From IMG/VR virus record IMGVR_UViG_3300035698_032497: a stretch of DNA of 64,000 bases; one strand, written 5' to 3'. The translations under genes were made by a program, and so were the position numbers. Shown here piece by piece: positions 1 through 64,000 of this stretch (its first letter is position 1; each line of letters opens with the position of its first letter). The notes beneath the pieces were generated by a model. That model saw only the letters and a list, made by a program, of their open reading frames with translations, made no database searches and was not told the DNA's origin. The DNA is from a virus (Duplodnaviria > Heunggongvirae > Uroviricota > Caudoviricetes).

Positions 1-140
1 CTCGACTTCCTGGTTCTCTCGTCAGGCGAGAGCGCCAGGTTCAGTCCGATGGTCGTGCCGATTGTGCTCATGGGTGCCCGTGACGTGGTCGTGCCGAGTC
101 ACAGTATACCGTGTCGTGGCGGTTCGGGCAGTCTCCGTCG

Positions 141-3100
141 TCATCCTGCTTTTATCGAGTCCAGGCGGCCAGTGAAGCGTTCCATGTCCGTGAACAGATC
201 TGGCTTCAGGTCGAGCTCGAGGTCGAGGTCGAAGTGGGCTCTCTTTCCGTCGTTGAAGATCACAGTGAGCATGACCGGCTGTCTCGACTCTGGGCGGGCC
301 ACGGCTCGGTGCGTTTCGAGCACGGAGAGCAGATGAGTCTCTCTTCCTACGAGCTCATGGTCATGCAGTACGATCTCTGCTGATCTGCTCATCCACCGCC
401 GATACTCGTCGAGCGATCGGATCTCTTCTACCAGGAACTTTCCCTCGGCTCCGTCCTTGTCGAGCGCTCCCTTGATAATGACCGCTGCGCCCTTCTTGAT
501 GAGATGCTTGTAGCGTCTGGTGGTCTCGGGGAAGCAGCTCACCTCGACGATGGCGTCAGGGCTCGAGAGCGTCAGGAAGACCATCTCACGGCCGCCCCTG
601 GTCGTGATTTTGTGGATTTTGCTGATGATCCCCATGGTGCGAAACGGCTTGTGCGCCTTGGCCGTGTCCATCGTTCCGATGCTCTTGTCGCACACGGTCG
701 ACCTGAGGGTGGCAGCGTACTGATCGAGGGGGTGCCCGGTGAGCCAGATCCCGACGGCCTTGAGCTCTTCGTCCATCCTCTTGGACCAGGTCCACGGCTC
801 GGATGCTTCTCTGGCGGCTTCCGCTTCGGCTTCCTTCTTGGGGTTCTTTTTCTTCGTCGGTGGCTTGGACAGAAGGGACAGGTCCCTCCGAGGCTCGAGG
901 TGGTCGAAGGCTCCGACCCGGCAGAGGTTGCTGAAGGCGGTCTTGGAGACCATCCTCCTGGTCGTTCTTCGGAGGAAGTCTTCGACGCTCTCGAAGGGGC
1001 CGTCTTCTTTCCTTAGTCGTTCGATCTCGTTGACCGCTGTCTGTCCGACGTTCTTGACCGCTGAGAGCCCGAAGCGCACCTTGCCCTCTTCCACGTGGAA
1101 GATTCCCCGGCTCTTGTTGATGTCTGGGCCGAGTATTTCGAGTCCGTTCTGTCGGCAGTTGCAGATGTAGGCCAGCAGCTTCTCACTCTTGTGAGCTTCC
1201 CAGGTCATGGCAGCGGCCATCATCTGGGGACGGTAGTGGGCTTTCATCCACGCGGTTTGCCAGGTTATAAGACCATAAGCGGCAGAGTGGGATAGATTGA
1301 ATCCGTAGCCAGAGAAGTGGTCGATCATGTCGAAGATGTGGTTGGCCTGCTTGGACTCGATGCCGTTGTCGGCAGCTCCGGCGACGAACCTGGCGCGCTG
1401 TGCCTGCATCTCGGACGCGATCTTCTTGCCCATGGCGCGTCGCAGCAGGTCGGCGTCACCGAGCGAGTACCCGGCGAGCACTTGTGCGGACTGCATGACC
1501 TGTTCCTGGTAGACGATGACGCCGTGGCTGCGCTTCAGGACGGGCTCGAGCAGTGGGTGGAAGTAGGTGACCTCTTCTCTCCCGTGCTTTCTCTCGACGT
1601 AGTCGTCGACCATCCCGGACTGCAGCGGGCCGGGCCTGTACAGCGCGAGGGTGGCGATGACGTCATGGATGTTGGACGGCTTGAGACGCCTCAACAGGTC
1701 CTGCATGCCGTAGGATTCGACCTGGAACAATCCATGTGTGTCTCCCTTACTGAGCAGCTCGAGCGTCCTGGCGTCGTCCAGGGGGATTCTGGAGAGGTCT
1801 GGTGTCACACCTGTGGCTTCCCTGACCAGTTCTGTTGCCTGGAGAAGGATGTCGAGCGTCTTCAGCCCGAGGAAGTCGAACTTGATCAGCCCGAGGTAAT
1901 CGACAGCCTTCATGTCGACGCCGACGACGTTCTTCATGGCGGCGTTCTTCTTGGTGCTCTCCTTCATGCGATGGACGGGGGCGTAGTCCGACATCGGGCC
2001 CGGGGTGATGACGACCCCCGCGGCGTGCACGCCCCACTGTCGGATGCCGCCTTTGAGCATTCTGGCTAGCTCGAACGCTCTCCTGATGACGGGATCGTTG
2101 TCGTACAGGGCCTTCAGCTGCTCATCGGCCTCGATGGCGAGCTCGACGGTCTTGGCGTCTCCGACCAGCTTGGTGAGACGGTCGGAGTCGGAGAAGAACA
2201 TTCCGATTCCGCGGCCCGCGTCTTTGACCGATCCCTTGGCCAGCGTGGTTCCGTAGGTGATGATCTGGCCGACGCACTCTTCTCCGTATCTTTTCTTGAC
2301 GTGCTGGATGACCTCTTCCCGCCTTGCTCTTCCGAAGTCGACGTCCACGTCCGGCATACTTTTTCGAGCCGGGTTCAGGAATCTCTCGAATAGCAGGTTG
2401 AAAGCCATAGAATCGACATCGGTGATCCTCATCGCCCAGGCGACCAGGCTACCTGCGACGCTCCCTCTTCCGGGCCCGACAGGGATGCCTCGGTCCTTGG
2501 CCCAGTTGATGAACTCGGCCACGATCAGCATGTAGGCACAAAACCCCATGCCATGGATCATCTCGATCTCGCTGGCGAGTCTCTCTCTGTAGACGCCTTC
2601 GTCGAGGTCTTCGTTGTTTTCTCTGGCAGTGCGGAGCCTCACCTCGAGGCCCTGTTCGGCGTACCAGATGAAGTACTCGTCCGTCAGTGACCAGCCTTCA
2701 CGCGTGGCGGCTGGTGCTGGCGGCCTGCTGACGTCTCCATAGGCGGCCGGTGGCTGGAACCACTCGTGGATCCACCTCCAGCGGTTCTTGTTTCCCTCGA
2801 TCTCGGGGGGAGGATCGCTCTGCGGGAAGTGGAATATCCCTGTTGGGGGCTCATAGTTGCAGCGTTCGGCCACCTCGAGGGTGCGATCGATGGCGTCGAT
2901 GTCGTCCGGGAACAGCTCCTCCAGCTCGCTCCTGCTCTTGAAGTAGAGCTGGTCCGTATCGAGCGACATGCCTTTCAGGCGGAGGTGGTCGACGTGGATC
3001 TTCAGTCCGTTGGCCCTTAGGAGCTCCAGCCCGACAGCCCCATGTGGGTACAGGTAGCGTGGTGGGCTGGTGACGACGGTCTTCACGAGGTGGCTGTTCG

Positions 3101-3704
3101 CCCATGTTCTCCCTCGTCCGAGAGCCTCGCGTTGCCCTGGGAGACCCTGGTCGCACAGCTCGACGTACATGTCGTTGTGCCCGAAGATCGCCAGCAGGTG
3201 ACCTGCGAGATCGTCATGTTCCTCGAACCGAAACACTCCGTGCCTGTCCGTTGTCAGGCAGATCAGGCCGTCGCTGTGGGCGTCGAGGATGCTCCAGTCG
3301 ACCCTCGGCTTGTAGTGCATGTGGGTCTGCGCGATGGTGCTCATCCTGCACAGGTTCCTGTGACCGACCTCGTCCTTGGCCAGCAGGGCGATGCTCCATC
3401 CGTTGTCCGGCATCTCTTCGTTCAGCAGCTCGACGTCTTCCGTCATCCACACCGTCATCCCGAAGATCGGCTTGGGGAACGTGAGGAGCTTGGTCTCCTC
3501 ACCTTCCTTCTTCGCTTCGGCGACTTCCGCTCTCAGCCCTTTGACGGCCTTGACCATCTGTACCAGGCAGCAGAGGTTGCTGTCGTCGGTGATGCTGATG
3601 GCCGGCATCCCCATCTTGGAGGCTGCCCGGACGAGTTTCTCTGGAGACAGCAAGCTCTGCATCAGCGTGTGGCCGCTGTAGGCCCTGAGATGCACGAAGT
3701 TCAT
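141..3704 (-). CDS. dnaE: DNA polymerase III alpha subunit (DnaE-type, PHP + pol core)
   Basis: 1187-aa ORF; Pol IIIalpha core block GFCAYMLIVAEFINWAKDRGIPVGPGRGSVAGSLVAWAMRITDVDS; N-terminal PHP-like region. Confidence 0.9.
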   Translation of the reverse strand: MNFVHLRAYSGHTLMQSLLSPEKLVRAASKMGMPAISITDDSNLCCLVQMVKAVKGLRAEVAEAKKEGEETKLLTFPKPIFGMTVWMTEDVELLNEEMPDNGWSIALLAKDEVGHRNLCRMSTIAQTHMHYKPRVDWSILDAHSDGLICLTTDRHGVFRFEEHDDLAGHLLAIFGHNDMYVELCDQGLPGQREALGRGRTWANSHLVKTVVTSPPRYLYPHGAVGLELLRANGLKIHVDHLRLKGMSLDTDQLYFKSRSELEELFPDDIDAIDRTLEVAERCNYEPPTGIFHFPQSDPPPEIEGNKNRWRWIHEWFQPPAAYGDVSRPPAPAATREGWSLTDEYFIWYAEQGLEVRLRTARENNEDLDEGVYRERLASEIEMIHGMGFCAYMLIVAEFINWAKDRGIPVGPGRGSVAGSLVAWAMRITDVDSMAFNLLFERFLNPARKSMPDVDVDFGRARREEVIQHVKKRYGEECVGQIITYGTTLAKGSVKDAGRGIGMFFSDSDRLTKLVGDAKTVELAIEADEQLKALYDNDPVIRRAFELARMLKGGIRQWGVHAAGVVITPGPMSDYAPVHRMKESTKKNAAMKNVVGVDMKAVDYLGLIKFDFLGLKTLDILLQATELVREATGVTPDLSRIPLDDARTLELLSKGDTHGLFQVESYGMQDLLRRLKPSNIHDVIATLALYRPGPLQSGMVDDYVERKHGREEVTYFHPLLEPVLKRSHGVIVYQEQVMQSAQVLAGYSLGDADLLRRAMGKKIASEMQAQRARFVAGAADNGIESKQANHIFDMIDHFSGYGFNLSHSAAYGLITWQTAWMKAHYRPQMMAAAMTWEAHKSEKLLAYICNCRQNGLEILGPDINKSRGIFHVEEGKVRFGLSAVKNVGQTAVNEIERLRKEDGPFESVEDFLRRTTRRMVSKTAFSNLCRVGAFDHLEPRRDLSLLSKPPTKKKNPKKEAEAEAAREASEPWTWSKRMDEELKAVGIWLTGHPLDQYAATLRSTVCDKSIGTMDTAKAHKPFRTMGIISKIHKITTRGGREMVFLTLSSPDAIVEVSCFPETTRRYKHLIKKGAAVIIKGALDKDGAEGKFLVEEIRSLDEYRRWMSRSAEIVLHDHELVGRETHLLSVLETHRAVARPESRQPVMLTVIFNDGKRAHFDLDLELDLKPDLFTDMERFTGRLDSIKAG

Positions 3705-3730
3705 CTGTTCTCCGGATGATGTCCTTCCGC

Positions 3731-4318
3731 CTATGCTATAGGCTCTTCGTCATCCTCGTCATCCCCGTCTTCTTCGTCACCAGTGGGTCCCTGGAGATCC
3801 TGGTCGATGGCATCCTCGAGTGCGATCAGCCCTTCGTCGTCTTCGTCCAGCTCTTCGTCCTGCTCGTCGTCCTCATCGAGCGCCTGCTCCGCTTCGTCCG
3901 TCAGCGGGATGTCGAGCTCGACGATGCCTTCCTGATCGACCACGTATCCGGCGCCCTCGAGCAGGAGGGCGAAGCCCCATGCCAGATCTTCGTGGGAGTA
4001 GCTCTTCTTGATGCCGGGAGACTTGGTCGAGTTCCAGGTGCCCTTTCCGAGCTCCTTGACGTTGATGGTGACGTTGAGGAACGGATCGCGGCCCTCACCG
4101 GCCTCGAGCGCCTGTAGGTGCTCCTTGAGCGCGCCCTTGGCGGTGCGCTGGATTTGCCTGTCCAGGACGCTCTCCATGGACCTGCGTAGCTTCTCCAGCT
4201 TCAGCATGTCGTCGATGCGCTGTCGTTTTTCGGTATGCTGCGTCATGAGCTTGGCGATGAACTCATCGTGGATGGTTCTCACCATCTCGGCGATCTTTTC
4301 GGGGCTGGTGATGCCCAT
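3731..4318 (-). CDS. hypothetical protein with acidic C-terminus
   Basis: 195 aa, balanced composition, GGAGG RBS before ATG; immediately upstream of dnaE on same strand. Confidence 0.6.
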   Translation of the reverse strand: MGITSPEKIAEMVRTIHDEFIAKLMTQHTEKRQRIDDMLKLEKLRRSMESVLDRQIQRTAKGALKEHLQALEAGEGRDPFLNVTINVKELGKGTWNSTKSPGIKKSYSHEDLAWGFALLLEGAGYVVDQEGIVELDIPLTDEAEQALDEDDEQDEELDEDDEGLIALEDAIDQDLQGPTGDEEDGDDEDDEEPIA

Positions 4319-4370
4319 ATTGTTCCTCCGTTATGACAGGAAAGATTGACACTGGTAGTATCATGGAGAT

Positions 4371-4460
4371 GATACTCCGTCAAAGGTGCGAACGGATCCA
4401 GATCACGTCAACCGGACGATACTCCGTCAAAGGTGCGAACGGATCCAGGTCACGTCAACC
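4371..4460. repeat. tandem direct repeat, 2 x 43 nt (period 47) GATACTCCGTCAAAGGTGCGAACGGATCCAG[A/G]TCACGTCAACC
   Basis: Two copies with one mismatch, in the intergenic region between two minus-strand genes (upstream of 3731..4318). Confidence 0.8.
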
Positions 4461-4925
4461 CGATCGTCGTGCTCGCTCTGTCCTGTCCCTCCACCACTCT
4501 CTATCCAGCCGTTCGCCTATGATCTTCGTGGCGCGACCATCGCAGTAGGTCTCTTCGGTGTCGTGGTCGTGAAAAGCGTCTCCGCTCCTGGGGAGATTGG
4601 GGGTCACCCTGTTCATGGTCCGTTTCACGTCTGGCATTGTCTTCAGCTCGTGGTGGCCGAGCTCGTGTGCGATGAGCCATGCGATGGATTTTTGGGTCTC
4701 TGTCGGGTCGACGAAGATGTCGGCCACGTTGCCTATGCTTCTCGCTCTGAACTGCCATGGCTGCAGTCCGACCTTTCCAGTGATCTGGCCGACCATTCTT
4801 CTGGGCCAGATCCTGATGGTGACCCACGGGAATGGGAACTCGGACTCGAGTCGCTCCAGGGTCCATGAGTCTGGCACCCATGGCCTGGCTTCTGGATGGA
4901 CCTCTATGGAGTATTTGCGGTTCAT
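4455..4925 (-). CDS. zinc metallopeptidase, HExxH (ImmA/IrrE-like)
   Basis: Motif WLIAHELGHHE. Start trimmed to the internal ATG (MNRKYSIEV) with a GGAG RBS. The longer track ORF N-terminus is Ser-rich and overlaps the divergent 5020 gene. Confidence 0.55.
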   Translation of the reverse strand: MNRKYSIEVHPEARPWVPDSWTLERLESEFPFPWVTIRIWPRRMVGQITGKVGLQPWQFRARSIGNVADIFVDPTETQKSIAWLIAHELGHHELKTMPDVKRTMNRVTPNLPRSGDAFHDHDTEETYCDGRATKIIGERLDREWWRDRTERARRSG

Positions 4926-5019
4926 GGGACACTCCTGTTGGTACATGATAACCTGGTGTTCGAGGCGTTGGGCCCGATCCCCTGCGCTGCTGTCTCGTGA
5001 CCCGTAGGAGAAGACTGCT

Positions 5020-5526
5020 GTGAGTGGGCCTGCCGACATCGAATCCTCGAAATCCACGATGGATAAGCTCGCCGACGTAATCGACGAGCTCGGGATCATG
5101 TCGAGTCCGGAGGTTTTCGAGCTTCTCTCGTCGGTTTCGTTCGATGCGTCGGGGTCGGTCGAGAGCATCTCCGAAGATCTCCCGATCATGGTGCTCGAGG
5201 TCATCTCGGCCGGTTCGGTCGATCGGGGCGTCTCGGTGAAGACGAGGAACGTTCTACTCGGAGCGTCGTCCCCGAGGTCGGTGGCCAGGTACGTCAGGAG
5301 AGTGCCAGATGCGGTGATCGATCCGGAGGCTCTGGAGTTCCTCTCGGGGGTTGTGAGCTCTGTTTCTCCCATGCTATGGCTGCTGTCGAACATGGAGGAT
5401 GGCGAGCCTGTCCGTCGTGTTGACGGGGCCCTGGTGTGTGGATCTTCGTCCGTGACGGTGAGTGGGCTCGAAAATATGTCGAAGTGGATGAGCAGCAGGC
5501 TGGAAGAGCTAAGGCAGAAGGGGTAA
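5020..5526 (+). CDS. hypothetical protein
   Basis: 168 aa; GC-rich third codon positions; AGGAG RBS 8 nt before GTG. Confidence 0.45.
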   Translation: MSGPADIESSKSTMDKLADVIDELGIMSSPEVFELLSSVSFDASGSVESISEDLPIMVLEVISAGSVDRGVSVKTRNVLLGASSPRSVARYVRRVPDAVIDPEALEFLSGVVSSVSPMLWLLSNMEDGEPVRRVDGALVCGSSSVTVSGLENMSKWMSSRLEELRQKG

Positions 5527-5530
5527 CGGC

Positions 5531-6100
5531 ATGTGGTTGATGATGTCAGCGGTGACGGTCGCGGTAGCGCAGCAGACGGCCGCGAACCCTCCAGCGGACC
5601 AGTTCGTCTTCGACGCCAAGACTATTGTCTCCATCGTTGCGGTTTGCCTCACGGTTCTCATGGCGATCTATACGATCTCGAGGAACAGGCGGACCGATCT
5701 GTCCAACGACATCGAGAAGGTGAAGGCGCAGCTGCAGCAGCAGGTAGGAGACGCCAAGGCGTCCCTGGAAGAGCACGCCAAGAGCACCAAGAAGGGCCTG
5801 GAAGAACACGCCAAGCAGGCGCACGGCAGGGTGAGCAAGCAGGTCGGTGACTGTGACAAACGTTTCGAGAAGCTCGAAGGTAAGGACATGTCCTTCGAGA
5901 GTCGGATACAGGATCTCGAGAAGAACATGAGCCGCTGTGAGGGTGCAGACTTCCCGAGAAGGGTCTCAGAGGTCGAGAAGTCGGCGTCCCTTCATGGCCT
6001 GGCGATCGAGAGGATCGGTACGGAAGTCAAGGGCGCCAAGGTTACCCTGGCGGGTGCTGTGGCCAAGATCGATCGTATGGTTTCGAGAGAAGGAGCATGA
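5531..6100 (+). CDS. membrane-anchored coiled-coil protein
   Basis: N-terminal TM helix, KVKAQLQQQ/EEHAK heptad-like repeats; RBS GAAGGGG. Confidence 0.6.
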   Translation: MWLMMSAVTVAVAQQTAANPPADQFVFDAKTIVSIVAVCLTVLMAIYTISRNRRTDLSNDIEKVKAQLQQQVGDAKASLEEHAKSTKKGLEEHAKQAHGRVSKQVGDCDKRFEKLEGKDMSFESRIQDLEKNMSRCEGADFPRRVSEVEKSASLHGLAIERIGTEVKGAKVTLAGAVAKIDRMVSREGA

Positions 6101-6357
6101 CCATGGGTACCGTCAGAGAGTCCAACCATCGTGATCTGGCAGAGATCAGGGAGCTGCTCGTTGGCGTTGGGGAGAGCCTCGATCGGGCGGTGGAGGAGGT
6201 TGAGAGGTGCAAGGGGAGCTGCACTGTCGTTCGACCTTCAGAGACGCAAGAGCAGACCAGGACACCGACAAATGGTGGTGGTCGTGTTCTGGTGACCGGG
6301 GCGACTACGGTCTCTTCAGGAGGATCAGCGCTGTCCCTATACCCAGAAGACCCATAG
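6097..6357 (+). CDS. small hypothetical protein
   Basis: AAGGAG RBS; start overlaps the previous stop (ATGA). Confidence 0.35.
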   Translation: MTMGTVRESNHRDLAEIRELLVGVGESLDRAVEEVERCKGSCTVVRPSETQEQTRTPTNGGGRVLVTGATTVSSGGSALSLYPEDP

Positions 6358-7774
6358 CCAGCGCTCCCCCTCCGCCGCCTGGCTGTTCTCCGCTTCTCTG
6401 AACGGAGTCTTCCGTCCAGATCTCTTCTGGCGTTTTTTTTTCTTGCTTCGGCGCCTCCGGGGCGTATCCTTCGGCCGGAACGATGCGGTAGAGGCCGTCT
6501 ATGTCCAACGTTGTCTGTCTTTCGATATGGCTTGGTGTTGTTGGTGCTACCGGCCTTGGGCTTCTCGCTTTTCTGTCAGCGAGTATGGACTCTCTCAGGA
6601 CCGAGATCGGGATGCTCCACGGCGGCTGGTTCGAGACGAACTTCTTTCCACGGGACTCTGCGTCGGCCTTTTCGTCCTTGTTCTTTGTTGTGTACGCCTT
6701 CTCCGTCATGTCCTGGTATTTTGGCAGGTCTGCGTACGGGAGCATCTGGAGATGGGACGGATCCTGATGGAGGCCGTGGTGCTGCCAAGAGGTGTCCAGG
6801 CCGAGGTTCTGTTGTCGTTCCGATGCTCCGATGATGAGCCCGTGTTCTTCTGTCAGACGCGCCAGGTCTTTGAAGAACTCGATGGCCTTCTGAAAATCGT
6901 TCAGGCTCAGTATGCGCCCTTGGGATCTGGGGTCGTTGCCTCTTCCGTATCTGTAGTCCTTGTCGACGATGTCAACGGCCATGGACATCGGGTTGCCGCT
7001 GCTGTCGAGGACGTTGTGAAAGCTGAACCTTCTAGCGGTATGACCGTCGATGTACAGTTTCTGTTGGCTCATTCCGGAGCGCCACCCAGATACGACGATC
7101 GGATCCCATTCGAGCTTTCTGAGCTGCTCGAGGATGATCTCCACCTTTCGGGCCAGGCCTGGGTGAAGGGACATGATCTGCTGGATCATTGGCCAGTCGC
7201 TCTCTTCCACTCCTCTTGTCCAGTCCGGTAGCCAGGCTGCTGCGCCGAAGCTCTCGTTGACGATCGTCGTGGCTGACCCGGCCGTCCCGATAGCGAGGTG
7301 TGGGTAGAGGGCTTCCGCGATGTTCGCGCGGAGCTCACCCTTCTCTTCCGCGTTCTTTGGGCGCAGCATGTGGATGCACATCAGCTTCGAGAGCTCTCCG
7401 ACGCGTCTCTCGCCGCGAGCGTAGGCTTTGACCACGGGTCGTCCGAAGTGTCCGTTCAGCTCGTCCACCATTCTCTCGGCGTTCGTCTTCGGGTCTTCGA
7501 TCTGGGTCTCTGTCATGCCTATTCCGGCCCCGCCACAGCGGTTCAGCTGAAACAGGCCGCCGCTGCAGTATCTTCGCTCGTCCTTGTGCCAGTCTCCCCA
7601 CCTCTTCGGGTCCAGGTTGCTCTCCATGTAGGCGTTGGCCACGGCCGCGGCCTGAATGGACGGCCCGTATCCAGCCGCAGCGAAGGCCCGACCGATGACT
7701 CCGGCCATCTTTCGTTGGCCGACGTCGAGGCTCTTGGCCATGCTTTCGATCGGGACCGGGTCGTAGGCCACCAT
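6305..7774 (-). CDS. endolysin with M15 (VanY-like) peptidase domain, C-terminal TM segment
   Basis: SFHNV…GNPMSMAVDIVD matches the SxHxxGxAxD zinc-peptidase signature; lysozyme-like N-terminal region; GGAGG RBS; adjacent to holin-like genes. Confidence 0.6.
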   Translation of the reverse strand: MVAYDPVPIESMAKSLDVGQRKMAGVIGRAFAAAGYGPSIQAAAVANAYMESNLDPKRWGDWHKDERRYCSGGLFQLNRCGGAGIGMTETQIEDPKTNAERMVDELNGHFGRPVVKAYARGERRVGELSKLMCIHMLRPKNAEEKGELRANIAEALYPHLAIGTAGSATTIVNESFGAAAWLPDWTRGVEESDWPMIQQIMSLHPGLARKVEIILEQLRKLEWDPIVVSGWRSGMSQQKLYIDGHTARRFSFHNVLDSSGNPMSMAVDIVDKDYRYGRGNDPRSQGRILSLNDFQKAIEFFKDLARLTEEHGLIIGASERQQNLGLDTSWQHHGLHQDPSHLQMLPYADLPKYQDMTEKAYTTKNKDEKADAESRGKKFVSNQPPWSIPISVLRESILADRKARSPRPVAPTTPSHIERQTTLDIDGLYRIVPAEGYAPEAPKQEKKTPEEIWTEDSVQRSGEQPGGGGGALAMGLLGIGTALILLKRP

Positions 7775-7813
7775 GTGGCTACCTCCTGCTCGACCATCGT
7801 ACCCCGAGCGGGA

Positions 7814-8248
7814 CTATAGCACCAGCAGGATGACCACGACGGTGACGATGGCGCCACCTGTCCCTGTTCCCATGAAGAACGCGCGCCATCGCTCTCTGCG
7901 GCACTCCTTCAGGGCCCCCTTGCAGACGGACAGGTCGTGAGCTGTGTCCTGGTGAGCGGACGCTTCTTGGGTCCGATCGTTGTCACAGGCCGCGACCTGC
8001 TCTTTCAGTTTTTGGGTGGCTTCGACGTAAGGCTCGAGCTCGGCGACCCTGGCGTTGGCTTCACGGATGGCGTCGGGGTGTACGACCCAGTGGTTCTCGA
8101 TGCCCGGGATAGTGGTTGGGGTGATGACCACCTGCTCACCTTCTTCGGGGCGAGCGATGATGACGACGCCATGTTCGTTCTTCTCGACCTGTGCCCCGAA
8201 CGAGATTGAGCAGAGCAGAGCGAGAACAGGGAGGAAGATCATGGTCAC
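7814..8248 (-). CDS. lysis-cassette membrane/secreted protein (spanin- or LysB-like position)
   Basis: N-terminal signal-like and C-terminal TM segments; sits between holin-like genes and the endolysin. Confidence 0.45.
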   Translation of the reverse strand: MTMIFLPVLALLCSISFGAQVEKNEHGVVIIARPEEGEQVVITPTTIPGIENHWVVHPDAIREANARVAELEPYVEATQKLKEQVAACDNDRTQEASAHQDTAHDLSVCKGALKECRRERWRAFFMGTGTGGAIVTVVVILLVL

Positions 8249-8631
8249 TCCTTTGGCGGAGTCGGAGTTGGAGCGCCGATGTTCGTGCCGAAGGTGGAGC
8301 CGAAGTTCTCTGCGGTGGTGTCGTCGCCGGCCTCTCTGGCCTCTTCGCCCTTGATCACAGACTCGGAGACGGCCTCTTGGATGATCTTTTCTGCATCGTC
8401 GATGTGCGGCTCAGGGGGGTTTACGACGACATGCTCGTCGTCCGGATCGATGGGAGCCGGTGGCTTTCTGCGTCCCCTGAGAGCGAGCGTCACCATGGCG
8501 AAGGCGTTGACGGCGTACGAGACCCACTTCAACCACTGTGGGATCTCACGGCCGTTGAACTTGAGCCACGCCATCCAGCCGAGTAGCCCGAGGCCGGCGG
8601 CGAGTAGCACCCAAGGGACTGCGTCCCACAT
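8245..8631 (-). CDS. holin-like membrane protein
   Basis: Two N-terminal TM helices and a charged C-terminus; overlaps its neighbours by 4 nt. Confidence 0.5.
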   Translation of the reverse strand: MWDAVPWVLLAAGLGLLGWMAWLKFNGREIPQWLKWVSYAVNAFAMVTLALRGRRKPPAPIDPDDEHVVVNPPEPHIDDAEKIIQEAVSESVIKGEEAREAGDDTTAENFGSTFGTNIGAPTPTPPKE

Positions 8632-8903
8632 CAGGGAGCCTCATCGTCGACAGTGGGAGACTCGCTGTTGCGCCTGCCCCAGTAGATAGCGCCGAGGGCT
8701 GCCAGGATGGCGCCAGGCAGTGCGGCGTCCATCTCGCCCGGCTGCCAGTCCAGCGAGCCGATGGAGAGCCCCGCGCCCACCAGGAATTGCACGACGACGA
8801 TGGCGCAGGCGACGTTGAGCCACAAGGTGGTGTAGCTGAACCCTCCGTCGCCCGGGGACTGCCAGGGCCAGCGGAAGATCTTCTTCTGTTTGTCGATGAT
8901 CAT
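8631..8903 (-). CDS. holin-like membrane protein
   Basis: 90 aa with 2 TM helices; first gene of the minus-strand lysis operon. Confidence 0.5.
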   Translation of the reverse strand: MIIDKQKKIFRWPWQSPGDGGFSYTTLWLNVACAIVVVQFLVGAGLSIGSLDWQPGEMDAALPGAILAALGAIYWGRRNSESPTVDDEAP

Positions 8904-8976
8904 GACAACCTCCTGTCGGGGCTCATGGTATCACGACCGAACGCTCTTGGGCACCCTCATGAGCGGCTTGTGGACG

Positions 8977-9005
8977 TTGCCACTGTCAGTAGAGAGAGTT
9001 ACTCT
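8977..9005 (+). promoter_or_regulatory. class-A phage promoter: TTGCCA-17-TACTCT with embedded palindrome
   Basis: TTGCCACTGTCAGTAGAGAGAGTTACTCT, 20 nt upstream of the methyltransferase RBS; near-identical to the copies at 21654 and 35086. Confidence 0.6.
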
Positions 9006-9024
9006 TGAGACAGGAGAATCGCCC

Positions 9025-10566
9025 ATGTCAGATCCGTACACTCCTCGTGACTCCCAGGCCGGCCGCAAGACCGGAAAGGACAAGGCTCGTGGCTATGTTC
9101 CGACACCCATGAGTGTGGCCGTGGACATGGTCAGGAAGCTCGAGGGGTGGCCGGCGAAGCCTGGGCTGCTGCTCGATCCGGGCTGCGGTGACGGCGTGTT
9201 CGTCGAGGCCGCTATCCGTGTAGCTGTGGAGCGGGGCCACTGTCCGGTGGAGGTGTCTCGTCGGATCTTTGCTGTCGATATTGTGAGCCCCTTCAGTGCC
9301 ATCAGCGCGAGGATGCGAAGGCTCGAGCGGGAACTGGAGACCGAGTACGAGCTCGGCGTCATCTGCTTCGGTGCGGACATCCTGGACTGGGACATCCCCG
9401 CTGACATCGGCTTCGTAGCCGGAAACCCGCCCTACCTCGAGGCCAAGCGCATGTCCGACACGCTGAAGGCCAAGGTGAAGGCGCGCTGCCCCATTGCCGC
9501 TGTCGGCGCGTTCGACCTGTACGGGGCCTTCGTGGAGCTGGTGTCGAGCATCGTGGTGTCTGGAGCGGAGGCGGTCCTCATCGTTCCAAACAGAATCCTC
9601 TCGGCGAAGTGGGCCAAGGGGTTGCGGGAGTCGATCCTCGAAGAGTGCGTGGTCGACCTGTATGACCTGTCAGCGGACAAGGTGTTTCCGTCGACCTCGG
9701 TCTACCCTGTGGTTGTTCGGCTACAGCGGGCTGTGGACGGTGACGCTCTGTCGGTTCCTGGAGTGAGGGACCGCGGTGAGGTCTTGCTGCCTCCGTCTCT
9801 GCTCGATCGTGTTCCGAACTCGGCGTGGCCCGTGCTCCCGGCGACTCCCGGATTGCAGGACTGTGTCATCAGGGCCCTGTCGAGCTCGACGACGGTCAGC
9901 CTCGATCATGCGGTCGATGCCCGGTGGTGCGTGAGCTTCCATCGTGCCGGCCTCAGGGACTCCTACGTGTCCTCGGAGAAGCCGGACAGTGAACATGCGA
10001 ACAGGTTCATCGGAGGGGTTCCGTACTCTGGAAACCGAGAGGTGGGGTGGCTGAAGATCGACTGGGCAGGGACGTGGATCGACTACGACGAGGAGCGCGC
10101 CAGGGCTGACAAAAACCAGCTTCCTCCGTTGTCGATCTTCGCCGCTCCCAAGCTGGTGGTCTGCCAGAACGCCAGGCGTTGCAGGTGCGCGGTCGACGTG
10201 GTCGGGCACGTGCTGAAGGACACCTTCATCACCATGACCCTGCGCCCGGGCGTCCCACGGTGGTGGTTGTACTGGACGGCGCTGGTGCTATCGTCGAACA
10301 TCTTCCACCTGGTCTACGAGTCGTTGAACGCCGGAAGCAGGAAAGGTGGTGGGTTCCTGTCGTTCCTTCCGTCTACGCTGGGCCGTGTTCCGGTCCCGCG
10401 TCTCGAGGGGCTCTCTCCGTCTGCCATCGCCAAGCTGTACAATGACTGTTCCACGGGTGACGACCATGCGTGGGCCAGGCTGGACGCCATCGTAGCGACG
10501 CTGTACGGCCTCGACGCCAAGATGCTCGATTCACTGTCTTCTGCGGATGTTCCACCGAGAGATTGA
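9025..10566 (+). CDS. N6-adenine DNA methyltransferase (gamma-class, NPPY)
   Basis: LLDPGCGDGVF (FxGxG, SAM-binding) followed by VAGNPPYLE; start moved to the ATG with a GGAGAA RBS. Confidence 0.75.
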   Translation: MSDPYTPRDSQAGRKTGKDKARGYVPTPMSVAVDMVRKLEGWPAKPGLLLDPGCGDGVFVEAAIRVAVERGHCPVEVSRRIFAVDIVSPFSAISARMRRLERELETEYELGVICFGADILDWDIPADIGFVAGNPPYLEAKRMSDTLKAKVKARCPIAAVGAFDLYGAFVELVSSIVVSGAEAVLIVPNRILSAKWAKGLRESILEECVVDLYDLSADKVFPSTSVYPVVVRLQRAVDGDALSVPGVRDRGEVLLPPSLLDRVPNSAWPVLPATPGLQDCVIRALSSSTTVSLDHAVDARWCVSFHRAGLRDSYVSSEKPDSEHANRFIGGVPYSGNREVGWLKIDWAGTWIDYDEERARADKNQLPPLSIFAAPKLVVCQNARRCRCAVDVVGHVLKDTFITMTLRPGVPRWWLYWTALVLSSNIFHLVYESLNAGSRKGGGFLSFLPSTLGRVPVPRLEGLSPSAIAKLYNDCSTGDDHAWARLDAIVATLYGLDAKMLDSLSSADVPPRD

Positions 10567-10620
10567 GTCTGTGCTCCTCCTGGGCTATCCTCCAGGCAGC
10601 CACCTACGCTGGAGCGAGCC

Positions 10621-12117
10621 ATGAGCGGAATCGAATGGGACATCTTCGGTGCCGATGACGAAGCACGGGACGAGGAACGGGACGAGGAGCTGGATGAGAT
10701 CATCGAACAGCTCGAAGAGGGGCCACCATGGGAAGATGTCGTCGGCGACGTGGCGTTGGACTGTATCATGGCAGCGTCGGACACTCTGACGGGTGACATC
10801 TCTGGATACGTGATCGTCGTTCCGGTCATCGTGACGAACATGGTCCAGCTGTACAGGGAGATCGGCCGTGGCCAGAAGCTCTTGTCGTGGGCAGAAGACA
10901 AGGGCATGAACGACAAAATGGCCTTGGAGATGAAGGCCACTGCCGACGACATCAGGAGAGATCTCGTCGACATGATTCAGGGGCTCGTCACGGCGATTCC
11001 GTCTGCCGGTGAAGAGGTCGTGTCTTTGGTTGGCGGGATCGGGATCACCTACTTCGCCAAAGGCACCGTTGAAGACATCTCCACTCTCTACAACGCCATC
11101 CTGGAAGCGTCTCCCGACTTCGTCAGGAACGTGCTCGAGTGGGACGATGAGGAAGCGAGCATCACGCCCCATGGGCTGTTCCTCGATGGCCTGTCCACTC
11201 TCGGGTCGCTGGTCGTCGCCATCGACAGGCACAAGGAAGGCCTCGAGTTCGTTCGGATATACGACCGGCTTCTTCCGGACGACGAGCCGGACGACGAGCC
11301 GGACGACGAGCCGGACGATGAGTCGGAGTTCGAGATGACCAACGGGGACAGAGATCAGCGCAAACTAGACGATGTCTCTGCGCTCGATCTTCGCGCTGAG
11401 GGCTACTCCCTGATGCTCGCGGCTCGCTGCGCTGTGCTGAACGGTGGTGACGTCCCAGAGCAGCTGCGGAACCAGCTGGTCTTCGTCGAGCAGCTCGTCA
11501 GCGAGCTATCGCTGCACGCCGCGTCTCCGCCTGAAGACGATGAGGGCGACGGGGACGACCTCTCGGAGCTGATGGGCGAGTACTCGAGCCACATCTCGGA
11601 CACCTTCGACAGCTCGAGGGGTATCGAGGAGGACGCGCACGGAGTGAAGGGGGCGCTGTGGAGCGTGCTGGAGATCCTCTCGGGAGTGGTCTCGAACATC
11701 GAACGTGACGGAGCAGAGAGCGAGGATCTCGACCCGGACGTGTTCGTCGAACTGCGCATTGATCTGGAGAACACGATCGGGCTGCTCGATGGCGGGATCG
11801 AGCCGGACGATCAAGATCTCGATCTGGATGAGCAGGACGTGAAGCCAGGTAGCTGTGGTGAGCCTGCGACGTCACCAGCACCGGAGACACCAAGGTTCGT
11901 CGCTCCAACCACGGTCCATCCGCCGGTCGAGCAGGAGCCTTCCAGTGTGCTGCCCCCTGGCTTCCGTGAGCCCGCACCCGTGCTGACCCCCGTGGCGCCC
12001 GAGCAGAGCTCAGGCGGCGGCGGAGGGGCCATGGCCGCGCTCCTGTTGGGCGGCGTGGCGGTCGTTGGTGGGGCTGTGCTGTACAAGGCCCGTGGAAGGA
12101 AAGGTGGCAAGAAGTAG
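10621..12117 (+). CDS. acidic protein with C-terminal TM anchor and (PDDE)4 repeat
   Basis: 498 aa, D/E-rich, C-terminal GGGGAMAALLLGGVAVVGG; PDDE repeat at 11275..11322. Confidence 0.6.
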   Translation: MSGIEWDIFGADDEARDEERDEELDEIIEQLEEGPPWEDVVGDVALDCIMAASDTLTGDISGYVIVVPVIVTNMVQLYREIGRGQKLLSWAEDKGMNDKMALEMKATADDIRRDLVDMIQGLVTAIPSAGEEVVSLVGGIGITYFAKGTVEDISTLYNAILEASPDFVRNVLEWDDEEASITPHGLFLDGLSTLGSLVVAIDRHKEGLEFVRIYDRLLPDDEPDDEPDDEPDDESEFEMTNGDRDQRKLDDVSALDLRAEGYSLMLAARCAVLNGGDVPEQLRNQLVFVEQLVSELSLHAASPPEDDEGDGDDLSELMGEYSSHISDTFDSSRGIEEDAHGVKGALWSVLEILSGVVSNIERDGAESEDLDPDVFVELRIDLENTIGLLDGGIEPDDQDLDLDEQDVKPGSCGEPATSPAPETPRFVAPTTVHPPVEQEPSSVLPPGFREPAPVLTPVAPEQSSGGGGGAMAALLLGGVAVVGGAVLYKARGRKGGKK

Positions 12118-12166
12118 CGCTGACGATCTCGACGATCGGTACCGCTAAAAAAAATACTGATGGGCA

Positions 12167-12195
12167 TTGCCACTCCTGGTGGCAGGTGATAGCTG
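12167..12195 (+). promoter_or_regulatory. class-A promoter TTGCCA-17-(TG)ATAGCTG
   Basis: TTGCCACTCCTGGTGGCAGGTGATAGCTG; palindrome GCCAC-TCCTG-GTGGC lies in the spacer. Confidence 0.6.
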
Positions 12196-12224
12196 AGTTC
12201 ACCCGAACCGAGCAGGAGCACACC

Positions 12225-12488
12225 ATGACCGAGCGCATCAGGATGGAAGTCGAAGTCGTTGCAGAGCGCGGTGGCAACACCTGGGACCATACCGGCACTC
12301 GCCAGAGCGGACTGTTCCTGCTGCGGGACACCGCCACGGGCAAGGAGTACACCTTCGACAGCTTCGCCAGGTGGAACGTCGGCGAGATCCGGAAGATCTC
12401 CGCGGTCGTGGACGAGCGTGGGAGCCACTTCTTCGGCGGAAAGTACATCCAGTGCATCGAGTGGCCCCGTCCGGTGAAAAAGATCTGA
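12225..12488 (+). CDS. hypothetical protein
   Basis: 88 aa, GGAG RBS; flanked by two promoter copies. Confidence 0.5.
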   Translation: MTERIRMEVEVVAERGGNTWDHTGTRQSGLFLLRDTATGKEYTFDSFARWNVGEIRKISAVVDERGSHFFGGKYIQCIEWPRPVKKI

Positions 12489-12496
12489 ACCATCAC

Positions 12497-12525
12497 TTGC
12501 TACTGACAGTGGCAGGTGATAGGTT
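12497..12525 (+). promoter_or_regulatory. class-A promoter TTGCTA-17-(TG)ATAGGTT
   Basis: TTGCTACTGACAGTGGCAGGTGATAGGTT, 31 nt before the ArdC-like ATG. Confidence 0.6.
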
Positions 12526-12556
12526 TATTTCACCTCAACCGGACAGGAGAATCACC

Positions 12557-13864
12557 ATGGCCAGCAAGACCCGCTCCCCCCGCAAGCCCCGCTCTCCCCG
12601 CAAGCCCAAGACCGACTCCGTCACCCGGGTCGCCGATCAGATCGCAGCACTCATCCGCAAGAGCCAGCAAGACGGCACGCCACTGCCCTGGCATAAGCCC
12701 TGGGCCTATGGTGAGGTCGAGTGCGACACCGAGATGGTGACCATCCGGCCCAACAGCGGGCACTACAACGGCACCAGCGGGCGCTGCTACAGCGGCCTCA
12801 ACATGTGGTTCCTGGATGCCACCGCTTCCGATCGCGGCTTTGGTGGCCAGGGCTGGACCACCTTCAAGCAGGCCCAGAAGCTGGCCTGTGCCCGCCTGAT
12901 GAAGCTCGGCTACGAGCCCGAGCGCACCAAGACGAACGACAGCGGTGACATCGTCGCCGGCTGGGGCTGGAGCTGGGACGGCGAAGGCGAGGCCCCCATG
13001 GGCGATGAGCCCTGCCCCGGCGTGCGCGGCGGAGAGAAGGGCACTCCGGTGTTCTACTGGTCCTTCTTCGAGAGCTACACCGATCGTGAAGGCAACGTCG
13101 TGCGCAAGCCCAGCAAGGATCGCATCGCACGTGGCGATCTGAAGGTCAAGACCATCCCCAGCTGCCGCGTCTACACGGTCTTCAACTGGGATCAGTGCGA
13201 TTGTCTGCCCGAGCCCCGCCAGCGCCAGTCCAAGAGCCAGGTCGTGATGCTGCCTCGGGTCAAGGATCCGGCCGCCATCGGCATCCCTCTGGAGATCGCA
13301 GAGGCCTACCCCCAGGTGGTCTCCGTCTGGGCTCGCTTCGCCGAGCTGACCGGCTGCAAGCTGTCCAACGGTGGCGACCGTGCCTTCTACCGCGGTGCCA
13401 CCCACGAGATCTGGATGCCCACCGTGGCCCAGTTCGTCTCCAAGGGTGGCGAGGATAAGGGCCTCATCCGCTACTGCTCCACCCTGCTGCACGAGATGGT
13501 GCACGCCACTGGGCACGGAACGGTCCTTGGCCGTGACCTCGGAAACCGCTTCGGCTCTGGCGCCTACGCCTTCGAGGAGCTGATCGCCGAGATCGGTTCA
13601 GCCAGCTTGTGCCACGCCCTGGGCATCGAGTCCGAGCTGCGCGAAGACCATGCCTCCTATGTGGCCTCCTGGCTGAAGAAGCTCGAGGAAGACAAGTACG
13701 GCATCCACACCGCGGCCCGCATGAGCCGTGAGGCGATGGACTGGCTGCTCGGGACGGCCGAAGGTGAGGAGGACGAGGGCGGTTCCGAGCACAACGTGGG
13801 TAGCCAAGAGCAGCACGATCCAGGGGAGCATGGGACCTCCTTGTCCTTCGTGCTACCATCATAG
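12557..13864 (+). CDS. ardC: ArdC-like antirestriction protein (DUF1738 ssDNA-binding N-domain + zincin metallopeptidase C-domain)
   Basis: PLPWHKPW motif; C-terminal LLHEMVHATGH; start at MASKTRSPRKPRSPRKP with a GGAGAA RBS. Confidence 0.7.
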   Translation: MASKTRSPRKPRSPRKPKTDSVTRVADQIAALIRKSQQDGTPLPWHKPWAYGEVECDTEMVTIRPNSGHYNGTSGRCYSGLNMWFLDATASDRGFGGQGWTTFKQAQKLACARLMKLGYEPERTKTNDSGDIVAGWGWSWDGEGEAPMGDEPCPGVRGGEKGTPVFYWSFFESYTDREGNVVRKPSKDRIARGDLKVKTIPSCRVYTVFNWDQCDCLPEPRQRQSKSQVVMLPRVKDPAAIGIPLEIAEAYPQVVSVWARFAELTGCKLSNGGDRAFYRGATHEIWMPTVAQFVSKGGEDKGLIRYCSTLLHEMVHATGHGTVLGRDLGNRFGSGAYAFEELIAEIGSASLCHALGIESELREDHASYVASWLKKLEEDKYGIHTAARMSREAMDWLLGTAEGEEDEGGSEHNVGSQEQHDPGEHGTSLSFVLPS

Positions 13865-13902
13865 CGTCAAGGACAGGACTCATCACGCAGGAGGGTTCGA
13901 TC

Positions 13903-14721
13903 ATGGTTCTTCTCGCCATCGCGGCCGGCTCCCTTGGAGCCGCGGGCTTCATCCAGGCCGTCTCGGAGTCGAAGCGTCGAGATCCGGACAACGAGCGCTT
14001 CGGAGGGTTCTCGGAGGCGCTGTCGCAGCTGGGACCGATGAAGGACGGTGAGAGTTACCTCCGTCGTGCGCTCGACGTGATGCGCAAGGCCATCGGTCAC
14101 AGCTTGGAGCCGATGGCGCTGGTGCAGGCGTCGACTCCGTCTCCGGACGATGCCTTTGTGCGAGCTGGTGTGGAGAAGATCCTGGAGATGGTCATCGAAA
14201 TCCAGCAGGCTTATCCGCAGGCTGAACCGATGCTGGCGCTGTCTATCGTCGAGGTGGCGCTGTTGCTCGAGACTCATCCGTATTGGCTCGCCAACCTGAT
14301 CAACTTCGAGTCGAACAAGAGCTTTTCGTCCAGCGTGAAGAACCCGCACACCAACGCTGTCGGTCTGATTCAGTTCCTCCCGTCGACCGCGGCGGGGCTT
14401 CTGGGGATGACGCCAGGGAGGTCCCGGGGGCGGTACACGAGCGCCCAGCGCGAAGAGGCGGTGTCCATCTTCGAGTCCATGCCGGAGGTGGAACAGATGA
14501 GCTTCGTATTCGACTACCTGGGTCAGTTCGGGAAGCTGAACACTCAGCAGCGGCTGTATATGTCCGTGTTCTACCCCGTGGCCATGCGCTGGCCGAAGGA
14601 CAAGCTGTTCCCCGAGGACGTCCGTGCTGTGAACCAGGCGGAGACCCCGGGACAGTACATCGCGTACGCCGACAGGAACGCCAGGATTCGGAACCCGAGA
14701 GAGAACATCGCTGTCGCTTGA
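13903..14721 (+). CDS. lytic transglycosylase (SLT-domain)-like, membrane-anchored
   Basis: ESNKSFSS…AVGLIQF resembles the SLT catalytic ES…GLMQ block; N-terminal TM; GGAGGG RBS. Confidence 0.55.
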   Translation: MVLLAIAAGSLGAAGFIQAVSESKRRDPDNERFGGFSEALSQLGPMKDGESYLRRALDVMRKAIGHSLEPMALVQASTPSPDDAFVRAGVEKILEMVIEIQQAYPQAEPMLALSIVEVALLLETHPYWLANLINFESNKSFSSSVKNPHTNAVGLIQFLPSTAAGLLGMTPGRSRGRYTSAQREEAVSIFESMPEVEQMSFVFDYLGQFGKLNTQQRLYMSVFYPVAMRWPKDKLFPEDVRAVNQAETPGQYIAYADRNARIRNPRENIAVA

Positions 14722-14768
14722 CAGTTTCTTGACAAAACGTAACGACACTTATGGGCGGATGTCGTTAC
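14718..14768 (+). promoter_or_regulatory. tandem TTGACA boxes plus 9-bp perfect inverted repeat GTAACGACA-N12-TGTCGTTAC (putative operator)
   Basis: TTGACAgtttcTTGACA at 14718-14734; the IR at 14739..14768 overlaps the start region of the RHH-like gene. Confidence 0.5.
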
Positions 14769-14777
14769 ACTGGCGAC

Positions 14778-15029
14778 ATGGCAAAGAAGACACCGTTCAA
14801 CATGCGCATGGACCCCGAGCTGAAGGGCTGGCTCGACGAGCACTGCGCACGTCACGACAAGCATGTCTCCAAGGTGGTCCACGGACTGCTCGAGGCTCTG
14901 CGTGAAGATCGCATCATGGTCTTCCCGCGGCACGTCCCTGGTGTCTTCCAGGCCTTTCCGGACAGCTGTCCCGCACTGGGTAGTAGTCCGGACAACCCAG
15001 CCCTCATCGCCTGGTGCGAGCAGGAGTGA
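14778..15029 (+). CDS. ribbon-helix-helix (Arc/CopG-like) DNA-binding protein
   Basis: MAKKTPFNMRMDPELKGWLDEHCARHDKHVSKVVHGLLEALRE has a beta-strand then two helices, typical of RHH. Confidence 0.45.
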   Translation: MAKKTPFNMRMDPELKGWLDEHCARHDKHVSKVVHGLLEALREDRIMVFPRHVPGVFQAFPDSCPALGSSPDNPALIAWCEQE

Positions 15030-15031
15030 GC

Positions 15032-15838
15032 ATGCGTGTCGAGATCATCCATGGGGGCCGTGTCCTCCAGTCCGTCCATCACAACAGCCAGAGCTTCGTC
15101 ATGGCCCCTACCGAGGGGGACTACGTCATCCGGCTCATCAACGACTCACCGTCCAGAAAGCTGGCGGTGCCCACCGTGGACGGCATGAACGTGGTGGAGG
15201 TCGACAAGTCCGGTCGTGGAGCCTCGCACAGTGGCCCGGGCTACGTGCTCGAGGCATGGCAGACCGTGGACATCCCCGGTTGGCGTCGCAGCGGCTCGGA
15301 GGTCGCCAGCTTCTCCTTCGCGCCCAAGGGCGAGAGCTATGCCGAGGGCGTCGGTCGTGGCGAGAGCAATCTCGGGGTGATCGGCGTAGCGGTCTTCGAC
15401 GAGAAGCCGAGCCCCATCCAGGCGATCTTCGCTCAGCAGACCATCTACCGCTCTCGACGGACGGACAGCCCGTGGGAACCTGTTGGGACCGGCCAGCCAC
15501 AGTGGTCGAGCCAACCCCAGACCCTCGGCTGTCAGCCGCGTGGGGCCACCAAGGGCATCGTTCGGAGCGCTGCGGTGAACTCTCTATCGACGAGCACCAC
15601 AGCGTCGGTCCAGTCCGTCGGCACCGGCTATGGTGCGGCCCAGGCTTTCCACACCGGCACCACGACCTTCCGGCGCCCCGCTGCTCCGTCCGAGGTCATC
15701 GTGCTGCGCTATGCCACTCAGTCTCAGCTCGAATCCTGGGGCGTGCCGCTGCCTGGCGCCTCGGCGCCTACCCCCGCGGCCTTCCCCGGTGAACAGCCTC
15801 ATGCCCCGTGCCCGGCACCTCCGGGATGGCGTGGATGA
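15032..15838 (+). CDS. hypothetical protein
   Basis: GGAGTGAG RBS; the C-terminal half is low-complexity. Confidence 0.45.
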   Translation: MRVEIIHGGRVLQSVHHNSQSFVMAPTEGDYVIRLINDSPSRKLAVPTVDGMNVVEVDKSGRGASHSGPGYVLEAWQTVDIPGWRRSGSEVASFSFAPKGESYAEGVGRGESNLGVIGVAVFDEKPSPIQAIFAQQTIYRSRRTDSPWEPVGTGQPQWSSQPQTLGCQPRGATKGIVRSAAVNSLSTSTTASVQSVGTGYGAAQAFHTGTTTFRRPAAPSEVIVLRYATQSQLESWGVPLPGASAPTPAAFPGEQPHAPCPAPPGWRG

Positions 15839-16041
15839 TCAAGGTGAGCTGCGAGGTCAAGACGCTGAGAGACAACGGCGACCATCGCCCTGTCGGAGAG
15901 GACTGCATCATCGAGGTCCAGAGCCACTGGAACAACGACAGGCTGGTCCACCTGGTGCTCGATGACGGTAGAAAGATGACGGTCAGTGCCCGAGACCTCA
16001 CCGTGGCCATTGATAACGCTACCAGGACCGCAGGGCGCTGA
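15835..16041 (+). CDS. small hypothetical protein
   Basis: ATGA overlap with the upstream gene; MIKVSCEVKTLRDNGDHRPVGEDCIIEV. Confidence 0.4.
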   Translation: MIKVSCEVKTLRDNGDHRPVGEDCIIEVQSHWNNDRLVHLVLDDGRKMTVSARDLTVAIDNATRTAGR

Positions 16042-16544
16042 TGGATCCGCGCTTCGAGCTCGTGCTGTCCTTCTCCATCCCCGGCCAGCCTCACGGTAAG
16101 CAGTCCGTGCGGGTGGCCGGTGGTCGAGGCCGCAAGGCCAAGAAGAGCAAGCTCTACGAGGAGCAGATCGCGAGGATCACCGGGGCCGCGGCGAGGAAGG
16201 CCGGACTGGTCGTTCCGCTGCGTCGAATGGTGATGCTGGACATCACCGCGGTGCTGGCCAGGCCCAAGAACATCCCTGTGGCCCTGCGTGTCCCTGTGCA
16301 GCCTGGTGGTGACCTATCGGGCAGGCTGTTCGCGCCGGTCAAGGCGGACTGGGACAACATCGCCAAGAGCATCGGTGATGGTCTGCAGCAGCGCAGCGAG
16401 ATCTCTGCGCCCGTGCTGAAGGACGATGGCCTGGTCGTGCGCGGGAGGGTCGATACGGTCAGGGCTGCGGTTGGTGAGAGCCCAAAAGTGGAGGTATGGC
16501 TGTGGATCCTGGCGGACCCGAAGGCGTGGCCTGGGCAGCCATGA
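16041..16544 (+). CDS. rusA: RusA-family Holliday junction resolvase
   Basis: KADWDNIAKSIGD (DxDNxxK) and LKDDGLVV motifs; start overlaps the upstream stop. Confidence 0.7.
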   Translation: MDPRFELVLSFSIPGQPHGKQSVRVAGGRGRKAKKSKLYEEQIARITGAAARKAGLVVPLRRMVMLDITAVLARPKNIPVALRVPVQPGGDLSGRLFAPVKADWDNIAKSIGDGLQQRSEISAPVLKDDGLVVRGRVDTVRAAVGESPKVEVWLWILADPKAWPGQP

Positions 16545-18507
16545 TGCCGGCCTCGATGGCCCGGTAGATGCGCTCGGCCAGTTTTGGGTACTCACAGGCA
16601 TCCGAAGACTCGAGCCCCTCGATGAACACGGTGCGGGTCTGCTGGTTTTCGTGCCTATCGTCGATGGTCAGCTCGTTTCTGGCGATCTGTTGCGCTTGGG
16701 CCATGGATTTTCGGATGGCGTCTCCGTTCCATTCGAACCATCCGGTTCTTGCTCCGTGGTCGTTGATGGATGCCCTCTTCCGATACTCGCTGACGTTGAC
16801 CGTGAGGAGCCTGGTTCCTCTGACGCTCTCGTGTCCGCTGCTGGTCGTCACGGTGGCGCTTCCACCCATCTTGAGCGGCTTCTCCGACGTGACCCCGAGG
16901 TGCTTTTCGATCTCTCTAACGACGGTGTTCCAGTCTTCTCCTGGGCGTGTCTCGACGGTGGCACGGTAGATGAACCGTGGTCCCCAGCTGGCTCTCAGCT
17001 TGACGATGAACCCTTCGTCATTCCAGGACAGCTCGTAGTCGAAGGTCACCACCCACTCGAAACGATCGTCGTGGATCTCGATGATGTCGGTCAGCTCGTC
17101 GAGCTTCGCCTCGATCTCGTTGAGCTCGTGCGGTCTGCACTCCAGCGGGATGGAGCCGCTCCCAGAGTGGGTGATGGGGCCTATTCGTAGGCCTATCTTG
17201 TCGATGGTGTTGTTCTGCATCCTGAACTCTGCCCATGGTTCCGACAGCTGCAGGTAGTGGTATATCTGGAGCTCCATCAGGTAGTTTGCGGAGACCGGGA
17301 AGCGGGTTTTCGGTGGGTGGACCAAGATGTCGTGCAGAGTCTCGGGAGGTAGCAGGACGAGCCCGTCCTCACCCATCGTCGAGTACGGACGTGGTCTGTC
17401 CTGGTCGAGCGCACTGTCCGGTCGTGGGTCGAGCAGCATGCGAAGGGCCTTGTCCTGGTACTTTCCGAGCAGGCGCATGTTGCGCTTGCCTCTGGCTTGC
17501 GTGTCGGTCCATAGCATCGCCTGCCAGTGCCCATTTGGGCTGGTTGGGGACCTGCGCTGGTCTGGAGTGATGAACGCTGGTTCCCCAGAGGTGCGTACCA
17601 GTTCGACCCCCGGTAGGAAGACGAAGCTGTCCAGCCGCTGCTCGACCGTCATCACCGGCGTCCTGTCCGGTTTGCGCAGGCTCAGGTAGCGTTTTCTCGG
17701 GTTGTTCAGTTCGTGCTCGTAGGTCTCGATGCAGTGACCCAGCCAGCTCGCCTCTGCGTTGAGGTGCTCGGGAGTTGTCAGCTGGACCACGTGCCAGCCG
17801 TCGTCCCACTCGAGGAGCCTGTCCGGGTAGGCCTCTCCAGTCAGGCTGACAGGGCTCTCCATCCGGGAAGCGATGGCGATGTTCTCGTGCCAGTCTGCCG
17901 CCTGCTCTTCGGCGTATTCGAGGCTCCATCCGTCTTGGAACAGGCTCATGGGATCGGTGCCGGTCCCTCGGAGCCAGTCTCGGATAGCGAAGAAGCCGTT
18001 CCACCCCATGGGGGTATCGATGAGCACCATCCCCCACCCGTGGTAGAGGTTGGTCTCAGCGCCCGTGGCGGTGTGGTCATCGTCTACGTAGAACTTGTGT
18101 GAGCATCCTCCGATCGCTGATCTTCTGGCGGCTGGTCGATATTCTTTCGCCCACTTGACGATGTCGGCCACCATCCATGGAATCAACGACTCGAGGCCTG
18201 TCTCCCATCTTGTTGGGACCTCTCCGTCGAAGCAGCCAGAGCTGACCTCGCAGATCTCGCCATTCACGTATGCCATCATGCAGCGATCGTAGGATCCTTC
18301 GGAGGCTTCCGCCCTGTGAAGCATGGCCTGCACCAAGCAGCTGATCTCCCGCTCGTAGCCCTGGTTTTGCGCCATGGCACGCTCGATGAGCTCGACAGAA
18401 TCGGGCTCGCGCCTCTCGTGCAGTCCGAGCCTGGCCTTGAGCTGGTTCAGGACGGCTTTCCTGGACCTGGCGTCAGGGCTGGTGGCGATGATGGCGGCGA
18501 GGCTCAT
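16459..18507 (-). CDS. large hypothetical protein, member of the GHC-motif paralog family
   Basis: 682 aa; …DDGWHVVQL…ASWLGHCIETYEH…YLSLRKPD… is shared with three other large ORFs in the window. Confidence 0.65.
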   Translation of the reverse strand: MSLAAIIATSPDARSRKAVLNQLKARLGLHERREPDSVELIERAMAQNQGYEREISCLVQAMLHRAEASEGSYDRCMMAYVNGEICEVSSGCFDGEVPTRWETGLESLIPWMVADIVKWAKEYRPAARRSAIGGCSHKFYVDDDHTATGAETNLYHGWGMVLIDTPMGWNGFFAIRDWLRGTGTDPMSLFQDGWSLEYAEEQAADWHENIAIASRMESPVSLTGEAYPDRLLEWDDGWHVVQLTTPEHLNAEASWLGHCIETYEHELNNPRKRYLSLRKPDRTPVMTVEQRLDSFVFLPGVELVRTSGEPAFITPDQRRSPTSPNGHWQAMLWTDTQARGKRNMRLLGKYQDKALRMLLDPRPDSALDQDRPRPYSTMGEDGLVLLPPETLHDILVHPPKTRFPVSANYLMELQIYHYLQLSEPWAEFRMQNNTIDKIGLRIGPITHSGSGSIPLECRPHELNEIEAKLDELTDIIEIHDDRFEWVVTFDYELSWNDEGFIVKLRASWGPRFIYRATVETRPGEDWNTVVREIEKHLGVTSEKPLKMGGSATVTTSSGHESVRGTRLLTVNVSEYRKRASINDHGARTGWFEWNGDAIRKSMAQAQQIARNELTIDDRHENQQTRTVFIEGLESSDACEYPKLAERIYRAIEAGIMAAQATPSGPPGSTAIPPLLGSHQPQP

Positions 18508-18556
18508 GGCACCATCCTATCTCATCCTCCGGCGCGCCTCCATCGCGTTCTCGGTA

Positions 18557-18585
18557 TTGCCACGGACAGTAGAGTATGCTACCTG
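18557..18585 (+). promoter_or_regulatory. promoter TTGCCA-17-TACCTG
   Basis: TTGCCACGGACAGTAGAGTATGCTACCTG; only 7 nt before ATG 18593, so near-leaderless. Confidence 0.45.
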
Positions 18586-18592
18586 GATAGAC

Positions 18593-19261
18593 ATGGATCG
18601 AGCGTACAAGACGGTGGATCTCGAGGTCGAGGTGGTCTGGTCCGGAAGGGCCGTCCACAAGGTGTCCGTAGCTGTTCCTGAGGACTGGGATCTGGAGATG
18701 GCAGCCAGGCACGCGGAGAAGTATGCCGACGAGTTCGAGGTCCATATGGATGACACGAATCTGCAGTCATCGTTCAGGGTCAGGCCGATCGGGGACTCGG
18801 CCTCGAGCCATACGGACATGCAGCTCGACGAGACGGGTGTCAGCGCTCATGACCCATGGCCATTGTTCGTCGAAGATCCACCAACCGAGGACCGCTGGTT
18901 CTCTTGGCGTGAGCGCCGCTGGAGTACCAACGGGATCGCTCTGGTGAGGGCGGACGCTCCTCGGCCGATCGGGTTCTGGGTCAACGGCGATCCGAGCTCG
19001 GTCTGGATGGGACGACATCCGGAAATACTGGAGGCCACGGTCAAGACTATCGATGGTGCCCAGCCGCTGCGCTGGATCGGGACCAGGAGCCCGGGGCGCT
19101 CTGTTCTCCAGGGCGATGATGGGTCCATAGTCCTGGTAGACAGCAGGCTGTCGTTTTTGGTCAGGGCTTGTGTTCTCGTGAGCCTGGGCCCGTGCTGTCC
19201 TATCGAGTGTCGGCTCGTGGGAGAGGTCGTCGCGTACGTGATGCCCTGTCGTGACGACTGA
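18593..19261 (+). CDS. hypothetical protein
   Basis: Start trimmed to the first ATG after the divergent gene's end. Confidence 0.5.
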   Translation: MDRAYKTVDLEVEVVWSGRAVHKVSVAVPEDWDLEMAARHAEKYADEFEVHMDDTNLQSSFRVRPIGDSASSHTDMQLDETGVSAHDPWPLFVEDPPTEDRWFSWRERRWSTNGIALVRADAPRPIGFWVNGDPSSVWMGRHPEILEATVKTIDGAQPLRWIGTRSPGRSVLQGDDGSIVLVDSRLSFLVRACVLVSLGPCCPIECRLVGEVVAYVMPCRDD

Positions 19262-19298
19262 CGTCGTGCTATGCTCTGCTGGACAGGAGGCTTCAGCC

Positions 19299-19676
19299 AT
19301 GAGCTCAGTCCAGCAATCGGCTTCTACTCTCTCTTCGAAGTTCGGGGTCAGGCCCAGCAATGTCCAGGGGACAGATCTGTGGGGTGCGCTGGTCCAGGAC
19401 GGATCGCACGTCACCAACGAGGTCAAGCTGGTAGCGCAGCAGATCGCCCAGTCCTCTGGCGGCCACATCGCTGCGGTCACGGTTCCGTGGAGCGGTGGCC
19501 AGAGATTTGTTGGTTTCTCGTCCGATCCCGAAGCACAGCGTGCGGCGCTGGCGAACCAGGGAAAGACGCTGGATAGACTGGATCTGGTCAAGACCTATGG
19601 CGATGGGCCTCTCTACGGTGGATCGTGGACCTGTGTCGGTGACGACTGCCTGACACCGTGGGGGACACCGAAGTAG
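19299..19676 (+). CDS. hypothetical protein
   Basis: AGGAGG RBS. Confidence 0.45.
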   Translation: MSSVQQSASTLSSKFGVRPSNVQGTDLWGALVQDGSHVTNEVKLVAQQIAQSSGGHIAAVTVPWSGGQRFVGFSSDPEAQRAALANQGKTLDRLDLVKTYGDGPLYGGSWTCVGDDCLTPWGTPK

Positions 19677-19699
19677 AGTTGTGATTTACGCCCGTCTTC

Positions 19700-19728
19700 T
19701 TGCTACCGCCAGTGGAGCATGATAAGTG
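19700..19728 (+). promoter_or_regulatory. class-A promoter TTGCTA-17-(TG)ATAAGTG
   Basis: TTGCTACCGCCAGTGGAGCATGATAAGTG. Confidence 0.55.
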
Positions 19729-19753
19729 ACGGCCTCGAGCGAGGAGGCCGGAG

Positions 19754-19978
19754 ATGCGGTTCGACCCGACACCACCAGGCCAGGAGCATGATTCGTGCGG
19801 ATGGATCCTGGGAACGTCATTTGTCGGATTGATATTTTTCGGCGCTTGGGGGCTCATCCAGTGGAGGACGACAGGGAAGGTCGATCTCTGTGACGACCTG
19901 TGGTCATGGGGCTTCATGTTGTGCGTCATCGTGTTCGTCAGCCCTGTCCTATTGCCGCTGCTGTCAGGAGAGGAGTGA
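19754..19978 (+). CDS. small membrane protein
   Basis: GAGGAGG RBS; 2 predicted TM helices. Confidence 0.45.
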   Translation: MRFDPTPPGQEHDSCGWILGTSFVGLIFFGAWGLIQWRTTGKVDLCDDLWSWGFMLCVIVFVSPVLLPLLSGEE

Positions 19979-20004
19979 CAATCTCTGCTGACATGTGATA
20001 TGCA
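19976..20004 (+). promoter_or_regulatory. sigma70-like promoter TGACAA-17-(TG)TGATATGCA
   Basis: Variant of the family lacking the full palindrome. Confidence 0.4.
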
Positions 20005-20022
20005 GTCCACAGGAGGTTCTCC

Positions 20023-20385
20023 ATGCGAAGAGAAGACCGCGACAGCCTACGGGCAGAGCTCGAAGAGAAGGTGGTGTACCCGTGGAAGGTTCATCCAGTC
20101 GGACCGGGAGCCGGAAAGGAGTCTGGCATGGCGTGGCTCGGTGAGTTCAAGGAGAACGGCGTACAGCTGATGAACCAGCACTCGGACGTCATCCGCTTGA
20201 TCGGGGTCGTCGCCGAGGTGAAGCGCGCAGACAGGATGATCCGTGTGTTCTTCCAGGGAGCGTACCGGCTCAGCCTCGGGAGTGGCCCGTACAAGGGGCG
20301 CGGGTGGCAGCGCAAGGCTGTCGACGCGATGTTGAAGGCTGTTGTCGAGGTCGATCGCCTGCGCGCGATCGACTGCGACCAATAG
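20023..20385 (+). CDS. hypothetical protein
   Basis: AGGAGG RBS. Confidence 0.5.
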   Translation: MRREDRDSLRAELEEKVVYPWKVHPVGPGAGKESGMAWLGEFKENGVQLMNQHSDVIRLIGVVAEVKRADRMIRVFFQGAYRLSLGSGPYKGRGWQRKAVDAMLKAVVEVDRLRAIDCDQ

Positions 20386-20404
20386 ACTATCGCGCCTATA
20401 TAGC

Positions 20405-20433
20405 TTGCTACGTCCAGTAGCAGGTGATATGCT
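20405..20433 (+). promoter_or_regulatory. class-A promoter TTGCTA-17-(TG)ATATGCT
   Basis: TTGCTACGTCCAGTAGCAGGTGATATGCT. Confidence 0.6.
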
Positions 20434-20486
20434 CTTCTCGATGATGACGACCCGCAACGGGCCTGTCGAGCTCGCGAGGAGAGACG

Positions 20487-21182
20487 ATGGTCGAGGCCCT
20501 GAGGACGATTCGGGTAGATGAGATCGTCTGCGAGCTGCGCGTGGACGAGGGAAGGTATGTTTTTTATGGGCCGAGGGGCTGTTTGAGTATGGCTCGTGGG
20601 CCGGGCGAGATCGGAGACGACAGCCTCGATGCTCATTGGGACGCCTTCGTTCGATCCCAGGGGCTCTCGGTCTTGTGCCTCGGCCAGGACGTCGACGTCG
20701 TAGCCAACAACGGATCGCGTGAAGGCGTCGTGCTCTCTGTGATCGATGACAAGGTCATCGTCGAGTACTCGATGCCCTGTGGGTCGACCTCTCTTCGTGT
20801 CGTAGACAGGGTCATGGCAGAGGGCCCCATAGATACTGGGCGCAGCCTCAGCTACTGGTCTGTTCCGAACAAGTGGCTGTCGAAGATGGTCGAGGACGCG
20901 GTGGAATGGTCGGGCAGGCCGCAGCAGTCTCCCAGAGCTCTCCGTCCGTCGGAGATGATGATCTGGAAACGAGCCAGGGCGAGGTTGGGCTTCGGGCACA
21001 CTGTCGTCAGGCCGGTATCGTCCGTGGAGAACGATTCCGGGTTCGGGGTCGTGTTTCACGGCCCGACACTGAACGTCAGCGTCAGGAGTCCAGCGAGGGT
21101 TCTCTCTTCGTGCGGGTTCGAGGTCGTAGAAAAGAAGCCAGATGGCTGGCAGACGTGGCGCTATGTCGGAGATGAAGAATGA
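20487..21182 (+). CDS. hypothetical protein
   Basis: GAGGAGAG RBS. Confidence 0.5.
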   Translation: MVEALRTIRVDEIVCELRVDEGRYVFYGPRGCLSMARGPGEIGDDSLDAHWDAFVRSQGLSVLCLGQDVDVVANNGSREGVVLSVIDDKVIVEYSMPCGSTSLRVVDRVMAEGPIDTGRSLSYWSVPNKWLSKMVEDAVEWSGRPQQSPRALRPSEMMIWKRARARLGFGHTVVRPVSSVENDSGFGVVFHGPTLNVSVRSPARVLSSCGFEVVEKKPDGWQTWRYVGDEE

Positions 21183-21676
21183 TGGATCGGCAGGCTCCAG
21201 GTTCCGAATGGACGGGCACCCACACCGGGCCACGGGTGTGCACGTGGGTTGATGGCAGATATGTGTTGAACAGGTACAGGCACGCGACCTATCGCTGGTC
21301 CGTGCACCTGATCTCGACCACGATCCCCGGGCTGATGTTGTCGATCATGCCGGATGGCCGAACGAGCCGCGAGGTGGAGCTGTTCGACTCCATGGAGGAG
21401 GTGCTCTCCGCTATAGGGGCCAGAGAGAGCTACGAGCTCGAGGCGTTGGGCATGATGAGGGATCTGTCGGCTCTCGAGTCCCGCTGGCACGATGCTGAAC
21501 GCTCCGTGGTCGACGCACAGCAGCCTGGCGCCGAGTTGGCGATGTTGCCGGAGCTGGACAGGGTGGCTCACGAGCTGTACCGGGAACATGACCAGGCAAA
21601 GCGGGACATTCGTCCACATCTACAGGAGCTCGCGTTGACACACGATGAAATCCTTGCCACTGTCAGTGGAGGGTGA
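21179..21676 (+). CDS. hypothetical protein
   Basis: ATGA-type overlap with the upstream stop. Confidence 0.5.
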   Translation: MMDRQAPGSEWTGTHTGPRVCTWVDGRYVLNRYRHATYRWSVHLISTTIPGLMLSIMPDGRTSREVELFDSMEEVLSAIGARESYELEALGMMRDLSALESRWHDAERSVVDAQQPGAELAMLPELDRVAHELYREHDQAKRDIRPHLQELALTHDEILATVSGG

Positions 21677-21682
21677 TAGCTT
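21654..21682 (+). promoter_or_regulatory. class-A promoter TTGCCA-17-(TG)ATAGCTT
   Basis: TTGCCACTGTCAGTGGAGGGTGATAGCTT. Confidence 0.6.
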
Positions 21683-21708
21683 ACGCAGGTAAGGAACGAG
21701 GAGCCCTG

Positions 21709-22677
21709 ATGTCAACGATGAAGCAGATGCTGCGCGACAGCGAGACTCGTCTCGACAAGCGTCGACGTGATCTCGAGAGTCAGATCGAGAACATGGCGTA
21801 CAGATCTGGGACCCGTGATCCAGAGACGAGCATCGCTATTCTCGAGGCAAAGCAGAGACTGCTCGAGCTCGAGCTCGATCACCGCAAGGTCTTGTCGGCC
21901 GAAGCCATAATCGAGGCGACAGGACAAGGTGGACAAGCGTCGGGAGCCGGCATCAGGGAGCCCCGAACCATGACAGCCATGGCACGAGAGACCCAGAAGC
22001 GTATGCTGATGGATGCGCTCGGCGATCGTCGGACCCAGACCGTCGAGGAAGCGCTGAAGAACGGGCTCGACAAGCCTGGTGTTGGCGATCCTTCCAGCAG
22101 GGCTATCGCAGAGGCCGTCGCCAAGGATCATCTCGCGGATGTCGGGATGCACTATTCCGACGAGGATGTCGAGGAGGCCGTGGCCCCGCTCCGTGGAACG
22201 GCCGCAGAGGTGAGCAGCGGTGTGCGCACCATGCGTGCGATGGCCAATGCCGGAAAGCATGGAGCTCAGGTCGCTGCCGCGGCTGCTGCCAACAAGGAGC
22301 TGGTGGATCTGGTCAAGAGCTTGGCCGGGGACAGCTGGCCAGCGTTCCTCGACACCCCCGTCGGGCGATCCATCGCAGAGCTGGCGATGCCGTCCGTTCT
22401 GCTTCACCTGGTCCACACCTATCCCGACACGATACCGCAGGGAGATCTGGTCTCCCACGGCTGTGAGCTGGCCGTCGAGGCCGTCTCGAGGGACACCATC
22501 GAGCCGCTGCTGCACATGATCGTGCCTTTCACGAAGAAGCTGGCACAGGCTGGATCTTCCGTCATGGCGTCCGAGATGGACAGGGTGAGAGGGCACCTCG
22601 ATGTTCTCGATGAGCCCGAACTGGAGCCTGTTCGTGAGCCTGTCTGTGAGCGTGCGACGAAGCGTGAGGAGGCATGA
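21709..22677 (+). CDS. hypothetical protein (tandem paralog A)
   Basis: C-terminal ~130 aa are homologous to the next gene (…AAAAANKELVDLV…GCELA[V/L]EAVSRD…EPL…). Confidence 0.55.
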   Translation: MSTMKQMLRDSETRLDKRRRDLESQIENMAYRSGTRDPETSIAILEAKQRLLELELDHRKVLSAEAIIEATGQGGQASGAGIREPRTMTAMARETQKRMLMDALGDRRTQTVEEALKNGLDKPGVGDPSSRAIAEAVAKDHLADVGMHYSDEDVEEAVAPLRGTAAEVSSGVRTMRAMANAGKHGAQVAAAAAANKELVDLVKSLAGDSWPAFLDTPVGRSIAELAMPSVLLHLVHTYPDTIPQGDLVSHGCELAVEAVSRDTIEPLLHMIVPFTKKLAQAGSSVMASEMDRVRGHLDVLDEPELEPVREPVCERATKREEA

Positions 22678-23495
22678 TGTCCACTGGTAACGACTTCAGG
22701 AGCAGGTTGGCCAGGGCGATCGAGAAGTCCAACGAGAGAGGAGATCACGCTCAGGCTGAGGTCTTGAAGAGAATCCTGATGGGCGCTTCTCCGTCCGGGC
22801 CCGTTGCCGGTCCCGATCCGGTGAAGACCAAGTCGGGGTACGGAACCACGTACACGAGGGCCAAGAGCCCGTCTCCAGACCCAGAAGTTCCGGCCGATGA
22901 GGCGCAGATCGATTCGAAAGAGAGTGAGAAACACGAACCGGACGAGCGTGAGCCGTCCAGACCCGAGGAGGGAGAGATGAGCGAGGACCAAGAGAGGAGC
23001 GCAGCGCGCAACACGCTGTCGGTGCTGGCCCGGGCCGGCGTGCATGGAACCAAGGTCGCAGCCGCGGCCGCAGCCAACAAGGAGCTGGTGGACCTGGTCG
23101 AGGGACTGCTCGGTGAGCACTACCCCGATCTGATGCGCACCAAGGTCGGGCGCCCCGTCGCCGAGCTGATCACGCCGCTGGTGCTGCTGCAGCTGTCCAA
23201 CATGTTCCCGGAGCGGATCCCGAAGGTGGAGCATGTCCAGAAGGGCTGCGAGCTGGCGCTGGAGGCCGTCTCCAGGGACAGCCTCGAGCCGCTGATGCGT
23301 GCGATCGTTCCGTTGTCCGGCAAGATGGCGAAGATCGGTGCGCAGTACATGAGCGACTCGGTCCAGAAGGCTCGGTCGTCCAGGGATCCCGCCATCGAGC
23401 AGATCATCGAGGACGCAGACGAGATCGATGAGAAGGGGATGGAGAAGCTCCGGGAAGAGGCCAGGCGGTACCGCGAGGGCTTGGCCAGCGAGTAG
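22674..23495 (+). CDS. hypothetical protein (tandem paralog B)
   Basis: Shares a C-terminal domain with 21709..22677; start overlaps the upstream stop. Confidence 0.55.
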   Translation: MMSTGNDFRSRLARAIEKSNERGDHAQAEVLKRILMGASPSGPVAGPDPVKTKSGYGTTYTRAKSPSPDPEVPADEAQIDSKESEKHEPDEREPSRPEEGEMSEDQERSAARNTLSVLARAGVHGTKVAAAAAANKELVDLVEGLLGEHYPDLMRTKVGRPVAELITPLVLLQLSNMFPERIPKVEHVQKGCELALEAVSRDSLEPLMRAIVPLSGKMAKIGAQYMSDSVQKARSSRDPAIEQIIEDADEIDEKGMEKLREEARRYREGLASE

Positions 23496-23502
23496 CCGTG
23501 GT

Positions 23503-24390
23503 ATGGCTAAGCGCAGCGATCATGCCTTTCCTCCGGGATACGAGCACCTGAGGGCCGAGGTCTCGAGGATCGAGGGCACGCTGTCTTCGATCGGCGCGGT
23601 CTACCGAGGGTGCAACGCCGAGCAGATCGGGTACGCGATCGCCGAAGCAGGCGATCGCGGCTCCGGCGGGTACGTGCTCGATCTGGACGACTCTGGCGAG
23701 CTGGTGCTGCCAGACGTGAGCTTGCCGTCGGGTAAGCGTCTCTTGGAGATCCGTGAGGAGCTGTCCGACTGTGCCCGCTGTGGTCTCGGAGAACGTAGAG
23801 ACAAAGTGGGCGGGAAGATTGTTTTCGGGTCTGGATCTTCTACGTCGAGCCTGGTGATCATCGGTGAGGCTCCCGGGAAGAGAGAGGAGGGGACGGGGGA
23901 GCCATTTGTGGGGCCTGCCGGTGAGATGCTCGATCGCATGTTGCAGCGGATGCTCGGGCTGTCACGCCAGGACGTCTACGTGATCAACGTGCTGAAGTGT
24001 CGCCCAGAGATGAACCGGGACCCGAACGCGGACGAGATGAGCGCCTGCCGTCCTTTTTTGGATGCGCAGCTATCCATCGTCGCCCCGAAGGTCATCTTGA
24101 CCCTCGGGGCGGTGGCGATCAGGGCGCTGATGGGTCGCAGTGGAGGGATCCATGGGTTCCGAGAGAAGGGCTGGTTCGTATACCGTGGGGTGCTCGTCAA
24201 GCCGACGTTCCACCCGTCCTACCTGCTGAGGCTCGAGGGGCCCGGTAAGAGCGCGGTCGAAACTACCGAGCGCCGGAAGAATGAGCTCATCGAGAAGGGC
24301 CGCGTCAAGCGGGACCTCGAGGCGGTGAAGGATGTGCTGTCCAGGGACCGATATCGCCAACGTCTCATCGATGTTCATTCCAAGACTTGA
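23503..24390 (+). CDS. uracil-DNA glycosylase, family 4, with N-terminal extension
   Basis: Motif A IIGEAPGKRE and motif B TFHPSYLLR, plus CxxC. Confidence 0.8.
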   Translation: MAKRSDHAFPPGYEHLRAEVSRIEGTLSSIGAVYRGCNAEQIGYAIAEAGDRGSGGYVLDLDDSGELVLPDVSLPSGKRLLEIREELSDCARCGLGERRDKVGGKIVFGSGSSTSSLVIIGEAPGKREEGTGEPFVGPAGEMLDRMLQRMLGLSRQDVYVINVLKCRPEMNRDPNADEMSACRPFLDAQLSIVAPKVILTLGAVAIRALMGRSGGIHGFREKGWFVYRGVLVKPTFHPSYLLRLEGPGKSAVETTERRKNELIEKGRVKRDLEAVKDVLSRDRYRQRLIDVHSKT

Positions 24391-24415
24391 CGTGCCACTG
24401 GTGGTGGCATACAGT
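24387..24415 (+). promoter_or_regulatory. promoter TTGACG-17-TACAGT with spacer palindrome GCCAC-TGGTG-GTGGC
   Basis: TTGACGTGCCACTGGTGGTGGCATACAGT. Confidence 0.5.
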
Positions 24416-24535
24416 TCATGCACGAGGCGGCCAGAGGGCTCTGTGGCTCTCACCTTCTGCGGAGGCGTAGAAGGTCCCTCCTGTCCCGAGTAGAACAGTA
24501 CTTTCCGGCCCCTCGCCTTTTCATCCGGAGAACCC

Positions 24536-25015
24536 ATGATCGATCGAGCATCCAGCACCTTCAATCAGCAACGTGAGCTCGTGCTCACGCTCGCCATCGA
24601 CATGGCGATGTGCGCTGGGAGGAAGTGTGAGCTCAGCTCTCGCCCATGGAAGGATCCGGAACACACCGAAGCCCGGGCCAGGCTCGGGTCCGCCAGGTCA
24701 GCGCTGGTACGGGCAGCCAAGAAGCTGGACAACATGCAGCGGGGTATCGACAAGAGAGCCCTGAAGAACGGCGTGACCAAGCCTGGCGTGTGGCTGCTTC
24801 CGATGCCGCCTGGCGAGGCACGAAAGATTCCCGCCATCAAGCTGCTGCGCCACCTGACCGGCATGTTCCTCAAGGAGGCCAAGCTGGCGGTGGAGAGTAG
24901 GTCCCCGATCATGCTGTCCGCCGATCCAGACAGGATGGCCCACTTCGTGTTGTCTCTGTCCGTTTTGCAGCTGGACGGCAAGGAAGAGATCATGCCGATG
25001 GTCGTTGTCCGTTGA
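24536..25015 (+). CDS. hypothetical protein
   Basis: GGAG RBS. Confidence 0.5.
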   Translation: MIDRASSTFNQQRELVLTLAIDMAMCAGRKCELSSRPWKDPEHTEARARLGSARSALVRAAKKLDNMQRGIDKRALKNGVTKPGVWLLPMPPGEARKIPAIKLLRHLTGMFLKEAKLAVESRSPIMLSADPDRMAHFVLSLSVLQLDGKEEIMPMVVVR

Positions 25016-26298
25016 GCAGCGTGCAGCCGAGCCCAGATCAGAAGATCGCCCTGGACACCCTGCACAAAGGGGTGATGCTGGGCCAGCGAGTGATGGTGCT
25101 GACGGGTCCGGCCGGGAGCGGCAAGTCCACCCTGGTGGACTTGCTCGAGAAGCGCTTGATGGAATCCAAGAGGCCCGTCGCCTACATGGCGCCGACAGGC
25201 AAAGCCGCGAGCAGGCTCAAAGAGATCACGAACAGGCCTGTCTCCACGGTCCACTCCAGGCTGTACAAGGGTGTCGGCCAGAGGGGTGACGGCGGGGTGT
25301 CCTTCTTCAATCCGGTCCAGATCTGCCTTCCCGGCGAGGTGCTGATCTGTGATGAGGCCAGCTTCGTGGACTCTACGCTCGGATCCGACATCGAGAGCAA
25401 CCTTCCGCGGGGCTCGACCCTGATCTATGTCGGCGATCGTGAGCAGCTGCCTCCGGTGAGCGGGAAGGGCTGGGGCCCGAACTTCGACAAGCCGGACGCT
25501 GTCCTGACAGAGATCCACCGACAGAGCTCTGGGAACCCCATCCTGCAGATCTCTTCCGAGATCAGGAAGGGCGGGAGGCTTCCCGAGGAGAGCATGGAGC
25601 CGTGGTTCGTGCGCAGGAAAGGGTCGCTGTCCGATGTCGCGGCCTGGGCGGTTCAGAACATGGAGAAAGGCATCGACGTCTCCGTGATCTGCTACACCAA
25701 CAAGGCGGTAGCTGGCCTGAACAGGCTCATCCGCCAGATGCTGGGCCATCGTTCGCTCGGCCCGGTCGTTGTCGGCGAGAAACTATTGTGCCGGCACAAC
25801 AACAAGGACCTGGGCCGCATGAACGGTGAGGCGCTGACGGTCCTCGAGATCCAGGAAAGCTTCCAGAACATGTGGGACTCCGAGTGGCCTGCAGGTAGCA
25901 AGCGTCGGGGGTACGCGAAGGAGTGGTACGGAGACTTCTCCAAGGCCCAGATGGGCGCCATTCGTGTCAACGTGTCCGGAACCGGGATCGACCATGGCCT
26001 CGCATGGATCTGTCCCGATCTCATCGGGTCTCCCTACTACCCAGACTTCACGGGGTTCTCGCGTGGCCTACGCCTGCTGACCAGGAAGCACTTCCTACAT
26101 GTGGACTACGGCTACGCCATCACCTACCATCGGTCCCAGGGCTCACAGTGGCCTCTGGTCGGTATTGTGCTCGACGACGCGATGCAGTGGAGAGGGTGTC
26201 AGACCGTCGAGAACGCGACGATGATGCGCAGGATGCTGTACACCGGGATCACTCGGACCAGGGACGCAGCATGGGTCTGGGACACCAGGAGACGGTGA
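25012..26298 (+). CDS. RecD/Dda-like SF1 DNA helicase
   Basis: Walker A LTGPAGSGKST; YAITYHRSQGSQW (RecD motif VI-like). Confidence 0.8.
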   Translation: MSSVQPSPDQKIALDTLHKGVMLGQRVMVLTGPAGSGKSTLVDLLEKRLMESKRPVAYMAPTGKAASRLKEITNRPVSTVHSRLYKGVGQRGDGGVSFFNPVQICLPGEVLICDEASFVDSTLGSDIESNLPRGSTLIYVGDREQLPPVSGKGWGPNFDKPDAVLTEIHRQSSGNPILQISSEIRKGGRLPEESMEPWFVRRKGSLSDVAAWAVQNMEKGIDVSVICYTNKAVAGLNRLIRQMLGHRSLGPVVVGEKLLCRHNNKDLGRMNGEALTVLEIQESFQNMWDSEWPAGSKRRGYAKEWYGDFSKAQMGAIRVNVSGTGIDHGLAWICPDLIGSPYYPDFTGFSRGLRLLTRKHFLHVDYGYAITYHRSQGSQWPLVGIVLDDAMQWRGCQTVENATMMRRMLYTGITRTRDAAWVWDTRRR

Positions 26299-26345
26299 CG
26301 TCGTAGGTGTTGTTCCACCCCTGGTAGAAAAAAACCACCATTTCC

Positions 26346-26372
26346 TTGACGCCACATGGGGCTCCAGATAGT
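26346..26372 (+). promoter_or_regulatory. promoter TTGACG-(15-17)-TAGTCT, candidate for tRNA array 1
   Basis: Family-like -35/-10 about 290 nt upstream of the first tRNA; coordinates ±2. Confidence 0.35.
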
Positions 26373-26537
26373 CTTGTCACGTGAGCCCGACGTTTCAGCG
26401 GGCAGAGAGACTCATGAACCCTGTCATCGCCACCACCTGTTCATCGTTTAGCAGCTTGCTCTCCAGCAGCTGGCTGCTCTACGTGCAGTCGGAGGTGGCT
26501 TCGTAGGTTCGGACTCAATCCCGCCCAGACGAATGTT

Positions 26538-26580
26538 AGCCCCCTCCGGCCCCCCGCCGCGAGGGGGCTTCCTCGTGTCT
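26538..26580 (+). terminator. GC-rich hairpin (9-bp stem AGCCCCCTC/GAGGGGGCT) followed by a T-rich tract
   Basis: Sits between the helicase gene and tRNA array 1. Confidence 0.4.
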
Positions 26581-26662
26581 GGTCTTGTTCTTTGACATCG
26601 CAACATCGTGCAGAAGATGGATTTCATCGATCGATCGATAGGATCGATCGTGTTCTGCATCT

Positions 26663-26750
26663 GTGCCTGGGTGTCGGAGCTGGTATACGAGCTGGCGTCA
26701 AATCCCAGTGACCGCAAGGTCGTGGGGGTTCGAGTCCCCCCTCAGGCACC
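26663..26750 (+). tRNA. atypical type-II tRNA, probably tRNA-Leu(CAA)
   Basis: 7-bp acceptor GTGCCTG/CAGGCAC, T-loop GGTTCGAGTCC, long variable hairpin. The anticodon region GCGTCAAATCCC has a mismatch next to the loop and resembles the tRNA-Sec UCAAAUCC arm. Confidence 0.5.
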
Positions 26751-26756
26751 ATCCGT

Positions 26757-26848
26757 GGGTAAGTGGCATCTGCTGGTATAGGGTGCGTCGGGCTGTAAAC
26801 CCGGAGCCAATGTGGCCGTCGGGGGTTCGATTCCCTCCTTACCCACCA
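26757..26848 (+). tRNA. tRNA-Tyr(GTA), type II
   Basis: Acceptor GGGTAAG/CTTACCC, anticodon loop CTGTAAA, long variable arm, CCA encoded. Confidence 0.8.
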
Positions 26849-26918
26849 TTTTTTCGTTGATCGTACAGCGTAGCGCTCCGAGCTCTGGCTCGTTGAGCGA
26901 CGTTGTGCGTACACATCA

Positions 26919-27006
26919 GGAGACGTGGTCGAGCGGCCGAAGGCACCCGCTTGGAAAGCGGGTAGGGCAACCACCCTCGCGAGTTCGAATCTCGCCGTCT
27001 CCGCCA
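26919..27006 (+). tRNA. tRNA-Ser(GGA)
   Basis: GGAGACG…CGTCTCC-G-CCA; anticodon loop TTGGAAA; long variable arm. Confidence 0.85.
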
Positions 27007-27100
27007 TTTCATGCGGACCGGGCCCGCAGCCAACAGCCAACAGCCAACAGCCAACAGCTGCTCGCTGCGCTCGCTGGCCATAGACACTGTTCGTTTTTCT
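27007..27100 (+). repeat. spacer repeat A containing (CAACAGC)x4 heptad tandem repeat (27031..27058)
   Basis: Re-used with divergence at 27544..27646 between the second Ser-tRNA pair. Confidence 0.7.
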
Positions 27101-27188
27101 GGAGGCGTGGCCGAGCGGCTGAAGGCACTCGCCTGCTAAGCGAGTACGGTTCACACCGTCGAGGGTTCGAATCCCTCCGCCTCTTCCA
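27101..27188 (+). tRNA. tRNA-Ser(GCT)
   Basis: Anticodon loop CTGCTAA; acceptor GGAGGCG/CGCCTCT; CCA encoded. Confidence 0.85.
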
Positions 27189-27202
27189 TTTTCGAGTTTA
27201 GC

Positions 27203-27280
27203 GGGACTGTAGCTCAGACGGTAGTAGCACCGGACTGAAAATCCGGCATGACGGCGGTTCGATTCCGCCCGGTCCCACCA
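27203..27280 (+). tRNA. tRNA-Phe(GAA)
   Basis: Anticodon loop CTGAAAA; T-loop GGTTCGATTCC. Confidence 0.8.
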
Positions 27281-27284
27281 CCTT

Positions 27285-27442
27285 CGCGGACGAGAGAGAC
27301 TTCGTGTGAGTTCAGAATACTGTAGGTTCGAGTCCTACTTCCCCCACCACCATGGGGGAATGGCGGAATGGCAGACGCAACCGACTTGAAATCGGTCTCA
27401 TTCGAGACGACTCTATTACACTCCCTCACTCTCTTGTTCGCG
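27285..27442 (+). ncRNA. circularly permuted tRNA-Ser(UGA)-like element closed by a 14-bp terminal helix (Y-RNA-like)
   Basis: Order is T-arm GTAGG-TTCGAGT-CCTAC, acceptor 3' TTCCCCC, loop ACCACCAT, acceptor 5' GGGGGAA, D-arm GCG…CGC, anticodon arm ACCGA-CTTGAAA-TCGGT. Flanks CGCGGACGAGAGAG and CTCTCTTGTTCGCG pair over 14 bp with 2 G-U. Confidence 0.45.
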
Positions 27443-27455
27443 ACACCTTTCCTAC

Positions 27456-27543
27456 GGAGACGTGGTCGAGCGGCCCAAGGCACTCGCTTCGAAAGCGAGA
27501 GGGGCAACCACCCCCGAGGGTTCGAATCCCTCCGTCTCCGCCA
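27456..27543 (+). tRNA. tRNA-Ser(CGA)
   Basis: Anticodon loop TTCGAAA. Confidence 0.85.
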
Positions 27544-27646
27544 TCTCATGCGGACCTTTGGTCGGCAGCCAACAGCCGACAGCCTACAACCAACAGCCGA
27601 CAGCTGCTCGCTGCGCTCGCTGGTCATGGACATTGTTCGTTTTTCT
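27544..27646 (+). repeat. spacer repeat A' with degenerate CAACAGC/CGACAGC heptads
   Basis: About 85% identical to 27007..27100. Confidence 0.7.
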
Positions 27647-27734
27647 GGAGGCGTGGCCGAGCGGTCGAAGGCGATCGCCTTGAAAGCGGTAGAGGCTCAC
27701 CCCTCCGAGGGTTCGAATCCCTCCGCCTCCTCCA
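27647..27734 (+). tRNA. tRNA-Ser(TGA)
   Basis: Anticodon loop CTTGAAA. Confidence 0.85.
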
Positions 27735-27738
27735 TTTC

Positions 27739-27815
27739 GTCGACGTACCCAAGTGGCTCAAGGGCTCCGGTTGCAAACCGGGTGTTCGTCGGTTCGAATC
27801 CGGCCGTCGACTCCA
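27739..27815 (+). tRNA. tRNA-Cys(GCA)
   Basis: Anticodon loop TTGCAAA; acceptor GTCGACG/CGTCGAC. Confidence 0.85.
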
Positions 27816-27829
27816 TCTCGTTTTTTTGT

Positions 27830-27915
27830 GGGCCTGTGGTGAAATGGCAGACACGCGGGGTTTAGGACCCCGTCTCCTCTCGGAGGTGAGGGTTCGAATC
27901 CCTCCGGGCCCACCA
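27830..27915 (+). tRNA. tRNA-Leu(TAG)
   Basis: Anticodon loop TTTAGGA; long variable arm. Confidence 0.85.
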
Positions 27916-28072
27916 TCGCTCCAAGGAGCGTACGCAAGTCAGGCGATGTAGGAACACTGGTTCAGGGAAGTCTGGACCAGGGCTGGCTCCCTGGGAGTCC
28001 CGGGGAAACGGGCTGCTGGCGTCCGAGGTTCTATCGGCGAGGCCCGCGTCGGCCTGGACGGCGCACTCTTTC

Positions 28073-28160
28073 GGCCCCGTGGTGAAGCTGGCAGACACGC
28101 TGCGTTCAGGGCGCAGTTCCCCTTGTGGGAGGCCCGGTTCGAATCCGGGCGGGGCCACCA
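28073..28160 (+). tRNA. tRNA-Leu(CAG)
   Basis: Anticodon loop TTCAGGG; long variable arm. Confidence 0.85.
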
Positions 28161-28173
28161 TTTTCTTGTTTTT

Positions 28174-28262
28174 GCGCCCGTGGTGAAGCTTGGCAGACAC
28201 GCGAGGTCGAGGGCCTCGTTCCCTTTACGGGAGGGCCGGTTCGAATCCGGCCGGGCGCACCA
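28174..28262 (+). tRNA. tRNA-Leu(GAG)
   Basis: Anticodon loop TCGAGGG; long variable arm. Confidence 0.85.
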
Positions 28263-28276
28263 TTTTCAACCTTCAT

Positions 28277-28346
28277 ATCGGCCGTCCAGGGGCACTGCAG
28301 GTCTCCAAAACCCGCGGGCAAAGTTCGATTCTTTGGGCCGGTGCCA
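28277..28346 (+). pseudogene. degenerate tRNA-like element (pseudo-tRNA)
   Basis: Acceptor ATCGGCC/GGCCGGT-G-CCA and T-arm CAAAG-TTCGATT-CTTTG are present, but there is no canonical D/anticodon arm. Confidence 0.3.
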
Positions 28347-28406
28347 TTTCTTCTTGCACGATGTTGCGGTGTTGGCTATCAGGCGTGGCTTCGGCCACCT
28401 GTCCCG

Positions 28407-28616
28407 ATGGAGGAGACCATGGTCATGACCGCTGATTTCTCCTGGACAGAGATCCAGAGGATCTTGGATCTGCCGGAGTCCCCGCTGTGGGCTCCGGTGC
28501 GGGTACCCACTATCACCAAGGACGGAGGCAGGAGCCGTCAGTTGCAGGTCGTGCAGCGCAGGGGCACCAGGCCTCCTGCGCAGCAGACTCGGTTTACGAT
28601 GAGCGCACCCTGGTAG
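28407..28616 (+). CDS. small hypothetical protein
   Basis: GGAGGAGACC RBS; start is either ATG 28407 or 28419. Confidence 0.25.
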   Translation: MEETMVMTADFSWTEIQRILDLPESPLWAPVRVPTITKDGGRSRQLQVVQRRGTRPPAQQTRFTMSAPW

Positions 28617-28675
28617 GGGCTTGACTCGGAGACAATGTCGGGTCAAGCTCACCCATCGCCTGGAGGGCCGCAGAC

Positions 28676-28873
28676 ATGCCGAGATTCGAGGACCGTGAAG
28701 AGCTGCTCGACGCCCTGCTCGAGATTCATGGGAGGGACGATCTCTTGCAGGCCATCTTCGCACGCATTCCGAAGAGCACGCTCGAGCGTGTGCTGAAGTC
28801 CGAGATCGCGGAGATCGACGATACCATCTTCGACGAGCCTGCCGACGATGATGGCTTCGGGTTCGACAGATAG
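28676..28873 (+). CDS. small acidic hypothetical protein
   Basis: GGAGGG RBS, 65 aa. Confidence 0.45.
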   Translation: MPRFEDREELLDALLEIHGRDDLLQAIFARIPKSTLERVLKSEIAEIDDTIFDEPADDDGFGFDR

Positions 28874-28875
28874 CG

Positions 28876-29304
28876 CTATGCTGGGTTCGGTGGGCGCCAG
28901 CCCAGGGCTTTGCGCATCAGCTTGCCTATGCGTACGGCTCGTGGGACGTTGGACAGCTTCATCTTGCCAGCCACATACAGCCTGACGGCGTCTACTGTCC
29001 CGGGGTGGTCACGCATCCACAGCAGGCTCTCCGCGGCCATGTCGATGACGCACGGCTCGGCGTCCAGACCGTTTTTCTTCTGCCAGTCTTCGACACGTTT
29101 CCAGAAGGTACTCGTGACCTGGTCCTGTTCGCCTTGGACCCTGGTGACCCGCATCTTCTCGCCGGTGCCGTCGATGACGAAGAAGGTCACCGGACCGAGC
29201 TGGATCAGGTAGATCCCGTACGGTTTCTCGTCATGGTGGTGGTGGACGTATCTGTCGAGGTTCTCCACCAGGTCGTGACACTGTCGAAGTGTGGTTGGAT
29301 CCAT
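28876..29304 (-). CDS. hypothetical protein
   Basis: Start trimmed to MDPTTLRQ with a GGAG RBS. Confidence 0.5.
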   Translation of the reverse strand: MDPTTLRQCHDLVENLDRYVHHHHDEKPYGIYLIQLGPVTFFVIDGTGEKMRVTRVQGEQDQVTSTFWKRVEDWQKKNGLDAEPCVIDMAAESLLWMRDHPGTVDAVRLYVAGKMKLSNVPRAVRIGKLMRKALGWRPPNPA

Positions 29305-29356
29305 GGGCAAGCTCCACTGAGCGTGGAGTATATCCCTGATAAGCTCTCCGGTCGAG

Positions 29357-30031
29357 CTACAGCTGAGCCAGAAGCTCGTACTCGTCGCTGATCTTTTCCG
29401 CTTCGTTTTCCAGTGAGACGCGATAACGCTGGCCGGATGCCAGGATCTCGGTGTCAATGGCCGGGTAGTGGCCACCGTCGAAGCCGCGAACCGCGCCGCT
29501 CGAGGCCAGGCGGCTGACCTTTCGACGTCCCTCGCTGTTCATCAGCGCCAGGCCGAGGAAGTTGAGCAGCTCTGTTGCGTCGTTCCTGTCCCCGAAGTCG
29601 GCCCATGTAAGCGTCGATCCCTTCAGCTGGGCCCGCTTGGCTACCTTGTTCTCGTACCTTTCCATCGCCTTGACCGGGAGGAAGAAGAGAGCAGCGGCAG
29701 CTCCGTAACAGGCGAGCGCGAGAGTGAGGCTGATGGTAGCCAGGAAGAGAGGCACGCCGTACATCCTCAGGGTGCCCGGGAGGATGTTGTCGGTGAAGCT
29801 CGCTCCCCCGAAGACGGACAGGATGTGCGGGATCGTCTGTCTCCACGTGAGAGGAATACCCCTAATGTACAGCACATCTTCCAGGTACTTGCTTGGGGCC
29901 TGGCTATTGAGGAAGCTCTGGAGCTTGTACGTGGAGAGCCCGGTGACGGCCGCGATCGCGGCGAGGTCGAGGTCGCGCTGCTCGAGCCATGCGGTGACCT
30001 TTTCCAGGTTCGTCTCGTCAGAATCGTCCAC
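29357..30031 (-). CDS. membrane protein
   Basis: 224 aa with a central TM pair. Confidence 0.55.
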   Translation of the reverse strand: MDDSDETNLEKVTAWLEQRDLDLAAIAAVTGLSTYKLQSFLNSQAPSKYLEDVLYIRGIPLTWRQTIPHILSVFGGASFTDNILPGTLRMYGVPLFLATISLTLALACYGAAAALFFLPVKAMERYENKVAKRAQLKGSTLTWADFGDRNDATELLNFLGLALMNSEGRRKVSRLASSGAVRGFDGGHYPAIDTEILASGQRYRVSLENEAEKISDEYELLAQL

Positions 30032-30070
30032 ATCGCCGAAGCCGTACTCTTCCGCGAGCTCTTCCGCGAC

Positions 30071-30259
30071 CTATTCCGCGATGACACCGAAGTTGTCGGT
30101 GAAGGGAGCGATGGGGGCGCGAGTGCTGGGAACGAGAGGACTGGGAATGATCCCTTGTCCGAAGACGTCCGGGGCGGCTGCGTCGACGATGTCATCGGCG
30201 ATCTCGTCGAAGATGGCGTAGTGGTGCCCGAGCGTGGTCGAGAGGGCGTCCTTGGCCAT
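30071..30259 (-). CDS. small hypothetical protein
   Basis: AGGAGAA RBS. Confidence 0.4.
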   Translation of the reverse strand: MAKDALSTTLGHHYAIFDEIADDIVDAAAPDVFGQGIIPSPLVPSTRAPIAPFTDNFGVIAE

Positions 30260-30467
30260 GGTGGTTCTCCTGTCCGGATAGGTGTCATCATCCTATATCG
30301 GGTGGTCGTCGAGGTCCACCTTCATCGCGGGTCCGATCCTCTGGATCGCCCACATCATGGCGTGGTTCTGGCTGCAGGGTCTGTTTCTGTCCGCCCACGC
30401 GAACGTACCGAGGAGAACAGTTAGCCACGACCAGTGGAAGGCGCTATACTCGAAAGGTGAGGATGCC

Positions 30468-30704
30468 ATGACCACCGAGCCGAGACATCGATTCTGGTCC
30501 GTACCCCTGTCGATGGTGGTCGGTGCGGTGTTCGCGTCTGTGTGCGGGATACTCGGGGTGCCCGGGTGGATCGTCCTGATGGTCGGCTCCGCGCTGATCG
30601 TTGTTGGCGTCATTGTCATGGTCCGTGAACGGCGAGCCCGAGCCACTGCCCTGAACGAGCCAGAAGCACCTGGCGACGTGATGGTGGATGATCCATGGCT
30701 GTGA
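30468..30704 (+). CDS. small membrane protein
   Basis: AGGTGAGGA RBS; 2 TM helices. Confidence 0.45.
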   Translation: MTTEPRHRFWSVPLSMVVGAVFASVCGILGVPGWIVLMVGSALIVVGVIVMVRERRARATALNEPEAPGDVMVDDPWL

Positions 30705-31033
30705 TGACCTGGTCAGAAGAGCGGGCGCAGCAGCTGGTCCAGTGTGTGCTGCGCCGGCAGCGTCCAGAGGGCGGGCATACGCAGATCGTCAGCTGGGTTG
30801 ATCCCCGCTTTGCCGAGGTCGGGCTCGAGGTCACCGTTGACAGGGACGGGGAGCAGCAGGCCGGCTGGTTCGTGATGTCTCTTGGCTGTGTTCGCACCAA
30901 GGGGTGGCTGTGGGATCATCGCAGCGCCTTGGTCGAGCTGCAGTGTGCGCTGGCGCCGCGGCCCAAGCGCAAGAACAGGCCGAGCTCGAGTGACGCTGCT
31001 GTTGTTCAGTCTTGCGCGATCTTCTGGGAGTAA
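30695..31033 (+). CDS. hypothetical protein
   Basis: Start overlaps the upstream stop. Confidence 0.5.
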   Translation: MAVMTWSEERAQQLVQCVLRRQRPEGGHTQIVSWVDPRFAEVGLEVTVDRDGEQQAGWFVMSLGCVRTKGWLWDHRSALVELQCALAPRPKRKNRPSSSDAAVVQSCAIFWE

Positions 31034-31035
31034 CG

Positions 31036-31293
31036 ATGCCTCACAAGAGAGCAGGTCTTCCTCCGGGGTTCGAGTGGATCCGCGGTCAGGGAAAGCACTC
31101 GGTGACGGACGATAGGGGAGAGCTGTCCAAGACAGTGGCCACCGTGACTCGTCAGCGGGATGAGCGTGGTTGCAGGTATCGCTGGACAGCGCTGGGTGAG
31201 TCTGGCGTGGTGCGTGGTCATCGAGGTCTGCTGTTGGCAAAGATCCGAGCAGAGAGCGTGCTACGCAAGTCGGTAGGGCTCGACAGGGAATAG
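31036..31293 (+). CDS. hypothetical protein
   Basis: GGGAG RBS. Confidence 0.4.
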   Translation: MPHKRAGLPPGFEWIRGQGKHSVTDDRGELSKTVATVTRQRDERGCRYRWTALGESGVVRGHRGLLLAKIRAESVLRKSVGLDRE

Positions 31294-31334
31294 ACGCCGG
31301 GGACGTTCGTACAGATGAATCTTGATCCGATCCC

Positions 31335-31370
31335 TTGACGGGATATGTTCGACCTGCTACTAACAGTAGC
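31335..31370 (+). promoter_or_regulatory. class-B promoter TTGACG-17-TACTAA with hairpin GCTAC-TAACA-GTAGC at +1
   Basis: TTGACGGGATATGTTCGACCTGCTACTAACAGTAGC. Confidence 0.5.
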
Positions 31371-31393
31371 GAATCAACCATGGAGCGCAAGCC

Positions 31394-31666
31394 ATGAACA
31401 CCAAGACCCGTCTCGGGTTCACCTGTGTCCTTTTCTTGGCCTTTCTCGTGTCCGTCCTCTTCCTCGAGGCCGAACCCAACACCGAGCTGGCCGTTGCTCA
31501 GGTGGCCTCCGGCGCCGACCATGCGGCCATCCAGGCCAACTACCTCTACGAGTATGGGACGCACGCTGTGTCCCTGGGGATCGCCGTGGTCCTCGCATTC
31601 CTATGGGCTGGGCCGGCATACCGCCTCATCAGCCCCGTCATCGACACCCAAGACACCAAGAAGTAG
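31394..31666 (+). CDS. membrane protein
   Basis: 3 TM helices. Confidence 0.5.
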   Translation: MNTKTRLGFTCVLFLAFLVSVLFLEAEPNTELAVAQVASGADHAAIQANYLYEYGTHAVSLGIAVVLAFLWAGPAYRLISPVIDTQDTKK

Positions 31667-31670
31667 AGCC

Positions 31671-32627
31671 ATGAAGCTCACCTACACCATCGCCGTCATC
31701 GCACTCACCTTCGCCCTGATGGGGTGCGGCCCCGTGCGGGTCGATCCCATCGAGGAGATCAACAGCTCGGAGACTGCCTTCGTCGTGCCCCTGGAGGGTG
31801 ATACCTCCGGCCAGGCCAAGTTCGACTCCGTCGAGCTGTATGAGAGTGCCAAGGTCGCCGCCAAGCGCGTCACCATCAGCCAACGCAAGCGCAAGATCGG
31901 GCGCTCGTGGCGCGCCTACGAGTGGGTCCCCACCGTGCGGCTCATCAAGGTCAACCGCAAGCCCATCACGGTCAACTGGTCCAAGTCCGGCGACCAGGCC
32001 CTGTGCGTCGAGAGCAAGGACTCCATCGCCTTCTGTACCGGCACCGACCTGACCGCCGAGATCCATGAAGAGGACGCGTCGACCTACCTGTACAACTACG
32101 GCGACAAGGACCTGTCCGCGGCCATCAACGAGGACGTGCGTTCCTTCCTCATCTCTGTGGTCACCCGTGAGTTCGGATCCCGTGACCTGGTCACCGGCAA
32201 GGAGGAGAAGGGCAAGATCATGGAGACGGCCAAGGCCGAGGTCGTCGAGCACTTCGCTACCAAGGGCATCACCGTCACCAACCTGGGGCTCACTGGCGGC
32301 CTGAACTACATCGACCCTGCCATCCAGGAAGCCATCAACCGCACCTTCGTGGCCGAGCAGGATGCCGCGACGGCGACCGAGGAAGCCAAGGCCGAGACGG
32401 CCCGCGCCGAGATCGTGCTCGAGAAGGCCAAGGGCGAGGCCGCGGCCGCCAAGGAATGGGCCACGTCCCTGAACGCTCGCCAGGCCCAGATCCGGCTCGA
32501 GATCGAGAAGATGAACGCCCAGGCCCGCCTGGCGTGGGCCCAGAAGTGGAACGGCGAGCTCCCTGCGAGCATCCTGCCCCAGGGATCCGAGCTCATCATG
32601 AGCTTCGACGAAGCGCCGACCCAGTAG
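31671..32627 (+). CDS. SPFH/band-7-like lipoprotein
   Basis: Lipobox LMGC; A/E-rich coiled segment typical of SPFH C-termini. Confidence 0.55.
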   Translation: MKLTYTIAVIALTFALMGCGPVRVDPIEEINSSETAFVVPLEGDTSGQAKFDSVELYESAKVAAKRVTISQRKRKIGRSWRAYEWVPTVRLIKVNRKPITVNWSKSGDQALCVESKDSIAFCTGTDLTAEIHEEDASTYLYNYGDKDLSAAINEDVRSFLISVVTREFGSRDLVTGKEEKGKIMETAKAEVVEHFATKGITVTNLGLTGGLNYIDPAIQEAINRTFVAEQDAATATEEAKAETARAEIVLEKAKGEAAAAKEWATSLNARQAQIRLEIEKMNAQARLAWAQKWNGELPASILPQGSELIMSFDEAPTQ

Positions 32628-32708
32628 GCGCCCTGCTTACATTGACCCACGGGTGAGCCTCATGCTCACCGTCGCGCCCGGGGCCTCTGGCTCCGGGCGT
32701 TGCTGCGT

Positions 32709-35048
32709 CTACTCTTCGTCACCGAGCTCGTCGAGCTCACTGAGCTGGTCCTCGATTTCGCGGAGCACGGCTGCTGCGGTCTTGACTTTCGCGATCTTGG
32801 TGGCCGGCGCTCTGCCCTTGGAGACTTTCCGCAGCGTGCGGCGCTGGTCTCGGTCCAGGGTGAGCTCTCCGGTTCGGCTCATGGCGGTCATGGGCACCGT
32901 GATGTCCGGGTGCAGCCAGATGTGCTCTGGAGAGCTGGTGACCTCACCGATGACGTCTTCTTCTTCGACGCGCTCCTCGTCGAGCTTCTTCTTCTGGGTA
33001 ACAGTGACCAGGACCTTGGCCTTCAGCATCGCGTCCAGCGCGCTATGCTTGGAGCTGGCGATGGTGGTGCCGTAGCCTCTATCTTCGTCGGGGGCATGGA
33101 CATCCCATCTCGGGATCTGTATCCAGTCGTGGGATCCGTTGGCCACGATGGTCATGAACGATTCCGAGTACTCGGGATCCTGACTGTCTTCGTACAGCTC
33201 GAGGACCCAGTCGCCGCCATGGCTTTCGAAGTCGTTGTAGCTCACCTTTCCGATGACACCGTCGATGGACTCGGAGAGGAACTCCAGCTCGGCCTTGACG
33301 TTGGCCCAGGTCTCTTGTCCATACACGCTGGCGTCATGCTCGTTGAAGCACTCCAGCATCCACTTTGCGAACCCGAAGACCGTGAGCTCGTCCTTGTCGA
33401 CCTCGGCCATGTACTCGATGAGGTCTTGACCATGGCGGTCGGTGATGTACTTCTCCAAGAAGCTTGCGAGCTTCTTCTCCCTGCGCCCGTGCTCCTCGAA
33501 CTCCTCGTCCCCCCATTCTTCTTCATCGTAGCCATGGTCGCTGTAGAAGCTGCGCAGACCGCAGTCGTTGATGGCGGCTTCGAAGTTGTCGATGTTTTCG
33601 TAGGTCTCCTGGTACCAGGACATATTGCAGTCGAGCTCTTCCTGGATGGATAGGGACTTTTGGTTTTGCTCGAGGGTCCACTTGCTTTTCTCGTCTTCTC
33701 CGTCATCTTCGGGGATTTCGTTCTCACGCTTCATCCACTCGGGGATGGCACCGCCCGGAATGGAGAGTGGAAGCGACGGGCCTCCCAGGGCCCAGACGTG
33801 ATCGTCGAGATCGGTGTCCAGCAGGCTATCCAAGAACCACTTCATGCGCTTCGCGGCGGTCTTGTCCGTGACCTGGTGGTTGTCGTGACCCTTGAGGTCC
33901 ACGACCATGGTCCACTCGCCACGGATCGGGATTTCGCCGTCGTGGATTTTCGAGATCTTCTCTTTCTTCCACCCGTAGGGCGGGTACCAGTTCTCGTCGT
34001 CGTTCTTCTCGGTCAGCATCAGGTCGTCGCCGACATGGTTTTCGTCGATGCTCAGGGCCGCGGTACCCCATGGTTTGCCGCTGTCGTCTCGGATGGAGAA
34101 GATGATCTCGGTCCCCTCCCTGACGTAGCTCCAGTGGCCACCGACGCAGTGGCCCATGCTCTTGCCCTCTTCCTCGCACTCCTTGGCCGTCACCAGCCTG
34201 TCGATGTGCCAGCCATCGGGCCAGGTCACGACGGTGACCCCGGGGGTGACGGGGGACTTGTAGTCGGCTTGACCGATGAACTGCTGGTGCCATTCATGGC
34301 TTCTGCGCTGGACTTCTCCGATGCTCATGCCCATGATGTTCGGCCGCTCTTCCTCGATCCAGTCGATGACGTCGGGCATGCCGCCAGGTCTGTAGCCTTC
34401 CTCTTGCAAGCCGACGCGTTCGTCGAAGCCGATCCAGTCGATGTCGTTGGCGACGGGATAGCCGCGGAAGAACTCGTGGAAGTCGCCGTGACCGCTCAGG
34501 CCGTGGGGAGGAATGTAGCCCTGAGGGGCGTTTTCGTCGTGCCAGCGAACGATCCTGGCGCACTCCGAAGCCAGCCATGGAATCCACGGGTCCCAGCGGG
34601 AGTTGGCACCTGGTTCGGGTATGATGTCGGGGTGAGGCATCCAGTCTACCGGAAGCTTGACCCACGAGTTCCCTCTTCCGTGGCTCGCGTTCCATACGGA
34701 TCTGACCGCGAGTCCGCGGCGTTTGCCTGCGTGCTCGGCCATCTGTGCATGGTAGTGGGTTGGGTTTTGAATCAGGTGGCTGTCGATCTTCCATATCAGT
34801 CGGTTTCGATCTGGGATCGTGAACGCCTGGGCGTCATCCAGCAGCTCCCACAGCAGGTAGCGGGCCCTGGCGTCTTGCAGCTGCGAGAACGCCCACAGCA
34901 GCCTGGTGCGAGTCCCGGAGCGCGCCGTGGGTGCCCCACGCAGGCCGGACAAGTTCACCAGCCGGTGCCAGGAGCCCTTCATGCGTCCCTGGCCGGGAGC
35001 GAGGACGAGGGCGGAGATGATGGAGAGGGCTTGCATCGGGCGTAGCAT
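32709..35048 (-). CDS. large hypothetical protein, GHC-motif paralog family
   Basis: 779 aa; …WPDGWHIDRLV…EEGKSMGHCVGGHW…IFSIRDDSGKPWGTAAL…. Confidence 0.7.
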   Translation of the reverse strand: MLRPMQALSIISALVLAPGQGRMKGSWHRLVNLSGLRGAPTARSGTRTRLLWAFSQLQDARARYLLWELLDDAQAFTIPDRNRLIWKIDSHLIQNPTHYHAQMAEHAGKRRGLAVRSVWNASHGRGNSWVKLPVDWMPHPDIIPEPGANSRWDPWIPWLASECARIVRWHDENAPQGYIPPHGLSGHGDFHEFFRGYPVANDIDWIGFDERVGLQEEGYRPGGMPDVIDWIEEERPNIMGMSIGEVQRRSHEWHQQFIGQADYKSPVTPGVTVVTWPDGWHIDRLVTAKECEEEGKSMGHCVGGHWSYVREGTEIIFSIRDDSGKPWGTAALSIDENHVGDDLMLTEKNDDENWYPPYGWKKEKISKIHDGEIPIRGEWTMVVDLKGHDNHQVTDKTAAKRMKWFLDSLLDTDLDDHVWALGGPSLPLSIPGGAIPEWMKRENEIPEDDGEDEKSKWTLEQNQKSLSIQEELDCNMSWYQETYENIDNFEAAINDCGLRSFYSDHGYDEEEWGDEEFEEHGRREKKLASFLEKYITDRHGQDLIEYMAEVDKDELTVFGFAKWMLECFNEHDASVYGQETWANVKAELEFLSESIDGVIGKVSYNDFESHGGDWVLELYEDSQDPEYSESFMTIVANGSHDWIQIPRWDVHAPDEDRGYGTTIASSKHSALDAMLKAKVLVTVTQKKKLDEERVEEEDVIGEVTSSPEHIWLHPDITVPMTAMSRTGELTLDRDQRRTLRKVSKGRAPATKIAKVKTAAAVLREIEDQLSELDELGDEE

Positions 35049-35085
35049 AGCACGCCGTGTTCGGGCAGACAGCCGTGTTCGGCCC

Positions 35086-35114
35086 TTGCCACTGACAGTA
35101 GAAAGTGTTAGCTT
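35086..35114 (+). promoter_or_regulatory. class-A promoter TTGCCA-17-(TG)TTAGCTT
   Basis: TTGCCACTGACAGTAGAAAGTGTTAGCTT; divergent from the large minus-strand gene. Confidence 0.6.
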
Positions 35115-35134
35115 TCATTGGCAAGGAGGTGGCT

Positions 35135-35431
35135 TTGTATCTGCCACTCACCGATGTCGTCCTGATCTCCGTGTGGACGGTCATCTTGGTCGTGCTCTGT
35201 CTCGCCGCTTGGTGGAGCTGTCGTAGGCTGGCACAGAAACGACTGGAACGGCGTCTCTTCGTTGGTGACACTGGGCGAGAGGCCTCTCCTTCGAGACCCG
35301 AGGCCGTCTTTGCTGGACACGATTTTCCAGCGGGGCCCGAGATCGTGAGCGTTGAGCTCGAAGATCCAGAAGAGCTGTTCGAAAGAATGGACGCTGGGCC
35401 AAACTCCAACAACGACCCTGTCGAACAGTAG
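35135..35431 (+). CDS. small membrane protein (TTG start)
   Basis: AAGGAGG RBS 6 nt before TTG. Confidence 0.4.
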   Translation: MYLPLTDVVLISVWTVILVVLCLAAWWSCRRLAQKRLERRLFVGDTGREASPSRPEAVFAGHDFPAGPEIVSVELEDPEELFERMDAGPNSNNDPVEQ

Positions 35432-35475
35432 CGCCACGAGGCAGCCATGCTCCGCGATAGAGCGCAGAGAGAAGG

Positions 35476-36006
35476 ATGAATACGATGGAAGAGCACGAAA
35501 TCAGTCACGCCGATCAAGAAGCCGAAGGCAGAGCCGTCGAGGGTGCGGACCGCGTGGACGACCCCGACTTCGACAGGCGGGCGCTCAGGCGGCGGCTCGA
35601 GGCTATCCCCCCGGATCTTCGCGAACAGCTCGCCTCCGAACCCGGTCCCGGCTGGTTGTGGTGGTACGGGTCCAGCAAGAAGCTGCCGACCATGCAGAAG
35701 TGGCACTATGGCGGCCTGCAGAAGAGCGCCCTGACCGCCAAGCCGCTCACTCCTCACCCGGACGTTCCGGTGGTCCTGCGTGGCAACTCCGAGCTGTCCA
35801 TTTGGCTCCCGGCTTCTCCCAGCTCCATCAACAGGGCCACCATCTCTGTGGTCGGATCCAAACGTTTCTGGCGCATGACCATGAACCGTGCGCTGGACCT
35901 GAAGATGTCCCACAGCGAGTACGAGCCGACCATGAACATTGGCGAGGCCCTGCGCATGTTGATGGGGGTGCTGGGTGAGGTCTCCGTGCGAGAGCTGGGT
36001 GATTAG
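35476..36006 (+). CDS. hypothetical protein
   Basis: AGAGAAGG RBS. Confidence 0.5.
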   Translation: MNTMEEHEISHADQEAEGRAVEGADRVDDPDFDRRALRRRLEAIPPDLREQLASEPGPGWLWWYGSSKKLPTMQKWHYGGLQKSALTAKPLTPHPDVPVVLRGNSELSIWLPASPSSINRATISVVGSKRFWRMTMNRALDLKMSHSEYEPTMNIGEALRMLMGVLGEVSVRELGD

Positions 36007-36008
36007 AG

Positions 36009-36428
36009 ATGAAGAAGCGGGTCAGGAACAAGGTACGTAGGCGCGTTGCCGAGGCGGTGTGGGGGAAGTGGAAGGACCGACGCGGCCGCCCCAGCGGACA
36101 CTTCAGGAGCTACGAACGGGGCTGGACCAAGAACCGATGGATCCCTGGATTCTCCATGCCAGGCCACAGCCTCGAGCAGATGAGGAAGGCAGGAGTCGCC
36201 CACCTGGACGGTGACACGCTCATCATCCACAGGGAAGGTAGTGGAAGATGTCCACGTTCGGTGTTTCTGAGTGAGAAGAGCAAGTGGGCCGTCATGTGCG
36301 GCCGGATGATATGCACGAGTCGGGGGCATTTGTTCGTCAACGGGTACGAGGGTGAGTGCCCGTTCGAGGGGGATGTTGTGGGGCACCATCCGCGCTCGAG
36401 GCATCTCGATGGTCACTTCGTGAAGTGA
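36009..36428 (+). CDS. Zn-finger/HNH-like small protein
   Basis: Cys cluster and GHHPRSRHLDGH. Confidence 0.35.
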   Translation: MKKRVRNKVRRRVAEAVWGKWKDRRGRPSGHFRSYERGWTKNRWIPGFSMPGHSLEQMRKAGVAHLDGDTLIIHREGSGRCPRSVFLSEKSKWAVMCGRMICTSRGHLFVNGYEGECPFEGDVVGHHPRSRHLDGHFVK

Positions 36429-36433
36429 CGTGT

Positions 36434-36462
36434 TTGCCACTCCTGGTGGAAGGTGTTATGTT
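36434..36462 (+). promoter_or_regulatory. class-A promoter TTGCCA-17-(TG)TTATGTT
   Basis: TTGCCACTCCTGGTGGAAGGTGTTATGTT. Confidence 0.6.
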
Positions 36463-36490
36463 TACCGGAACACCTGGACAGGAGTGAATC

Positions 36491-37090
36491 ATGAGCGAAG
36501 GAAACTTCACGCCAGATCAGATCGAGCATGCCGCCGTCACCCTCCGTGACGCCGTGCGCGCCGAGCTCGCCACGCACCCTTCGGGTAGGAGCCGACGCAC
36601 CATGGTCTCCTGGCGCTCGACCGTCGCCGAGGCGCTCGGCCGCAAGAAGCTTCTGTCGAGCTACTTCAAGCTGGTGGTCGACAAGGCGGTCGACATGGAG
36701 ATCTTGTCGATCGAGGCTCGCAACGGTCGTGACTACTTCGTTGTCACCGATTCCGTGGACCCGAAGCATGAGCCGAAGCAGGAACAGGAGCGGCTCGTGG
36801 ATGGCCCAGAAGACGCTATCGATCCTCCTGTGTCCATGACTGGATCTCCAGGCCCTCCCGGGGCCTGCAACCCCGATCCGCACACCTACTGCTACTGCTC
36901 CATCTGCGGCTCTCACTCTGGCAGCAAGGACCCGAACGATCTGTACTTCGACAGCAACGGGGTCCTGTGCTGTAACGCCTGCAACGACATGATCCCTCCC
37001 GACTTGAGGGACGGAAAGCCTGCTCTGTACACCCCGAAGCCCCTGCCGCGGCGAGACGAAGTCCAGAGCCACCACCCCGGTGAGGAGTAG
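36491..37090 (+). CDS. hypothetical protein with C-terminal Cys-rich zinc ribbon
   Basis: CYCSICGSH…CCNACND. Confidence 0.5.
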   Translation: MSEGNFTPDQIEHAAVTLRDAVRAELATHPSGRSRRTMVSWRSTVAEALGRKKLLSSYFKLVVDKAVDMEILSIEARNGRDYFVVTDSVDPKHEPKQEQERLVDGPEDAIDPPVSMTGSPGPPGACNPDPHTYCYCSICGSHSGSKDPNDLYFDSNGVLCCNACNDMIPPDLRDGKPALYTPKPLPRRDEVQSHHPGEE

Positions 37091-37092
37091 TC

Positions 37093-37308
37093 ATGCCCAT
37101 CGTTCGCACCAAGGCAGAGCTCCTCGAAGCGCTGAAGGGCGTGCCGGATGATGCGGAGCTCGCTGTTCATGGTAGCTGGTCGGACTATTTCACGCCGGAG
37201 CTGACGGTCCGTCAGGGGCGTGGCGGAAAAACGGTCCTCGTGACCTTGAGCACCGTGGGCGGCGAATCGCACTACGACATCGACTACTACCCAGAGAAGA
37301 AGGTTTAG
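37093..37308 (+). CDS. hypothetical protein
   Basis: 71 aa, balanced composition. Confidence 0.45.
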   Translation: MPIVRTKAELLEALKGVPDDAELAVHGSWSDYFTPELTVRQGRGGKTVLVTLSTVGGESHYDIDYYPEKKV

Positions 37309-37722
37309 ATGCCCAGTCGCTCGACACACAGAGTCCCTACTGTCTCCATGGACTTGTACGATGCCGTTCGCCACGTCGGAGGCATGATGGACACCGAGGC
37401 GCTGTGCCGGGTCAAGGATATCGACCAGCGGACGGCCATCTCGAAGGCCGTCAGTCGCCGTCTCGAGCTCCTGCAGCGCCAGGGAGTCGTCTTCTGCGTC
37501 AGCTACCCGAACCCCAACGGAGACGGGCCTGGTGACGCTCATGCGGACAAGGTCAAGGCCATCCTGCGGGTTCGTCAGCTGACGGGCTGGGGCTTGCGCG
37601 AGGCCAATGGCTTCGTGCTCGGCAAAGAGAGTGTCTCTCCGGACAGAAGCGTTCTGGACCGTCTATCGAGAGAGGGCTGGGACATCCGCACGGTTTCAGC
37701 GATCGATGAACAGAGAGGATAA
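37309..37722 (+). CDS. protein with ribosomal L7/L12 C-terminal-like segment
   Basis: KVKAILRVRQLTGWGLREANGFV resembles the L12 CTD K[IV]xVIKxVRxxTGLGLKEAKDLV. Confidence 0.4.
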   Translation: MPSRSTHRVPTVSMDLYDAVRHVGGMMDTEALCRVKDIDQRTAISKAVSRRLELLQRQGVVFCVSYPNPNGDGPGDAHADKVKAILRVRQLTGWGLREANGFVLGKESVSPDRSVLDRLSREGWDIRTVSAIDEQRG

Positions 37723-37727
37723 ACACC

Positions 37728-38180
37728 ATGGACACCCTGACCCGTACCAGAATCGAATGCATGAGCCTCGAGGGGATCGTCGATCATCACGAGGCGCAGC
37801 TTCGGGACGATCCGCGTATCTTGACACCTTCGGAGAGAGAGACAGCCAGGCAGAGCCCGTCTCTGGACAGGCTCGTGGAGCAGGACAGGAAGGTCCTCGA
37901 GGACACCTTCTGGCAGCTGGGGAGTGACATCTGCACCAAGGCCTCGACGGAGTCCGGTGTTCATCGCATCCTGGCCATGGGTGCCACTGTCGAAGACGCT
38001 ATCGCCGATCTCTGCAAGCGCAAGGGGTGGGACGGCCCGGTCGAGCTGCGTGGTGAGCTCACGGGCGGTGATCCCGACGAGTACGACTGGGGCTACAGAT
38101 TCCTCTCGGACGGCACCTCGATGAAGTGCGCCGGGAAGAGCATCCCCGGTGGAGGCTTTGTCATCACCTGGTGGAAGTAG
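37728..38180 (+). CDS. hypothetical protein
   Basis: 150 aa. Confidence 0.5.
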   Translation: MDTLTRTRIECMSLEGIVDHHEAQLRDDPRILTPSERETARQSPSLDRLVEQDRKVLEDTFWQLGSDICTKASTESGVHRILAMGATVEDAIADLCKRKGWDGPVELRGELTGGDPDEYDWGYRFLSDGTSMKCAGKSIPGGGFVITWWK

Positions 38181-38196
38181 CGTCGCCGCCTCCGGC

Positions 38197-38234
38197 TTGA
38201 CCTTCACCCTTCATCGTGCTACTCATGGTAGCAC
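38197..38234 (+). promoter_or_regulatory. class-B promoter TTGACC-17-TACTCA with hairpin GTGCTAC-TCATG-GTAGCAC
   Basis: Lies upstream of ATG 38252. Confidence 0.5.
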
Positions 38235-38251
38235 ACGTCGAGGAGAACATC

Positions 38252-39304
38252 ATGCAGAACGACTCTCTGGCCTTGGCCGATCAGGCTCCTCCTGCCCTCA
38301 TCCCCGGTGACCAGGTTCCCGGTGAAGGCCAGGTTCATGACTCGAGCGAAGGGATCGAGACACAGGCCGCGCACATTCTGGCCAAGAGCACCCAGGACAT
38401 CCTGCTGCTGCTGGCCGGTGGCATGACCGCCGAGAACGCTCCCCAGGTGTTGATGAAGATCCAGGCCTTGGCCCAGACACAGCGGCAGCTGCTGCCGTAC
38501 TTCGGTGGATTCGTGCACCCAGAGCAGGATCCCAAGCGACGTCAGCAGCAGCTGAACACGTCGATGGGGGTCAAGAAGCGCTCGAGGGGTGGTAGCGCGG
38601 AGTCGCACGCAGCTCGCTCCGTCCAGGAGCTGATGGCCATGGCGGGTCGGCTGCAGGCTGCCTGGACGTTGCCCCAGACCATCCGGGCGGTCGGCGAAGC
38701 GAAGAGCGCTGGTATGCCCGACGTGGCCGAGCGGCTCGAGAAGCAGGTTCGGGACCAGATGGGCGTCGCGGGTCCCGGTATCGGGATCAGCAAGGATGAC
38801 CAGGACAAGGTCGTCGAGCTGTTGACCGACCATGTCGATCGGCGCTATGGCGGCCACGGCGGCTACAGCGCAGGTGGGATCAGTGTCTCCTCGAGCGGCT
38901 ACGCGGTCAGTGGGACCGCCTCGATGGACCATGGTGAGCCCAACAGTGGCTTGACTCTCGAGATGCCAGGGTCGGGTGGCGCCTTCATCGATCCGATGGA
39001 CATGGGCGACGAAGACGACGTGGGCATGGAAGACCCGGGGCCGTACGGTTCGATGCTGTCCGATCTCGCCGAGGAGGGCATGGCCATCGGAGCCGCGATG
39101 TCCTCGGATTCAGGCTATGCGTCGGCCGCTATGCCGAACCCTGGCCTGCCCATCACGCCTCTGTTCGGAGATATCGTCGGCGGCAACGGCCAGGTCTACA
39201 GCGACATCGAACAGCTCCCTCCGTACGTCATCGGCTTCGAGGCCGATGGTGCGACGCTGGCGAACAGCGGGAGCCCCAACGTCACCCCTGACGGGGCCTG
39301 GTAG
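38252..39304 (+). CDS. hypothetical protein
   Basis: GAGGAG RBS. Confidence 0.5.
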   Translation: MQNDSLALADQAPPALIPGDQVPGEGQVHDSSEGIETQAAHILAKSTQDILLLLAGGMTAENAPQVLMKIQALAQTQRQLLPYFGGFVHPEQDPKRRQQQLNTSMGVKKRSRGGSAESHAARSVQELMAMAGRLQAAWTLPQTIRAVGEAKSAGMPDVAERLEKQVRDQMGVAGPGIGISKDDQDKVVELLTDHVDRRYGGHGGYSAGGISVSSSGYAVSGTASMDHGEPNSGLTLEMPGSGGAFIDPMDMGDEDDVGMEDPGPYGSMLSDLAEEGMAIGAAMSSDSGYASAAMPNPGLPITPLFGDIVGGNGQVYSDIEQLPPYVIGFEADGATLANSGSPNVTPDGAW

Positions 39305-39310
39305 GTCGTC

Positions 39311-40246
39311 ATGCGCTGGTACCTGGCCACCAACTCCGGCGACTTTCGTCTCCTCTCGTCAGAAGGGGACGACGGGAAGCTGTTGACGGATCGCTGCCAA
39401 CTGCTGGTGGAGGACCCCACTCCGCGAGAGCAGGACGTGCTGCAGGCCTTCATCGTCGAGCAGCGCGGGCTGGGTCATGTCGGCCCAGAGGCGGCCTTCT
39501 CTGTCGTCGGCGAGAGCCGCATCGAGCTTGGCTGCTCGGTGGCCGTGGCCGGTCGTCAGCTTGCTCGTGACCTCAACCCTCCCAGGGGCAACCTCACAGC
39601 TGTGCGCAGCAAGTCGGGCACCATGCTGGCCGTGGTGGACGCAGCGAGCATGGACGAGGTCATCACCGCCATCGACGAGAAGGAACGCGCCGAGCGCGAG
39701 GCCGAGGAGGCCAAGGAGGCCAAGCAGGCAGAGGGCCGTCAGATTGCTCGCAGGGAGGCTGCTGTGGTATCGGCCAGGCGCCCAACCCTGTGCTGCCCCA
39801 ATCCTCGTGAGCGGGCTCTGGTGCGCTCCTCGCAGGTGCTGCGAGAGTTCTGCACACCTCGTCAGTGGTCGGACTGGTGCCGGTACGGCTGGCTGATCTG
39901 TCGTGGCGGATCGACGGGGGAGCCCTACCGGGTCCATCATCGCCACCACCCCTTCGCTATCGATGCCGGCTACGTCACCTGGAACTTGACCTGGAACCAT
40001 GCTGTGCACTGCTACGATTGGGGCTATCAGCCTGCCGAAGAGGTGATGGCCATCAAGCTGTTCCTCGAAAACGCCGAGGCATGGATCCGCAACCCGTCCG
40101 GATGGTTCGGTCCCGGTCACCGCTTTCCTCATCCGCTGGGCTATGGCTGCTCGGACGGCACCTGGGACACCGGCTTCATGAGCAACCTCGGTGGTCAGAT
40201 AAGGGGCATCGGGGACGCCTTGGTCGGCGCGCTGGAGGGATCGTGA
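39311..40246 (+). CDS. hypothetical protein (Trp/Cys-rich C-terminal domain)
   Basis: 311 aa. Confidence 0.55.
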   Translation: MRWYLATNSGDFRLLSSEGDDGKLLTDRCQLLVEDPTPREQDVLQAFIVEQRGLGHVGPEAAFSVVGESRIELGCSVAVAGRQLARDLNPPRGNLTAVRSKSGTMLAVVDAASMDEVITAIDEKERAEREAEEAKEAKQAEGRQIARREAAVVSARRPTLCCPNPRERALVRSSQVLREFCTPRQWSDWCRYGWLICRGGSTGEPYRVHHRHHPFAIDAGYVTWNLTWNHAVHCYDWGYQPAEEVMAIKLFLENAEAWIRNPSGWFGPGHRFPHPLGYGCSDGTWDTGFMSNLGGQIRGIGDALVGALEGS

Positions 40247-40725
40247 GGATCCGTCTTCATGGGGTCTCGAACGTTCCGCTCGGGTTTTCCATTGACCTCG
40301 AGCCCGAGGAGTGGCTGTTCGGTCTGGGATCGATCATCGCCGGCTCCGTCACCGCCGTCACCATCGCCGGAGGCCTCGAGAATGGGTGGCAGGCGGTCTC
40401 GGTTTGGGGGATGACGGCGTCGCTGGTGACGCTGGGTGGCATGATGGGTGTGCGTATGCTGCGGTCGTGGCGTAGAAAGCCGCAGGCTCCGGTCAAGGGG
40501 GACTGCTGGTGGGTGCACGGCTGGGGCTCGGTGGAGATCGAGTCCGTCACCGCTTCGCACGTCCATCTTCGTATCGAGGGTGAGGACGAGGTGATGTTGA
40601 TGACCTTGGCGACCTTCGGGCGTCGTGCGACCTCGAGCCAGACCATCGAGCGGCTGCAGGAGCGCGAGGTCATCGCGCTGCCCGATCATCATGTCGGCCT
40701 GTTGACCGATACCGAAGCCCGGTAG
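40243..40725 (+). CDS. membrane protein (GTG start)
   Basis: GGAGGG RBS; overlaps the upstream stop; 2 TM helices. Confidence 0.45.
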   Translation: MRIRLHGVSNVPLGFSIDLEPEEWLFGLGSIIAGSVTAVTIAGGLENGWQAVSVWGMTASLVTLGGMMGVRMLRSWRRKPQAPVKGDCWWVHGWGSVEIESVTASHVHLRIEGEDEVMLMTLATFGRRATSSQTIERLQEREVIALPDHHVGLLTDTEAR

Positions 40726-40736
40726 TCGGGCCCGGG

Positions 40737-41657
40737 ATGGAGATCGAAGTCCTCCCTTGTGCGACGCCCTGGCTGGTAGACAGCCAGAAGTACCGGCTGT
40801 TTGTGAGCTTGAGCCGTCCCACCTTGCGCGACCTGTTGCAGCTGGGGACCGGCAGAGAGCGTGGCTACGCGTTCACGTTGTTCAGGCGTGGCCGTCAGTG
40901 GCACACGGGGAATGAGTGGAACTACCCTCCACGCCATGTCGCAGCCCTTCGGGTGGTTCCCGACATCCTGCGGAGGCTGCTGGTCGACGACATCGAGTGC
41001 TCTGGAATGTTTCCGAGGCTCGAGTCCCTGCTGTCTCACGAGGTCTTCAGGCGTGAGGAGGGAGCGTTCGGCAAGCCGTGCATGGTCCATGTCGATCTGA
41101 CGCGGCTCGAGATGCAGGGGGTCCTGACGCGGCGACGTTGGCAGAGGCTGACCGACTACGTTGTTCAGCTCATTATGGCCAGGAGCCTGCTGTCTGGGAG
41201 GCCGATAGACAGATCCGAGACCGCGATCAACAAGCCCCGTTTCGCCAAGAAAAACTACGGACACAAGTACGGTGAGAAGCACCGATCTTGCCGTAGCCCC
41301 AACGCGGATCAGATCGCGCGAGCCATCGAGCGTGAGGCTACCACGCCCTACCGAAAGAGCTCGAGGAACGGCTGGCGACTGTACAGCGCCAGGTGGCTGG
41401 GGCCCACCAAGGGCTCAGCCTTCTACATCTTTCCGGATCTGTGGGTGGCTTCGATCTTCATGGCCCGTGGTAGCTATTGGCCGTATCCTTTGCCCGATGA
41501 TCACGCTGAGCGCTTCGAGCTCGAGGATCCACTCCGTGATCGTGTCTTCATGGATCCATCGTTCACCGGGCTGTGGAGACGGAGCATCGACGAAGACCCT
41601 GCGATGACCGCTGGAGAGCGAGGAGACGATGTCGTCGACCTCGACCGTGACGAGTGA
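40737..41657 (+). CDS. hypothetical protein
   Basis: 306 aa. Confidence 0.5.
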   Translation: MEIEVLPCATPWLVDSQKYRLFVSLSRPTLRDLLQLGTGRERGYAFTLFRRGRQWHTGNEWNYPPRHVAALRVVPDILRRLLVDDIECSGMFPRLESLLSHEVFRREEGAFGKPCMVHVDLTRLEMQGVLTRRRWQRLTDYVVQLIMARSLLSGRPIDRSETAINKPRFAKKNYGHKYGEKHRSCRSPNADQIARAIEREATTPYRKSSRNGWRLYSARWLGPTKGSAFYIFPDLWVASIFMARGSYWPYPLPDDHAERFELEDPLRDRVFMDPSFTGLWRRSIDEDPAMTAGERGDDVVDLDRDE

Positions 41658-41669
41658 CCGTGCTACCAG
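41641..41669 (+). promoter_or_regulatory. class-B-like promoter TCGACC-17-TACCAG
   Basis: Followed by CAGTAGTGGAG, a degenerate hairpin. Confidence 0.35.
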
Positions 41670-41707
41670 TAGTGGAGTGAGCGGCTCCGGAGAAAGGAGA
41701 GAGATCG

Positions 41708-42184
41708 ATGGATGAATGTACACGTCGTGGCCTGCGCCCCGGGATGGACAAGCTGATGGATCACATCGGGATGATGGATGCGGACCCGTCCCTTCGGCGA
41801 CCGGATCTAGTGGACGGGATGGTCCTGACCATTATCGAGAGTCCCTTCGCCGGGACCAGCAAGGACCCGGACATCAAGGTGGTTCAGCAGGAGCTCAATG
41901 AGCGTTACCTGCTCGCGGCCATCGCAGACAGCCTATCGAGAGGCGAGGCTCCGTTCGCCAGCCACGGTTTCTACACCAGGGTCCTGGACGACGACGATCC
42001 CGTGCAGCGGCGCCAGGGCATGGAGGCCGGCTTCGCCTGGGGTCGGATGGCGCAGCGCGTGGCTGTCTACGGTGACCTCGGCATCTCGCCGGGTATGGCC
42101 GAGGGCATCGAGCGCGCAAAGGCCGCGGGCATCCCGTGGGAGGTCCGCTACCTCGAGAGCACTTGGGCGGTGATCGCGGACTAG
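41708..42184 (+). CDS. hypothetical protein
   Basis: AAAGGAGAG RBS. Confidence 0.5.
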   Translation: MDECTRRGLRPGMDKLMDHIGMMDADPSLRRPDLVDGMVLTIIESPFAGTSKDPDIKVVQQELNERYLLAAIADSLSRGEAPFASHGFYTRVLDDDDPVQRRQGMEAGFAWGRMAQRVAVYGDLGISPGMAEGIERAKAAGIPWEVRYLESTWAVIAD

Positions 42185-42510
42185 TTGTCGTCGCCAGATT
42201 GCTGGATCATGGCATCTGTCATCATCCGGCCGCGAGCGACGCCGTGGCTCACGCTGTAGCAGAAGCTGCTGATCGCCGAGGCGGCATGTGGTCCGTCATG
42301 GGTCTCTGGCTCGAACTCGTCGAGGTCGGATCCGAAGATCGGCATTCGTAGCTTGACGATGAGGTAGCGCATGTCTTCTGGGTCGACCGTGCACTCGTAG
42401 TGCAGGCCTTCGATGAGCGCGATGTACGCATTTGGGTCTTGCAGCTGAAGTCGGGTCGCTTCCGCGGCGGCGTTGTCTGCCGCGTTGGTCAGCTCTTGGT
42501 CTGTTGCCAC
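42181..42510 (-). CDS. hypothetical protein (GTG start)
   Basis: GAGGAGG RBS. Confidence 0.5.
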   Translation of the reverse strand: MATDQELTNAADNAAAEATRLQLQDPNAYIALIEGLHYECTVDPEDMRYLIVKLRMPIFGSDLDEFEPETHDGPHAASAISSFCYSVSHGVARGRMMTDAMIQQSGDDN

Positions 42511-42511
42511 G

Positions 42512-42898
42512 TCAGGCCTCCTCTGGGGTGTTCTTCGTTGTGATCATCTTGCTCACCTGCACCGCCAGGCGCAAGGCCTCGATGACGGCCGTGGTCGCCT
42601 GCAGCTGGTCTCTGGACTCGTCGAGGTCATCGTAAAGGCCGCTCATGCCGGTGAGCCTGGAGTGCAGTACGATCTCTCCGCCCTCTGTCAGCGAGATCAT
42701 CTCGATCTCGAGCCTGCCGCCCGTGATGGCGTTCGGGTGTGTGAGGGTCAGCTGGGCTCTCTGTGTTCTTCGGACCAGCACGTCTCCAAGGTCATAGCCC
42801 TCGAGCTTCACCTGGAGGGTGTCGAAGTGGTCGACCATGGCCTGTATTCGCTGCCTGGCTAGCGCTGTCGCCTCTGCGGTGCGACTGGCCTTTGTCAC
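42512..42898 (-). CDS. hypothetical protein
   Basis: Coupled to the downstream gene. Confidence 0.5.
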   Translation of the reverse strand: MTKASRTAEATALARQRIQAMVDHFDTLQVKLEGYDLGDVLVRRTQRAQLTLTHPNAITGGRLEIEMISLTEGGEIVLHSRLTGMSGLYDDLDESRDQLQATTAVIEALRLAVQVSKMITTKNTPEEA

Positions 42899-43503
42899 TC
42901 TTCACCGTCCCGCTCGGCCCATGGAATGCGAGCTACACGCTGCTGTTCGGAGAGCCTCGCCGGGTCGATCCAGTCGTCCAGCACGTAGCTGTCGTCTCTC
43001 TCGTACTGAATCTCTCCGTCGTCCTCGAACCAGTGCCTCGTGCCGCCGTGCAGCGCCGAGGTGTAGTGTCGTCCTTCGTGGCCCATGGGGCGCTCGCAGA
43101 AGTCCCGATCGTCCTTCGGGGAGACCAGGCAGCAGCACTCTGGCGGATCTTCCGGCTTCGGTTCGGGGATAGAGAAGGACAGCGGAACAGTATCTCCGCA
43201 GCGATCGTCCCGCATGTCGGTCGGGGCGAAGCCCTTGACGATACGCTTTAGGATTCGGTGCAGATCGGTGAGGGCTTCCTCTGTCGTCTGGCCCTTGGCG
43301 AAGTCGACGGTCATGGTCGCCTTGCATCGCTCGTTCGGCTCGGCATAGTGCGGGGAGAGCTCAACATCGATGTCCACTGTGACCGTTGTCGCCGTGCCGT
43401 TGACACGGCCAGAACTGGACAGCTCGTAGGTGAGGACATTCTTCGTGTTGACGTTGGTGCCCTTCTTCGTGGGCTTTCCCATCCTGACCAGCTTGACGCT
43501 CAT
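42895..43503 (-). CDS. hypothetical protein
   Basis: GGAGAAAG RBS; ATGA overlap with the methyltransferase stop. Confidence 0.5.
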   Translation of the reverse strand: MSVKLVRMGKPTKKGTNVNTKNVLTYELSSSGRVNGTATTVTVDIDVELSPHYAEPNERCKATMTVDFAKGQTTEEALTDLHRILKRIVKGFAPTDMRDDRCGDTVPLSFSIPEPKPEDPPECCCLVSPKDDRDFCERPMGHEGRHYTSALHGGTRHWFEDDGEIQYERDDSYVLDDWIDPARLSEQQRVARIPWAERDGEE

Positions 43504-44360
43504 CGCTTTCTCCACGCGGTGTCGGCTTCGATGACCGCCCGGGCTACCAGCTCGGCCATGATGGGCGGTACGGCGTTACCAATGACATAGTAGTTCTCGC
43601 CTGATTTCTCACTGAAGACGTAGTCGTCGGGGAAGCCTTGCAGCCTGGCGAACTCTTGCCAAGACACACGCCTGGCTTCTGGGACCCTGCAGGTGTCCTT
43701 GGGTTTGCGCGGGCCAGGATCGATGCTCCAGAAGTAGAGATTCCCCTTGGTGCTCACGGTAGGGGTGGGCCTGGAGGTGGGCCTGCCTGTCGCTCCCTTG
43801 TGCTCGGAGCGGACCCAGCCCTCGCCGAGCACGGTGGAGGCTGGGATGCGGTCGATACGCGGCTGGGGCCAGACGATGGGGCAGGGGCCGCAGACGAGGA
43901 TGACGCGCTTTCTGTCCTGCGCCAGGCCCATCTCGGCGGCGTCGAGGATCATCCACTGTACCCACGCATAGCGCTTTTTGGCCTCTGCGAGGATCTCCAG
44001 CCAGTAGCCGTACTCTTTGGCCAGGGTGTCCACGTTCTCGGCCATCAGCCAGGTGTGATCGATCTCGTCGATCCTCTCCCAGCACGCGGGCCAGAGGTTT
44101 CTCGGGTCGTCCTTTCCTCTGCGCTTGCCGGCCCTCGAGTAGGGCTGGCACTCGGGTGAAGCCCAGACAGCGTCACATGCCAGGTCTCCTTCGAGCGGTG
44201 TCTTCAGGTCGTGGACGACCGCGGGGTGCCCGTTGGCCCTCGAGATGGCGACCGCGAAGTCCTTGATCTCGTAGCAGGACAGCAGCTCGAAGCCAGCGTT
44301 CTTCATGCCGACGGACGAGCCGCCTCCTCCGTCGAAGAGGACGCGTGCGGTGAGGCTCAT
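43500..44360 (-). CDS. DNA (cytosine-5)-methyltransferase
   Basis: Motif I FDGGGGSSVGM, motif IV ASPECQPYS (PCQ), motif VI MAENVDTL; start trimmed to MSLTARVLF with a GGAG RBS. Confidence 0.8.
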   Translation of the reverse strand: MSLTARVLFDGGGGSSVGMKNAGFELLSCYEIKDFAVAISRANGHPAVVHDLKTPLEGDLACDAVWASPECQPYSRAGKRRGKDDPRNLWPACWERIDEIDHTWLMAENVDTLAKEYGYWLEILAEAKKRYAWVQWMILDAAEMGLAQDRKRVILVCGPCPIVWPQPRIDRIPASTVLGEGWVRSEHKGATGRPTSRPTPTVSTKGNLYFWSIDPGPRKPKDTCRVPEARRVSWQEFARLQGFPDDYVFSEKSGENYYVIGNAVPPIMAELVARAVIEADTAWRKR

Positions 44361-44598
44361 TCTTTGCTCCAGGGTCTGTAGAATACGATCTTCGCGGCCC
44401 TGTTTCCCCATCGTTTGCCCCTGGCGATGTGGCGGCCGTCTTGCGGGCCGAGGGCTCTGGATAGGTGGATGAAGCCGATGCGCATGGACAGCTTCCTGTC
44501 GTAGAGCCTGCGTCGTTTTACGGTGACAGGGACGAAGACGGATCGTATGACCAGCCAGAGGCCCTTGGTCGTTCGTCTCCCGCGAGAGAGCGATGGTC

Positions 44599-44916
44599 TC
44601 ACCGCTGGTCACCCGTCAGGGAGCAGAGCTCGTCGATCTTGGACGAGAGCGAGTCCATGCTGGCCTCGAGCTCACGGAGCTCCTTGGAGCCCTCTCCGAG
44701 ACGCTGTAGCAGGATGGGGACAGCGAAGACAGCCTGGCTCGAGTGGCCGGTCTCGGCTTGTCGGCGGGCATCCTGTTCGGTGTAGAGACCGGCGTGCGCG
44801 GGGTCGTCGGTGTATCCGGAGTGGTTCGGTCCCCAGTAGTGACCGCGTCCTCCACGCTCGGACGGGATGACCTCGAGGAGGTGGTCTTTTCTCTCGTTTG
44901 ACGAGGCGTCTGTCAT
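44599..44916 (-). CDS. hypothetical protein
   Basis: Start trimmed to MTDASSNERK. Confidence 0.4.
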   Translation of the reverse strand: MTDASSNERKDHLLEVIPSERGGRGHYWGPNHSGYTDDPAHAGLYTEQDARRQAETGHSSQAVFAVPILLQRLGEGSKELRELEASMDSLSSKIDELCSLTGDQR

Positions 44917-45143
44917 GACTGTTCGCTGCCCTCGTCTCCCGGTGTGTTCCTCAACTCGATCTCCAGAGCGCTCAGCCGGTCGATCTCGGCGGCGCACAGG
45001 GAGCCGGCCTTCTCGAGCTCACGCTGACGGCCCAGGATGGAGCGCAGGTCGTAGGAGACACTGTGGGGGTGCAGGGGTTTGTCTCCACGCTTGTCCCAGC
45101 AGTTGTGCCAGGACTCGGGCCACATGTCCCACAGCACCTTCAC
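44913..45143 (-). CDS. Trp-rich small ORF; may be the frameshifted C-terminus of the upstream gene
   Basis: MKVLWDMWPESWHNCWDKRGDKP… looks coding but overlaps the low-complexity tail of 45019..45891. Confidence 0.3.
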   Translation of the reverse strand: MKVLWDMWPESWHNCWDKRGDKPLHPHSVSYDLRSILGRQRELEKAGSLCAAEIDRLSALEIELRNTPGDEGSEQS

Positions 45144-45891
45144 GCCGCGAACCCACCAGTGACGGAAGGCCTGGACGGGGGAAGCGTAGCAGGCCGCTCA
45201 TGCCGAGCTCGCCCTGGGTGTGCTGGGCGTCGTGCCCCGGTGTCCAGCCCTCTTCCGTCCGGTGCCGTCGTCGCTCCGAGGCGATGCGTGCGGCTCCGGT
45301 GGGGGAGCTGCCATCCACCATCTCTGCGATCTCGGAGTTGAGCGGCTCCGTGCCGTTTTCGATCCACTTGTGGGCCTGCTCCCATCCATCTTCCCAGGCA
45401 CAGGAAAAAGCGACGGAGTGCAGTGGTGGGTCGGGGACCTCGAGTCCTACCAAGAACGCCATGGCGCCTGCGATCTCCGTGTCGTGGCGCATGGACTTCA
45501 GGGCGCCTCGAAGATCGAAGAGCTCGCCTGCGATGACGATGACAGCCTCGGCGCGAGCTGCGTCCTCAGCAGACATCTGGGTGCTCTGGAGCTCGAAGAG
45601 CTTACGCGCGATGACGATGGCTGCGCCGCTGTTGTTGCCGTTGCCGAGCTCGAGCAGCATCTGGGCTATCTCGAGGCTCACGCCGCTGAAGACGGTACCA
45701 GGTCGTCCGGCTGGGAGGATGTCGTAGCTGTCGTCCTTGCGGTCGAACAGCACCCAGGGTGGAATCATGACACCCATCTTCGCCGTGGGCGGAACGTCGC
45801 GGTCGGCTTGATCGATGGCAGCTTCGGCTCGGGCTTCATCCTCTGGGGATAGCTCGATGTCTTTGGGTTCCGTACGGTCGGTGGGCGTCAT
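45019..45891 (-). CDS. hypothetical protein (3' end uncertain)
   Basis: The N-terminal ~220 aa look protein-like; the last ~60 aa are R/P/A-rich. Confidence 0.45.
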   Translation of the reverse strand: MTPTDRTEPKDIELSPEDEARAEAAIDQADRDVPPTAKMGVMIPPWVLFDRKDDSYDILPAGRPGTVFSGVSLEIAQMLLELGNGNNSGAAIVIARKLFELQSTQMSAEDAARAEAVIVIAGELFDLRGALKSMRHDTEIAGAMAFLVGLEVPDPPLHSVAFSCAWEDGWEQAHKWIENGTEPLNSEIAEMVDGSSPTGAARIASERRRHRTEEGWTPGHDAQHTQGELGMSGLLRFPRPGLPSLVGSRREGAVGHVARVLAQLLGQAWRQTPAPPQCLLRPALHPGPSA

Positions 45892-45894
45892 GGG

Positions 45895-46599
45895 CTACTC
45901 CTCTGGTGTCGTCTTCGTGGTTTGGGTTTCGGTACCAGGGACGAGGACGGCCACCCCGGGCAGGTCCGCCATGGTGGCCTTGGCGGTCATGTCGAGCATC
46001 ATGCCCAGAATAGCCATGGTCTGGTTGAGGACCTGATCACCTTTGATGGACAGGGTGCTCTCCTCGGCGATGCCCGGCAGGCGCCGGAACCGAACGGTGA
46101 GCTCGGCGATGGCGGGCTTGTCGGAGAGGTCGAACTTCAGCGAGATGCCATTGGCGAAGCTCTCTGCGACGGAGCGGTCGATGCGATCGATTACCTTGGT
46201 GCCGTCACTGGAGAAGAGATCTTTGATGCTCACGTTCCGGCTTCCGAGCAGCAGTGAACCGAGGGTCCTGACCCCCCAGGCGGCCTCGAGGATGTACTTC
46301 AGCGCCTCGTAGTCTTCGAGCCCGCCAGGGTTGTCACGCATCCACACATGCGCCTCACTGGGCAGCTGCGTGACGGCGACATAGGGCACCGCGACGCCGA
46401 TGGTGATGATGACATAGTCGCCGTTGGTTTTGTCGATCTTGGCCTTCAGCCAGGAGCGTTCCTGGTCGAAGATTGCGGATCCGACGGTGTCGTCGAAGCT
46501 GTTCGGCATAGCCGGGACCACGGGCCGGGCAACACGGCGGCCGGGGAGCTTGGGGCTACTGAATGTGCCCTTGGGCTTTTTGTCGTCTTCTTTGCTCAT
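45895..46599 (-). CDS. hypothetical protein
   Basis: Start trimmed to MSKEDDKKPK with a GGAGAGAA RBS. Confidence 0.5.
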   Translation of the reverse strand: MSKEDDKKPKGTFSSPKLPGRRVARPVVPAMPNSFDDTVGSAIFDQERSWLKAKIDKTNGDYVIITIGVAVPYVAVTQLPSEAHVWMRDNPGGLEDYEALKYILEAAWGVRTLGSLLLGSRNVSIKDLFSSDGTKVIDRIDRSVAESFANGISLKFDLSDKPAIAELTVRFRRLPGIAEESTLSIKGDQVLNQTMAILGMMLDMTAKATMADLPGVAVLVPGTETQTTKTTPEE

Positions 46600-46645
46600 G
46601 GTTCTCTCCGGGCGGTCGATGGGTGGTTGTCGATGTCGGTTTCCC

Positions 46646-47686
46646 TTACACCTCGAACTGTTCAGCCTCATGGTAGGCACGGCGGCGGTCCCAGCCAGTG
46701 GCGATGACCATGGAGGCGTACATGACAGCGTCGCCATCGCGCACGATCTGACCGATCCATTGGTCGCTCTTGGCGGTCTGAAGCGTGAACGGGCTCAGCT
46801 GCTGGTCGGTCTCGACGGCCATCGGGATGGCGACCATGTCGCGGACCAGAGCCCGGGCGCGTTCGTCCTCTTCGGCCTCTACGCTCTCGAGCATGCGCTC
46901 GAGGTCCTCGAGGCTGTCAGCGTCGTCGAACAGGGGGACGCGCGTGGCGGGTGGATCTTGGCCAACCATGACGCTCTTGCGCTTCTGTACGGCCACGGCC
47001 TGTGCGCCGTAGCAGCTGCGGATCAGGGGCTCCCACACCGCAGTCCACCAGGCACGTGACGGGGCGCGCTCGAGTCCGACCACCACGCCGTCCAGCAGAA
47101 CGATGGCTCCGATCTGGTCTGGGACCAGCTCGAACTGGGCCACGAAGCTGTCCAGCTGCTCGGCGTAGCGCTCGAAGAACAGCTTCATGTTGCCGCGGTC
47201 GGGGATTCCGGCCTCGGTGTTGAACTGCCCGATGGAGTCCCACATGCGGCTGTAGCCATCGTAGCTGCTGCCCTTGTGGCGCTTCGAGGTGGCCGTCTCG
47301 CGCAGCCCCAGCGGAAGGATGGCGAGCCGGTGCTGCCCGATTGAGATGGTGTTGGGCTGGTTCGCCTCGATGCAGACTGCGTTGTCGAAGTGCGCTCTGC
47401 TCTTCTTGGCTACCAGGCCAGCTCCCACCATGGCGTGGTCCTGGGTCCGCTGCTTGGTCATGTAGGCAGCGTGCGCCGGGATGATCATCGGCTTGTCGCT
47501 CTTGTTCTCGGCGATGATGGTGCCATAGGTGGCGGTGCCGACGTAGGCTTCGGTGGGGACCTGGAAGCGGTCGTCTTCGAGCTCGAGATCGGTGAGGATC
47601 AGGGGCACGACCTGCATCAGGCCGACGGACTGCATGCGGCCGGCGCGGCAGCCACGCAGGGCGTCACGGGCGGTGAGGGTGTTCAT
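46646..47686 (-). CDS. hypothetical protein (same operon as the Ro60-like gene)
   Basis: 346 aa. Confidence 0.55.
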   Translation of the reverse strand: MNTLTARDALRGCRAGRMQSVGLMQVVPLILTDLELEDDRFQVPTEAYVGTATYGTIIAENKSDKPMIIPAHAAYMTKQRTQDHAMVGAGLVAKKSRAHFDNAVCIEANQPNTISIGQHRLAILPLGLRETATSKRHKGSSYDGYSRMWDSIGQFNTEAGIPDRGNMKLFFERYAEQLDSFVAQFELVPDQIGAIVLLDGVVVGLERAPSRAWWTAVWEPLIRSCYGAQAVAVQKRKSVMVGQDPPATRVPLFDDADSLEDLERMLESVEAEEDERARALVRDMVAIPMAVETDQQLSPFTLQTAKSDQWIGQIVRDGDAVMYASMVIATGWDRRRAYHEAEQFEV

Positions 47687-47695
47687 GGGTGACTC

Positions 47696-48229
47696 CTACC
47701 AGGACAGGGTGGTGCGGTGGATAATGGGGTGGGTGCTGGGATCGATGCCGAGCTCGCCGAGCACGACGATGAGGCTGTTCGTCAGCATGGTGATGTGCTG
47801 GATGGGGACGTCGTGGTTCGTGTTGTCCCAGTTGTAGTTGTTGGCGCTGGAGATCTCGAACCCGATCCACAGCTCTTCATCGTCACGCTCCGACCTGTCG
47901 CGGTGAGGGATGAAGAACATAGCGCCTTGGAAGCCGATGTCTTGATCCATCGAACACCAGTCACGGATGGCCGTCATGGGGTCCATCGGCTCGTCATGGT
48001 CGGTGTGTTCACAGGTGAGGGCTTCTGGAAGGGCGTCGATCAGGCTCTCTCTCCAGGCGCGCCTGGAGACGCTCTCGAGGCGCTTTACGTCTTCGATCCC
48101 GCAGACAGGACAGAATGCGCAGCCGGCGGCTTCGGGGTGTTCACATGGGGTGGTCTTGGTTTTTTTGATCTGGACGATGTTCTCGGGCTCAACCGGAAGC
48201 AAGATCCAGGATTGTGCGGCGTATCCCAT
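47696..48229 (-). CDS. hypothetical protein with Cys4 zinc-ribbon
   Basis: CAFCPVCG; immediately downstream of the Ro60-like gene. Confidence 0.5.
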   Translation of the reverse strand: MGYAAQSWILLPVEPENIVQIKKTKTTPCEHPEAAGCAFCPVCGIEDVKRLESVSRRAWRESLIDALPEALTCEHTDHDEPMDPMTAIRDWCSMDQDIGFQGAMFFIPHRDRSERDDEELWIGFEISSANNYNWDNTNHDVPIQHITMLTNSLIVVLGELGIDPSTHPIIHRTTLSW

Positions 48230-48232
48230 CTC

Positions 48233-49951
48233 TCAGTCCCCCAGCAGCGCTGCGGCCTTCTGCGCTACCAGCGCCAGGCCTTGGGCGGGGTCGCTCTCCA
48301 GCAGGCCGCGGACCAGGGACAGGCCCAGGGCTGTGGGATCGGAGACCGGCATGGTGGTGGCGATGCCGGGGGCGAGTGGACGTACGCCGCCCTTCTCGCC
48401 GGCCATGACGGGGTTGAACTGGAAGACGGGGGTGTCGATACCCATGCGGCGCACCGCGGCCAGCACCTCGGCCACACGCCCTGCGGGGGCGTTCTCGTAG
48501 CCGTCGGAGACGATGAACAGCACGTCTGGGGTGGCTCCTGGCGCGAGATCGGAGTCGTAGCGGAGGGCCTTGATGACGGCGGAGGCGATGGAGGTGTCTC
48601 CGGCTGGCCGGACGAGCTCGACAGGGAAGCTGTCGGCTTCCGCATCGGGTTCACCACCACAGTAGAACGTCTTGGCGCTCTCGGTGCAGGTCGCCATCAG
48701 GGTGTCGCGCATAGACAGGGCGATGGACATCGGGCGCAGCTTCTGCTCATCCGATCCGGCCATGGATTCGGAGCAGTCTACGACGATGGCCACGTGTTCG
48801 TAGCTCATGCCGAGCACGGAAGCGGCAGTGTGCGCCTTGCGGGCGATGGCCGCGGCGACGCGCTCGTCCAGCCCGACCTCGAAGGCGTGGACCCACAGCT
48901 GCACCAGGCCGAGCTTCATCGGATCGAACTCGACCTCGATGCCGGCGGACTTGGCGCGCTTCTGGACAGCACCCCGCTGACGCTGGGTCATGGAGCCGCC
49001 CTTTCCCTTGGCGTTGGTGCGGCTGGTCAGCGCGATGACGTCGTCCTTGGAGACGGTGGGGTGGTAGTGGCCCCGGATGCCCTCGAGCACCTCGGGGGGC
49101 AGCACGGTGCCCTTGGCCAAGTCGAGCCTGGCCTCGTAGAAAGCGAGGAACAGACCGGAGCGCCAGGTGTGGTGCTCCAGCTTGCGGCCGGCGATGAAGG
49201 CGAGGGCCTCGGCGAGACGGACGGGCTTGTCGATCCCGGTGTCGAGGAAGATGCCGGTGTCGACCGGATGCATTGCGCTGATGAACTGTACGAAGGCTCT
49301 CTCTCGAGGATCGCTGGGCGGGACCTGTTCCGCAGCCAGGTTGTCCAGCCAGGTCGCGGCCGAGCTGCAGATCACGCCGAACTCACGGCTCCCGAGGGCG
49401 TGCTTCAGCGCGCTCTTGATCTTGCCGCGGTACTTGACGCTCCACCAGTGCAGCTTGGTAGAGCCGATGATGGCCCCGAGGATGACCTTGCGCGTCCGCT
49501 TGTTGTTGACGCGTCGCTTGCGCAGCTCGTCGAACAGCTTGAACATGCGCTGGGGCGGCAGCTGGCTGATGAGCTTGCTGATCACCATCCACTCATCGGG
49601 GTTTACGACGTTGGTGACAGAGCTGTCGATGGGAGAGGACAGCAGGCGCAGCAGGGCCTGGCTCTTGGCGCGGTCCAGGGCCCCGGGCATGGCGGCCAGC
49701 GCGCCGTAGATGCGGCGATCGACCATGAAGGCCCGGTCGTGGACCAGGGCCTCGGCGGCATCCTGCTCTTCGCGGGTGTTGTAGGCGGTGGCGCGGCCGG
49801 TGCCGGTGCCGATGAGGTCCATCCAGGACAGGATCGCCGTGCCGGCGGCGACGGCGTTTCCGTTGGACTGGCCGGAGACCAGGGCCTGTGGTACATCGCT
49901 CAAAGGCCTGTCGAGCAGGCCCAGGGCGAGGGTCGAGATTTCGGTGTTCAT
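48233..49951 (-). CDS. rsr: TROVE/Ro60-like (Rsr-like) protein with C-terminal vWA domain
   Basis: C-terminal vWA with MIDAS DCSESM (DxSxS) in the last third, as in Ro60; alpha-helical N-terminal ~380 aa; two tRNA-like RNAs immediately upstream; start at the ATG with a GGAGGA RBS. Confidence 0.5.
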   Translation of the reverse strand: MNTEISTLALGLLDRPLSDVPQALVSGQSNGNAVAAGTAILSWMDLIGTGTGRATAYNTREEQDAAEALVHDRAFMVDRRIYGALAAMPGALDRAKSQALLRLLSSPIDSSVTNVVNPDEWMVISKLISQLPPQRMFKLFDELRKRRVNNKRTRKVILGAIIGSTKLHWWSVKYRGKIKSALKHALGSREFGVICSSAATWLDNLAAEQVPPSDPRERAFVQFISAMHPVDTGIFLDTGIDKPVRLAEALAFIAGRKLEHHTWRSGLFLAFYEARLDLAKGTVLPPEVLEGIRGHYHPTVSKDDVIALTSRTNAKGKGGSMTQRQRGAVQKRAKSAGIEVEFDPMKLGLVQLWVHAFEVGLDERVAAAIARKAHTAASVLGMSYEHVAIVVDCSESMAGSDEQKLRPMSIALSMRDTLMATCTESAKTFYCGGEPDAEADSFPVELVRPAGDTSIASAVIKALRYDSDLAPGATPDVLFIVSDGYENAPAGRVAEVLAAVRRMGIDTPVFQFNPVMAGEKGGVRPLAPGIATTMPVSDPTALGLSLVRGLLESDPAQGLALVAQKAAALLGD

Positions 49952-50039
49952 GGCGTCCTCCATCATCATGGAGGGACAGTGGGGCCGAGCTGGGGTGCCG
50001 AGGGGTCGTGAACAAAGAGCGGTTTTGACACCGCGACTT

Positions 50040-50125
50040 CCTGGGTGTGAACCAAGCGCTCTACTCTGAGCTATCTTTTCTGAAACCTCGGCCGAGCTCT
50101 CGGCCCTTGACTGTACCTCCGTTGA
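50040..50125 (-). ncRNA. degenerate tRNA-Val(CAC)-like structure inside the rsr 5' leader
   Basis: Minus-strand GGTTTCAGAAAAGA-TAGCTCAGAGTAGAGCG-CTTGG-TTCACAC-CCAGG…, followed by the GGCCGAGAGCTCGGCC hairpin. Confidence 0.3.
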
Positions 50126-50150
50126 CGCTTTCTTCTCGTGGTGTTCGTTC

Positions 50151-50186
50151 GCTACTACTGGTAGCAAGGAGAAGGGTGCACGTCAA
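50151..50186 (-). promoter_or_regulatory. class-B promoter (minus): TTGACG-17-TACCAG + hairpin GCTAC-CAGTA-GTAGC
   Basis: Minus strand reads CTCTTGACGTGCACCCTTCTCCTTGCTACCAGTAGTAGC, about 200 nt upstream of the rsr ATG. Confidence 0.5.
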
Positions 50187-50298
50187 GAGGAAAGATGGGA
50201 CGCTGCGGGGGGGGTCAAGGGATCTTCTGTGGTGCCCGGTTTCTGGATCCGGGGACCGATCCTGTGATCTTCGGAAGGGGTCAAGAGACAGGGCGGGG

Positions 50299-50417
50299 GG
50301 CCGAAGCGGTAGCTTTTGGAGACAATGCTCTACCGCTGAGCTATCTGCCCCGAGGGGCAGAACGGGGATCGAACCCGCGACCTTCGTCGTGATGTACTGG
50401 AGCTTCGGTGTAGCTCC
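50299..50417 (-). ncRNA. Y-RNA-like tRNA mimic (YrlA-type module)
   Basis: Minus strand has GACGA-AGGTC-[GCGGG TTCGATC CCCGT]-TCTGCCCC-TCGG-GGGCAGA-TA-[GCTC AGCGGTA GAGC]-A-TTGTC. Acceptor stem is capped by a tetraloop, there is no anticodon loop, and GACGA/TTGTC forms the connector stem. Confidence 0.45.
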
Positions 50418-50471
50418 TATCTCTCGAGGGGTTCACGTAGAGGGGCTGGGGTAGGGGGTCGAGGGGGTAGT

Positions 50472-50549
50472 TGGTGAGTGAAACGGGACTCGAACCCGCG
50501 ACCTCCGGTGCGTGACACCGGCGCTCGTGACCTACTGAGCTATTCATTC
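50472..50549 (-). tRNA. tRNA-Val(CAC)
   Basis: Minus strand GAATGAA-TA-GCTC…GAGC-CCGGT-GTCACGC-ACCGG-AGGTC-GCGGG-TTCGAGT-CCCGT-TTCACTC-A-CCA; one A·C mismatch in the acceptor stem. Confidence 0.6.
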
Positions 50550-50854
50550 TGAACCGTCGACAAAGTTCCCAGCACCTGCTGCGTGATCCTCCCCATGGAA
50601 GGCGATCGGAGTGGCCGGCGAGCGGGATGCTCGCCGGCCGTTGACCGGCTTCTTCCTGGGGGGGGAAGATGGTATATTCAAAGAAGAAAAGGGTAGAGGC
50701 CGGGTGTGGGAGCGTCGCTTATGGGGTTGACCATTAGCAATGAATCCTGGAGCAACGCAGCAGCTCCGACCGTCTCGCACACGAACTTACAATACTCTAC
50801 GGAGCGTGTCAACGGCATCGTCGACTTTTCTTTGATATTTCCCGATCCGTCGTT

Positions 50855-52198
50855 GTGGTCGGTTTCGGTTATGATGATGGAACGATGATCGCCACCCAGC
50901 TCATCACCTCACTCTGCTCAGCTCCTGACGGGGCACGGCGTGGGGTACTGCACGAGCTCGAGAACCTCGCCAACGTGGAGGACGTCAGGCTGACGAGCAG
51001 GCCGCTGCGAAGGGTCGATGCCCGGTTCGAGTGGCTCGAGGCCCAGTTCGGTCCCTGCGTTCGCCATGTGACCGAGGCGCTACTGATCAAGCTCGGGTAC
51101 ATGGTCTTCTCGAACGACTATCCCAAGCTGGCGCCTCTGATTCCATGGATCGGGCGAGAGATCCACAGGCTGCGGAAGAGCTTCCCAGAGGCCTGGGTCT
51201 TCCTCGATGCTGCCTGTGCACTGGACGTGGCCTGGGACGATGATGGCGGGATCTTGGCGACCGTGCTCGATGCGGTCCCTCGCTTGGTCGAGGACAACCG
51301 CACGGTGATCGACTGGTACATGGAGCTGGACCGCCGCCCGGACATCCTTCGTATGGACATGAAGGACGCCTTCGACGATGCCCATGCCTGGCATGAGCAG
51401 CTGCGGGTCAGCGCAGAGAAGGGGATGCCGCGCCCGGGCGTAGTCGTGCTCAACATGGGTCCGCTGCTCGAGAGCGGAAGAGCGGATGGATGGACCCTTC
51501 AGGAGCTGGACACCCGCAAGCGCATCGAGGTCGAGGGCAAGACCATGGGCCACTGCGTCAGCGGTCTGCACTACTGGGAGGGGGTCAGGGATGGTCGGTT
51601 CCGCATCTTCTCCTTGAGGGACCCGGCTGGCCGCCCATGGGCGACGCTGCAGGTGGGCATTACAGGAGACAGTCCGGAGATCATCCAGGTCAAGGGTCGT
51701 GGCAATGTCAATGTCGCCAACTATGAGTCCGGAAAGCTCGATGGGCTGGATGATGGCGCCACCTGCATCATGATCCGGGATCTTGCGGTCATCGCTGCGG
51801 TTTTCCTCCTGACAGGCTCCACGACGATAGGGAGCGAGGAGCTCGATCTGGTCAAGGAAGCGGGAGACATGCGGATGTCTGTCGGTCTCTTCGGTCAGCC
51901 ATGGCCGGAGCTGGATGGCGAGGACGACGAAGACGAGCACGACGAGCACACGTTCCCCCAGGTCTTGGCGTGTCCAGCGTGCGGTAACGTCAACAGCGAC
52001 GATATCAGCGCCTACGTCAACACGGGGATGAGGATCCACATCTCTGCCATGGACGGTCAGCGCAGCAGGACCGTGTCCCTCTCCGCTGGAGACGGCTACG
52101 AGTGGGGAGCTCACGAGTTGAAGCTGGAGTGTCTTCAGTGTGCGCACGAGTGGGATTTCCCGGTGGACGACATCGCGCACACCTACGATGCCTGGTAG
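50855..52198 (+). CDS. large hypothetical protein, GHC-motif paralog family, C-terminal zinc ribbon
   Basis: …DGWTLQELDTRKRIEVEGKTMGHCVSGLHYW…RIFSLRDPAGRPWATLQ…; CPACG…CLQC. Confidence 0.65.
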   Translation: MVGFGYDDGTMIATQLITSLCSAPDGARRGVLHELENLANVEDVRLTSRPLRRVDARFEWLEAQFGPCVRHVTEALLIKLGYMVFSNDYPKLAPLIPWIGREIHRLRKSFPEAWVFLDAACALDVAWDDDGGILATVLDAVPRLVEDNRTVIDWYMELDRRPDILRMDMKDAFDDAHAWHEQLRVSAEKGMPRPGVVVLNMGPLLESGRADGWTLQELDTRKRIEVEGKTMGHCVSGLHYWEGVRDGRFRIFSLRDPAGRPWATLQVGITGDSPEIIQVKGRGNVNVANYESGKLDGLDDGATCIMIRDLAVIAAVFLLTGSTTIGSEELDLVKEAGDMRMSVGLFGQPWPELDGEDDEDEHDEHTFPQVLACPACGNVNSDDISAYVNTGMRIHISAMDGQRSRTVSLSAGDGYEWGAHELKLECLQCAHEWDFPVDDIAHTYDAW

Positions 52199-52200
52199 TT

Positions 52201-52214
52201 TCTCCGCGCGGAGA
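52201..52214 (+). terminator. palindromic hairpin TCTCCGCGCGGAGA
   Basis: 3 nt after the stop of 50855..52198; no U-tract. Confidence 0.3.
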
Positions 52215-52301
52215 CATGGGGACTGGTTTCCGATAATCGCTATTGTAAGCTGGCTTTCTGGCAGAGCCTCGAGATGCACGAAAAAAAAGCCAGGATTCGA
52301 C

Positions 52302-52330
52302 TTGACCCCCTCTGCCACCCTGGGTAGAGT
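52302..52330 (+). promoter_or_regulatory. class-A-like promoter TTGACC-17-TAGAGT
   Basis: TTGACCCCCTCTGCCACCCTGGGTAGAGT; about 460 nt upstream of tRNA array 2, with no convincing ORF in between. Confidence 0.45.
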
Positions 52331-52788
52331 GCTGTCGAACGTCGCCGGTGTCACCACCGCACTCGAACAGGAACCGAACGTCATGTCCGCCTTCTTCTCC
52401 ACAGCGCCTGTGCATATGCCGCAAGCCACGACCATTCAGGTCGCGGGCCGGCTGTCCACATGCGCGAGAGAAGGAAAGCGTAATGAGGACGGTCGGCCCA
52501 CCGAGCGCCGGGGTTCCCGCATGACGTAGCATCTTCCCAGAACGTCGCAGGAACCCCGGCCCACCAGCCGGGGTTTCTTGCGTCAGGGGTCAGGCCCATA
52601 GCCTCTCGATGCTCACCTCTTTGAAACACGAATACGAATGGACGCTGCGGGAGCGGCGCCTCGTGGAATGGTCCACGGGGCGTTGTTCCCCACACAGCGT
52701 GGTGGGCGCGGAGAGACGCGCCTTGGTCGAGGTGCAGCACGAGCTCCCTCCCGGCTCTCTTTGCGCCCACCATGTCTTTGTTTTTCAT

Positions 52789-52865
52789 GTCCCCGTAGCT
52801 CAGATGGATAGAGCACCTGATTGCGGATTAGGAGGCCCCAGGTTCGAGTCCTGGCGGGGACGCCA
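52789..52865 (+). tRNA. tRNA-Arg(GCG)
   Basis: Anticodon loop TTGCGGA; acceptor GTCCCCG/CGGGGAC. Confidence 0.75.
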
Positions 52866-52873
52866 TTTTTAGA

Positions 52874-52950
52874 GCCCTGGTAGCTCAGCTGGATAGAGCG
52901 CTGGCCTTCGGCACCAGATGTTGGGGGTTCGAGTCCCTCCCAGGGCGCCA
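52874..52950 (+). tRNA. tRNA-Arg(TCG)
   Basis: Anticodon loop CTTCGGC. Confidence 0.8.
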
Positions 52951-52955
52951 TCTTC

Positions 52956-53032
52956 GTCCCCATAGCTCAGCTGGACAGAGTGCTGGTTTCCGGTACCAGA
53001 GGTTCCAGGTTCGAGTCCTGGTGGGGACGCCA
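52956..53032 (+). tRNA. tRNA-Arg(CCG)
   Basis: Anticodon loop TTCCGGT. Confidence 0.85.
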
Positions 53033-53050
53033 TCTTCTTCACCCTTTTTT

Positions 53051-53127
53051 GGGGCATTGGTCTAGCGGTCAAGGACACCGGCCTGTCACGTCGGAAGCCA
53101 CGAGTTCGAATCTCGTATGCCCCGCCA
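53051..53127 (+). tRNA. tRNA-Asp(GTC)
   Basis: Anticodon loop CTGTCAC. Confidence 0.85.
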
Positions 53128-53142
53128 TTTTGTACGTTCACC

Positions 53143-53218
53143 GGGCCTATAGCTCAACTGGGAGAGCATCGGACTCTTAATCCGAAGGTCGAAGGTTCGA
53201 TCCCTTCTGGGCCCACCA
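53143..53218 (+). tRNA. tRNA-Lys(CTT)
   Basis: Anticodon loop CTCTTAA. Confidence 0.85.
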
Positions 53219-53270
53219 CTTCTCCTCTTACGTCTCGAGCGCTTCTTCCTCTCATTGCGAAGGAGCTTAG

Positions 53271-53340
53271 TTGGGTTCGAATCCCATGGCCGGGCACCGC
53301 TGGCAACCACCCGCGACCCGGTTTGTGAGCCCTGGATAGG
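53271..53340 (+). pseudogene. tRNA-like fragment (T-arm TTGGG-TTCGAAT-CCCAT then CCTGGATAGG D-loop-like)
   Basis: T-arm remnant is followed by a D-arm-like segment; possibly another permuted or decayed tRNA. Confidence 0.2.
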
Positions 53341-53363
53341 CCTAAAGCGCTCCCCCTTTTCGT

Positions 53364-53440
53364 GCCCCAGTAGGCTAGCGGTCCAGGCCGTCGCCCTCTC
53401 ACGGCGAAGCTCGCGAGTTCGAATCTCGTCTGGGGTACCA
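53364..53440 (+). tRNA. tRNA-Glu(CTC)
   Basis: Anticodon loop CTCTCAC; acceptor GCCCCAG/CTGGGGT. Confidence 0.85.
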
Positions 53441-53656
53441 TCTCTCCCGACACGTACGGGAGGTCGCGCAGCCAGAGCGACGCCGAGGGTCGAAGCGACC
53501 GGGCCCGGTCGTGAAACGAAGGGCCTCCACCTAAAGAAGGTGGCACCCCCATCGGCGTACCCCGTGCCCTGGAGCTGAGGGCGGGGGCTGGCACCCTTTC
53601 TCCCGATAGCCGCGGACCATCGAAGGTGCTACCCTGTCCACGACAGGAGATCACCC

Positions 53657-54175
53657 ATGGCCAACAACGCCGCATCTTGGATTCTCGCCAACCGTTACAG
53701 CTGGATCGATCAGCCTGGCATCGCCAGGACCGTCGATGAGGCCTACGGTTCGGTCAGAGACATCATCGACGAGGCGTTCCTCGGCTTGATGGAAGCGCTC
53801 GATCTGGCCATCGACCGCTACAGCCCCTTCGGGATGGGCATGCATCAGCACGTCGCTGACGATGTCATCGTGATTCGTGTGCATGGCATGCCGCTGTCCG
53901 GAGTCGGAACCTTCATCGCCCAGCGCGTCGAGGACCTCGGGGACCATCTCTTCGAGATCGAAGGGGACATCGAGTACTCGAGCCCGGCTCCAGGCCAGGC
54001 CATCATTGTGATCCACTTCCCGCCAGGGACGATGGCCAAGCAGCGCGCTGAGCGCCTGATCGGCGAGGCACAGGGCTACTCGGATCAGACCATGGACGAC
54101 GAGTTCGGCTCCGCCGGACCTTGGATCTACGCTCACCGCTACGCGTGGTCGAGCGGACCGCCGCGCAACAGGTGA
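53657..54175 (+). CDS. hypothetical protein
   Basis: AGGAGA RBS. Confidence 0.5.
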   Translation: MANNAASWILANRYSWIDQPGIARTVDEAYGSVRDIIDEAFLGLMEALDLAIDRYSPFGMGMHQHVADDVIVIRVHGMPLSGVGTFIAQRVEDLGDHLFEIEGDIEYSSPAPGQAIIVIHFPPGTMAKQRAERLIGEAQGYSDQTMDDEFGSAGPWIYAHRYAWSSGPPRNR

Positions 54176-54187
54176 TCGTGAGGATCG

Positions 54188-56095
54188 ATGGCAGAGATTC
54201 CTCGCCCGCTCTCGGTCATGCTGCTCGGCCACGGGGCCGTCAGGGTCGGTGCGCCCCGGGCCAACCAGGACCGAGCCGAGCGCATCATCGAGCTGGCGTC
54301 ATTGCCAGTGATCGATCTCGACGATCGATCTATCGATGACTTGAACCGGGTGGCCTTCGGGTTCACTACCGGGGATCGCATCTTGGTCCCCACCAGGTAC
54401 TTCTCATCCGAGCGTGTCCCTTTCATCGTCTCGGGCGATCCCAGGGCGCTGCTCCGACATGATGGGAGCCTTGTCCCGCTGACCGCGGGGGTGGCCGAGG
54501 CCATTGAGCACAGCTCGGGTGAAGATGTCGAGGTCGTGGTCATCGTCGAGGGTGACGCGGTCGCGACCATCCACCTGTTGGCAGCCGAGCTGAAGCGCGG
54601 ACGACAGCTGCAGGAGTTCTGGACAGACAAGGGCTGGGACATCAACGCGGAGCAGTTCGTCTCCGGGTGGCAACAGCGGAACCCAGGGCGCTTGGTGCTC
54701 CGGAAGCCAGGCTCTCCCGTGGGGTGGCTCGATGGTTGTTGTGCCACCGGCTTCTACCACATCACTACATCGCTTCGTGATGTTCGAGCGAGCGCGCTCA
54801 AGAGCAGGTTGCAGCTGTTGCGCGAGGTCGATCCCGACTTCGTCATCCCTGGTGACGCCTACGGGCGCTCACGAATCTACCCTAAAGTGGGGCTCGGTGG
54901 CAGTGGTCTCGACAGGCTCCCTGATACGGTCAGTGTGACCTACAGCAAGCAGAGAGCCTTCGACCTCGAGGCCGGAATGCACCTGGCCGTACGCTGCGCC
55001 AAGGCCCAGACGGGATCCGGTCCTCCAGTCGACGCTCTCGAGATCCTCGACTTCGTGCTCGATCTGCATGGCTTTCCTGGTGGCATCGACGCTGCGATGA
55101 AGGGCGCTACGGACTGGCAATGGTTCAGGATGTACGTCGCCTATTTGTTCTGCTACGGACTCGAGGACGACGCTCCTGTTCCCTTCTTCATGATGGTCTC
55201 GAGGATCGCGGACGATCTCCAAGACCCACATGACAGGTATCTACTGAAGAGAGCACTGCTCACGCACGGTATTCGTCGTGGCTTCCTCGATGAGAACGGA
55301 AGACCCAGCTCTTCGGCGATGGTCGATGTCCCTGGTCAGTGGGCTTCTCTCCGAGAGAGCGGGTTCCACTTCGTGCCGTACAGCGACACCAACACATGGT
55401 TGTCCGAGCTCTTGGACTGGTGGAGTGACTCCCTCGAAGGTAACGAACCCATCCCGTATGGTGTTCTGGCCAAGGGAAGATCGGCATCGCCGGCCGATCT
55501 GAAGTACTTTGTCGAAGTCTGCGAGAACAACGAGTACGTCGTGTTGCAGGCCTTGGACAACTGGCTTGGGATGTTGACCGGCGCGCTCGGTGTGCAGGGC
55601 CCCAGGATCGGCTTTTTGGCTCAGGACCAAGTGCTCGCGCAGTTCAGTCCCGATGATGTCGGGATCGTGGTGCTCCAGGTCAAGTCGGAGTCGAGTCCGA
55701 TCTTCGTCTCCGAGGAGTGGGAGCTGACCTTCGAGCCGTCCGATGTGCGGCTCGTCCCCTACGCCGAGATCTCCCGGGTTCTGTCCGGGCAGAGGCCGTG
55801 GACACGTTACGAGGTGGCCGGCTTCGTCAACACCATCGTGGACGAGATGGGCGGAGACCCGGTAGCCATCGACTCGGGCCTGTGTGACGAGTTCGCCGAC
55901 AGGCTCGCGGGCAGGCTCGGAGCGGGTGCCGAGGTTCAGTGTGCTGACCTCGCTTCACCGCTCGCCGGTCACTGCTGGGTCAGGTATCTCTCCAGGGTCT
56001 ATGACCCAGAGACCCCAACAGGGGTCGACCATCCCTGGCAGCTGAACAGCTATCGACGCCGGGGGGCCAAGAACCGGCCGACCTGGTACGGATGA
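54188..56095 (+). CDS. large hypothetical protein (possible divergent member of the GHC family: GWLDGCCATGFYHITTSLRD)
   Basis: 635 aa. Confidence 0.6.
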   Translation: MAEIPRPLSVMLLGHGAVRVGAPRANQDRAERIIELASLPVIDLDDRSIDDLNRVAFGFTTGDRILVPTRYFSSERVPFIVSGDPRALLRHDGSLVPLTAGVAEAIEHSSGEDVEVVVIVEGDAVATIHLLAAELKRGRQLQEFWTDKGWDINAEQFVSGWQQRNPGRLVLRKPGSPVGWLDGCCATGFYHITTSLRDVRASALKSRLQLLREVDPDFVIPGDAYGRSRIYPKVGLGGSGLDRLPDTVSVTYSKQRAFDLEAGMHLAVRCAKAQTGSGPPVDALEILDFVLDLHGFPGGIDAAMKGATDWQWFRMYVAYLFCYGLEDDAPVPFFMMVSRIADDLQDPHDRYLLKRALLTHGIRRGFLDENGRPSSSAMVDVPGQWASLRESGFHFVPYSDTNTWLSELLDWWSDSLEGNEPIPYGVLAKGRSASPADLKYFVEVCENNEYVVLQALDNWLGMLTGALGVQGPRIGFLAQDQVLAQFSPDDVGIVVLQVKSESSPIFVSEEWELTFEPSDVRLVPYAEISRVLSGQRPWTRYEVAGFVNTIVDEMGGDPVAIDSGLCDEFADRLAGRLGAGAEVQCADLASPLAGHCWVRYLSRVYDPETPTGVDHPWQLNSYRRRGAKNRPTWYG

Positions 56096-56099
56096 GGCC

Positions 56100-56690
56100 A
56101 TGAGCGGCCTGAATACGCCAGAGAGGCTGCGGTTGTTCTTGGGGCTGGGCGTAGAGCGCTCGGTCGGTGTCCCGCTGGTCGGGCTGGTTTCCGAGATGGG
56201 CATCTCCGTCGACACCTCGATGATCGACCCTGGGCTGCACGTCTGGAGTCATGAATATCGTTCTCGCCTGACCATGACGCTGATCGATGAGGGTGGCAGG
56301 ACGGTAGGGGAGCTGGCTGCGATCGTCTTGGATGTTTTGGATTTTGTGGACGATGATGACGACGAGGAGTGGGAGGTCGAGCTCATGTCCAGCATGCTTC
56401 AGGAGCTGAGCGCGCTGGTCGGACGTCATTTCTCGAAGGGTGCCTCGATGCATGTCTGGCTCCATGAAGACATGTGGGGCCGTGGAATCGCCCGGGCGAT
56501 GTACGAGGTCGCTGGGCGTATCGTGTCCAGGGACGACATCCCGATAGTGTCAGGCTCGTTCACTGGTGGCACGTCGCCGGACGCCCAGCGCATCTGGCGC
56601 GGGCTCTGCGCCAGACATCCGTCGGTCTGCTGTCCCGACGAGTGGACCGAGACCGGCTGGGCGCCCGCCGTGGCCTGGCTTGGTCCGTAG
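56100..56690 (+). CDS. possible GNAT-like acetyltransferase
   Basis: WGRGIARAMYEVAG resembles GNAT motif A. Confidence 0.35.
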   Translation: MSGLNTPERLRLFLGLGVERSVGVPLVGLVSEMGISVDTSMIDPGLHVWSHEYRSRLTMTLIDEGGRTVGELAAIVLDVLDFVDDDDDEEWEVELMSSMLQELSALVGRHFSKGASMHVWLHEDMWGRGIARAMYEVAGRIVSRDDIPIVSGSFTGGTSPDAQRIWRGLCARHPSVCCPDEWTETGWAPAVAWLGP

Positions 56691-56692
56691 GC

Positions 56693-56983
56693 CTACTTGC
56701 CGCGGCGATGCCTCGAGTGCTTGCGCCTGGCTTTCTTCCACCCGGTACCGAACAGCTCCGGGTAGTTGTTCTTCATGGTCACCTTGGCCGCTCCGATCCC
56801 AGCTGGTCCGGCGGCCTGCATGATGGCCACCCTCCATGGAGACAGCCCGATGGTCCCAGGAGCGGGCCTGTCGCGAGCGACGATGTGCGGATAGTTCTGC
56901 GCGAAGAGGATCTCCGCTTGGTCCTGGTGGCCGGTGGAGGCCAGCTGCAGAGCACGTTTCCATGGGGCGATGATGGTGGGCAT
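56693..56983 (-). CDS. small hypothetical protein
   Basis: Start trimmed to MPTIIAPWK with an AGGAGA RBS. Confidence 0.4.
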   Translation of the reverse strand: MPTIIAPWKRALQLASTGHQDQAEILFAQNYPHIVARDRPAPGTIGLSPWRVAIMQAAGPAGIGAAKVTMKNNYPELFGTGWKKARRKHSRHRRGK

Positions 56984-57128
56984 GGAGATCTCCTGTCCGG
57001 GGGAGGGTGGCGAATAGTGCACCATCTTACATGGTGAGCTGGTCGTTGGGGTGGAAGCGCGATAGAGCACTGATGGTTTCAACAATGGAGAGTGGTAGAT
57101 AGAGAGAGAGCAACGAAGAACGTAGTGT

Positions 57129-57804
57129 AGCCCTTTAGCTCAGATGGATAGAGCAACGGTCTTTGACTAAAAAGGAGCCCTCTTGTGGAAGATCGAGAAG
57201 ACGGTCAAGAAAGGTGAGTACGTGTACGCGGTCGTTCCTGGGCATCCCAGGGCGATTGAGTTCGGGTACGTTCTATTGCACAGGGTGCTGATGGAGAATC
57301 ACCTGGGAAGACTTCTCGATTCGAATGAGGTCGTACATCATATCGATGATAAGAAGCTCAATAACGATCTGAGCAACCTCGAGGTTCTCGACAAGATAGA
57401 GCACCTCAGAAGACACGCGACCACGGGCAGAGCCATGGTCGAGCTGAGGTGTCCCGAGTGTAGGAAGAGGTTTGCGATCGAGCGTCGGCAGTCGCACTTG
57501 CGCAAGGGGCATGAAGTCACTTGCTGCTCGAGGCGCTGTCGGGGCAGGTTCCACGATAAGATTCGACGTCACGGAAGAACGCAAGAGGTGGAGGATGCTA
57601 TATCGGGGAACATCGTAAGGGAGTTCTGCTCCCTCGACAATCCCGAGGAAACCCACGGCCGTGGGGATCCGTAGAGGCCATACGCGTCCCGCCTGTGACG
57701 GTGAAGAGATGGTCCGGACTACAACACCCTCGTGGTGGTCATGGAAACATGATGTGGTGAAGCTAAACCGTGGGTCCTGGGTTCGAGTCCCGGAAGGGCT
57801 GCCA
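57129..57804 (+). tRNA. tRNA-Gln(TTG) interrupted in the anticodon loop by a ~600-nt intron
   Basis: Exon 1 (~57129..57166) is AGCCCTT-TA-GCTC-AGATGGATA-GAGC-A-ACGGT-CTTTG…. Exon 2 (~57765..57804) is …AA-ACCGT-GGGTC-CTGGG-TTCGAGT-CCCGG-AAGGGCT-G-CCA. The two halves make a perfect 7-bp acceptor and 5-bp anticodon stem. Confidence 0.55.
57183..57674 (+). CDS. HNH homing endonuclease (intron-encoded)
   Basis: VHHIDDKKLNNDLSNLEVLDKIEH (H-N-H) plus a Cys4 cluster; AAAAAGGAG RBS and a TTG start straight after tRNA exon 1. Confidence 0.7.
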   Translation: MWKIEKTVKKGEYVYAVVPGHPRAIEFGYVLLHRVLMENHLGRLLDSNEVVHHIDDKKLNNDLSNLEVLDKIEHLRRHATTGRAMVELRCPECRKRFAIERRQSHLRKGHEVTCCSRRCRGRFHDKIRRHGRTQEVEDAISGNIVREFCSLDNPEETHGRGDP

Positions 57805-57855
57805 CGTTCTTCGTACGAGATAGCGTTGAGTCTCTCGAGACGGTAAGATGCCCGC

Positions 57856-60396
57856 ATGAGCATCGTCATCTCCATCACGACAGCCCTGATTGCGCACCCA
57901 GACAAGGCCTCCAGGCGGTCTGCGCTTCAGGCGGTGGCTGGACGCTCTGGACTGGATGTCCGGGCGATCATGGGCCGCACTCGGGACGACACGCCGGAGG
58001 GCCTGGTCAAAGAGACCATGGAGAAGGCCCATCGCTGCGCACCGATCTGCGGCGAGATGGTCGAAAGAATGCTCCGTCCTGGGAACATCGGCGTGTTGAA
58101 TGATGACGGTAGCATTGCCATCGACAACCGGAGAAGGGCCGACGTGCTGGCTATGCTCCCGTGGATAGCCAGGAATCTCTGTTCCGAGTACCGCTCTGCC
58201 GAGGAGGGCGTCAAGGACGCGTCTGTCGTCACCTTGTACGGCAAGCTGTGGTCTCCGGCCGGGGGAGGAAAGCGGGGGACCGTTTTTTGGAACATCAGGA
58301 CATGGGAACGGACCAATGGGACGCAGATCGAGTCCATGACCCTCGAGATGGCCATCGAAGCGGTCAAGCTTTGGATCCCCGAGGACGAAGCAGCCTGCCA
58401 TGACGATGACGGCCCGAGTGCGGTAGTCCCCGCGGTGCAGGTGGTCTCCTGGCGAGATGGTGGCCGAATCGACAGGCTGGTGGACTACCGCCAGTTCGCC
58501 GCAGAGGGAAACGCCATGAACCACTGCATCGGCGGCAGTAACCAGGGGACGTGCGAGGCGGACGGCAGGAGTGACTACTGGCAAAAGAGCCGTGACGGTC
58601 AAGGTGGAGCCTTCTCCTACCGCTATGTCGAGCAGCAAAATCCGTACGTATCGGACAGACTCCTCGGGCTTCCCGAAGGCACGATCTGGTTCAGGCTCGA
58701 TCCACTCAGGCTGACCGACGCCTACGGCTTCGACGATCAGGAGATCGAGGATCGGGTCGCCAGGGAGAGGTTGGTTCGGTTCCTGGTCTCGACACCTGGA
58801 GCCCCCCAGGTTCCCATGGTGCTCCGCACGTCACACCTGGAGCCCTTCCGATCCGAGCTTGGTGTTGGGATACCTGTTCACCACGTTGATCTCGACGAAG
58901 AGGACGAGGATCACGACGAGGACGACTACGACGAGGGCAACCATGACGAGGACGACGAGCATCAGGAGCACGGAGTTCCGGGCGCGTTGCCGGCCGACCT
59001 GTTGCCGGAGATGCCCGGGGAGCCAGAAGGCGCTCACGCTGAGATGGTTGCCACGGCAAACCTGGCGTTGACGCAGGCCGTCAACGAGCTGCGGACGCGG
59101 CTCGCACAGGGCATGGCTCCGACCGATGCGCTGGCTGCGCCCTCGGAGGTCGACGTTCCTTTCCCTGGTGGGCCTTATCCGAACTGGTTCATCGTCGTCG
59201 GATGCCTCGAGAGTCTGCTGCGTGGCAGGTTCGGCATCCAGGGACGTAGAGGGGAATACTTCTATCAGCAGAGACCCTGGGACGAAGACGACCCGGCGAT
59301 CTCCATCACGCTCGGCGCGGACGGGACGCAGCACTTCGAGATCGAGTTCGATCCGATCTTCGATCCGTCATCTCAGATCCCGGGCCTCCAGGGCGTTCCG
59401 GTGGTTCCGGCCTGGCTGCGCAACCTTGGCGTTGACAGTGTTGGTGTGAGGTTCGATGTCGATCCAGACAGGGAGCAGCCCACCGACATCCTGCTCGAGG
59501 TCGATCTGTACCGAGGCCCGGACATCATCGAAGAAATGCAGGCGCCGTTGGATGCGTTTTTGGGGCCGTTCGCCGAGAAGTTCACCGAGATCGTGCGTGA
59601 GCGGGGCGATGCCGAAGAAGACGCCGAGATCGAACCCGAGGCCGAAGACGATCTTCCGGCTCCCATCGATCTCTGGCTGATCGATACTGCCACCGGCAGA
59701 ATCGAGGCCTGGGACGATCCACAAAATCCCCACACAGGAGACGATGTTCATGCCCTGGGGCTGGCTCGTCAGGCCGTAGCCGCCGATGCCTGGACGCACC
59801 CCGTCTACAACAGGGTGCAAGCACTCGAGGCTTTGGGCCTCCACGACGGTGGGGATGAGATCGAAGATGACGACGGAGACGTCGACGAGATCGAACAGTT
59901 CGGTGCCGACTACGAGCCCGACGCCGGTTCGGAGCTCCCCGACATCATCCTCGTTCCACCGAACCTGATCTTCGGCGCCAGCCGCAACCTGATGCGAGGT
60001 ATCGGGCACGACAGTCCCTCTGGCCGGGGCACCGCGCTGTTCATCCCGTACCCTGACGAGGAGAACAAAGCGTGGACGATCTCCAGCCGGGACAGGGCCA
60101 TCGAGCTGTACGTGCAGCATGAGCTGCGCGGCAGGGGACCCTGGCCGAGCGAAAACGGAAGCCTCCTGATCATCCTGCCGCACGCCAGCGGATCTCTGCC
60201 GGGTGCGACTCCTCCGGTCGATGTCCTGTTCGCGGAGCTCAACGCCCGCTTCCCGGGCGGTCTGGCCATCGCGCTCGAGGACCTGGACGATCGAATGGTG
60301 GCCAGGTGGCGCAGGACAGCCGAGCGGAACGACATTCCGATCTTCGAGACCGCCTCCGAGGCCATCGAGGACCATCGCGAAGCCGAAGAGGAGTAG
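57856..60396 (+). CDS. large hypothetical protein, GHC-motif paralog family, acidic repeats
   Basis: …VSWRDGGRIDRLVDYRQFAAEGNAMNHCIGG…; DEEDEDHDEDDYDEGNHDEDDEHQEH. Confidence 0.65.
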   Translation: MSIVISITTALIAHPDKASRRSALQAVAGRSGLDVRAIMGRTRDDTPEGLVKETMEKAHRCAPICGEMVERMLRPGNIGVLNDDGSIAIDNRRRADVLAMLPWIARNLCSEYRSAEEGVKDASVVTLYGKLWSPAGGGKRGTVFWNIRTWERTNGTQIESMTLEMAIEAVKLWIPEDEAACHDDDGPSAVVPAVQVVSWRDGGRIDRLVDYRQFAAEGNAMNHCIGGSNQGTCEADGRSDYWQKSRDGQGGAFSYRYVEQQNPYVSDRLLGLPEGTIWFRLDPLRLTDAYGFDDQEIEDRVARERLVRFLVSTPGAPQVPMVLRTSHLEPFRSELGVGIPVHHVDLDEEDEDHDEDDYDEGNHDEDDEHQEHGVPGALPADLLPEMPGEPEGAHAEMVATANLALTQAVNELRTRLAQGMAPTDALAAPSEVDVPFPGGPYPNWFIVVGCLESLLRGRFGIQGRRGEYFYQQRPWDEDDPAISITLGADGTQHFEIEFDPIFDPSSQIPGLQGVPVVPAWLRNLGVDSVGVRFDVDPDREQPTDILLEVDLYRGPDIIEEMQAPLDAFLGPFAEKFTEIVRERGDAEEDAEIEPEAEDDLPAPIDLWLIDTATGRIEAWDDPQNPHTGDDVHALGLARQAVAADAWTHPVYNRVQALEALGLHDGGDEIEDDDGDVDEIEQFGADYEPDAGSELPDIILVPPNLIFGASRNLMRGIGHDSPSGRGTALFIPYPDEENKAWTISSRDRAIELYVQHELRGRGPWPSENGSLLIILPHASGSLPGATPPVDVLFAELNARFPGGLAIALEDLDDRMVARWRRTAERNDIPIFETASEAIEDHREAEEE

Positions 60397-60592
60397 CTCG
60401 TAACGCTCTCCGTTCTTCTTGGTGCATACCACCAAGGAGGTCGCCATGTGCGACGAGGAGCGGGATGAGCCGAAGACCGAGCTCGATGAAGCATAGCAGC
60501 AGGCCTGGGACGAGATCGTGATAGCGGGAGAGGACGCGCTCGAGAAGAGGCTGCGTGAAGGCCCGGAACCGGAAGATGTCTGCTACACCGGC

Positions 60593-60639
60593 TTGACGCT
60601 GATCGACTGATGAGATAGCATTGCTACCAGCAGTAGCAA
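60593..60639 (+). promoter_or_regulatory. class-B promoter TTGACG-17-TAGCAT + hairpin TTGCTAC-CAGCA-GTAGCAA
   Basis: Ends 10 nt before ATG 60649. Confidence 0.5.
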
Positions 60640-60648
60640 GGAATCATC

Positions 60649-61578
60649 ATGCGGCTCATCAGCAAGTTCAAGGACTACTACGACGGCTGCCAGGCCTCCG
60701 ACCTGGAGCGTAGTCCTGTATGGGTGCGCGCCGAGGAGGTCATCGAGATCCCGAACCTGCGTGGGTCTCGCTCGCAGGACCATGGGCGTGGGCTGCACTT
60801 CAACGGGAGCACAGGAGACGCGCTGCTCGACGAGGCCCTGCCTCGCATCGTGGCCGCCAGGAGTTGGATGCCGGACATGTCCGGGTTCATCCGCTACAGC
60901 TCCTACAGCTCGTTCAGGAATGTCGGAGCCGGCACCGCCAGGGTCTTCGTCTTCTGCTGTGGGAAGCTGTACCCCTACTGGCACGCGACCGATCCGCTGA
61001 GCTCTTCGATCAGTCCGCCCAGTAAAGCATGCCAGAGCGTGGCCGAGGTGATCGCCTTCGTCGAGGGCTGGGACGAGACCAGCGTGGACGCCTGGAGCAT
61101 GGACATCGACAGGAAGAAGAACATCCTGAGGAGCCTCGAAGCACAGAAGGACGCCAAGAGCGGCAGCTTCTATGACGGCAGCCGTAACTACCCGAACAAC
61201 GAGCAGGGATGGCAGAAGTGGCAGCAGGACAACAGCACCGTGCTGCAGCGTGAGTACGACGATCTGCACCGGCACCTGGGTACGCCGCTGTTTCTGATCG
61301 TTCCGGGAACCTACGGCCGCGGCCTGTGCCTGGTGAAGAACCCCGTCTTGTCCAAGGTCGCCTTCCAGGGCATCGTCGATGCCTGGTCCATGTGGCAGTC
61401 GCTGGATTTCTTCCTCGGCAACAACATGGCCACTCAGATGGACCCGGACTCTGCTCGCACCAACCAGGGCATCATCGACGCCCACGGTTTCAATGAGCAG
61501 AGCTTCAGGAGCGTCGCCCCGGGCGAACGCAAGGCTCGTCGCAGGGAGAACCGCAAGCGCAAGCGGGACACGGCATAA
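60649..61578 (+). CDS. hypothetical protein
   Basis: 309 aa. Confidence 0.55.
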   Translation: MRLISKFKDYYDGCQASDLERSPVWVRAEEVIEIPNLRGSRSQDHGRGLHFNGSTGDALLDEALPRIVAARSWMPDMSGFIRYSSYSSFRNVGAGTARVFVFCCGKLYPYWHATDPLSSSISPPSKACQSVAEVIAFVEGWDETSVDAWSMDIDRKKNILRSLEAQKDAKSGSFYDGSRNYPNNEQGWQKWQQDNSTVLQREYDDLHRHLGTPLFLIVPGTYGRGLCLVKNPVLSKVAFQGIVDAWSMWQSLDFFLGNNMATQMDPDSARTNQGIIDAHGFNEQSFRSVAPGERKARRRENRKRKRDTA

Positions 61579-61805
61579 TGGCGATTGGAGACATGCCACG
61601 TCCAGATCCGTCTTATCCGCCTTTGTACGATATGATCGCACGGTACCTGGAACGAATTACCCTCCTCGAGGGCATCCTGGACAAGCGTGTGCCGGGTTGG
61701 CGAGAGCTCGACGAAGCCAAGCGGTTGCAGGAATGCATGCAGGTCGTCGTCGGTAATGTCAGCTTGGGGAGTGACCCTATGCCGTCCGATGGGGGAAAAC
61801 GATGA
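61578..61805 (+). CDS. small hypothetical protein
   Basis: ATAATG overlap with the upstream stop. Confidence 0.4.
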   Translation: MAIGDMPRPDPSYPPLYDMIARYLERITLLEGILDKRVPGWRELDEAKRLQECMQVVVGNVSLGSDPMPSDGGKR

Positions 61806-62044
61806 CTACCCAGCTACAGCGCATCGTCTGGAGACAGCGGGTGATGGCTATTGGGGCCACGAACTACCTGCTGAAGTTCTACATCCTCTTCGGGCGCAAG
61901 GAGCGTCTGACCTGTCCTTCCATCATCGGACTACCACTGAGGCTTCGGATGAGGCTATGGAAGCACGAGAAGGACAACCCCGTCACCGTCAGGGAGTTCA
62001 GCAACTATGGAACAAGGCGACAGACCAGCCCCGAACCGGGGTGA
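61802..62044 (+). CDS. small hypothetical protein
   Basis: ATGA overlap. Confidence 0.35.
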   Translation: MTTQLQRIVWRQRVMAIGATNYLLKFYILFGRKERLTCPSIIGLPLRLRMRLWKHEKDNPVTVREFSNYGTRRQTSPEPG

Positions 62045-62588
62045 GCCCAAGCAGGTGATCGTGATCCGGATGAAGTATCCGGACGCTGATGGCAAGCTGC
62101 GCAAGCTGCGCTTCGGCAAGCTGGCAGCACAGGTGGCTCACGCCTCGAACGCGACGCTGCTCGATCGCAAGATCGAGTTCCTCGACAAAGACGGTGAGCT
62201 CATCCCCATCAGGGGCGTGATGCTCGAGCCGACCAAGGCGGACATCGCAGAGATGACCGGGTCTTGCTCCATGCCGGACGCCGGAAACGTCGTCTTCGAG
62301 GGAGACAGGGTGTGGCCCATGATGCTGCTGCTGACCAAACCCATGGACACATGGTCCAGGGTCCGCTTCAAGAAGATCGTCCTGGTAGCCGACACCGAGG
62401 AGCAGCTGGTCAGGATCCACGAGCTCGCGCTCGAGCGAGGGCTCCCTACGGCGCTCATCGAGGACCACGGGCTCACGGAGTTCCACGGGGTCAAGACCAA
62501 GACCGCGGTCGGCATCGGGCCGGCCGAGCCAGAGCTCATCGACGAGATCACCGGGCCGGACGGCCTGGTCCCATGCAGGCTCGCATAG
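62007..62588 (+). CDS. peptidyl-tRNA hydrolase, PTH2 family
   Basis: KQVIVIRMKYPD…GKLAAQVAHAS and KIVLVADTEEQLVRIHELALERGLPTALIEDHGLTEF…TAVGIGP match the two conserved PTH2 blocks. Confidence 0.7.
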   Translation: MEQGDRPAPNRGEPKQVIVIRMKYPDADGKLRKLRFGKLAAQVAHASNATLLDRKIEFLDKDGELIPIRGVMLEPTKADIAEMTGSCSMPDAGNVVFEGDRVWPMMLLLTKPMDTWSRVRFKKIVLVADTEEQLVRIHELALERGLPTALIEDHGLTEFHGVKTKTAVGIGPAEPELIDEITGPDGLVPCRLA

Positions 62589-62641
62589 GAGTATGCAGAT
62601 CTGAATCAAAATACGGCATAATGCTGTATGAAACTCTTTTT

Positions 62642-62718
62642 CGGGGTGTAGCGCAGTCTGGTAGCGCGCCTGCTTCGGGAGCAGGAGGTCCGCGGTTCGA
62701 GCCCGCGCACCCCGACCA
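62642..62718 (+). tRNA. tRNA-Pro(CGG)
   Basis: Anticodon loop TTCGGGA. Confidence 0.85.
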
Positions 62719-62744
62719 TTTCAGACTACAGTGAAGATGACGAT

Positions 62745-62820
62745 GGGGGCGTAGCTCAACTGGGAGAGCATCTGCTTTGCACGCAGAAGGTCGAGGGTTC
62801 GATCCCCTTCGCCTCCACCA
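62745..62820 (+). tRNA. tRNA-Ala(TGC)
   Basis: Anticodon loop TTTGCAC; G3·U70. Confidence 0.85.
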
Positions 62821-62830
62821 TCATCGTCAT

Positions 62831-62907
62831 CCGGGTATAGCGCAGTCTGGTAGCGCTCCAGCTTTGGGAGCTGGATGTCACAGGTTCGAATCCTGTTACC
62901 CGGACCA
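62831..62907 (+). tRNA. tRNA-Pro(TGG)
   Basis: Anticodon loop TTTGGGA. Confidence 0.85.
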
Positions 62908-62912
62908 TCTAC

Positions 62913-62964
62913 GGGGCCCTCCCCGTTCTGTCCATGGAACGGATCGGGACACCAAGAGGGCCCC
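62913..62964 (+). other. 9-bp inverted repeat GGGGCCCTC…GAGGGCCCC (hairpin) between tRNAs
   Basis: Perfect 9-bp arms with a 34-nt loop. Confidence 0.5.
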
Positions 62965-62975
62965 TCCAGTTTCCC

Positions 62976-63048
62976 GGGGGCGTAGCTCAGTTGGTAGAGC
63001 ATCGGCCTTTTAAGCCGTGGGTCACGGGTTCGATCCCCGTCGCCCCCA
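62976..63048 (+). tRNA. tRNA-Lys(TTT)
   Basis: Anticodon loop CTTTTAA; CCA not encoded. Confidence 0.8.
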
Positions 63049-63068
63049 CCTCTCTTTCATCGTTTTGC

Positions 63069-63145
63069 TGATGCGTGGTCGAAATGGCAAAGACGCCGGG
63101 TTCTGGCCCCGGAGGTTTCAGGTTCGAATCCTGGCGCATCAACCA
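63069..63145 (+). tRNA. tRNA-Gln(CTG)
   Basis: Anticodon loop TTCTGGC; U1-A72 as in bacterial tRNA-Gln. Confidence 0.8.
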
Positions 63146-63260
63146 TGGAGCTCTCCGTCGGAGCGAGAGACAAGACCCGATGGGGACGCCCTGACGGTTG
63201 AACTGTAGGGAGGACGTTATGCCTTTCGAGGGCCAATGTCGTCACCCATCCGGCAATCAT

Positions 63261-63350
63261 CGGGCAGTAGCGCAGCATGGTAGCGCACCAGTTCGGGGTA
63301 CTGGGGGTCGCGGCTCCTGCGGAGCGCGTTGAGTCCCGCCTGCCCGACCA
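63261..63350 (+). tRNA. tRNA-Pro(GGG)-like with unusual extra hairpin in the variable region
   Basis: Anticodon arm CCAGT-TCGGGGT-ACTGG, then a GCGGCTCC-TGC-GGAGCG hairpin before the T-arm. Confidence 0.4.
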
Positions 63351-63354
63351 TTTT

Positions 63355-63540
63355 TCAGATTGTGATGCGGATCCTCATCTGTTCGTCGGTGACGAGCAGA
63401 GATCTCTTCATGGCATCCGACTCACGATTCGCGGACAGCTCGATCTCTCGTATGACTCTCCGGCCGTCGTCGGATCGTAGCCAGGCGATGATGCGGTTCT
63501 CTGCCTCTTTGCGCTTCTCTTTGGTCATCACCATGACCAT
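63355..63540 (-). CDS. small basic/acidic protein encoded antisense within tRNA array 3
   Basis: MVMVMTKEKRKEAENRIIAWLRSDDGRRVIREIELSANRESDAMKRSLLVTDEQMRIRITI; GC-rich codon third positions; GAGGTG RBS. Confidence 0.35.
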   Translation of the reverse strand: MVMVMTKEKRKEAENRIIAWLRSDDGRRVIREIELSANRESDAMKRSLLVTDEQMRIRITI

Positions 63541-63552
63541 ACCACACACCTC

Positions 63553-63628
63553 GAGGGCATAGCTCAGCCGGTAGAGCACCAGAGTGCCACTCTGGATGTC
63601 ACGGGTTCGACCCCCGTTGCCCTCTCCA
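63553..63628 (+). tRNA. tRNA-Gly(GCC)
   Basis: Anticodon loop GTGCCAC. Confidence 0.85.
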
Positions 63629-63635
63629 TTTTCTC

Positions 63636-63712
63636 GCCCGCGTAGCTCAGTTTGGCAGAGCAGGGCTTTCGTAAAGCTCGGGTCAGCGGTTCGATTCCGC
63701 TCGTGGGCCCCA
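63636..63712 (+). tRNA. tRNA-Thr(CGT)
   Basis: Anticodon loop TTCGTAA. Confidence 0.85.
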
Positions 63713-63725
63713 TCTCTTTATCTTC

Positions 63726-63804
63726 GCCGCCGTAGCTCAGTTGGCATTAGAGCACGTCATTGGTAATGACGAGGTCACGGGTTCGAGTCCCGTCGGTGGC
63801 TCCA
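63726..63804 (+). tRNA. tRNA-Thr(GGT)
   Basis: Anticodon loop TTGGTAA. Confidence 0.85.
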
Positions 63805-63819
63805 CTTCACAACGATTAT

Positions 63820-63896
63820 GGTGGCCGTAGTTCAGCAGGTAGAACACCGGATTGTGGGTCCGGTTGTCGCGAGTTCGAGTCTCGTCGGTCACCCCA
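63820..63896 (+). tRNA. tRNA-His(GTG) with encoded G-1
   Basis: Anticodon loop TTGTGGG; extra 5' G; discriminator C. Confidence 0.85.
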
Positions 63897-63903
63897 TTTC
63901 AGT

Positions 63904-63979
63904 GCGTGAGTAGCTCAGTTGGTAGAGCCTCGGCCTTCCAAGCCGTTGGTCGCGAGTTCGAGTCTCGTCTCACGCTCCA
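63904..63979 (+). tRNA. tRNA-Gly(TCC)
   Basis: Anticodon loop CTTCCAA. Confidence 0.85.
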
Positions 63980-64000
63980 TCTCAGAGGTCCGGTCGTCTA

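Follow-up and report, generated by a model that had tools for sequence, protein, structure and literature searches.

Operators of the lambdoid, P22 and 434 type are dyads of 14-18 bp that overlap the -35 and -10 elements and are bound by HTH dimers. In phiC31, a 41-kb temperate Streptomyces phage, the c repressor reportedly binds a 17-bp sequence, the CIR, at near-identical early promoters that are not sigma-70-like, and this single repressor is said, from work by Smith and co-workers in the 1990s, to control the lytic genes. In plasmid R388, ArdK, KorA and StbA keep strong promoters, PardC among them, under tight repression, which leads to transcriptional overshoot when the plasmid enters a new cell (PMC3937220). 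Cluster O mycobacteriophages contain more than 30 copies per genome of a 17-bp palindrome, TGTTCGGNNNCCGAACA, mostly between genes and alongside SigA-like promoters, with unknown function and binding protein (PMC4351075). In T4-type phages, the PeSL, a repeated early-promoter cassette, stands in front of numerous small and variable genes of these large genomes (PMC4122927).

A metagenomic element with phage-leaning gene content

The 64-kb stretch analysed here (the window) is part of a 385-kb metagenomic contig, and about 84 kb of this genome were read. The window holds 30 tRNA genes and encodes DnaE, an ArdC-like protein and a methylase. The description of the element as a phage is plausible from its gene content (tRNA arrays, DnaE, RusA, a tail-lysozyme domain, and CRISPR-Cas in relatives), although genes for capsid, terminase or portal were not seen and there was no PHROG match. 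No close relative was found among sequenced phages or plasmids, nor any relative among 185,579 GTDB species genomes; the relatives derive from metagenomes, Tara Oceans among them. The element is a giant, uncultivated and marine one, and phage-like. An actinobacterial character of its promoters, as proposed in the earlier note, finds no support in this distribution, nor in the boxes themselves, because TTGACA and TGnTAnnnT are generic to bacterial housekeeping sigma factors.

A putative promoter family whose -35 element is half of a palindrome

A PWM scan of the window yields ten plus-strand sites, termed class A, with the pattern TTGCYAC-N5-GTRG-N6-TG-N-TAnnnT. The -35 to -10 spacing is 17 nt without exception, and the -10 box ends 7-53 nt before the start codon.

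8977..9005, plus strand: class A, TTGCCACTGTCAGTAGAGAGAGTTACTCT; before an Eco57I-like methylase gene (9025); orthologous site in L162
12167..12195, plus strand: class A; before an 87-aa gene (12225); A8 tract at about -45
12497..12525, plus strand: class A; before an ArdC-like gene (12557)
18557..18585, plus strand: class A; -10 end 7 nt before ATG 18593; orthologous site L085:6832
19700..19728, plus strand: class A; before a 74-aa membrane protein gene (19754); orthologous site L085:7972
20405..20433, plus strand: class A with perfect 6-bp arms TGCTAC/GTAGCA; before gene 20487; orthologues at L085:8715 and in L155
21654..21682, plus strand: class A, consensus match; within the 3' end of gene 21179-21676, gene 21709 following; orthologous counterparts L085:9934 and L089:497
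30422..30450, plus strand: class A, -35 TAGCCA; before a 78-aa membrane protein gene (30468); orthologous site L085:16600
35086..35114, plus strand: class A; before a small membrane ORF, divergent from a 779-aa PcfJ-like gene; orthologue in L154
36434..36462, plus strand: class A; before gene 36491; 29/29 identical in L154 and 28/29 in L171
50784..50812, minus strand: class-A variant TTGACACGCTCCGTAGAGTATTGTAAGTT (TTGACAC); upstream of and oriented towards tRNA-Val (50472-50549, minus strand)

The mRNA from the 18557 site may be leaderless, since its -10 box ends so close to the ATG. The 8977 region is also divergent from a minus-strand gene ending at 8903.

Coordinates and sequences agree with the earlier note; nine of the ten plus-strand copies that it listed belong to class A, while the tenth (24387) is a canonical promoter with a displaced palindrome. 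It had overlooked the class-A site at 30422 and the palindromes at 26315, 29314(-), 31357, 38219, 41663, 50152(-) and 60624. The inverted repeat does not lie inside the spacer, where the note placed it: its left arm (TTGCYAC) is the -35 hexamer itself. Likewise, only CYAC/GTRG is invariant in the window: the fifth arm pair (G...C), thought to be present in every copy, occurs in 4/10 class-A sites, mixed arms (CCAC...GTAG) are common and class-A right arms are often degenerate (GTRGAG/AA). The -10 box fits TAnnnT apart from three of the ten sites, where the final base is G.

The motif is strongly over-represented. TTGCYA-N17-TANNNT has six exact matches in the window, all on the plus strand, against 0.06 expected; GCYAC-N5-GTRGC has 8 against 0.19, and the core CYAC-N5-GTRG has 22 against 2.7 +/- 1.7 in shuffles. 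Of these 22 cores, 19 fall in non-coding DNA, which makes up 17% of the window (P = 2e-12). A generic sigma-70 scan gives no overall enrichment (8 found, about 9 expected). TTGACN-N17-TANNNT has five exact matches in the window, 5/5 intergenic, and none at 16- or 18-nt spacing, which shows that such a promoter grammar is in use in the element.

The palindrome at other registers

The palindrome is also found elsewhere, mostly around promoters with a canonical TTGACN-type -35 box.

24387..24415, plus strand: TTGACG-17-TACAGT, palindrome TGCCAC-N5-GTGGCA filling the spacer; centre about -21
52302..52330, plus strand: TTGACC-17-TAGAGT, GCCAC-N5-GTAGA over the -10; centre about -16; A8 tract upstream
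31335..31371, plus strand: TTGACG-17-TACTAA, left arm GCTAC forming the -10; before an SPFH/Band7 gene; orthologue L085:17507
38197..38233, plus strand: TTGACC-17-TACTCA, perfect 7-bp arms GTGCTAC/GTAGCAC; geometry of 31335; before gene 38252
50150..50186, minus strand: TTGACG-17-TACCAG; geometry of 31335; before a minus-strand gene starting at about 49951-50167
29312..29355, minus strand: TCGACC-17-TATACT followed directly by CCAC-N5-GTGG; centre about +1; before a 142-aa SCP2-like gene (28876-29304, minus strand)
60593..60639, plus strand: TTGACG-17-TAGCAT, then perfect TTGCTAC-N5-GTAGCAA over +1; before gene 60649
26315..26374, plus strand: palindrome at 26315-26327; some 30 bp downstream of it, a TTGACG-17-TAGTCT promoter (26346-26374) lacking a palindrome
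41663..41675, plus strand: core CTAC-N5-GTGG, 33 nt before gene 41708, with no clear -35 or -10 box found

Relative to class A, the palindrome is shifted downstream by 5 bp at 24387 and by 10 bp at 52302, so that the latter, which the earlier note called a similar copy, is a different arrangement. The 24387 promoter heads an operon of a 159-aa gene and a RecD-like helicase gene via a conserved 120-nt leader, and has the same architecture in L085 and L089 (3 genomes). Downstream of the 52302 promoter lie an unannotated stretch and then the second tRNA array; its geometry recurs at L203:561, before a cas operon. The pair at 26315 precedes the first tRNA array and is conserved in L085. At 29314(-), the -35, the -10 and the palindrome are conserved in four genomes with a randomised spacer.

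Palindrome centres thus fall into five registers: about -26 (class A), -21 (24387), -16 (52302, L203), -8 (31357, 38219, 50152(-), L092:12692, L085:17507) and about +1 (29314(-), 60624). All five -8 members use CTAC, which supplies the TA of a poor -10 box (TACNNN, with the final T in 1/5). Occurrence at several registers relative to the core promoter indicates that the palindrome is a unit separable from the rest of the promoter. All five registers lie within the RNA polymerase footprint; such overlap with the core promoter is needed by a repressor and could not be tolerated by an activator of fixed geometry.

In another reading, the two architectures answer one protein in opposite directions: a switch protein on the palindrome would activate class A and repress the canonical TTGACN promoters, in which its site overlaps the spacer, the -10 or +1, giving an early-to-middle switch like that of phi29 p4. 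Activation would proceed from a site overlapping the -35 (class-II-like) or by sigma appropriation as in T4 MotA/AsiA. In its favour, the class-A -35 always departs from TTGACA at position 4 (TTGCYA), the canonical promoters hold the palindrome at other, occluding registers, and there are reports of AsiA-like and sigma-like proteins, including a sigma-70 of their own, in huge phages (PMC7162821). However, TTGCYA matches the consensus at 5/6 positions and is accompanied by an extended -10, which should make an activator needless, and the class-A dyad spans -32 to -16, the face taken up by RNA polymerase. MotA boxes, unlike the dyad, are asymmetric and replace the -35 element, and homologues of AsiA, MotA or sigma factors were not seen among the window proteins. 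We regard this switch as unlikely.

The reports from huge phages would also allow the whole 29-mer to be what a sigma factor or RNA polymerase encoded by the element recognises, with an incidental dyad and no separate regulator. The motif does form a long continuous conserved block, as phage-specific promoters do, but spacing and boxes are textbook sigma-70, the palindrome stands without the rest of the 29-mer beside canonical boxes in arrangements conserved in 2-4 genomes, and the window shows no RNA polymerase gene either, making this very unlikely.

Our preferred reading, which we consider reasonably probable, is that these promoters are read with the housekeeping sigma factor and contain a built-in 17-bp operator for a dimeric repressor that the element itself encodes. 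The dyad-symmetric operator TGCYAC-N5-GTRGCA would be fused to a sigma-70/SigA-type core promoter, and in class A the arm TTGCYAC would serve as the -35, with the right arm occupying the spacer and the extended -10 TGnTAnnnT at exactly 17 nt. As long as the regulator is absent, the promoters would be strong and read by host RNA polymerase, so that cell entry would bring a burst of establishment, anti-defence, small membrane protein and replication/repair genes and of tRNAs. A dimeric DNA-binding protein, most likely encoded by the element, would then fill the palindrome, whose half-sites are spaced by roughly one helical turn; in competition with sigma region 4 and RNA polymerase, it would shut down the whole set jointly. 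Most likely, a single repressor switches dozens of genes off together. From the sequences we infer promoter activity, repression over activation, timing of expression and origin of the regulator; the genes behind the motif may be early or middle ones, as the earlier note presumed.

Conservation and spread in relatives

Across 14 pairs of orthologous sites, identity is 80% in the motif, compared to 39-42% in the flanks and 42-70% in the proteins; the N5 centre and the Y/R positions differ between orthologues while the arms are kept. The motif occurs at least 64 times in large metagenome contigs of 62-65% GC. Over 64 non-redundant clade sites, the conserved block reads TTGCcACtg.c.GT.GcagGTG.TAt.tt, with TG at -15/-14 in 53/64 and a -10 box ending in T in 49/64; the 17-nt spacing, exact in every site, and the extended TG thus bear out the earlier description. 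A Shine-Dalgarno sequence and start codon follow within 70 nt in 53 of the 64 sites (9 in the opposite-orientation control). In relatives, three stand-alone tRNA genes have the motif 10-11 nt ahead of their mature 5' ends, and it is therefore not a translation signal. Taken together, position, orientation, spacing, TG, conservation and tRNA placement support the sigma-70/SigA-type promoter family with an occluding dyad that had been proposed. The same evidence makes it probable that the sites form one regulon under one regulator.

The window's promoter and 5' leader at 12496-12572 precede non-homologous genes in L183, L170 and L199, where 67-78 nt are 80-87% identical. Such a cassette could be kept mainly as a homologous-recombination substrate that shuffles early genes, with regulation secondary, and the PeSL of T4-type phages offers a precedent (PMC4122927). 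This leaves the dyad symmetry and the other palindrome registers unexplained and is compatible with the operator model rather than a true alternative to it; as the main reason for conservation we consider it highly improbable.

Outside the clade, unrelated viral loci totalling 1.24 Mb had no PWM match above 14.5 bits, and an IMG/VR control gave single matches only, of 26 bits or less. The strict pattern has seven single matches in 596 Gb of GTDB genomes, and the two among them that are clearest by PWM lie in contexts not homologous to clade proteins. An unrelated phage contig, L148, has the architecture TTGACA-TGCTAC-N5-GTAGCA-TA in divergent promoters beside its own Cro/XRE genes, and the site is therefore not unique to the clade.

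Search for the regulator

Pfam comparison of about 75 window proteins revealed no convincing DNA-binding regulator, and none was convincing among 149 small proteins of relatives, where the sole XRE protein is not conserved. ArdK and KorA homologues were not found either. A candidate named in the earlier note is the following gene.

14778..15029, plus strand: RHH-like gene

Its protein is weakly RHH-like (E = 0.11; AF2 pLDDT 50), and the gene lies behind its own, different promoter and repeat, also present in a relative. No link between this protein and the palindrome was found, leaving its role as palindrome regulator unsupported. The 142-aa protein behind 29314(-), predicted to be autoregulated, has an SCP2-like fold.

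That no regulator gene was found in the 64 kb, its flanks and relatives, together with the shared architecture in L148, could mean that a host transcription factor reads the operator and ties establishment genes to a host signal. Yet the L148 sites adjoin that phage's own Cro/XRE genes, the seven GTDB matches reveal no host regulon, and the search spanned about 22% of the genome. We hold a host factor to be distinctly unlikely and retain the element-encoded repressor.

Comparison with known systems

Cluster O phages resemble the element in having a 17-bp dyad scattered through one genome, but their repeat has invariant 7-bp arms and an N3 centre, is separate from -35 and -10 and follows no orientation rule, whereas the element's dyad belongs to the promoter in fixed register. 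The PeSL shares the placement of one cassette before unrelated genes; its stem-loop, a terminator, precedes the promoter, in contrast to a repeat within the promoter and with no T-run after it, and PeSLs are not thought to be operators. Like the lambdoid, P22 and 434 operators, the element's sites have 6-bp arms about one helical turn apart over the core promoter, and TGCTAC-N5-GTAGCA in L148 forms a link to this type. Unlike them, the sites are single and dispersed over at least 75 kb, with no tripartite immunity switch and no CI/Cro-type gene found in the window. The phiC31 CIR is likewise a 17-bp inverted repeat at many loci with a conserved promoter family, but its sequence is unrelated, the element's promoters are sigma-70-like and no c-repressor homologue came to light.

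In the R388 ArdK/KorA/StbA and IncP KorA/KorB systems, as in the element, many strong sigma-70 promoters share one short operator. R388-type targets include ardC-type establishment genes, comparable to the ArdC-like, methylase and PcfJ-like genes behind the motif, and the burst on entry followed by shut-off is the logic proposed here. The element differs in its operator sequence, its 385-kb size, its tRNA arrays and the absence of visible conjugation genes, and in that the operator's left arm is itself the -35 hexamer. This fusion of promoter and operator would be a new example of a familiar design.

Predicted class-A promoters in the window

Scanning the window with TTGCYA-N17-TANNNT revealed six exact matches, all six on the plus strand, against 0.06 expected, and the palindrome GCYAC-N5-GTRGC occurs eight times against an expectation of 0.19. 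The promoter-like sequences described in the earlier note are present at all 11 positions at which it placed them. A position weight matrix (PWM) iterated from these sites retrieved ten class-A sites of the form TTGCYAC-N5-GTRG-N6-TG-N-TAnnnT, starting at 8977, 12167, 12497, 18557, 19700, 20405, 21654, 30422, 35086, and 36434, of which 30422 is an addition, together with a minus-strand variant at 50784. The copies at 24387 and 52302, previously grouped with the others, are instead canonical TTGACN-17-TAnnnT promoters in which the palindrome is displaced. The core CYAC-N5-GTRG, invariant in the window, was found 22 times compared to 2.7 +/- 1.7 in shuffled sequences. It is strongly enriched between genes, with 19 of the 22 cores lying in the 17% of the window that is not protein-coding (P = 2e-12). 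Generic sigma-70 and terminator scans of the window showed no enrichment by themselves.

All window sites lie upstream of genes and are co-oriented with them; each class-A site faces a plus-strand gene, with 7-53 nt separating the -10 box from the start codon. The -35 hexamer is TTGCYA, a five-of-six match to TTGACA, in nine of the ten sites and TAGCCA in the remaining one, and the spacer measures exactly 17 nt at every site. The final T of the -10 box is retained in 7/10 sites and the fifth base pair of the dyad arms in 4/10. The embedded palindrome is present as reported, except that its left arm is the -35 hexamer itself and does not lie in the spacer. In the full dyad, TGCYAC-N5-GTRGCA, the arm centres are 11 bp apart, or about one helical turn; one DNA sequence with such arms is TTGCTACTGACAGTAGCAA.

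The housekeeping sigma-70/SigA type has a TTGACA-like -35 box, a spacer of 17 +/- 1 bp, a TAnnnT box with an optional extended TG, and a position upstream of and co-oriented with genes; the predicted promoters are well supported as belonging to this type. Other readings of the motif were considered. The sigma-54 consensus is TGGCAC-N5-TTGC, in which a GG at -24 precedes the GC at -12; here the order TTGC...N5...TGGCA is reversed and a TAnnnT box accompanies it, so a sigma-54 promoter was rejected. A MerR-type operator needs a dyad within an over-long spacer of 19-20 bp, compared to 17 bp everywhere in the present motif. MotA boxes of T4 middle promoters, which work by sigma appropriation, are asymmetric and sit at -30 in place of a -35 element, whereas a -35-like TTG is kept here, the site is a dyad, and no match to MotA or AsiA was found in the window. 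Geometry also led us to drop a restriction-site reading, the sites being tied to promoters, and a transcribed RNA hairpin, the class-A dyad lying upstream of +1.

Two local features accompany individual promoters. At 18557-18595 (6832-6870 in L085, a 29.7-kb Tara Oceans locus), the distance from the end of the -10 box to the ATG is 7 nt (6 nt in L085) and there is no Shine-Dalgarno sequence; the mRNA from this site is probably leaderless. In a genome of 62% GC, A5-A8 tracts at 12140-12166, 12470-12480, and 52280-52290 occupy positions around -45 to -55 in several promoters, and runs of A or T are found at the same place upstream of many sites in related elements. These tracts could be UP elements.

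The dyad as a separable unit

The window holds five exact matches to TTGACN-N17-TANNNT, all five intergenic, and none at 16- or 18-nt spacing. TTGACN boxes are found at 24387, 26346, 52302, 60593, and 50784 (minus strand). Across the promoters, the dyad centre takes five registers relative to the promoter boxes, from about -26 to about +1.

Registers of the dyad centre relative to the promoter boxes (L085, L089, L092, and L203 are metagenome loci compared with the window)
About -26: class-A sites, with the -35 hexamer as left arm
About -21: 24387, also in L085 and L089 with different N5 and Y/R bases; the dyad fills the spacer
About -16: 52302, also in L203 upstream of a cas operon
About -8: 31357, 38219, 50152 (minus strand), L092:12692, and L085:17507
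About +1: 60624 and 29314 (minus strand)

Each register is conserved in relatives or recurs at several sites. In the -8 register, the distance from TTGACN to CTAC is exactly 22 nt in 5/5 sites, and it is this CTAC, common to all of them, that provides the TA of the -10 box. At 29314 on the minus strand, TCGACC, TATACT, and the palindrome are kept in four genomes while the 17-nt spacer is completely different. One tRNA-array promoter, at 26346, lacks the palindrome in its core. The palindrome-bearing sites have the dyad symmetry and the overlap with the -35 box, spacer, -10 box, or +1, at variable position, of a steric-occlusion operator. Because every register lies within the RNA polymerase footprint, a repressor fits this arrangement and an activator of fixed geometry does not.

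The leader downstream of 24387

Between the 24387 promoter and the gene starting at 24536, a leader of ~120 nt (24416-24535) is conserved and apparently structured, with orthologues at L085:12645-12770 and L089:3390-3510. Its first hairpin is conserved (GAGGGCTC/GCTCTC), the second has three different sequences that all pair, with compensatory changes in 6 pairs, and an invariant CCTCCTGTCCCGAG follows the hairpins. The leader has no match in Rfam.

Conservation in related elements

L085 and L089, the contigs that encode the relatives of the 322-aa protein behind site 21654, are syntenic with the window over 14.7-35 kb, with proteins 42-70% identical, and the relatives carry the motif at orthologous intergenic positions. 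In 14 pairs of orthologous sites, identity is 80% for the 29-mer, compared to 39% for the 40 nt upstream and 42% for the 20 nt downstream. A strict pattern scan of JGI metagenomes gave 53 loci, many of them on large contigs of 62-65% GC with several matches each (161.5, 141.7, 80, 70.7, 57.6, and 45 kb), one of which shares synteny with the window and has a nucleotide identity of 66-70%. The relatives of about 160 and 140 kb are Ga0307928_10000002 and Ga0257125_1000079. The clade set comprises 77 non-redundant sites above 20 bits, and the 64 at >=24 bits were used for counts. Their consensus is TTGCcACtg.c.GT.GcagGTG.TAt.tt, with TG at -15/-14 in 53/64, the final T of the -10 box in 49/64, and the right arm GTRGCA in 39/64. 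A Shine-Dalgarno sequence and start codon follow within 70 nt in 53 of the 64 sites versus 9 of 64 in the opposite-orientation control. At three clade sites, the mature 5' end of a stand-alone tRNA gene follows after 10-11 nt (two tRNA-Met, one tRNA-Glu), which argues for a transcription rather than a translation signal.

No PWM match above 14.5 bits was found in 1.24 Mb of unrelated viral loci, and the strict 26-mer is absent from IMG/VR, where a looser pattern gave only single matches of at most 26 bits, mostly on low-GC contigs, that look like chance. DnaE relatives in IMG/VR reach no more than 41% identity and come without the motif. A scan of GTDB genomes returned seven single matches. 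Homology to clade proteins was lacking for the two clearest by PWM, and the Chloroflexi MAG contig L206 was rejected as a relative on the same ground. All relatives come from Tara Oceans or other metagenomes, with none among GTDB species genomes, and no close match to the window was found among actinophages. The motif is a real feature, statistically overwhelming and kept across a clade of uncultivated giant elements.

Two motif-bearing loci, L183 (4230-10068, minus strand) and L203 (561-6510, plus strand), carry a three-gene cas cluster (Cas_GSU0053, Cas_GSU0054, and a Cas3-like protein with HD) that is type I-G/I-U-like, with a TTGACA box and palindrome upstream of both. On Ga0307928_10000002, at about 2290-2400 of locus L179 (minus-strand site 9896), tandem 7-8-nt repeats CGCCCTA/CGCCTTA lie directly downstream of a motif copy.

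Nature of the element

The window has a GC content of 60-66% and ~75 genes, most of whose proteins belong to no family. It also holds 30 tRNA genes, in three arrays (26665-28346, 52789-53440, and 62642-63979) plus a lone tRNA-Val at 50472-50549 (minus strand); a weak tRNA-like Rfam match lies at 50011-50080 (minus strand). Recognised genes encode DnaE, a protein with a tail-lysozyme domain, an Eco57I-like methylase, an ArdC-like protein, RusA, UDG, a RecD-like helicase, a C5 methylase, and several PcfJ-like proteins. PHROGs gave no matches for ten proteins (nine larger unannotated ones and the ribbon-helix-helix (RHH) candidate discussed below), and megablast against sequenced phages and plasmids gave no nucleotide match to the window. 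An exact-protein look-up placed the window on a metagenome contig of 385,225 bp, ENA ERZ27316532 k141_1542414, where it spans roughly 284.5-348.5 kb in reversed orientation; copies were also found in two Logan assemblies and a JGI one. The flanks outside the window encode DnaJ, NAD-salvage functions, and a pair of unannotated proteins longer than 1,000 aa.

Published huge phages carry many tRNAs, L7/L12 genes, and CRISPR-Cas (PMC7162821). Phages of over 200 kb count as huge. The 385-kb size, 30 tRNAs, DnaE, RusA, tail-lysozyme domain, L7/L12-like domains, and NAD-salvage genes of this element are huge-phage-like, and the CRISPR-Cas of the relatives also fits. No capsid, portal, or terminase was found in the window or among 84 large proteins of relatives; because no virion gene was seen, the element is a probable rather than an established phage. 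The segments resembling the L7/L12 C-terminal domain are at 24536-25015 (E = 2e-5) and 37309-37722 (E = 2e-3).

The window (at 57183-57674) and the Logan SRR8526178 contig both contain an HNH endonuclease gene, and the otherwise identical 385-kb ENA contig has a different ORF at this position, a difference that looks like the indel of a homing endonuclease. Large PcfJ-like or related paralogues with no assigned function are encoded at 16459-18507 and 32709-35048 (both minus strand), 50855-52198, and 57856-60396, and the relatives contribute four more such proteins.

Search for the regulator

No HTH or wHTH family was found among the window proteins, and no regulator of this promoter set was detected in 84 kb of the source genome or in ~420 kb of high-GC metagenome loci. 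The RHH-like protein at 14778, put forward earlier as a candidate regulator, matches its family weakly (Pfam RHH_9, E = 0.11; PDB SvtR, E = 1.5), and its single-sequence AF2 model was unusable (pLDDT 50). The candidacy is unsupported, and the gene has upstream elements of its own, an inverted repeat unlike the present palindrome and a TTGACA-N5-TTGACA tandem. In this stretch (window 14715-14790; L085:3120-3175) the tandem is kept in L085; the inverted repeat, GTAACGACA-N13-TGTCGTTAC, is replaced in L085 by a GTACAC direct repeat and may be a second, independent regulatory site. The start codon of this gene is probably the ATG at 14778, not 14751.

The best candidate for autoregulation is the 142-aa gene at 28876-29304 (minus strand), which has a sterol-carrier-protein-2-like (SCP2-like) fold. 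No other small protein of this region is as well conserved, and its homologues number only four among 5.8 billion proteins; in the same collection, the 322-aa protein already mentioned, behind site 21654, has just three relatives. Among 149 small proteins of relatives there is one XRE-type HTH (915-1175 of locus L195), rejected as a clade-wide regulator as it has no homologue in the window or elsewhere in the 5.8 billion proteins. Since ~84 of the 385 kb are readable, the regulator may lie elsewhere in the genome, have an unrecognised fold, or be host-encoded.

Proposed regulation

The earlier view of a phage-specific SigA-type promoter family under a single DNA-binding regulator is right in outline; its details of geometry, its actinobacterial host, and its proposed regulator are wrong or unsupported. 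Repression, its timing, and the origin of the regulator are inferred. Strong host-type promoters would fire once the DNA enters the cell, expressing ArdC-like and methylase genes directed against restriction, together with small membrane proteins, functions in replication and repair, and tRNAs. A dimeric protein would then occupy the 17-bp dyad and shut off all of them jointly. The motif sites are probably one co-regulated establishment regulon.

The promoter and leader are shared with other contigs, and because they precede unrelated genes there, gene shuffling of the kind described for PeSL is possible as a secondary effect. A more inclusive reading has one regulator without a recognisable DNA-binding domain controlling >60 promoters, including anti-restriction, tRNA, and CRISPR-Cas operons, through a half-site that is the -35 hexamer, in an undescribed clade of giant marine extrachromosomal elements whose promoter-leader cassette also moves early genes between genomes by recombination. 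As a complete package, we consider this unlikely.

Almost nothing is known of how genes are scheduled in uncultivated huge phages or phage-like megaelements. The 29-bp motif marks the predicted starts of transcription units, allowing operon annotation in dark genomes. It is also a portable probe for clade members in metagenomes, one pattern scan having given contigs of 45-160 kb from several samples, and the 17-bp operator is a defined bait for DNA-affinity or cell-free searches for the regulator.

Comparison with known systems

The 17-bp repeat of Cluster O, TGTTCGGNNNCCGAACA, differs from the present dyad in sequence and in arm/spacer layout and, unlike it, is not fused to promoters. In the PeSL of T4-type phages, a terminator stem-loop lies directly upstream of an early promoter, whereas here the promoter itself contains the inverted repeat. 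At the sites, a terminator-like element was called only once, at 12492, and it is the promoter's own dyad.

Region 3900-4830 of L148 (IMGVR_UViG_3300037070_010373), an unrelated IMG/VR phage contig of 63% GC, contains two divergent TTGACA-TGCTAC-N5-GTAGCA-TA promoters and two more dyads that match by half; Cro-like and XRE-like HTH genes flank these sites. The arrangement looks like an immunity switch with the same operator sequence; L148 has no proteins in common with the window and is considered an analogue, not a relative.

A strong promoter with an overlapping operator is a textbook design, and the present system is a familiar regulon of such promoters. The CIR/early-promoter family of phiC31 resembles the present promoter-operator family, as lambdoid operators resemble the present sites. 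The global repressors of plasmids such as R388 and IncP also resemble this regulon. The best worked analogue is R388, where ArdK, KorA, and StbA repress strong promoters, PardC among them, that overshoot when the plasmid enters a new cell (PMC3937220).

What the first reader, a model, noticed from the sequence alone, without database searches (positions are those of the whole stretch)
27285..27442. Circularly permuted tRNA-Ser(UGA)-like element with a 14-bp closing helix inside tRNA array 1
This element sits between tRNA-Phe and tRNA-Ser(CGA). Its order is T-arm (GTAGG-TTCGAGT-CCTAC), acceptor 3' strand TTCCCCC, 8-nt loop ACCACCAT containing CCA, acceptor 5' strand GGGGGAA, a canonical D-arm, then a complete anticodon arm with loop CUUGAAA.

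The two flanks CGCGGACGAGAGAG and CTCTCTTGTTCGCG are complementary over 14 bp with two G-U pairs, closing the element where the variable arm would be.

This is either a permuted tRNA gene whose transcript is processed or circularised, or a second Y-RNA-like tRNA mimic for the Ro60-like protein encoded 22 kb away. Neither would be found by standard tRNA scanners.
Basis: seen in the sequence. Interest (0 to 1): 0.8.

Follow-up and report, generated by a model that had tools for sequence, protein, structure and literature searches.

The report
Permuted tRNA-shaped RNA in phage
A giant uncultivated phage carries, inside one of its tRNA gene clusters, a conserved gene for an RNA that folds like a complete tRNA but with its two halves in swapped order on a long stalk. 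This form was not known from bacteria or their viruses and looks like a link between ordinary tRNA pairs and the tRNA-mimicking 'Y RNAs'.

Summary
Window 27285-27442 (+) reads: closing helix, T arm, acceptor 3' strand, loop ACCA-CCAU, acceptor 5' strand, D arm, anticodon arm (CUUGAAA), closing helix. I also found a small hairpin after the anticodon arm and a second stalk helix (P2).

The element is real. Two other uncultivated phage lineages (helicase about 70% identical) carry it at the same place, between tRNA-Phe and tRNA-Ser(CGA). RNAalifold recovers the permuted cloverleaf unaided, with 9 compensatory pairs. The closing helix has a different sequence in the TARA relative but still pairs over 15-17 bp. 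The core is as conserved as the neighbouring tRNAs, while the spacers are not.

The acceptor loop looks like a tandem-tRNA junction: encoded ACCA, 4-5 pyrimidine-rich bases, U at -1. RNase P therefore probably cuts it into a two-piece RNA (65 + 89 nt).

The element fails the membership tests for YrlA, permuted tmRNA and algal or archaeal permuted tRNA genes. I rate it a new variant of a known kind. Its function is untested.

The parts
27285..27298 (+). P1 closing helix, 5' strand (CGCGGACGAGAGAG). It contains GGACGA, which is kept in all three lineages.
   Evidence: Pairs with 27429-27442 over 14 bp (15 with U27284-A27443). 0 of 5000 shuffles reach this length. L022 shows a G-C to A-U change. 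L011 has a different sequence, GTCACGGCTGGGACG/CGTCCCGGTCGTGAC.
27299..27303 (+). Internal loop between P1 and P2, 5' side (ACUUC).
   Evidence: ACUU is conserved in all three lineages.
27304..27311 (+). P2 stalk helix, 5' strand (GUGUGAGU).
   Evidence: Pairs with 27410-27413 and 27418-27421. The equivalents are GUGCGAG/CUCGUAC in L022 and CGUGAG/CUCGCG in L011, read. One position reads U-A, C-G and U.G in the three lineages. RNAalifold instead proposes a local hairpin AACUU/GAGUU here, so P2 is probable but not certain.
27312..27321 (+). Single-stranded joiner into the T arm (UCAGAAUACU). UCAG is conserved. The last U sits at position 48.
   Evidence: U precedes the T stem and A15 is present in all three, so an A15-U48 Levitt pair is possible (sequence).
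27322..27338 (+). T arm: 5-bp stem and loop UUCGAGU.
   Evidence: Two of the 5 pairs change on both sides in L011 (G-C to C-G, U-A to C-G).
27339..27345 (+). Acceptor stem, 3' strand (UUCCCCC).
   Evidence: 7 of 7 Watson-Crick pairs with 27354-27360. One pair changes from C-G to U-A in L011.
27346..27353 (+). Acceptor loop: A73 plus CCA (27346-27349), then the spacer CCAU ending in U(-1).
   Evidence: ACCA and the final U are kept in all three lineages while the rest differs (CCAU, CUAU, UUUUU). The same layout is seen at real tandem-tRNA junctions in this window.
27354..27360 (+). Acceptor stem, 5' strand (GGGGGAA). The predicted RNase P cut is between U27353 and G27354.
   Evidence: The cut is inferred from M. 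smegmatis YrlA (PMC4201824).
27361..27379 (+). U8 G9, D arm (GCG / GAAUGGCAGA / CGC) and A26.
   Evidence: 3-bp stem with one compensatory pair in L011. A14 and G18G19 are kept.
27380..27396 (+). Anticodon arm ACCGA-CUUGAAA-UCGGU (anticodon UGA, 27387-27389).
   Evidence: The stem is identical in all three lineages. The loop is CUUGAAA in the window and L022 and CUCGACA in L011.
27397..27406 (+). Small hairpin CUC-AUUC-GAG in the variable-arm position.
   Evidence: The stem is invariant. The loop is AUUC or UUUUUC.
27410..27421 (+). P2 stalk helix, 3' strand (ACUC [UAUU] ACAC).
   Evidence: See the P2 5' strand.
27422..27428 (+). Internal loop, 3' side: C-rich UCCCUCA. With C27421 it could pair 6 bp with GGGGGAA as an alternative acceptor partner.
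   Evidence: The Rfam tRNA model uses it for a 25-bit sub-threshold hit at 27354-27428. UCCCC is kept in all three lineages. I read it as a fossil of a second tRNA's 3' end, or as an alternative pairing. This is unresolved.
27429..27442 (+). P1 closing helix, 3' strand (CUCUCUUGUUCGCG).

Best explanation
The element is a functional gene for a stable RNA of about 158 nt with the shape of a circularly permuted type-II tRNA.

Shown:
- The RNA's two ends pair into a long stalk: P1 of 14-17 bp, a conserved internal loop, and probably P2 of 6-8 bp.
- On top of the stalk sits a full cloverleaf in the order T arm, 7-bp acceptor stem closed by a loop, D arm, anticodon arm, small hairpin.
- The gene sits in the same slot of a conserved tRNA array in three phage lineages, and it evolves like its tRNA neighbours.

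Inferred:
- It is co-transcribed with the array. Processing of tRNA-Phe (4-5 nt upstream) and of tRNA-Ser(CGA) (11-20 nt downstream) releases it.
- The acceptor loop is built like a tandem-tRNA spacer: encoded ACCA, 4-5 pyrimidine-rich bases, U at -1. RNase P therefore cuts before G27354 and exonucleases trim back to CCA.
- The product is a two-piece molecule of 65 nt ending in CCA plus 89 nt starting at G1, held together by the acceptor stem and the stalk.

More speculative:
- It acts as a tRNA mimic of the YrlA/Y-RNA kind rather than in decoding. It could be a scaffold or decoy for tRNA-binding proteins, possibly the phage's own Ro60-like protein.
- It most likely arose from two tandem type-II tRNA genes.
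For: Presence and synteny:
- The element lies between tRNA-Phe and tRNA-Ser(CGA) in the window, in the TARA scaffold L011 and in the L022/L023 scaffolds.

Structure:
- RNAalifold, with no input from me, recovers P1, the T arm, the acceptor stem, the D arm, the anticodon arm and the small hairpin: 42 pairs, 9 of them compensatory.
- In my core structure 98.6% of cells are paired and 4 pairs change on both sides. Slid controls give 29-51% paired and no such pairs.
- No flank shuffle reaches the observed terminal helix, 0 of 5000 in each lineage.
- The proposed fold lies within 1.2-7 kcal/mol of the minimum free energy.

Selection:
- The core is 76% (window vs L011) and the whole element 88% (window vs L022) identical. 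Orthologous tRNAs range from 58 to 93%. Spacers differ in length and are 6-68% identical.

Processing:
- 29 of 30 tRNA genes in the window encode CCA. Their trailers are pyrimidine-rich, the -1 base is U in 15 of 30, and real tRNAs here are separated by as little as 4-5 nt.
- M. smegmatis YrlA has a 7-bp closed acceptor stem. It is cut by RNase P and gains CCA in vivo (PMC4201824).

Mimic rather than decoder:
- The L011 loop CUCGACA has C37, and its D stem has only 2 Watson-Crick pairs.
- The phages already carry canonical tRNA-Ser(UGA) and tRNA-Ser(CGA).

Ro60 context:
- A YrlA-like RNA lies at 50297-50409(-) (36.9 bits, E 2e-6).
- GGACGA in the 5' stalk strand is kept in all three lineages. 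It resembles the GNCGAAN0-1G / CGAA Ro60-binding motif.

Origin:
- YrlA has been proposed to derive from dimeric tRNA transcripts (bioRxiv 10.1101/312249).
- Ser-Ser junctions in this same array already show 7 of 7 acceptor pairing.
Against: - There are no expression or end-mapping data. Every processing step is inferred.
- Only three lineages exist, two of them close, so covariation rests on few independent events.
- The Rfam YrlA model gives no hit on the element at E<=10 in either the window or L011.
- The element is about 21 kb from the Ro60-like gene and on the opposite strand. Known Y RNAs lie within 4 kb on the same strand.
- The motif match is imperfect: GACGAG in two lineages, and GACGAA without the trailing G in L011.
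- The intact 7-nt anticodon loop with U33, Ser anticodons in all three lineages and encoded CCA are what a real tRNA would have.
- P2 competes with a conserved local hairpin.
Confidence: 0.55

Rival explanations
1. It is a genuine two-piece (split) decoding tRNA. After RNase P cleavage and 3' trimming, the two pieces form a type-II tRNA with an oversized variable-region stalk. A synthetase (SerRS, or LeuRS/TyrRS given A73) charges it, and it reads UCA/UCG on the ribosome.
For: - The full cloverleaf is present, with U8, A14, G18G19, a T loop UUCGAGU, a possible A15-U48 pair, a 7-bp acceptor stem and encoded ACCA.
- The anticodon loop has 7 nt with U33. The window/L022-to-L011 anticodon difference (UGA to CGA) is at wobble position 34 and stays within the Ser box. 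The window and L022 have A36A37A38, like the phage's own tRNA-Ser(UGA).
- Two-piece tmRNA shows that a permuted acceptor/T module can be charged (my own knowledge).
Against: - L011 has C37, whereas purine is near-universal at position 37 of elongator tRNAs (my own knowledge). Its D stem has only 2 bp.
- The stalk of about 22 bp plus an extra hairpin at the variable position is far longer than any known variable arm.
- A73 does not match the G73 or U73 of this phage's Ser tRNAs.
- It would be redundant with the canonical tRNA-Ser(UGA) and tRNA-Ser(CGA) in the same array.
Confidence: 0.2
2. It is a non-functional relic: the decayed junction of two tandem tRNA genes, retaining the T arm and 3' end of the first and the 5' half of the second.
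For: - The order T arm, CCA, short spacer, 5' half is exactly that of a tandem junction.
- Among non-self tRNA pairs in the window, 23 of 650 give 7 of 7 acceptor pairing, and the Ser-Ser junctions do so too.
- ARAGORN of 25 artificial junction chimeras.
- A possible fossil second acceptor 3' strand lies at 27421-27428.
Against: - The element is retained at the same position in three lineages whose spacers have diverged beyond alignment.
- Compensatory changes occur in the T, acceptor and D stems, and P1 is replaced by a different but still pairing sequence.
- The terminal helix is not expected by chance.
- The model R1 scores the element at 128-140 bits and real junctions at 18-33 bits. This comparison favours the element, because R1 was built from these same three sequences.
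Confidence: 0.05
3. It is an operon-processing or stability element. The long P1-P2 stalk would be an RNase III-type site or a protective clamp in the polycistronic tRNA transcript, and the tRNA-like interior would be incidental.
For: - The stalk is 14-17 bp plus 6-8 bp, and its length is kept although its sequence is replaced.
- It starts 2-5 nt after the tRNA-Phe CCA in all three lineages.
Against: - The interior is the best-conserved part and keeps the tRNA tertiary-contact nucleotides, ACCA and covarying tRNA stems.
- A mere processing stem would not need these.
Confidence: 0.07
4. It is an attP-like or integration-site remnant that copies the 3' end of a host tRNA-Tyr gene.
For: The 28-nt T arm, acceptor strand and ACCA are identical to the 3' end of tRNA-Tyr(GUA) genes on 9 IMG/VR contigs. 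Some of those copies are truncated at contig or prophage ends.
Against: - Identity stops at the T stem.
- L011 differs at both strands of the T and acceptor stems in a compensatory way, including the 5' acceptor strand, which an att site would not contain.
- The element sits inside a tRNA operon of a 385-kb phage contig.
- I did not look for an integrase near the array, so its absence is not established.
Confidence: 0.02

Closest known systems
YrlA-type bacterial and phage Y RNAs (Rfam RF02553), especially Mycobacterium smegmatis YrlA
   Same: - The 5' and 3' ends pair into a stem.
- The interior has the order T arm, closed acceptor stem, D arm, which amounts to a permuted tRNA mimic.
- M. smegmatis YrlA has a 7-bp acceptor stem, is cut by RNase P and ends in CCA (PMC4201824).
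- Phages with Ro60 homologues carry such RNAs, and this phage has a Ro60 structural homologue.
   Different: - YrlA has no anticodon loop, because its closing stem replaces the anticodon stem. Here the anticodon arm is complete and the stalk leaves from the variable region.
- CCA is encoded here rather than added.
- The D arm here is type-II (3 bp), whereas YrlA has a conserved class-I D arm.
- The element lies 21 kb from the Ro60-like gene on the other strand, inside a tRNA array.
- The Rfam YrlA model does not match it, although it does match another RNA in the window.
Circularly permuted tRNA genes of Cyanidioschyzon merolae, some green algae and Thermofilum pendens
   Same: - The 3' half of the gene lies upstream of the 5' half.
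- The acceptor stem starts as a closed loop that RNase P and a 3' nuclease open.
- The transcript ends pair with each other (as summarised in bioRxiv 10.1101/312249).
   Different: - Those genes rely on a bulge-helix-bulge motif, the tRNA splicing endonuclease and a ligase. These make a circular intermediate and a contiguous canonical tRNA.
- No such motif is present here, and no such endonuclease is known in bacteria.
- The stalk here is 14-17 + 6-8 bp with a 5x7-nt internal loop, so the product would stay in two pieces.
Two-piece (permuted) tmRNA of alpha-proteobacteria, cyanobacteria and others (Rfam RF04321)
   Same: - The gene order is T arm, acceptor 3' strand with CCA, intervening loop, acceptor 5' strand.
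- The mature RNA stays in two base-paired pieces (my own knowledge).
   Different: - There is no tag reading frame, pseudoknots or G3.U70. The element has G3-C70.
- ARAGORN finds no tmRNA in the window.
- The RF04321 match is 14 bits, E 0.9.
- The element has a D stem and an anticodon arm, which tmRNA lacks.
Ordinary tandem (dimeric) tRNA junctions
   Same: - Locally the order is T arm, CCA, short spacer, acceptor 5' strand, D arm.
- Such junctions are a known false positive for YrlA models, and they score 18-33 bits with my model R1.
   Different: - Here neither half belongs to a complete tRNA.
- The two halves are closed by a covarying stalk, and the unit is conserved as a whole.

Membership tests
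YrlA / Y RNA | Match to the family covariance model (Rfam RF02553, gathering score 69 bits) | tested here: not met
   No YrlA hit on the element at E<=10, either in a 451-nt scan of the window or in a 196-nt scan of L011. The same model gives 36.9 bits at window 50297-50409.
YrlA / Y RNA | 5'/3' terminal stem enclosing T arm, closed acceptor-like stem and D arm | tested here: met
YrlA / Y RNA | GNCGAAN0-1G (CGAA) motif near the 5' end, the presumed Ro60 contact | tested here: inconclusive
   The window and L022 have GACGAGAG, one transition off. L011 has GACGAACU, which carries CGAA but no trailing G. GGACGA is conserved in all three lineages. The motif is short, so chance is not excluded.
YrlA / Y RNA | Encoded within about 4 kb of the Ro60 gene on the same strand | tested here: not met
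   The Ro60-like gene is at 48233-49951(-). The element is at 27285-27442(+), about 21 kb away.
YrlA / Y RNA | Bound by Ro60 | not testable with these tools
   Needs EMSA or co-immunoprecipitation.
Canonical tRNA gene | Detected by ARAGORN or by Rfam RF00005 at gathering score in native order | tested here: not met
   ARAGORN finds nothing. RF00005 gives 25 bits (gathering 29) on 27354-27428 using a different 3' strand, and only 15.5 bits in L011.
Circularly permuted tRNA gene (algal/archaeal type) | 3' half upstream of 5' half, and the rotated sequence folds as a cloverleaf | tested here: met
   ARAGORN calls all nine rotated constructs with the stalk removed. It does not call the full rotation that keeps the stalk. 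ARAGORN also of 25 artificial junction chimeras, so the weight rests.
Circularly permuted tRNA gene (algal/archaeal type) | Bulge-helix-bulge motif at the paired termini for the splicing endonuclease, with a circular intermediate | tested here: not met
   The termini form a 14-17 bp helix, a 5x7-nt internal loop and a 6-8 bp helix. There are no 3-nt bulges spaced by 4 bp. The circular RNA itself cannot be tested here.
Two-piece tmRNA | Tag reading frame, pseudoknots and G3.U70, with a match to RF04321 or an ARAGORN tmRNA call | tested here: not met
   ARAGORN finds no tmRNA. RF04321 gives 14.1 bits, E 0.91. The acceptor stem has G3-C70.
tRNA-Ser isoacceptor | Serine anticodon, long variable arm, and the discriminator used by the phage's own Ser tRNAs | tested here: inconclusive
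   The anticodons are UGA, UGA and CGA. The discriminator is A73, whereas the phage's Ser tRNAs have G73 or U73 and its Leu and Tyr tRNAs have A73. No paralogue in the window is close. Charging cannot be tested here.

The most novel reading that the evidence does not exclude
The element is the first permuted, permanently two-piece tRNA of the bacterial and phage world. RNase P and 3' trimming would open the acceptor loop, a synthetase would charge the 65-nt piece, and the complex would decode UCA/UCG. The synthetase might be LeuRS or TyrRS because of A73, which would mean deliberate Ser-to-Leu/Tyr miscoding or recoding during infection. No splicing endonuclease or ligase would be involved.
Probability: 0.15. 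Interest if true: 0.9.

Novelty: new variant of a known kind. Interest (0 to 1): 0.66.

Why it matters
YrlA RNAs have been described as resembling circularly permuted tRNAs, and they have been proposed to descend from dimeric tRNA transcripts (bioRxiv 10.1101/312249). This element looks like that intermediate caught in place. It still sits in a tRNA operon. It still has an anticodon arm, an encoded CCA and possibly the fossil 3' strand of the second tRNA. Yet it is already closed by a 5'/3' stalk.

It gives a concrete substrate for three questions:
- Can bacterial RNase P and exonucleases make a two-piece tRNA?
- Can such an RNA be charged?
- Do phage Ro60 homologues use tRNA-array-encoded partners?

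It also shows that standard tRNA scanners and Rfam miss a conserved tRNA-shaped gene in giant-phage tRNA arrays. Counts of phage 'tRNA' repertoires may therefore overlook such mimics.

Tried and rejected
Searches for more relatives:
- Megablast of the array against 50,697 phage records found no match. The DnaE protein has hits below 36% identity only. The phage is uncultivated; its parent contig is 385 kb (ENA ERZ27316532).
- IMG/VR: the 28-mer hit only ordinary tRNA-Tyr genes and att-like ends. Four other patterns found nothing. A helicase-based locus search found nothing.
- The single JGI metagenome scan gave 7 chance matches.
- The single GTDB genome scan gave 3 chance hairpins.
- Loci of helicase homologues at about 40% identity have no tRNA array.

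Readings and tests I set aside:
- A linear, T-arm-less tRNA at 27354-27428 scores 25 bits in the window but only 15.5 bits, with a different 3' strand, in L011. Rejected.
- ARAGORN on rotated constructs is positive, but a control with artificial junction chimeras is positive in 16 of 25 cases. I treat it as weak evidence.
- Acceptor complementarity alone occurs in 3.5% of non-self tRNA pairs. Weak evidence.
- No recent paralogue exists among the window's 30 tRNAs.
- The MFE fold pairs the T loop with the anticodon region in the window. This pairing is not conserved in L011.

The Ro60-like protein:
- Pfam, PHROGs and PDB sequence searches found only a weak VWA signal.

I also considered and rejected the attP-remnant, pseudogene and tmRNA readings; see the rival explanations and membership tests.
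Full report
**1. Observation**

In order it reads:

- CGCGGACGAGAGAG (P1, 5' strand)
- 23 nt
- GTAGG-TTCGAGT-CCTAC (T arm)
- TTCCCCC (acceptor 3' strand)
- ACCACCAT (loop)
- GGGGGAA (acceptor 5' strand)
- TG
- GCG-GAATGGCAGA-CGC (D arm: 3 bp plus G13.A22, the type-II style)
- A
- ACCGA-CTTGAAA-TCGGT (anticodon arm)
- 32 nt
- CTCTCTTGTTCGCG (P1, 3' strand)

One is a 3-bp hairpin CTC-ATTC-GAG directly after the anticodon arm. The second is another long-range helix, P2 (GTGTGAGT, 27304-27311, with ACTC[TATT]ACAC, 27410-27421). The third is an internal loop between P1 and P2.

ARAGORN (30 tRNAs in the window) and Rfam at gathering score both miss the element. The single-sequence fold has z = -3.8 and always keeps the closing helix and the acceptor hairpin.

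**2. Where the window comes from**

The window has no near match among 50,697 phage records. Its DnaE has only hits below 36% identity. It belongs to a 385-kb metagenomic contig (ENA ERZ27316532), evidently a giant phage. The window carries 30 tRNA genes, a DnaE-type polymerase, a lysozyme and methylases.

**3. Relatives**

The adjacent RecD-like helicase has only two close relatives, at 69-70% identity. A neighbouring 779-aa protein has only two other clusters. Their contigs give two further lineages: the TARA scaffold L011 and the L022/L023 scaffolds.

Both keep the same tRNA order: Leu, Tyr, Ser, Ser, Phe, [gap], Ser(CGA), Ser(UGA), Cys, Leu and so on. Both carry a homologous element in the gap between Phe and Ser(CGA). 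The coordinates are L011 12090-12250 and L022 18303-18142 (-).

Pattern scans found nothing further. IMG/VR gave no homologue of the element in six scans; one of them, the 28-mer, hit only ordinary tRNA-Tyr genes. The JGI metagenome scan and the GTDB genome scan gave only chance matches. Phages with helicases at about 40% identity have no array at that position. The element is therefore confined, as far as these collections show, to a rare group of marine or environmental phages.

**4. Structure and covariation**

RNAalifold on the three full sequences used no input from me. It returns P1, the T arm, the acceptor hairpin, the 3-bp D stem, the anticodon arm and the small hairpin. That is 42 pairs, 9 of which change on both sides.

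On the well-aligned core (A2), my stated structure has 23 pairs. Of its cells, 98.6% are paired and 4 pairs are compensatory: two in the T stem, one in the acceptor stem and one in the D stem. Sliding the partners by 1-3 columns gives 29-51% paired and no compensatory pairs. Only 4 of 500 column shuffles reach the observed values.

P1 shows the following:

- L022 has one G-C to A-U change.
- L011 has a different sequence, GTCACGGCTGGGACG/CGTCCCGGTCGTGAC, that still pairs. Only GGACG with its partner is shared.
- Including flanking pairs, the helices are 15, 17 and 17 bp.
- None of 5000 flank shuffles per lineage reaches these lengths.

P2 is GUGUGAG/CUC..ACAC in the window, GUGCGAG/CUCGUAC in L022 and CGUGAG/CUCGCG in L011. 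One position reads U-A, C-G and U.G in the three lineages. RNAalifold prefers a conserved local hairpin here (AACUU/GAGUU), so I treat P2 as probable only.

The full proposed fold lies within 1.2-7 kcal/mol of each sequence's minimum free energy.

**5. Selection**

Between the window and L011 the core is 76% identical. Between the window and L022 the whole element is 88% identical. Orthologous tRNAs in the same arrays range from 58 to 93%. Inter-tRNA spacers differ greatly in length (for example 94, 14 and 107 nt) and are 6-68% identical. The element therefore evolves like a functional tRNA gene, not like a spacer.

**6. Controls that temper the tRNA call**

With the stalk removed and the halves rotated, ARAGORN calls a type-II tRNA in all three lineages, with anticodons UGA, UGA and CGA. 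The full rotation that keeps the stalk is not called. However, ARAGORN also of 25 chimeras that I built from ordinary tandem junctions. In addition, 23 of 650 non-self tRNA pairs in the window give 7 of 7 acceptor pairing, including the Ser-Ser junctions.

The rotated call and acceptor complementarity are therefore weak evidence on their own. The case rests on the stalk, the conservation and the covariation. Model R1 scores the element at 128-140 bits and real junctions at 18-33 bits. This gap favours the element because R1 was built from these three sequences.

**7. Processing (inferred)**

In all three lineages the acceptor 3' strand is followed by ACCA. The loop ends in U just before G1. 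The bases in between differ: CCAU, CUAU and UUUUU.

In this window 29 of 30 tRNA genes encode CCA. Their trailers are pyrimidine-rich, the -1 base is U in 15 of 30, and true neighbouring tRNAs are separated by as little as 4-5 nt. The loop is thus built like a tandem-tRNA spacer that the host machinery must already cut elsewhere in this transcript.

M. smegmatis YrlA also has a closed 7-bp acceptor stem. It is cut by RNase P in vitro and in vivo and then carries CCA (PMC4201824).

I therefore infer cleavage between U27353 and G27354, followed by trimming to A27349. This gives pieces of 65 and 89 nt held together by the acceptor stem and the stalk. P1 begins 2-5 nt after the CCA of tRNA-Phe and ends 11-20 nt before the next tRNA. 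Normal tRNA processing would thus free the unit. A conserved promoter-like TTGACA-N17-GAAGAT lies upstream of the array in all three lineages, although the consensus scan did not score it.

**8. What it does**

Three points argue against decoding as the conserved function:

- L011 has CUCGACA, with a pyrimidine at position 37, and only two Watson-Crick pairs in the D stem.
- The variable position carries a stalk of about 22 bp plus an extra hairpin.
- Canonical tRNA-Ser(UGA) and tRNA-Ser(CGA) sit 14-200 nt downstream.

The identity is also chimeric:

- The T arm and acceptor strand are 28 of 28 identical to bacterial tRNA-Tyr genes in IMG/VR.
- The D arm resembles that of tRNA-Leu (my own knowledge of the E. 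coli tRNA-Leu sequence).
- The discriminator is A73, as in the phage's Leu and Tyr tRNAs, not the G or U of its Ser tRNAs.
- No paralogue in the window is close.

Several points favour a Y-RNA-like role:

- The 572-aa product of 48233-49951 (-) has no Pfam hit. It has an invariant DxSxS motif.
- Rfam YrlA matches 50297-50409 (-), just upstream of that gene, at 36.9 bits (E 2e-6, below gathering score).
- Phage Ro60 proteins bind Y-like RNAs that carry a CGAA motif in a 5'/3' stem (PMC12135203).
- The element's stalk keeps GGACGA in its 5' strand in all three lineages. L011 reads GACGAA and the other two read GACGAG.

Other points argue against it:

- The element is 21 kb from that gene, on the other strand.
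- The YrlA model does not match it.
- Known Y RNAs lie within 4 kb of the Ro60 gene.

One further observation bears on this. A 65%-identical Ro60-like gene (L034) lacks a detectable YrlA upstream. It does keep a degenerate tRNA-like RNA that abuts the gene.

My best reading is a processed tRNA mimic whose partner is unknown, with the phage Ro60 homologue as one candidate. A true two-piece decoding tRNA remains possible, at about 0.15-0.2.

**9. Origin**

The C-rich 3' side of the internal loop is CUCCCUC-A in the window, CUCCCCC-G in L022 and AUCCCC-A in L011. It can pair 5-6 bp with the acceptor 5' strand. The Rfam tRNA model uses it for its 25-bit hit.

Together with the junction-like loop, this fits descent from two tandem type-II tRNA genes. 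On this view, the first gene's T arm and 3' end and the second gene's 5' half were kept, and the remainders became the stalk. This is the route proposed for the origin of YrlA (bioRxiv 10.1101/312249). Whether the C-rich strand is a fossil or an alternative pairing is unresolved.

**10. Comparison and verdict**

- The element works like a YrlA-type permuted tRNA mimic, and possibly like a two-piece tmRNA or tRNA.
- It is not a member of RF02553, RF04321 or RF00005 by their models.
- It lacks the bulge-helix-bulge motif that defines algal and archaeal permuted tRNA genes.
- I rate it a new variant of a known kind. It is a full-cloverleaf permuted tRNA-shaped gene, with encoded CCA and an anticodon arm, inside a phage tRNA operon.
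- A search of the held literature found no report of a permuted tRNA gene in bacteria or phages.

The main limits are that only three lineages are available and that there are no expression data.

Noticed in passing
[not shown]
   Followed up: yes
window 50297-50409 (-): A YrlA-like RNA (Rfam RF02553, 36.9 bits, E 2e-6, below the gathering score of 69). It has a T arm, an 8-bp closed acceptor-like stem and a class-I D arm, and lies just upstream of the Ro60-like gene. It is not detected upstream of the 65%-identical Ro60-like gene in L034.
   Followed up: partly
window 50011-50080 (-) and 50472-50549 (-): A degenerate tRNA-like RNA with anticodon CAC and T loop UGUCAAAA (Rfam tRNA 42.5 bits; missed by ARAGORN) abuts the start of the Ro60-like gene. 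It is conserved in L034 (337-401). A normal tRNA-Val(CAC) lies 400 nt further upstream. The degenerate RNA could be another Ro60 partner.
   Followed up: partly
window 26340-26590 (+): A stretch of about 250 nt between the helicase gene and the tRNA array has 82% column identity across the three phage lineages. It starts with a promoter-like TTGACGCC...GATAGT and ends in a GC-rich hairpin (AGCCCCCTCCGG...CCGCGAGGGGGCT). It has no Rfam match at E<=1 and no conserved reading frame visible in the alignment. It is a candidate unknown small RNA.
   Followed up: partly
window 26590-26660 (+): A conserved promoter-like TTGACATCGCA...GAAGATGG is followed by two copies of the palindrome GGATCGATC just before the first tRNA of the array, in all three lineages. 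The consensus promoter scan did not score it.
   Followed up: no
window 27007-27100 and 27544-27646 (+): Two long inter-tRNA spacers carry the same design: CAGCCAACAGCC-type short repeats followed by CTGCTCGCTGCGCTCGCTGG. L022 has different repeats (GCTATCCGCT and GGTAGGCGGTGAGCGG) at the same two places, and L011 has CCGACCTCCG repeats. Their purpose is unknown.
   Followed up: no
window 26757-26848, 28277-28346, 63261-63350: Three oddly sized tRNA calls: tRNA-Tyr of 92 nt with the anticodon at position 39, tRNA-Trp of 70 nt with the anticodon at position 29, and tRNA-Pro(GGG) of 90 nt. Rfam's tRNA model at gathering score does not list the Tyr, Trp or Pro(GGG) calls.
   Followed up: no
window 46646-47686 (-): A protein with ARPP-1/ARPP-2 domains (E 4e-27) is encoded next to the Ro60-like gene on the same strand. 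It may belong to the same RNA-related module.
   Followed up: no
IMG/VR loci L001-L009: The element's 28-nt T arm, acceptor strand and ACCA are identical to the 3' end of a bacterial-type tRNA-Tyr(GUA) gene on nine viral contigs. Several copies are truncated at contig ends or lack the 5' half, as at prophage att sites. This may hint at the tRNA family from which the element's 3' part derives.
   Followed up: partly
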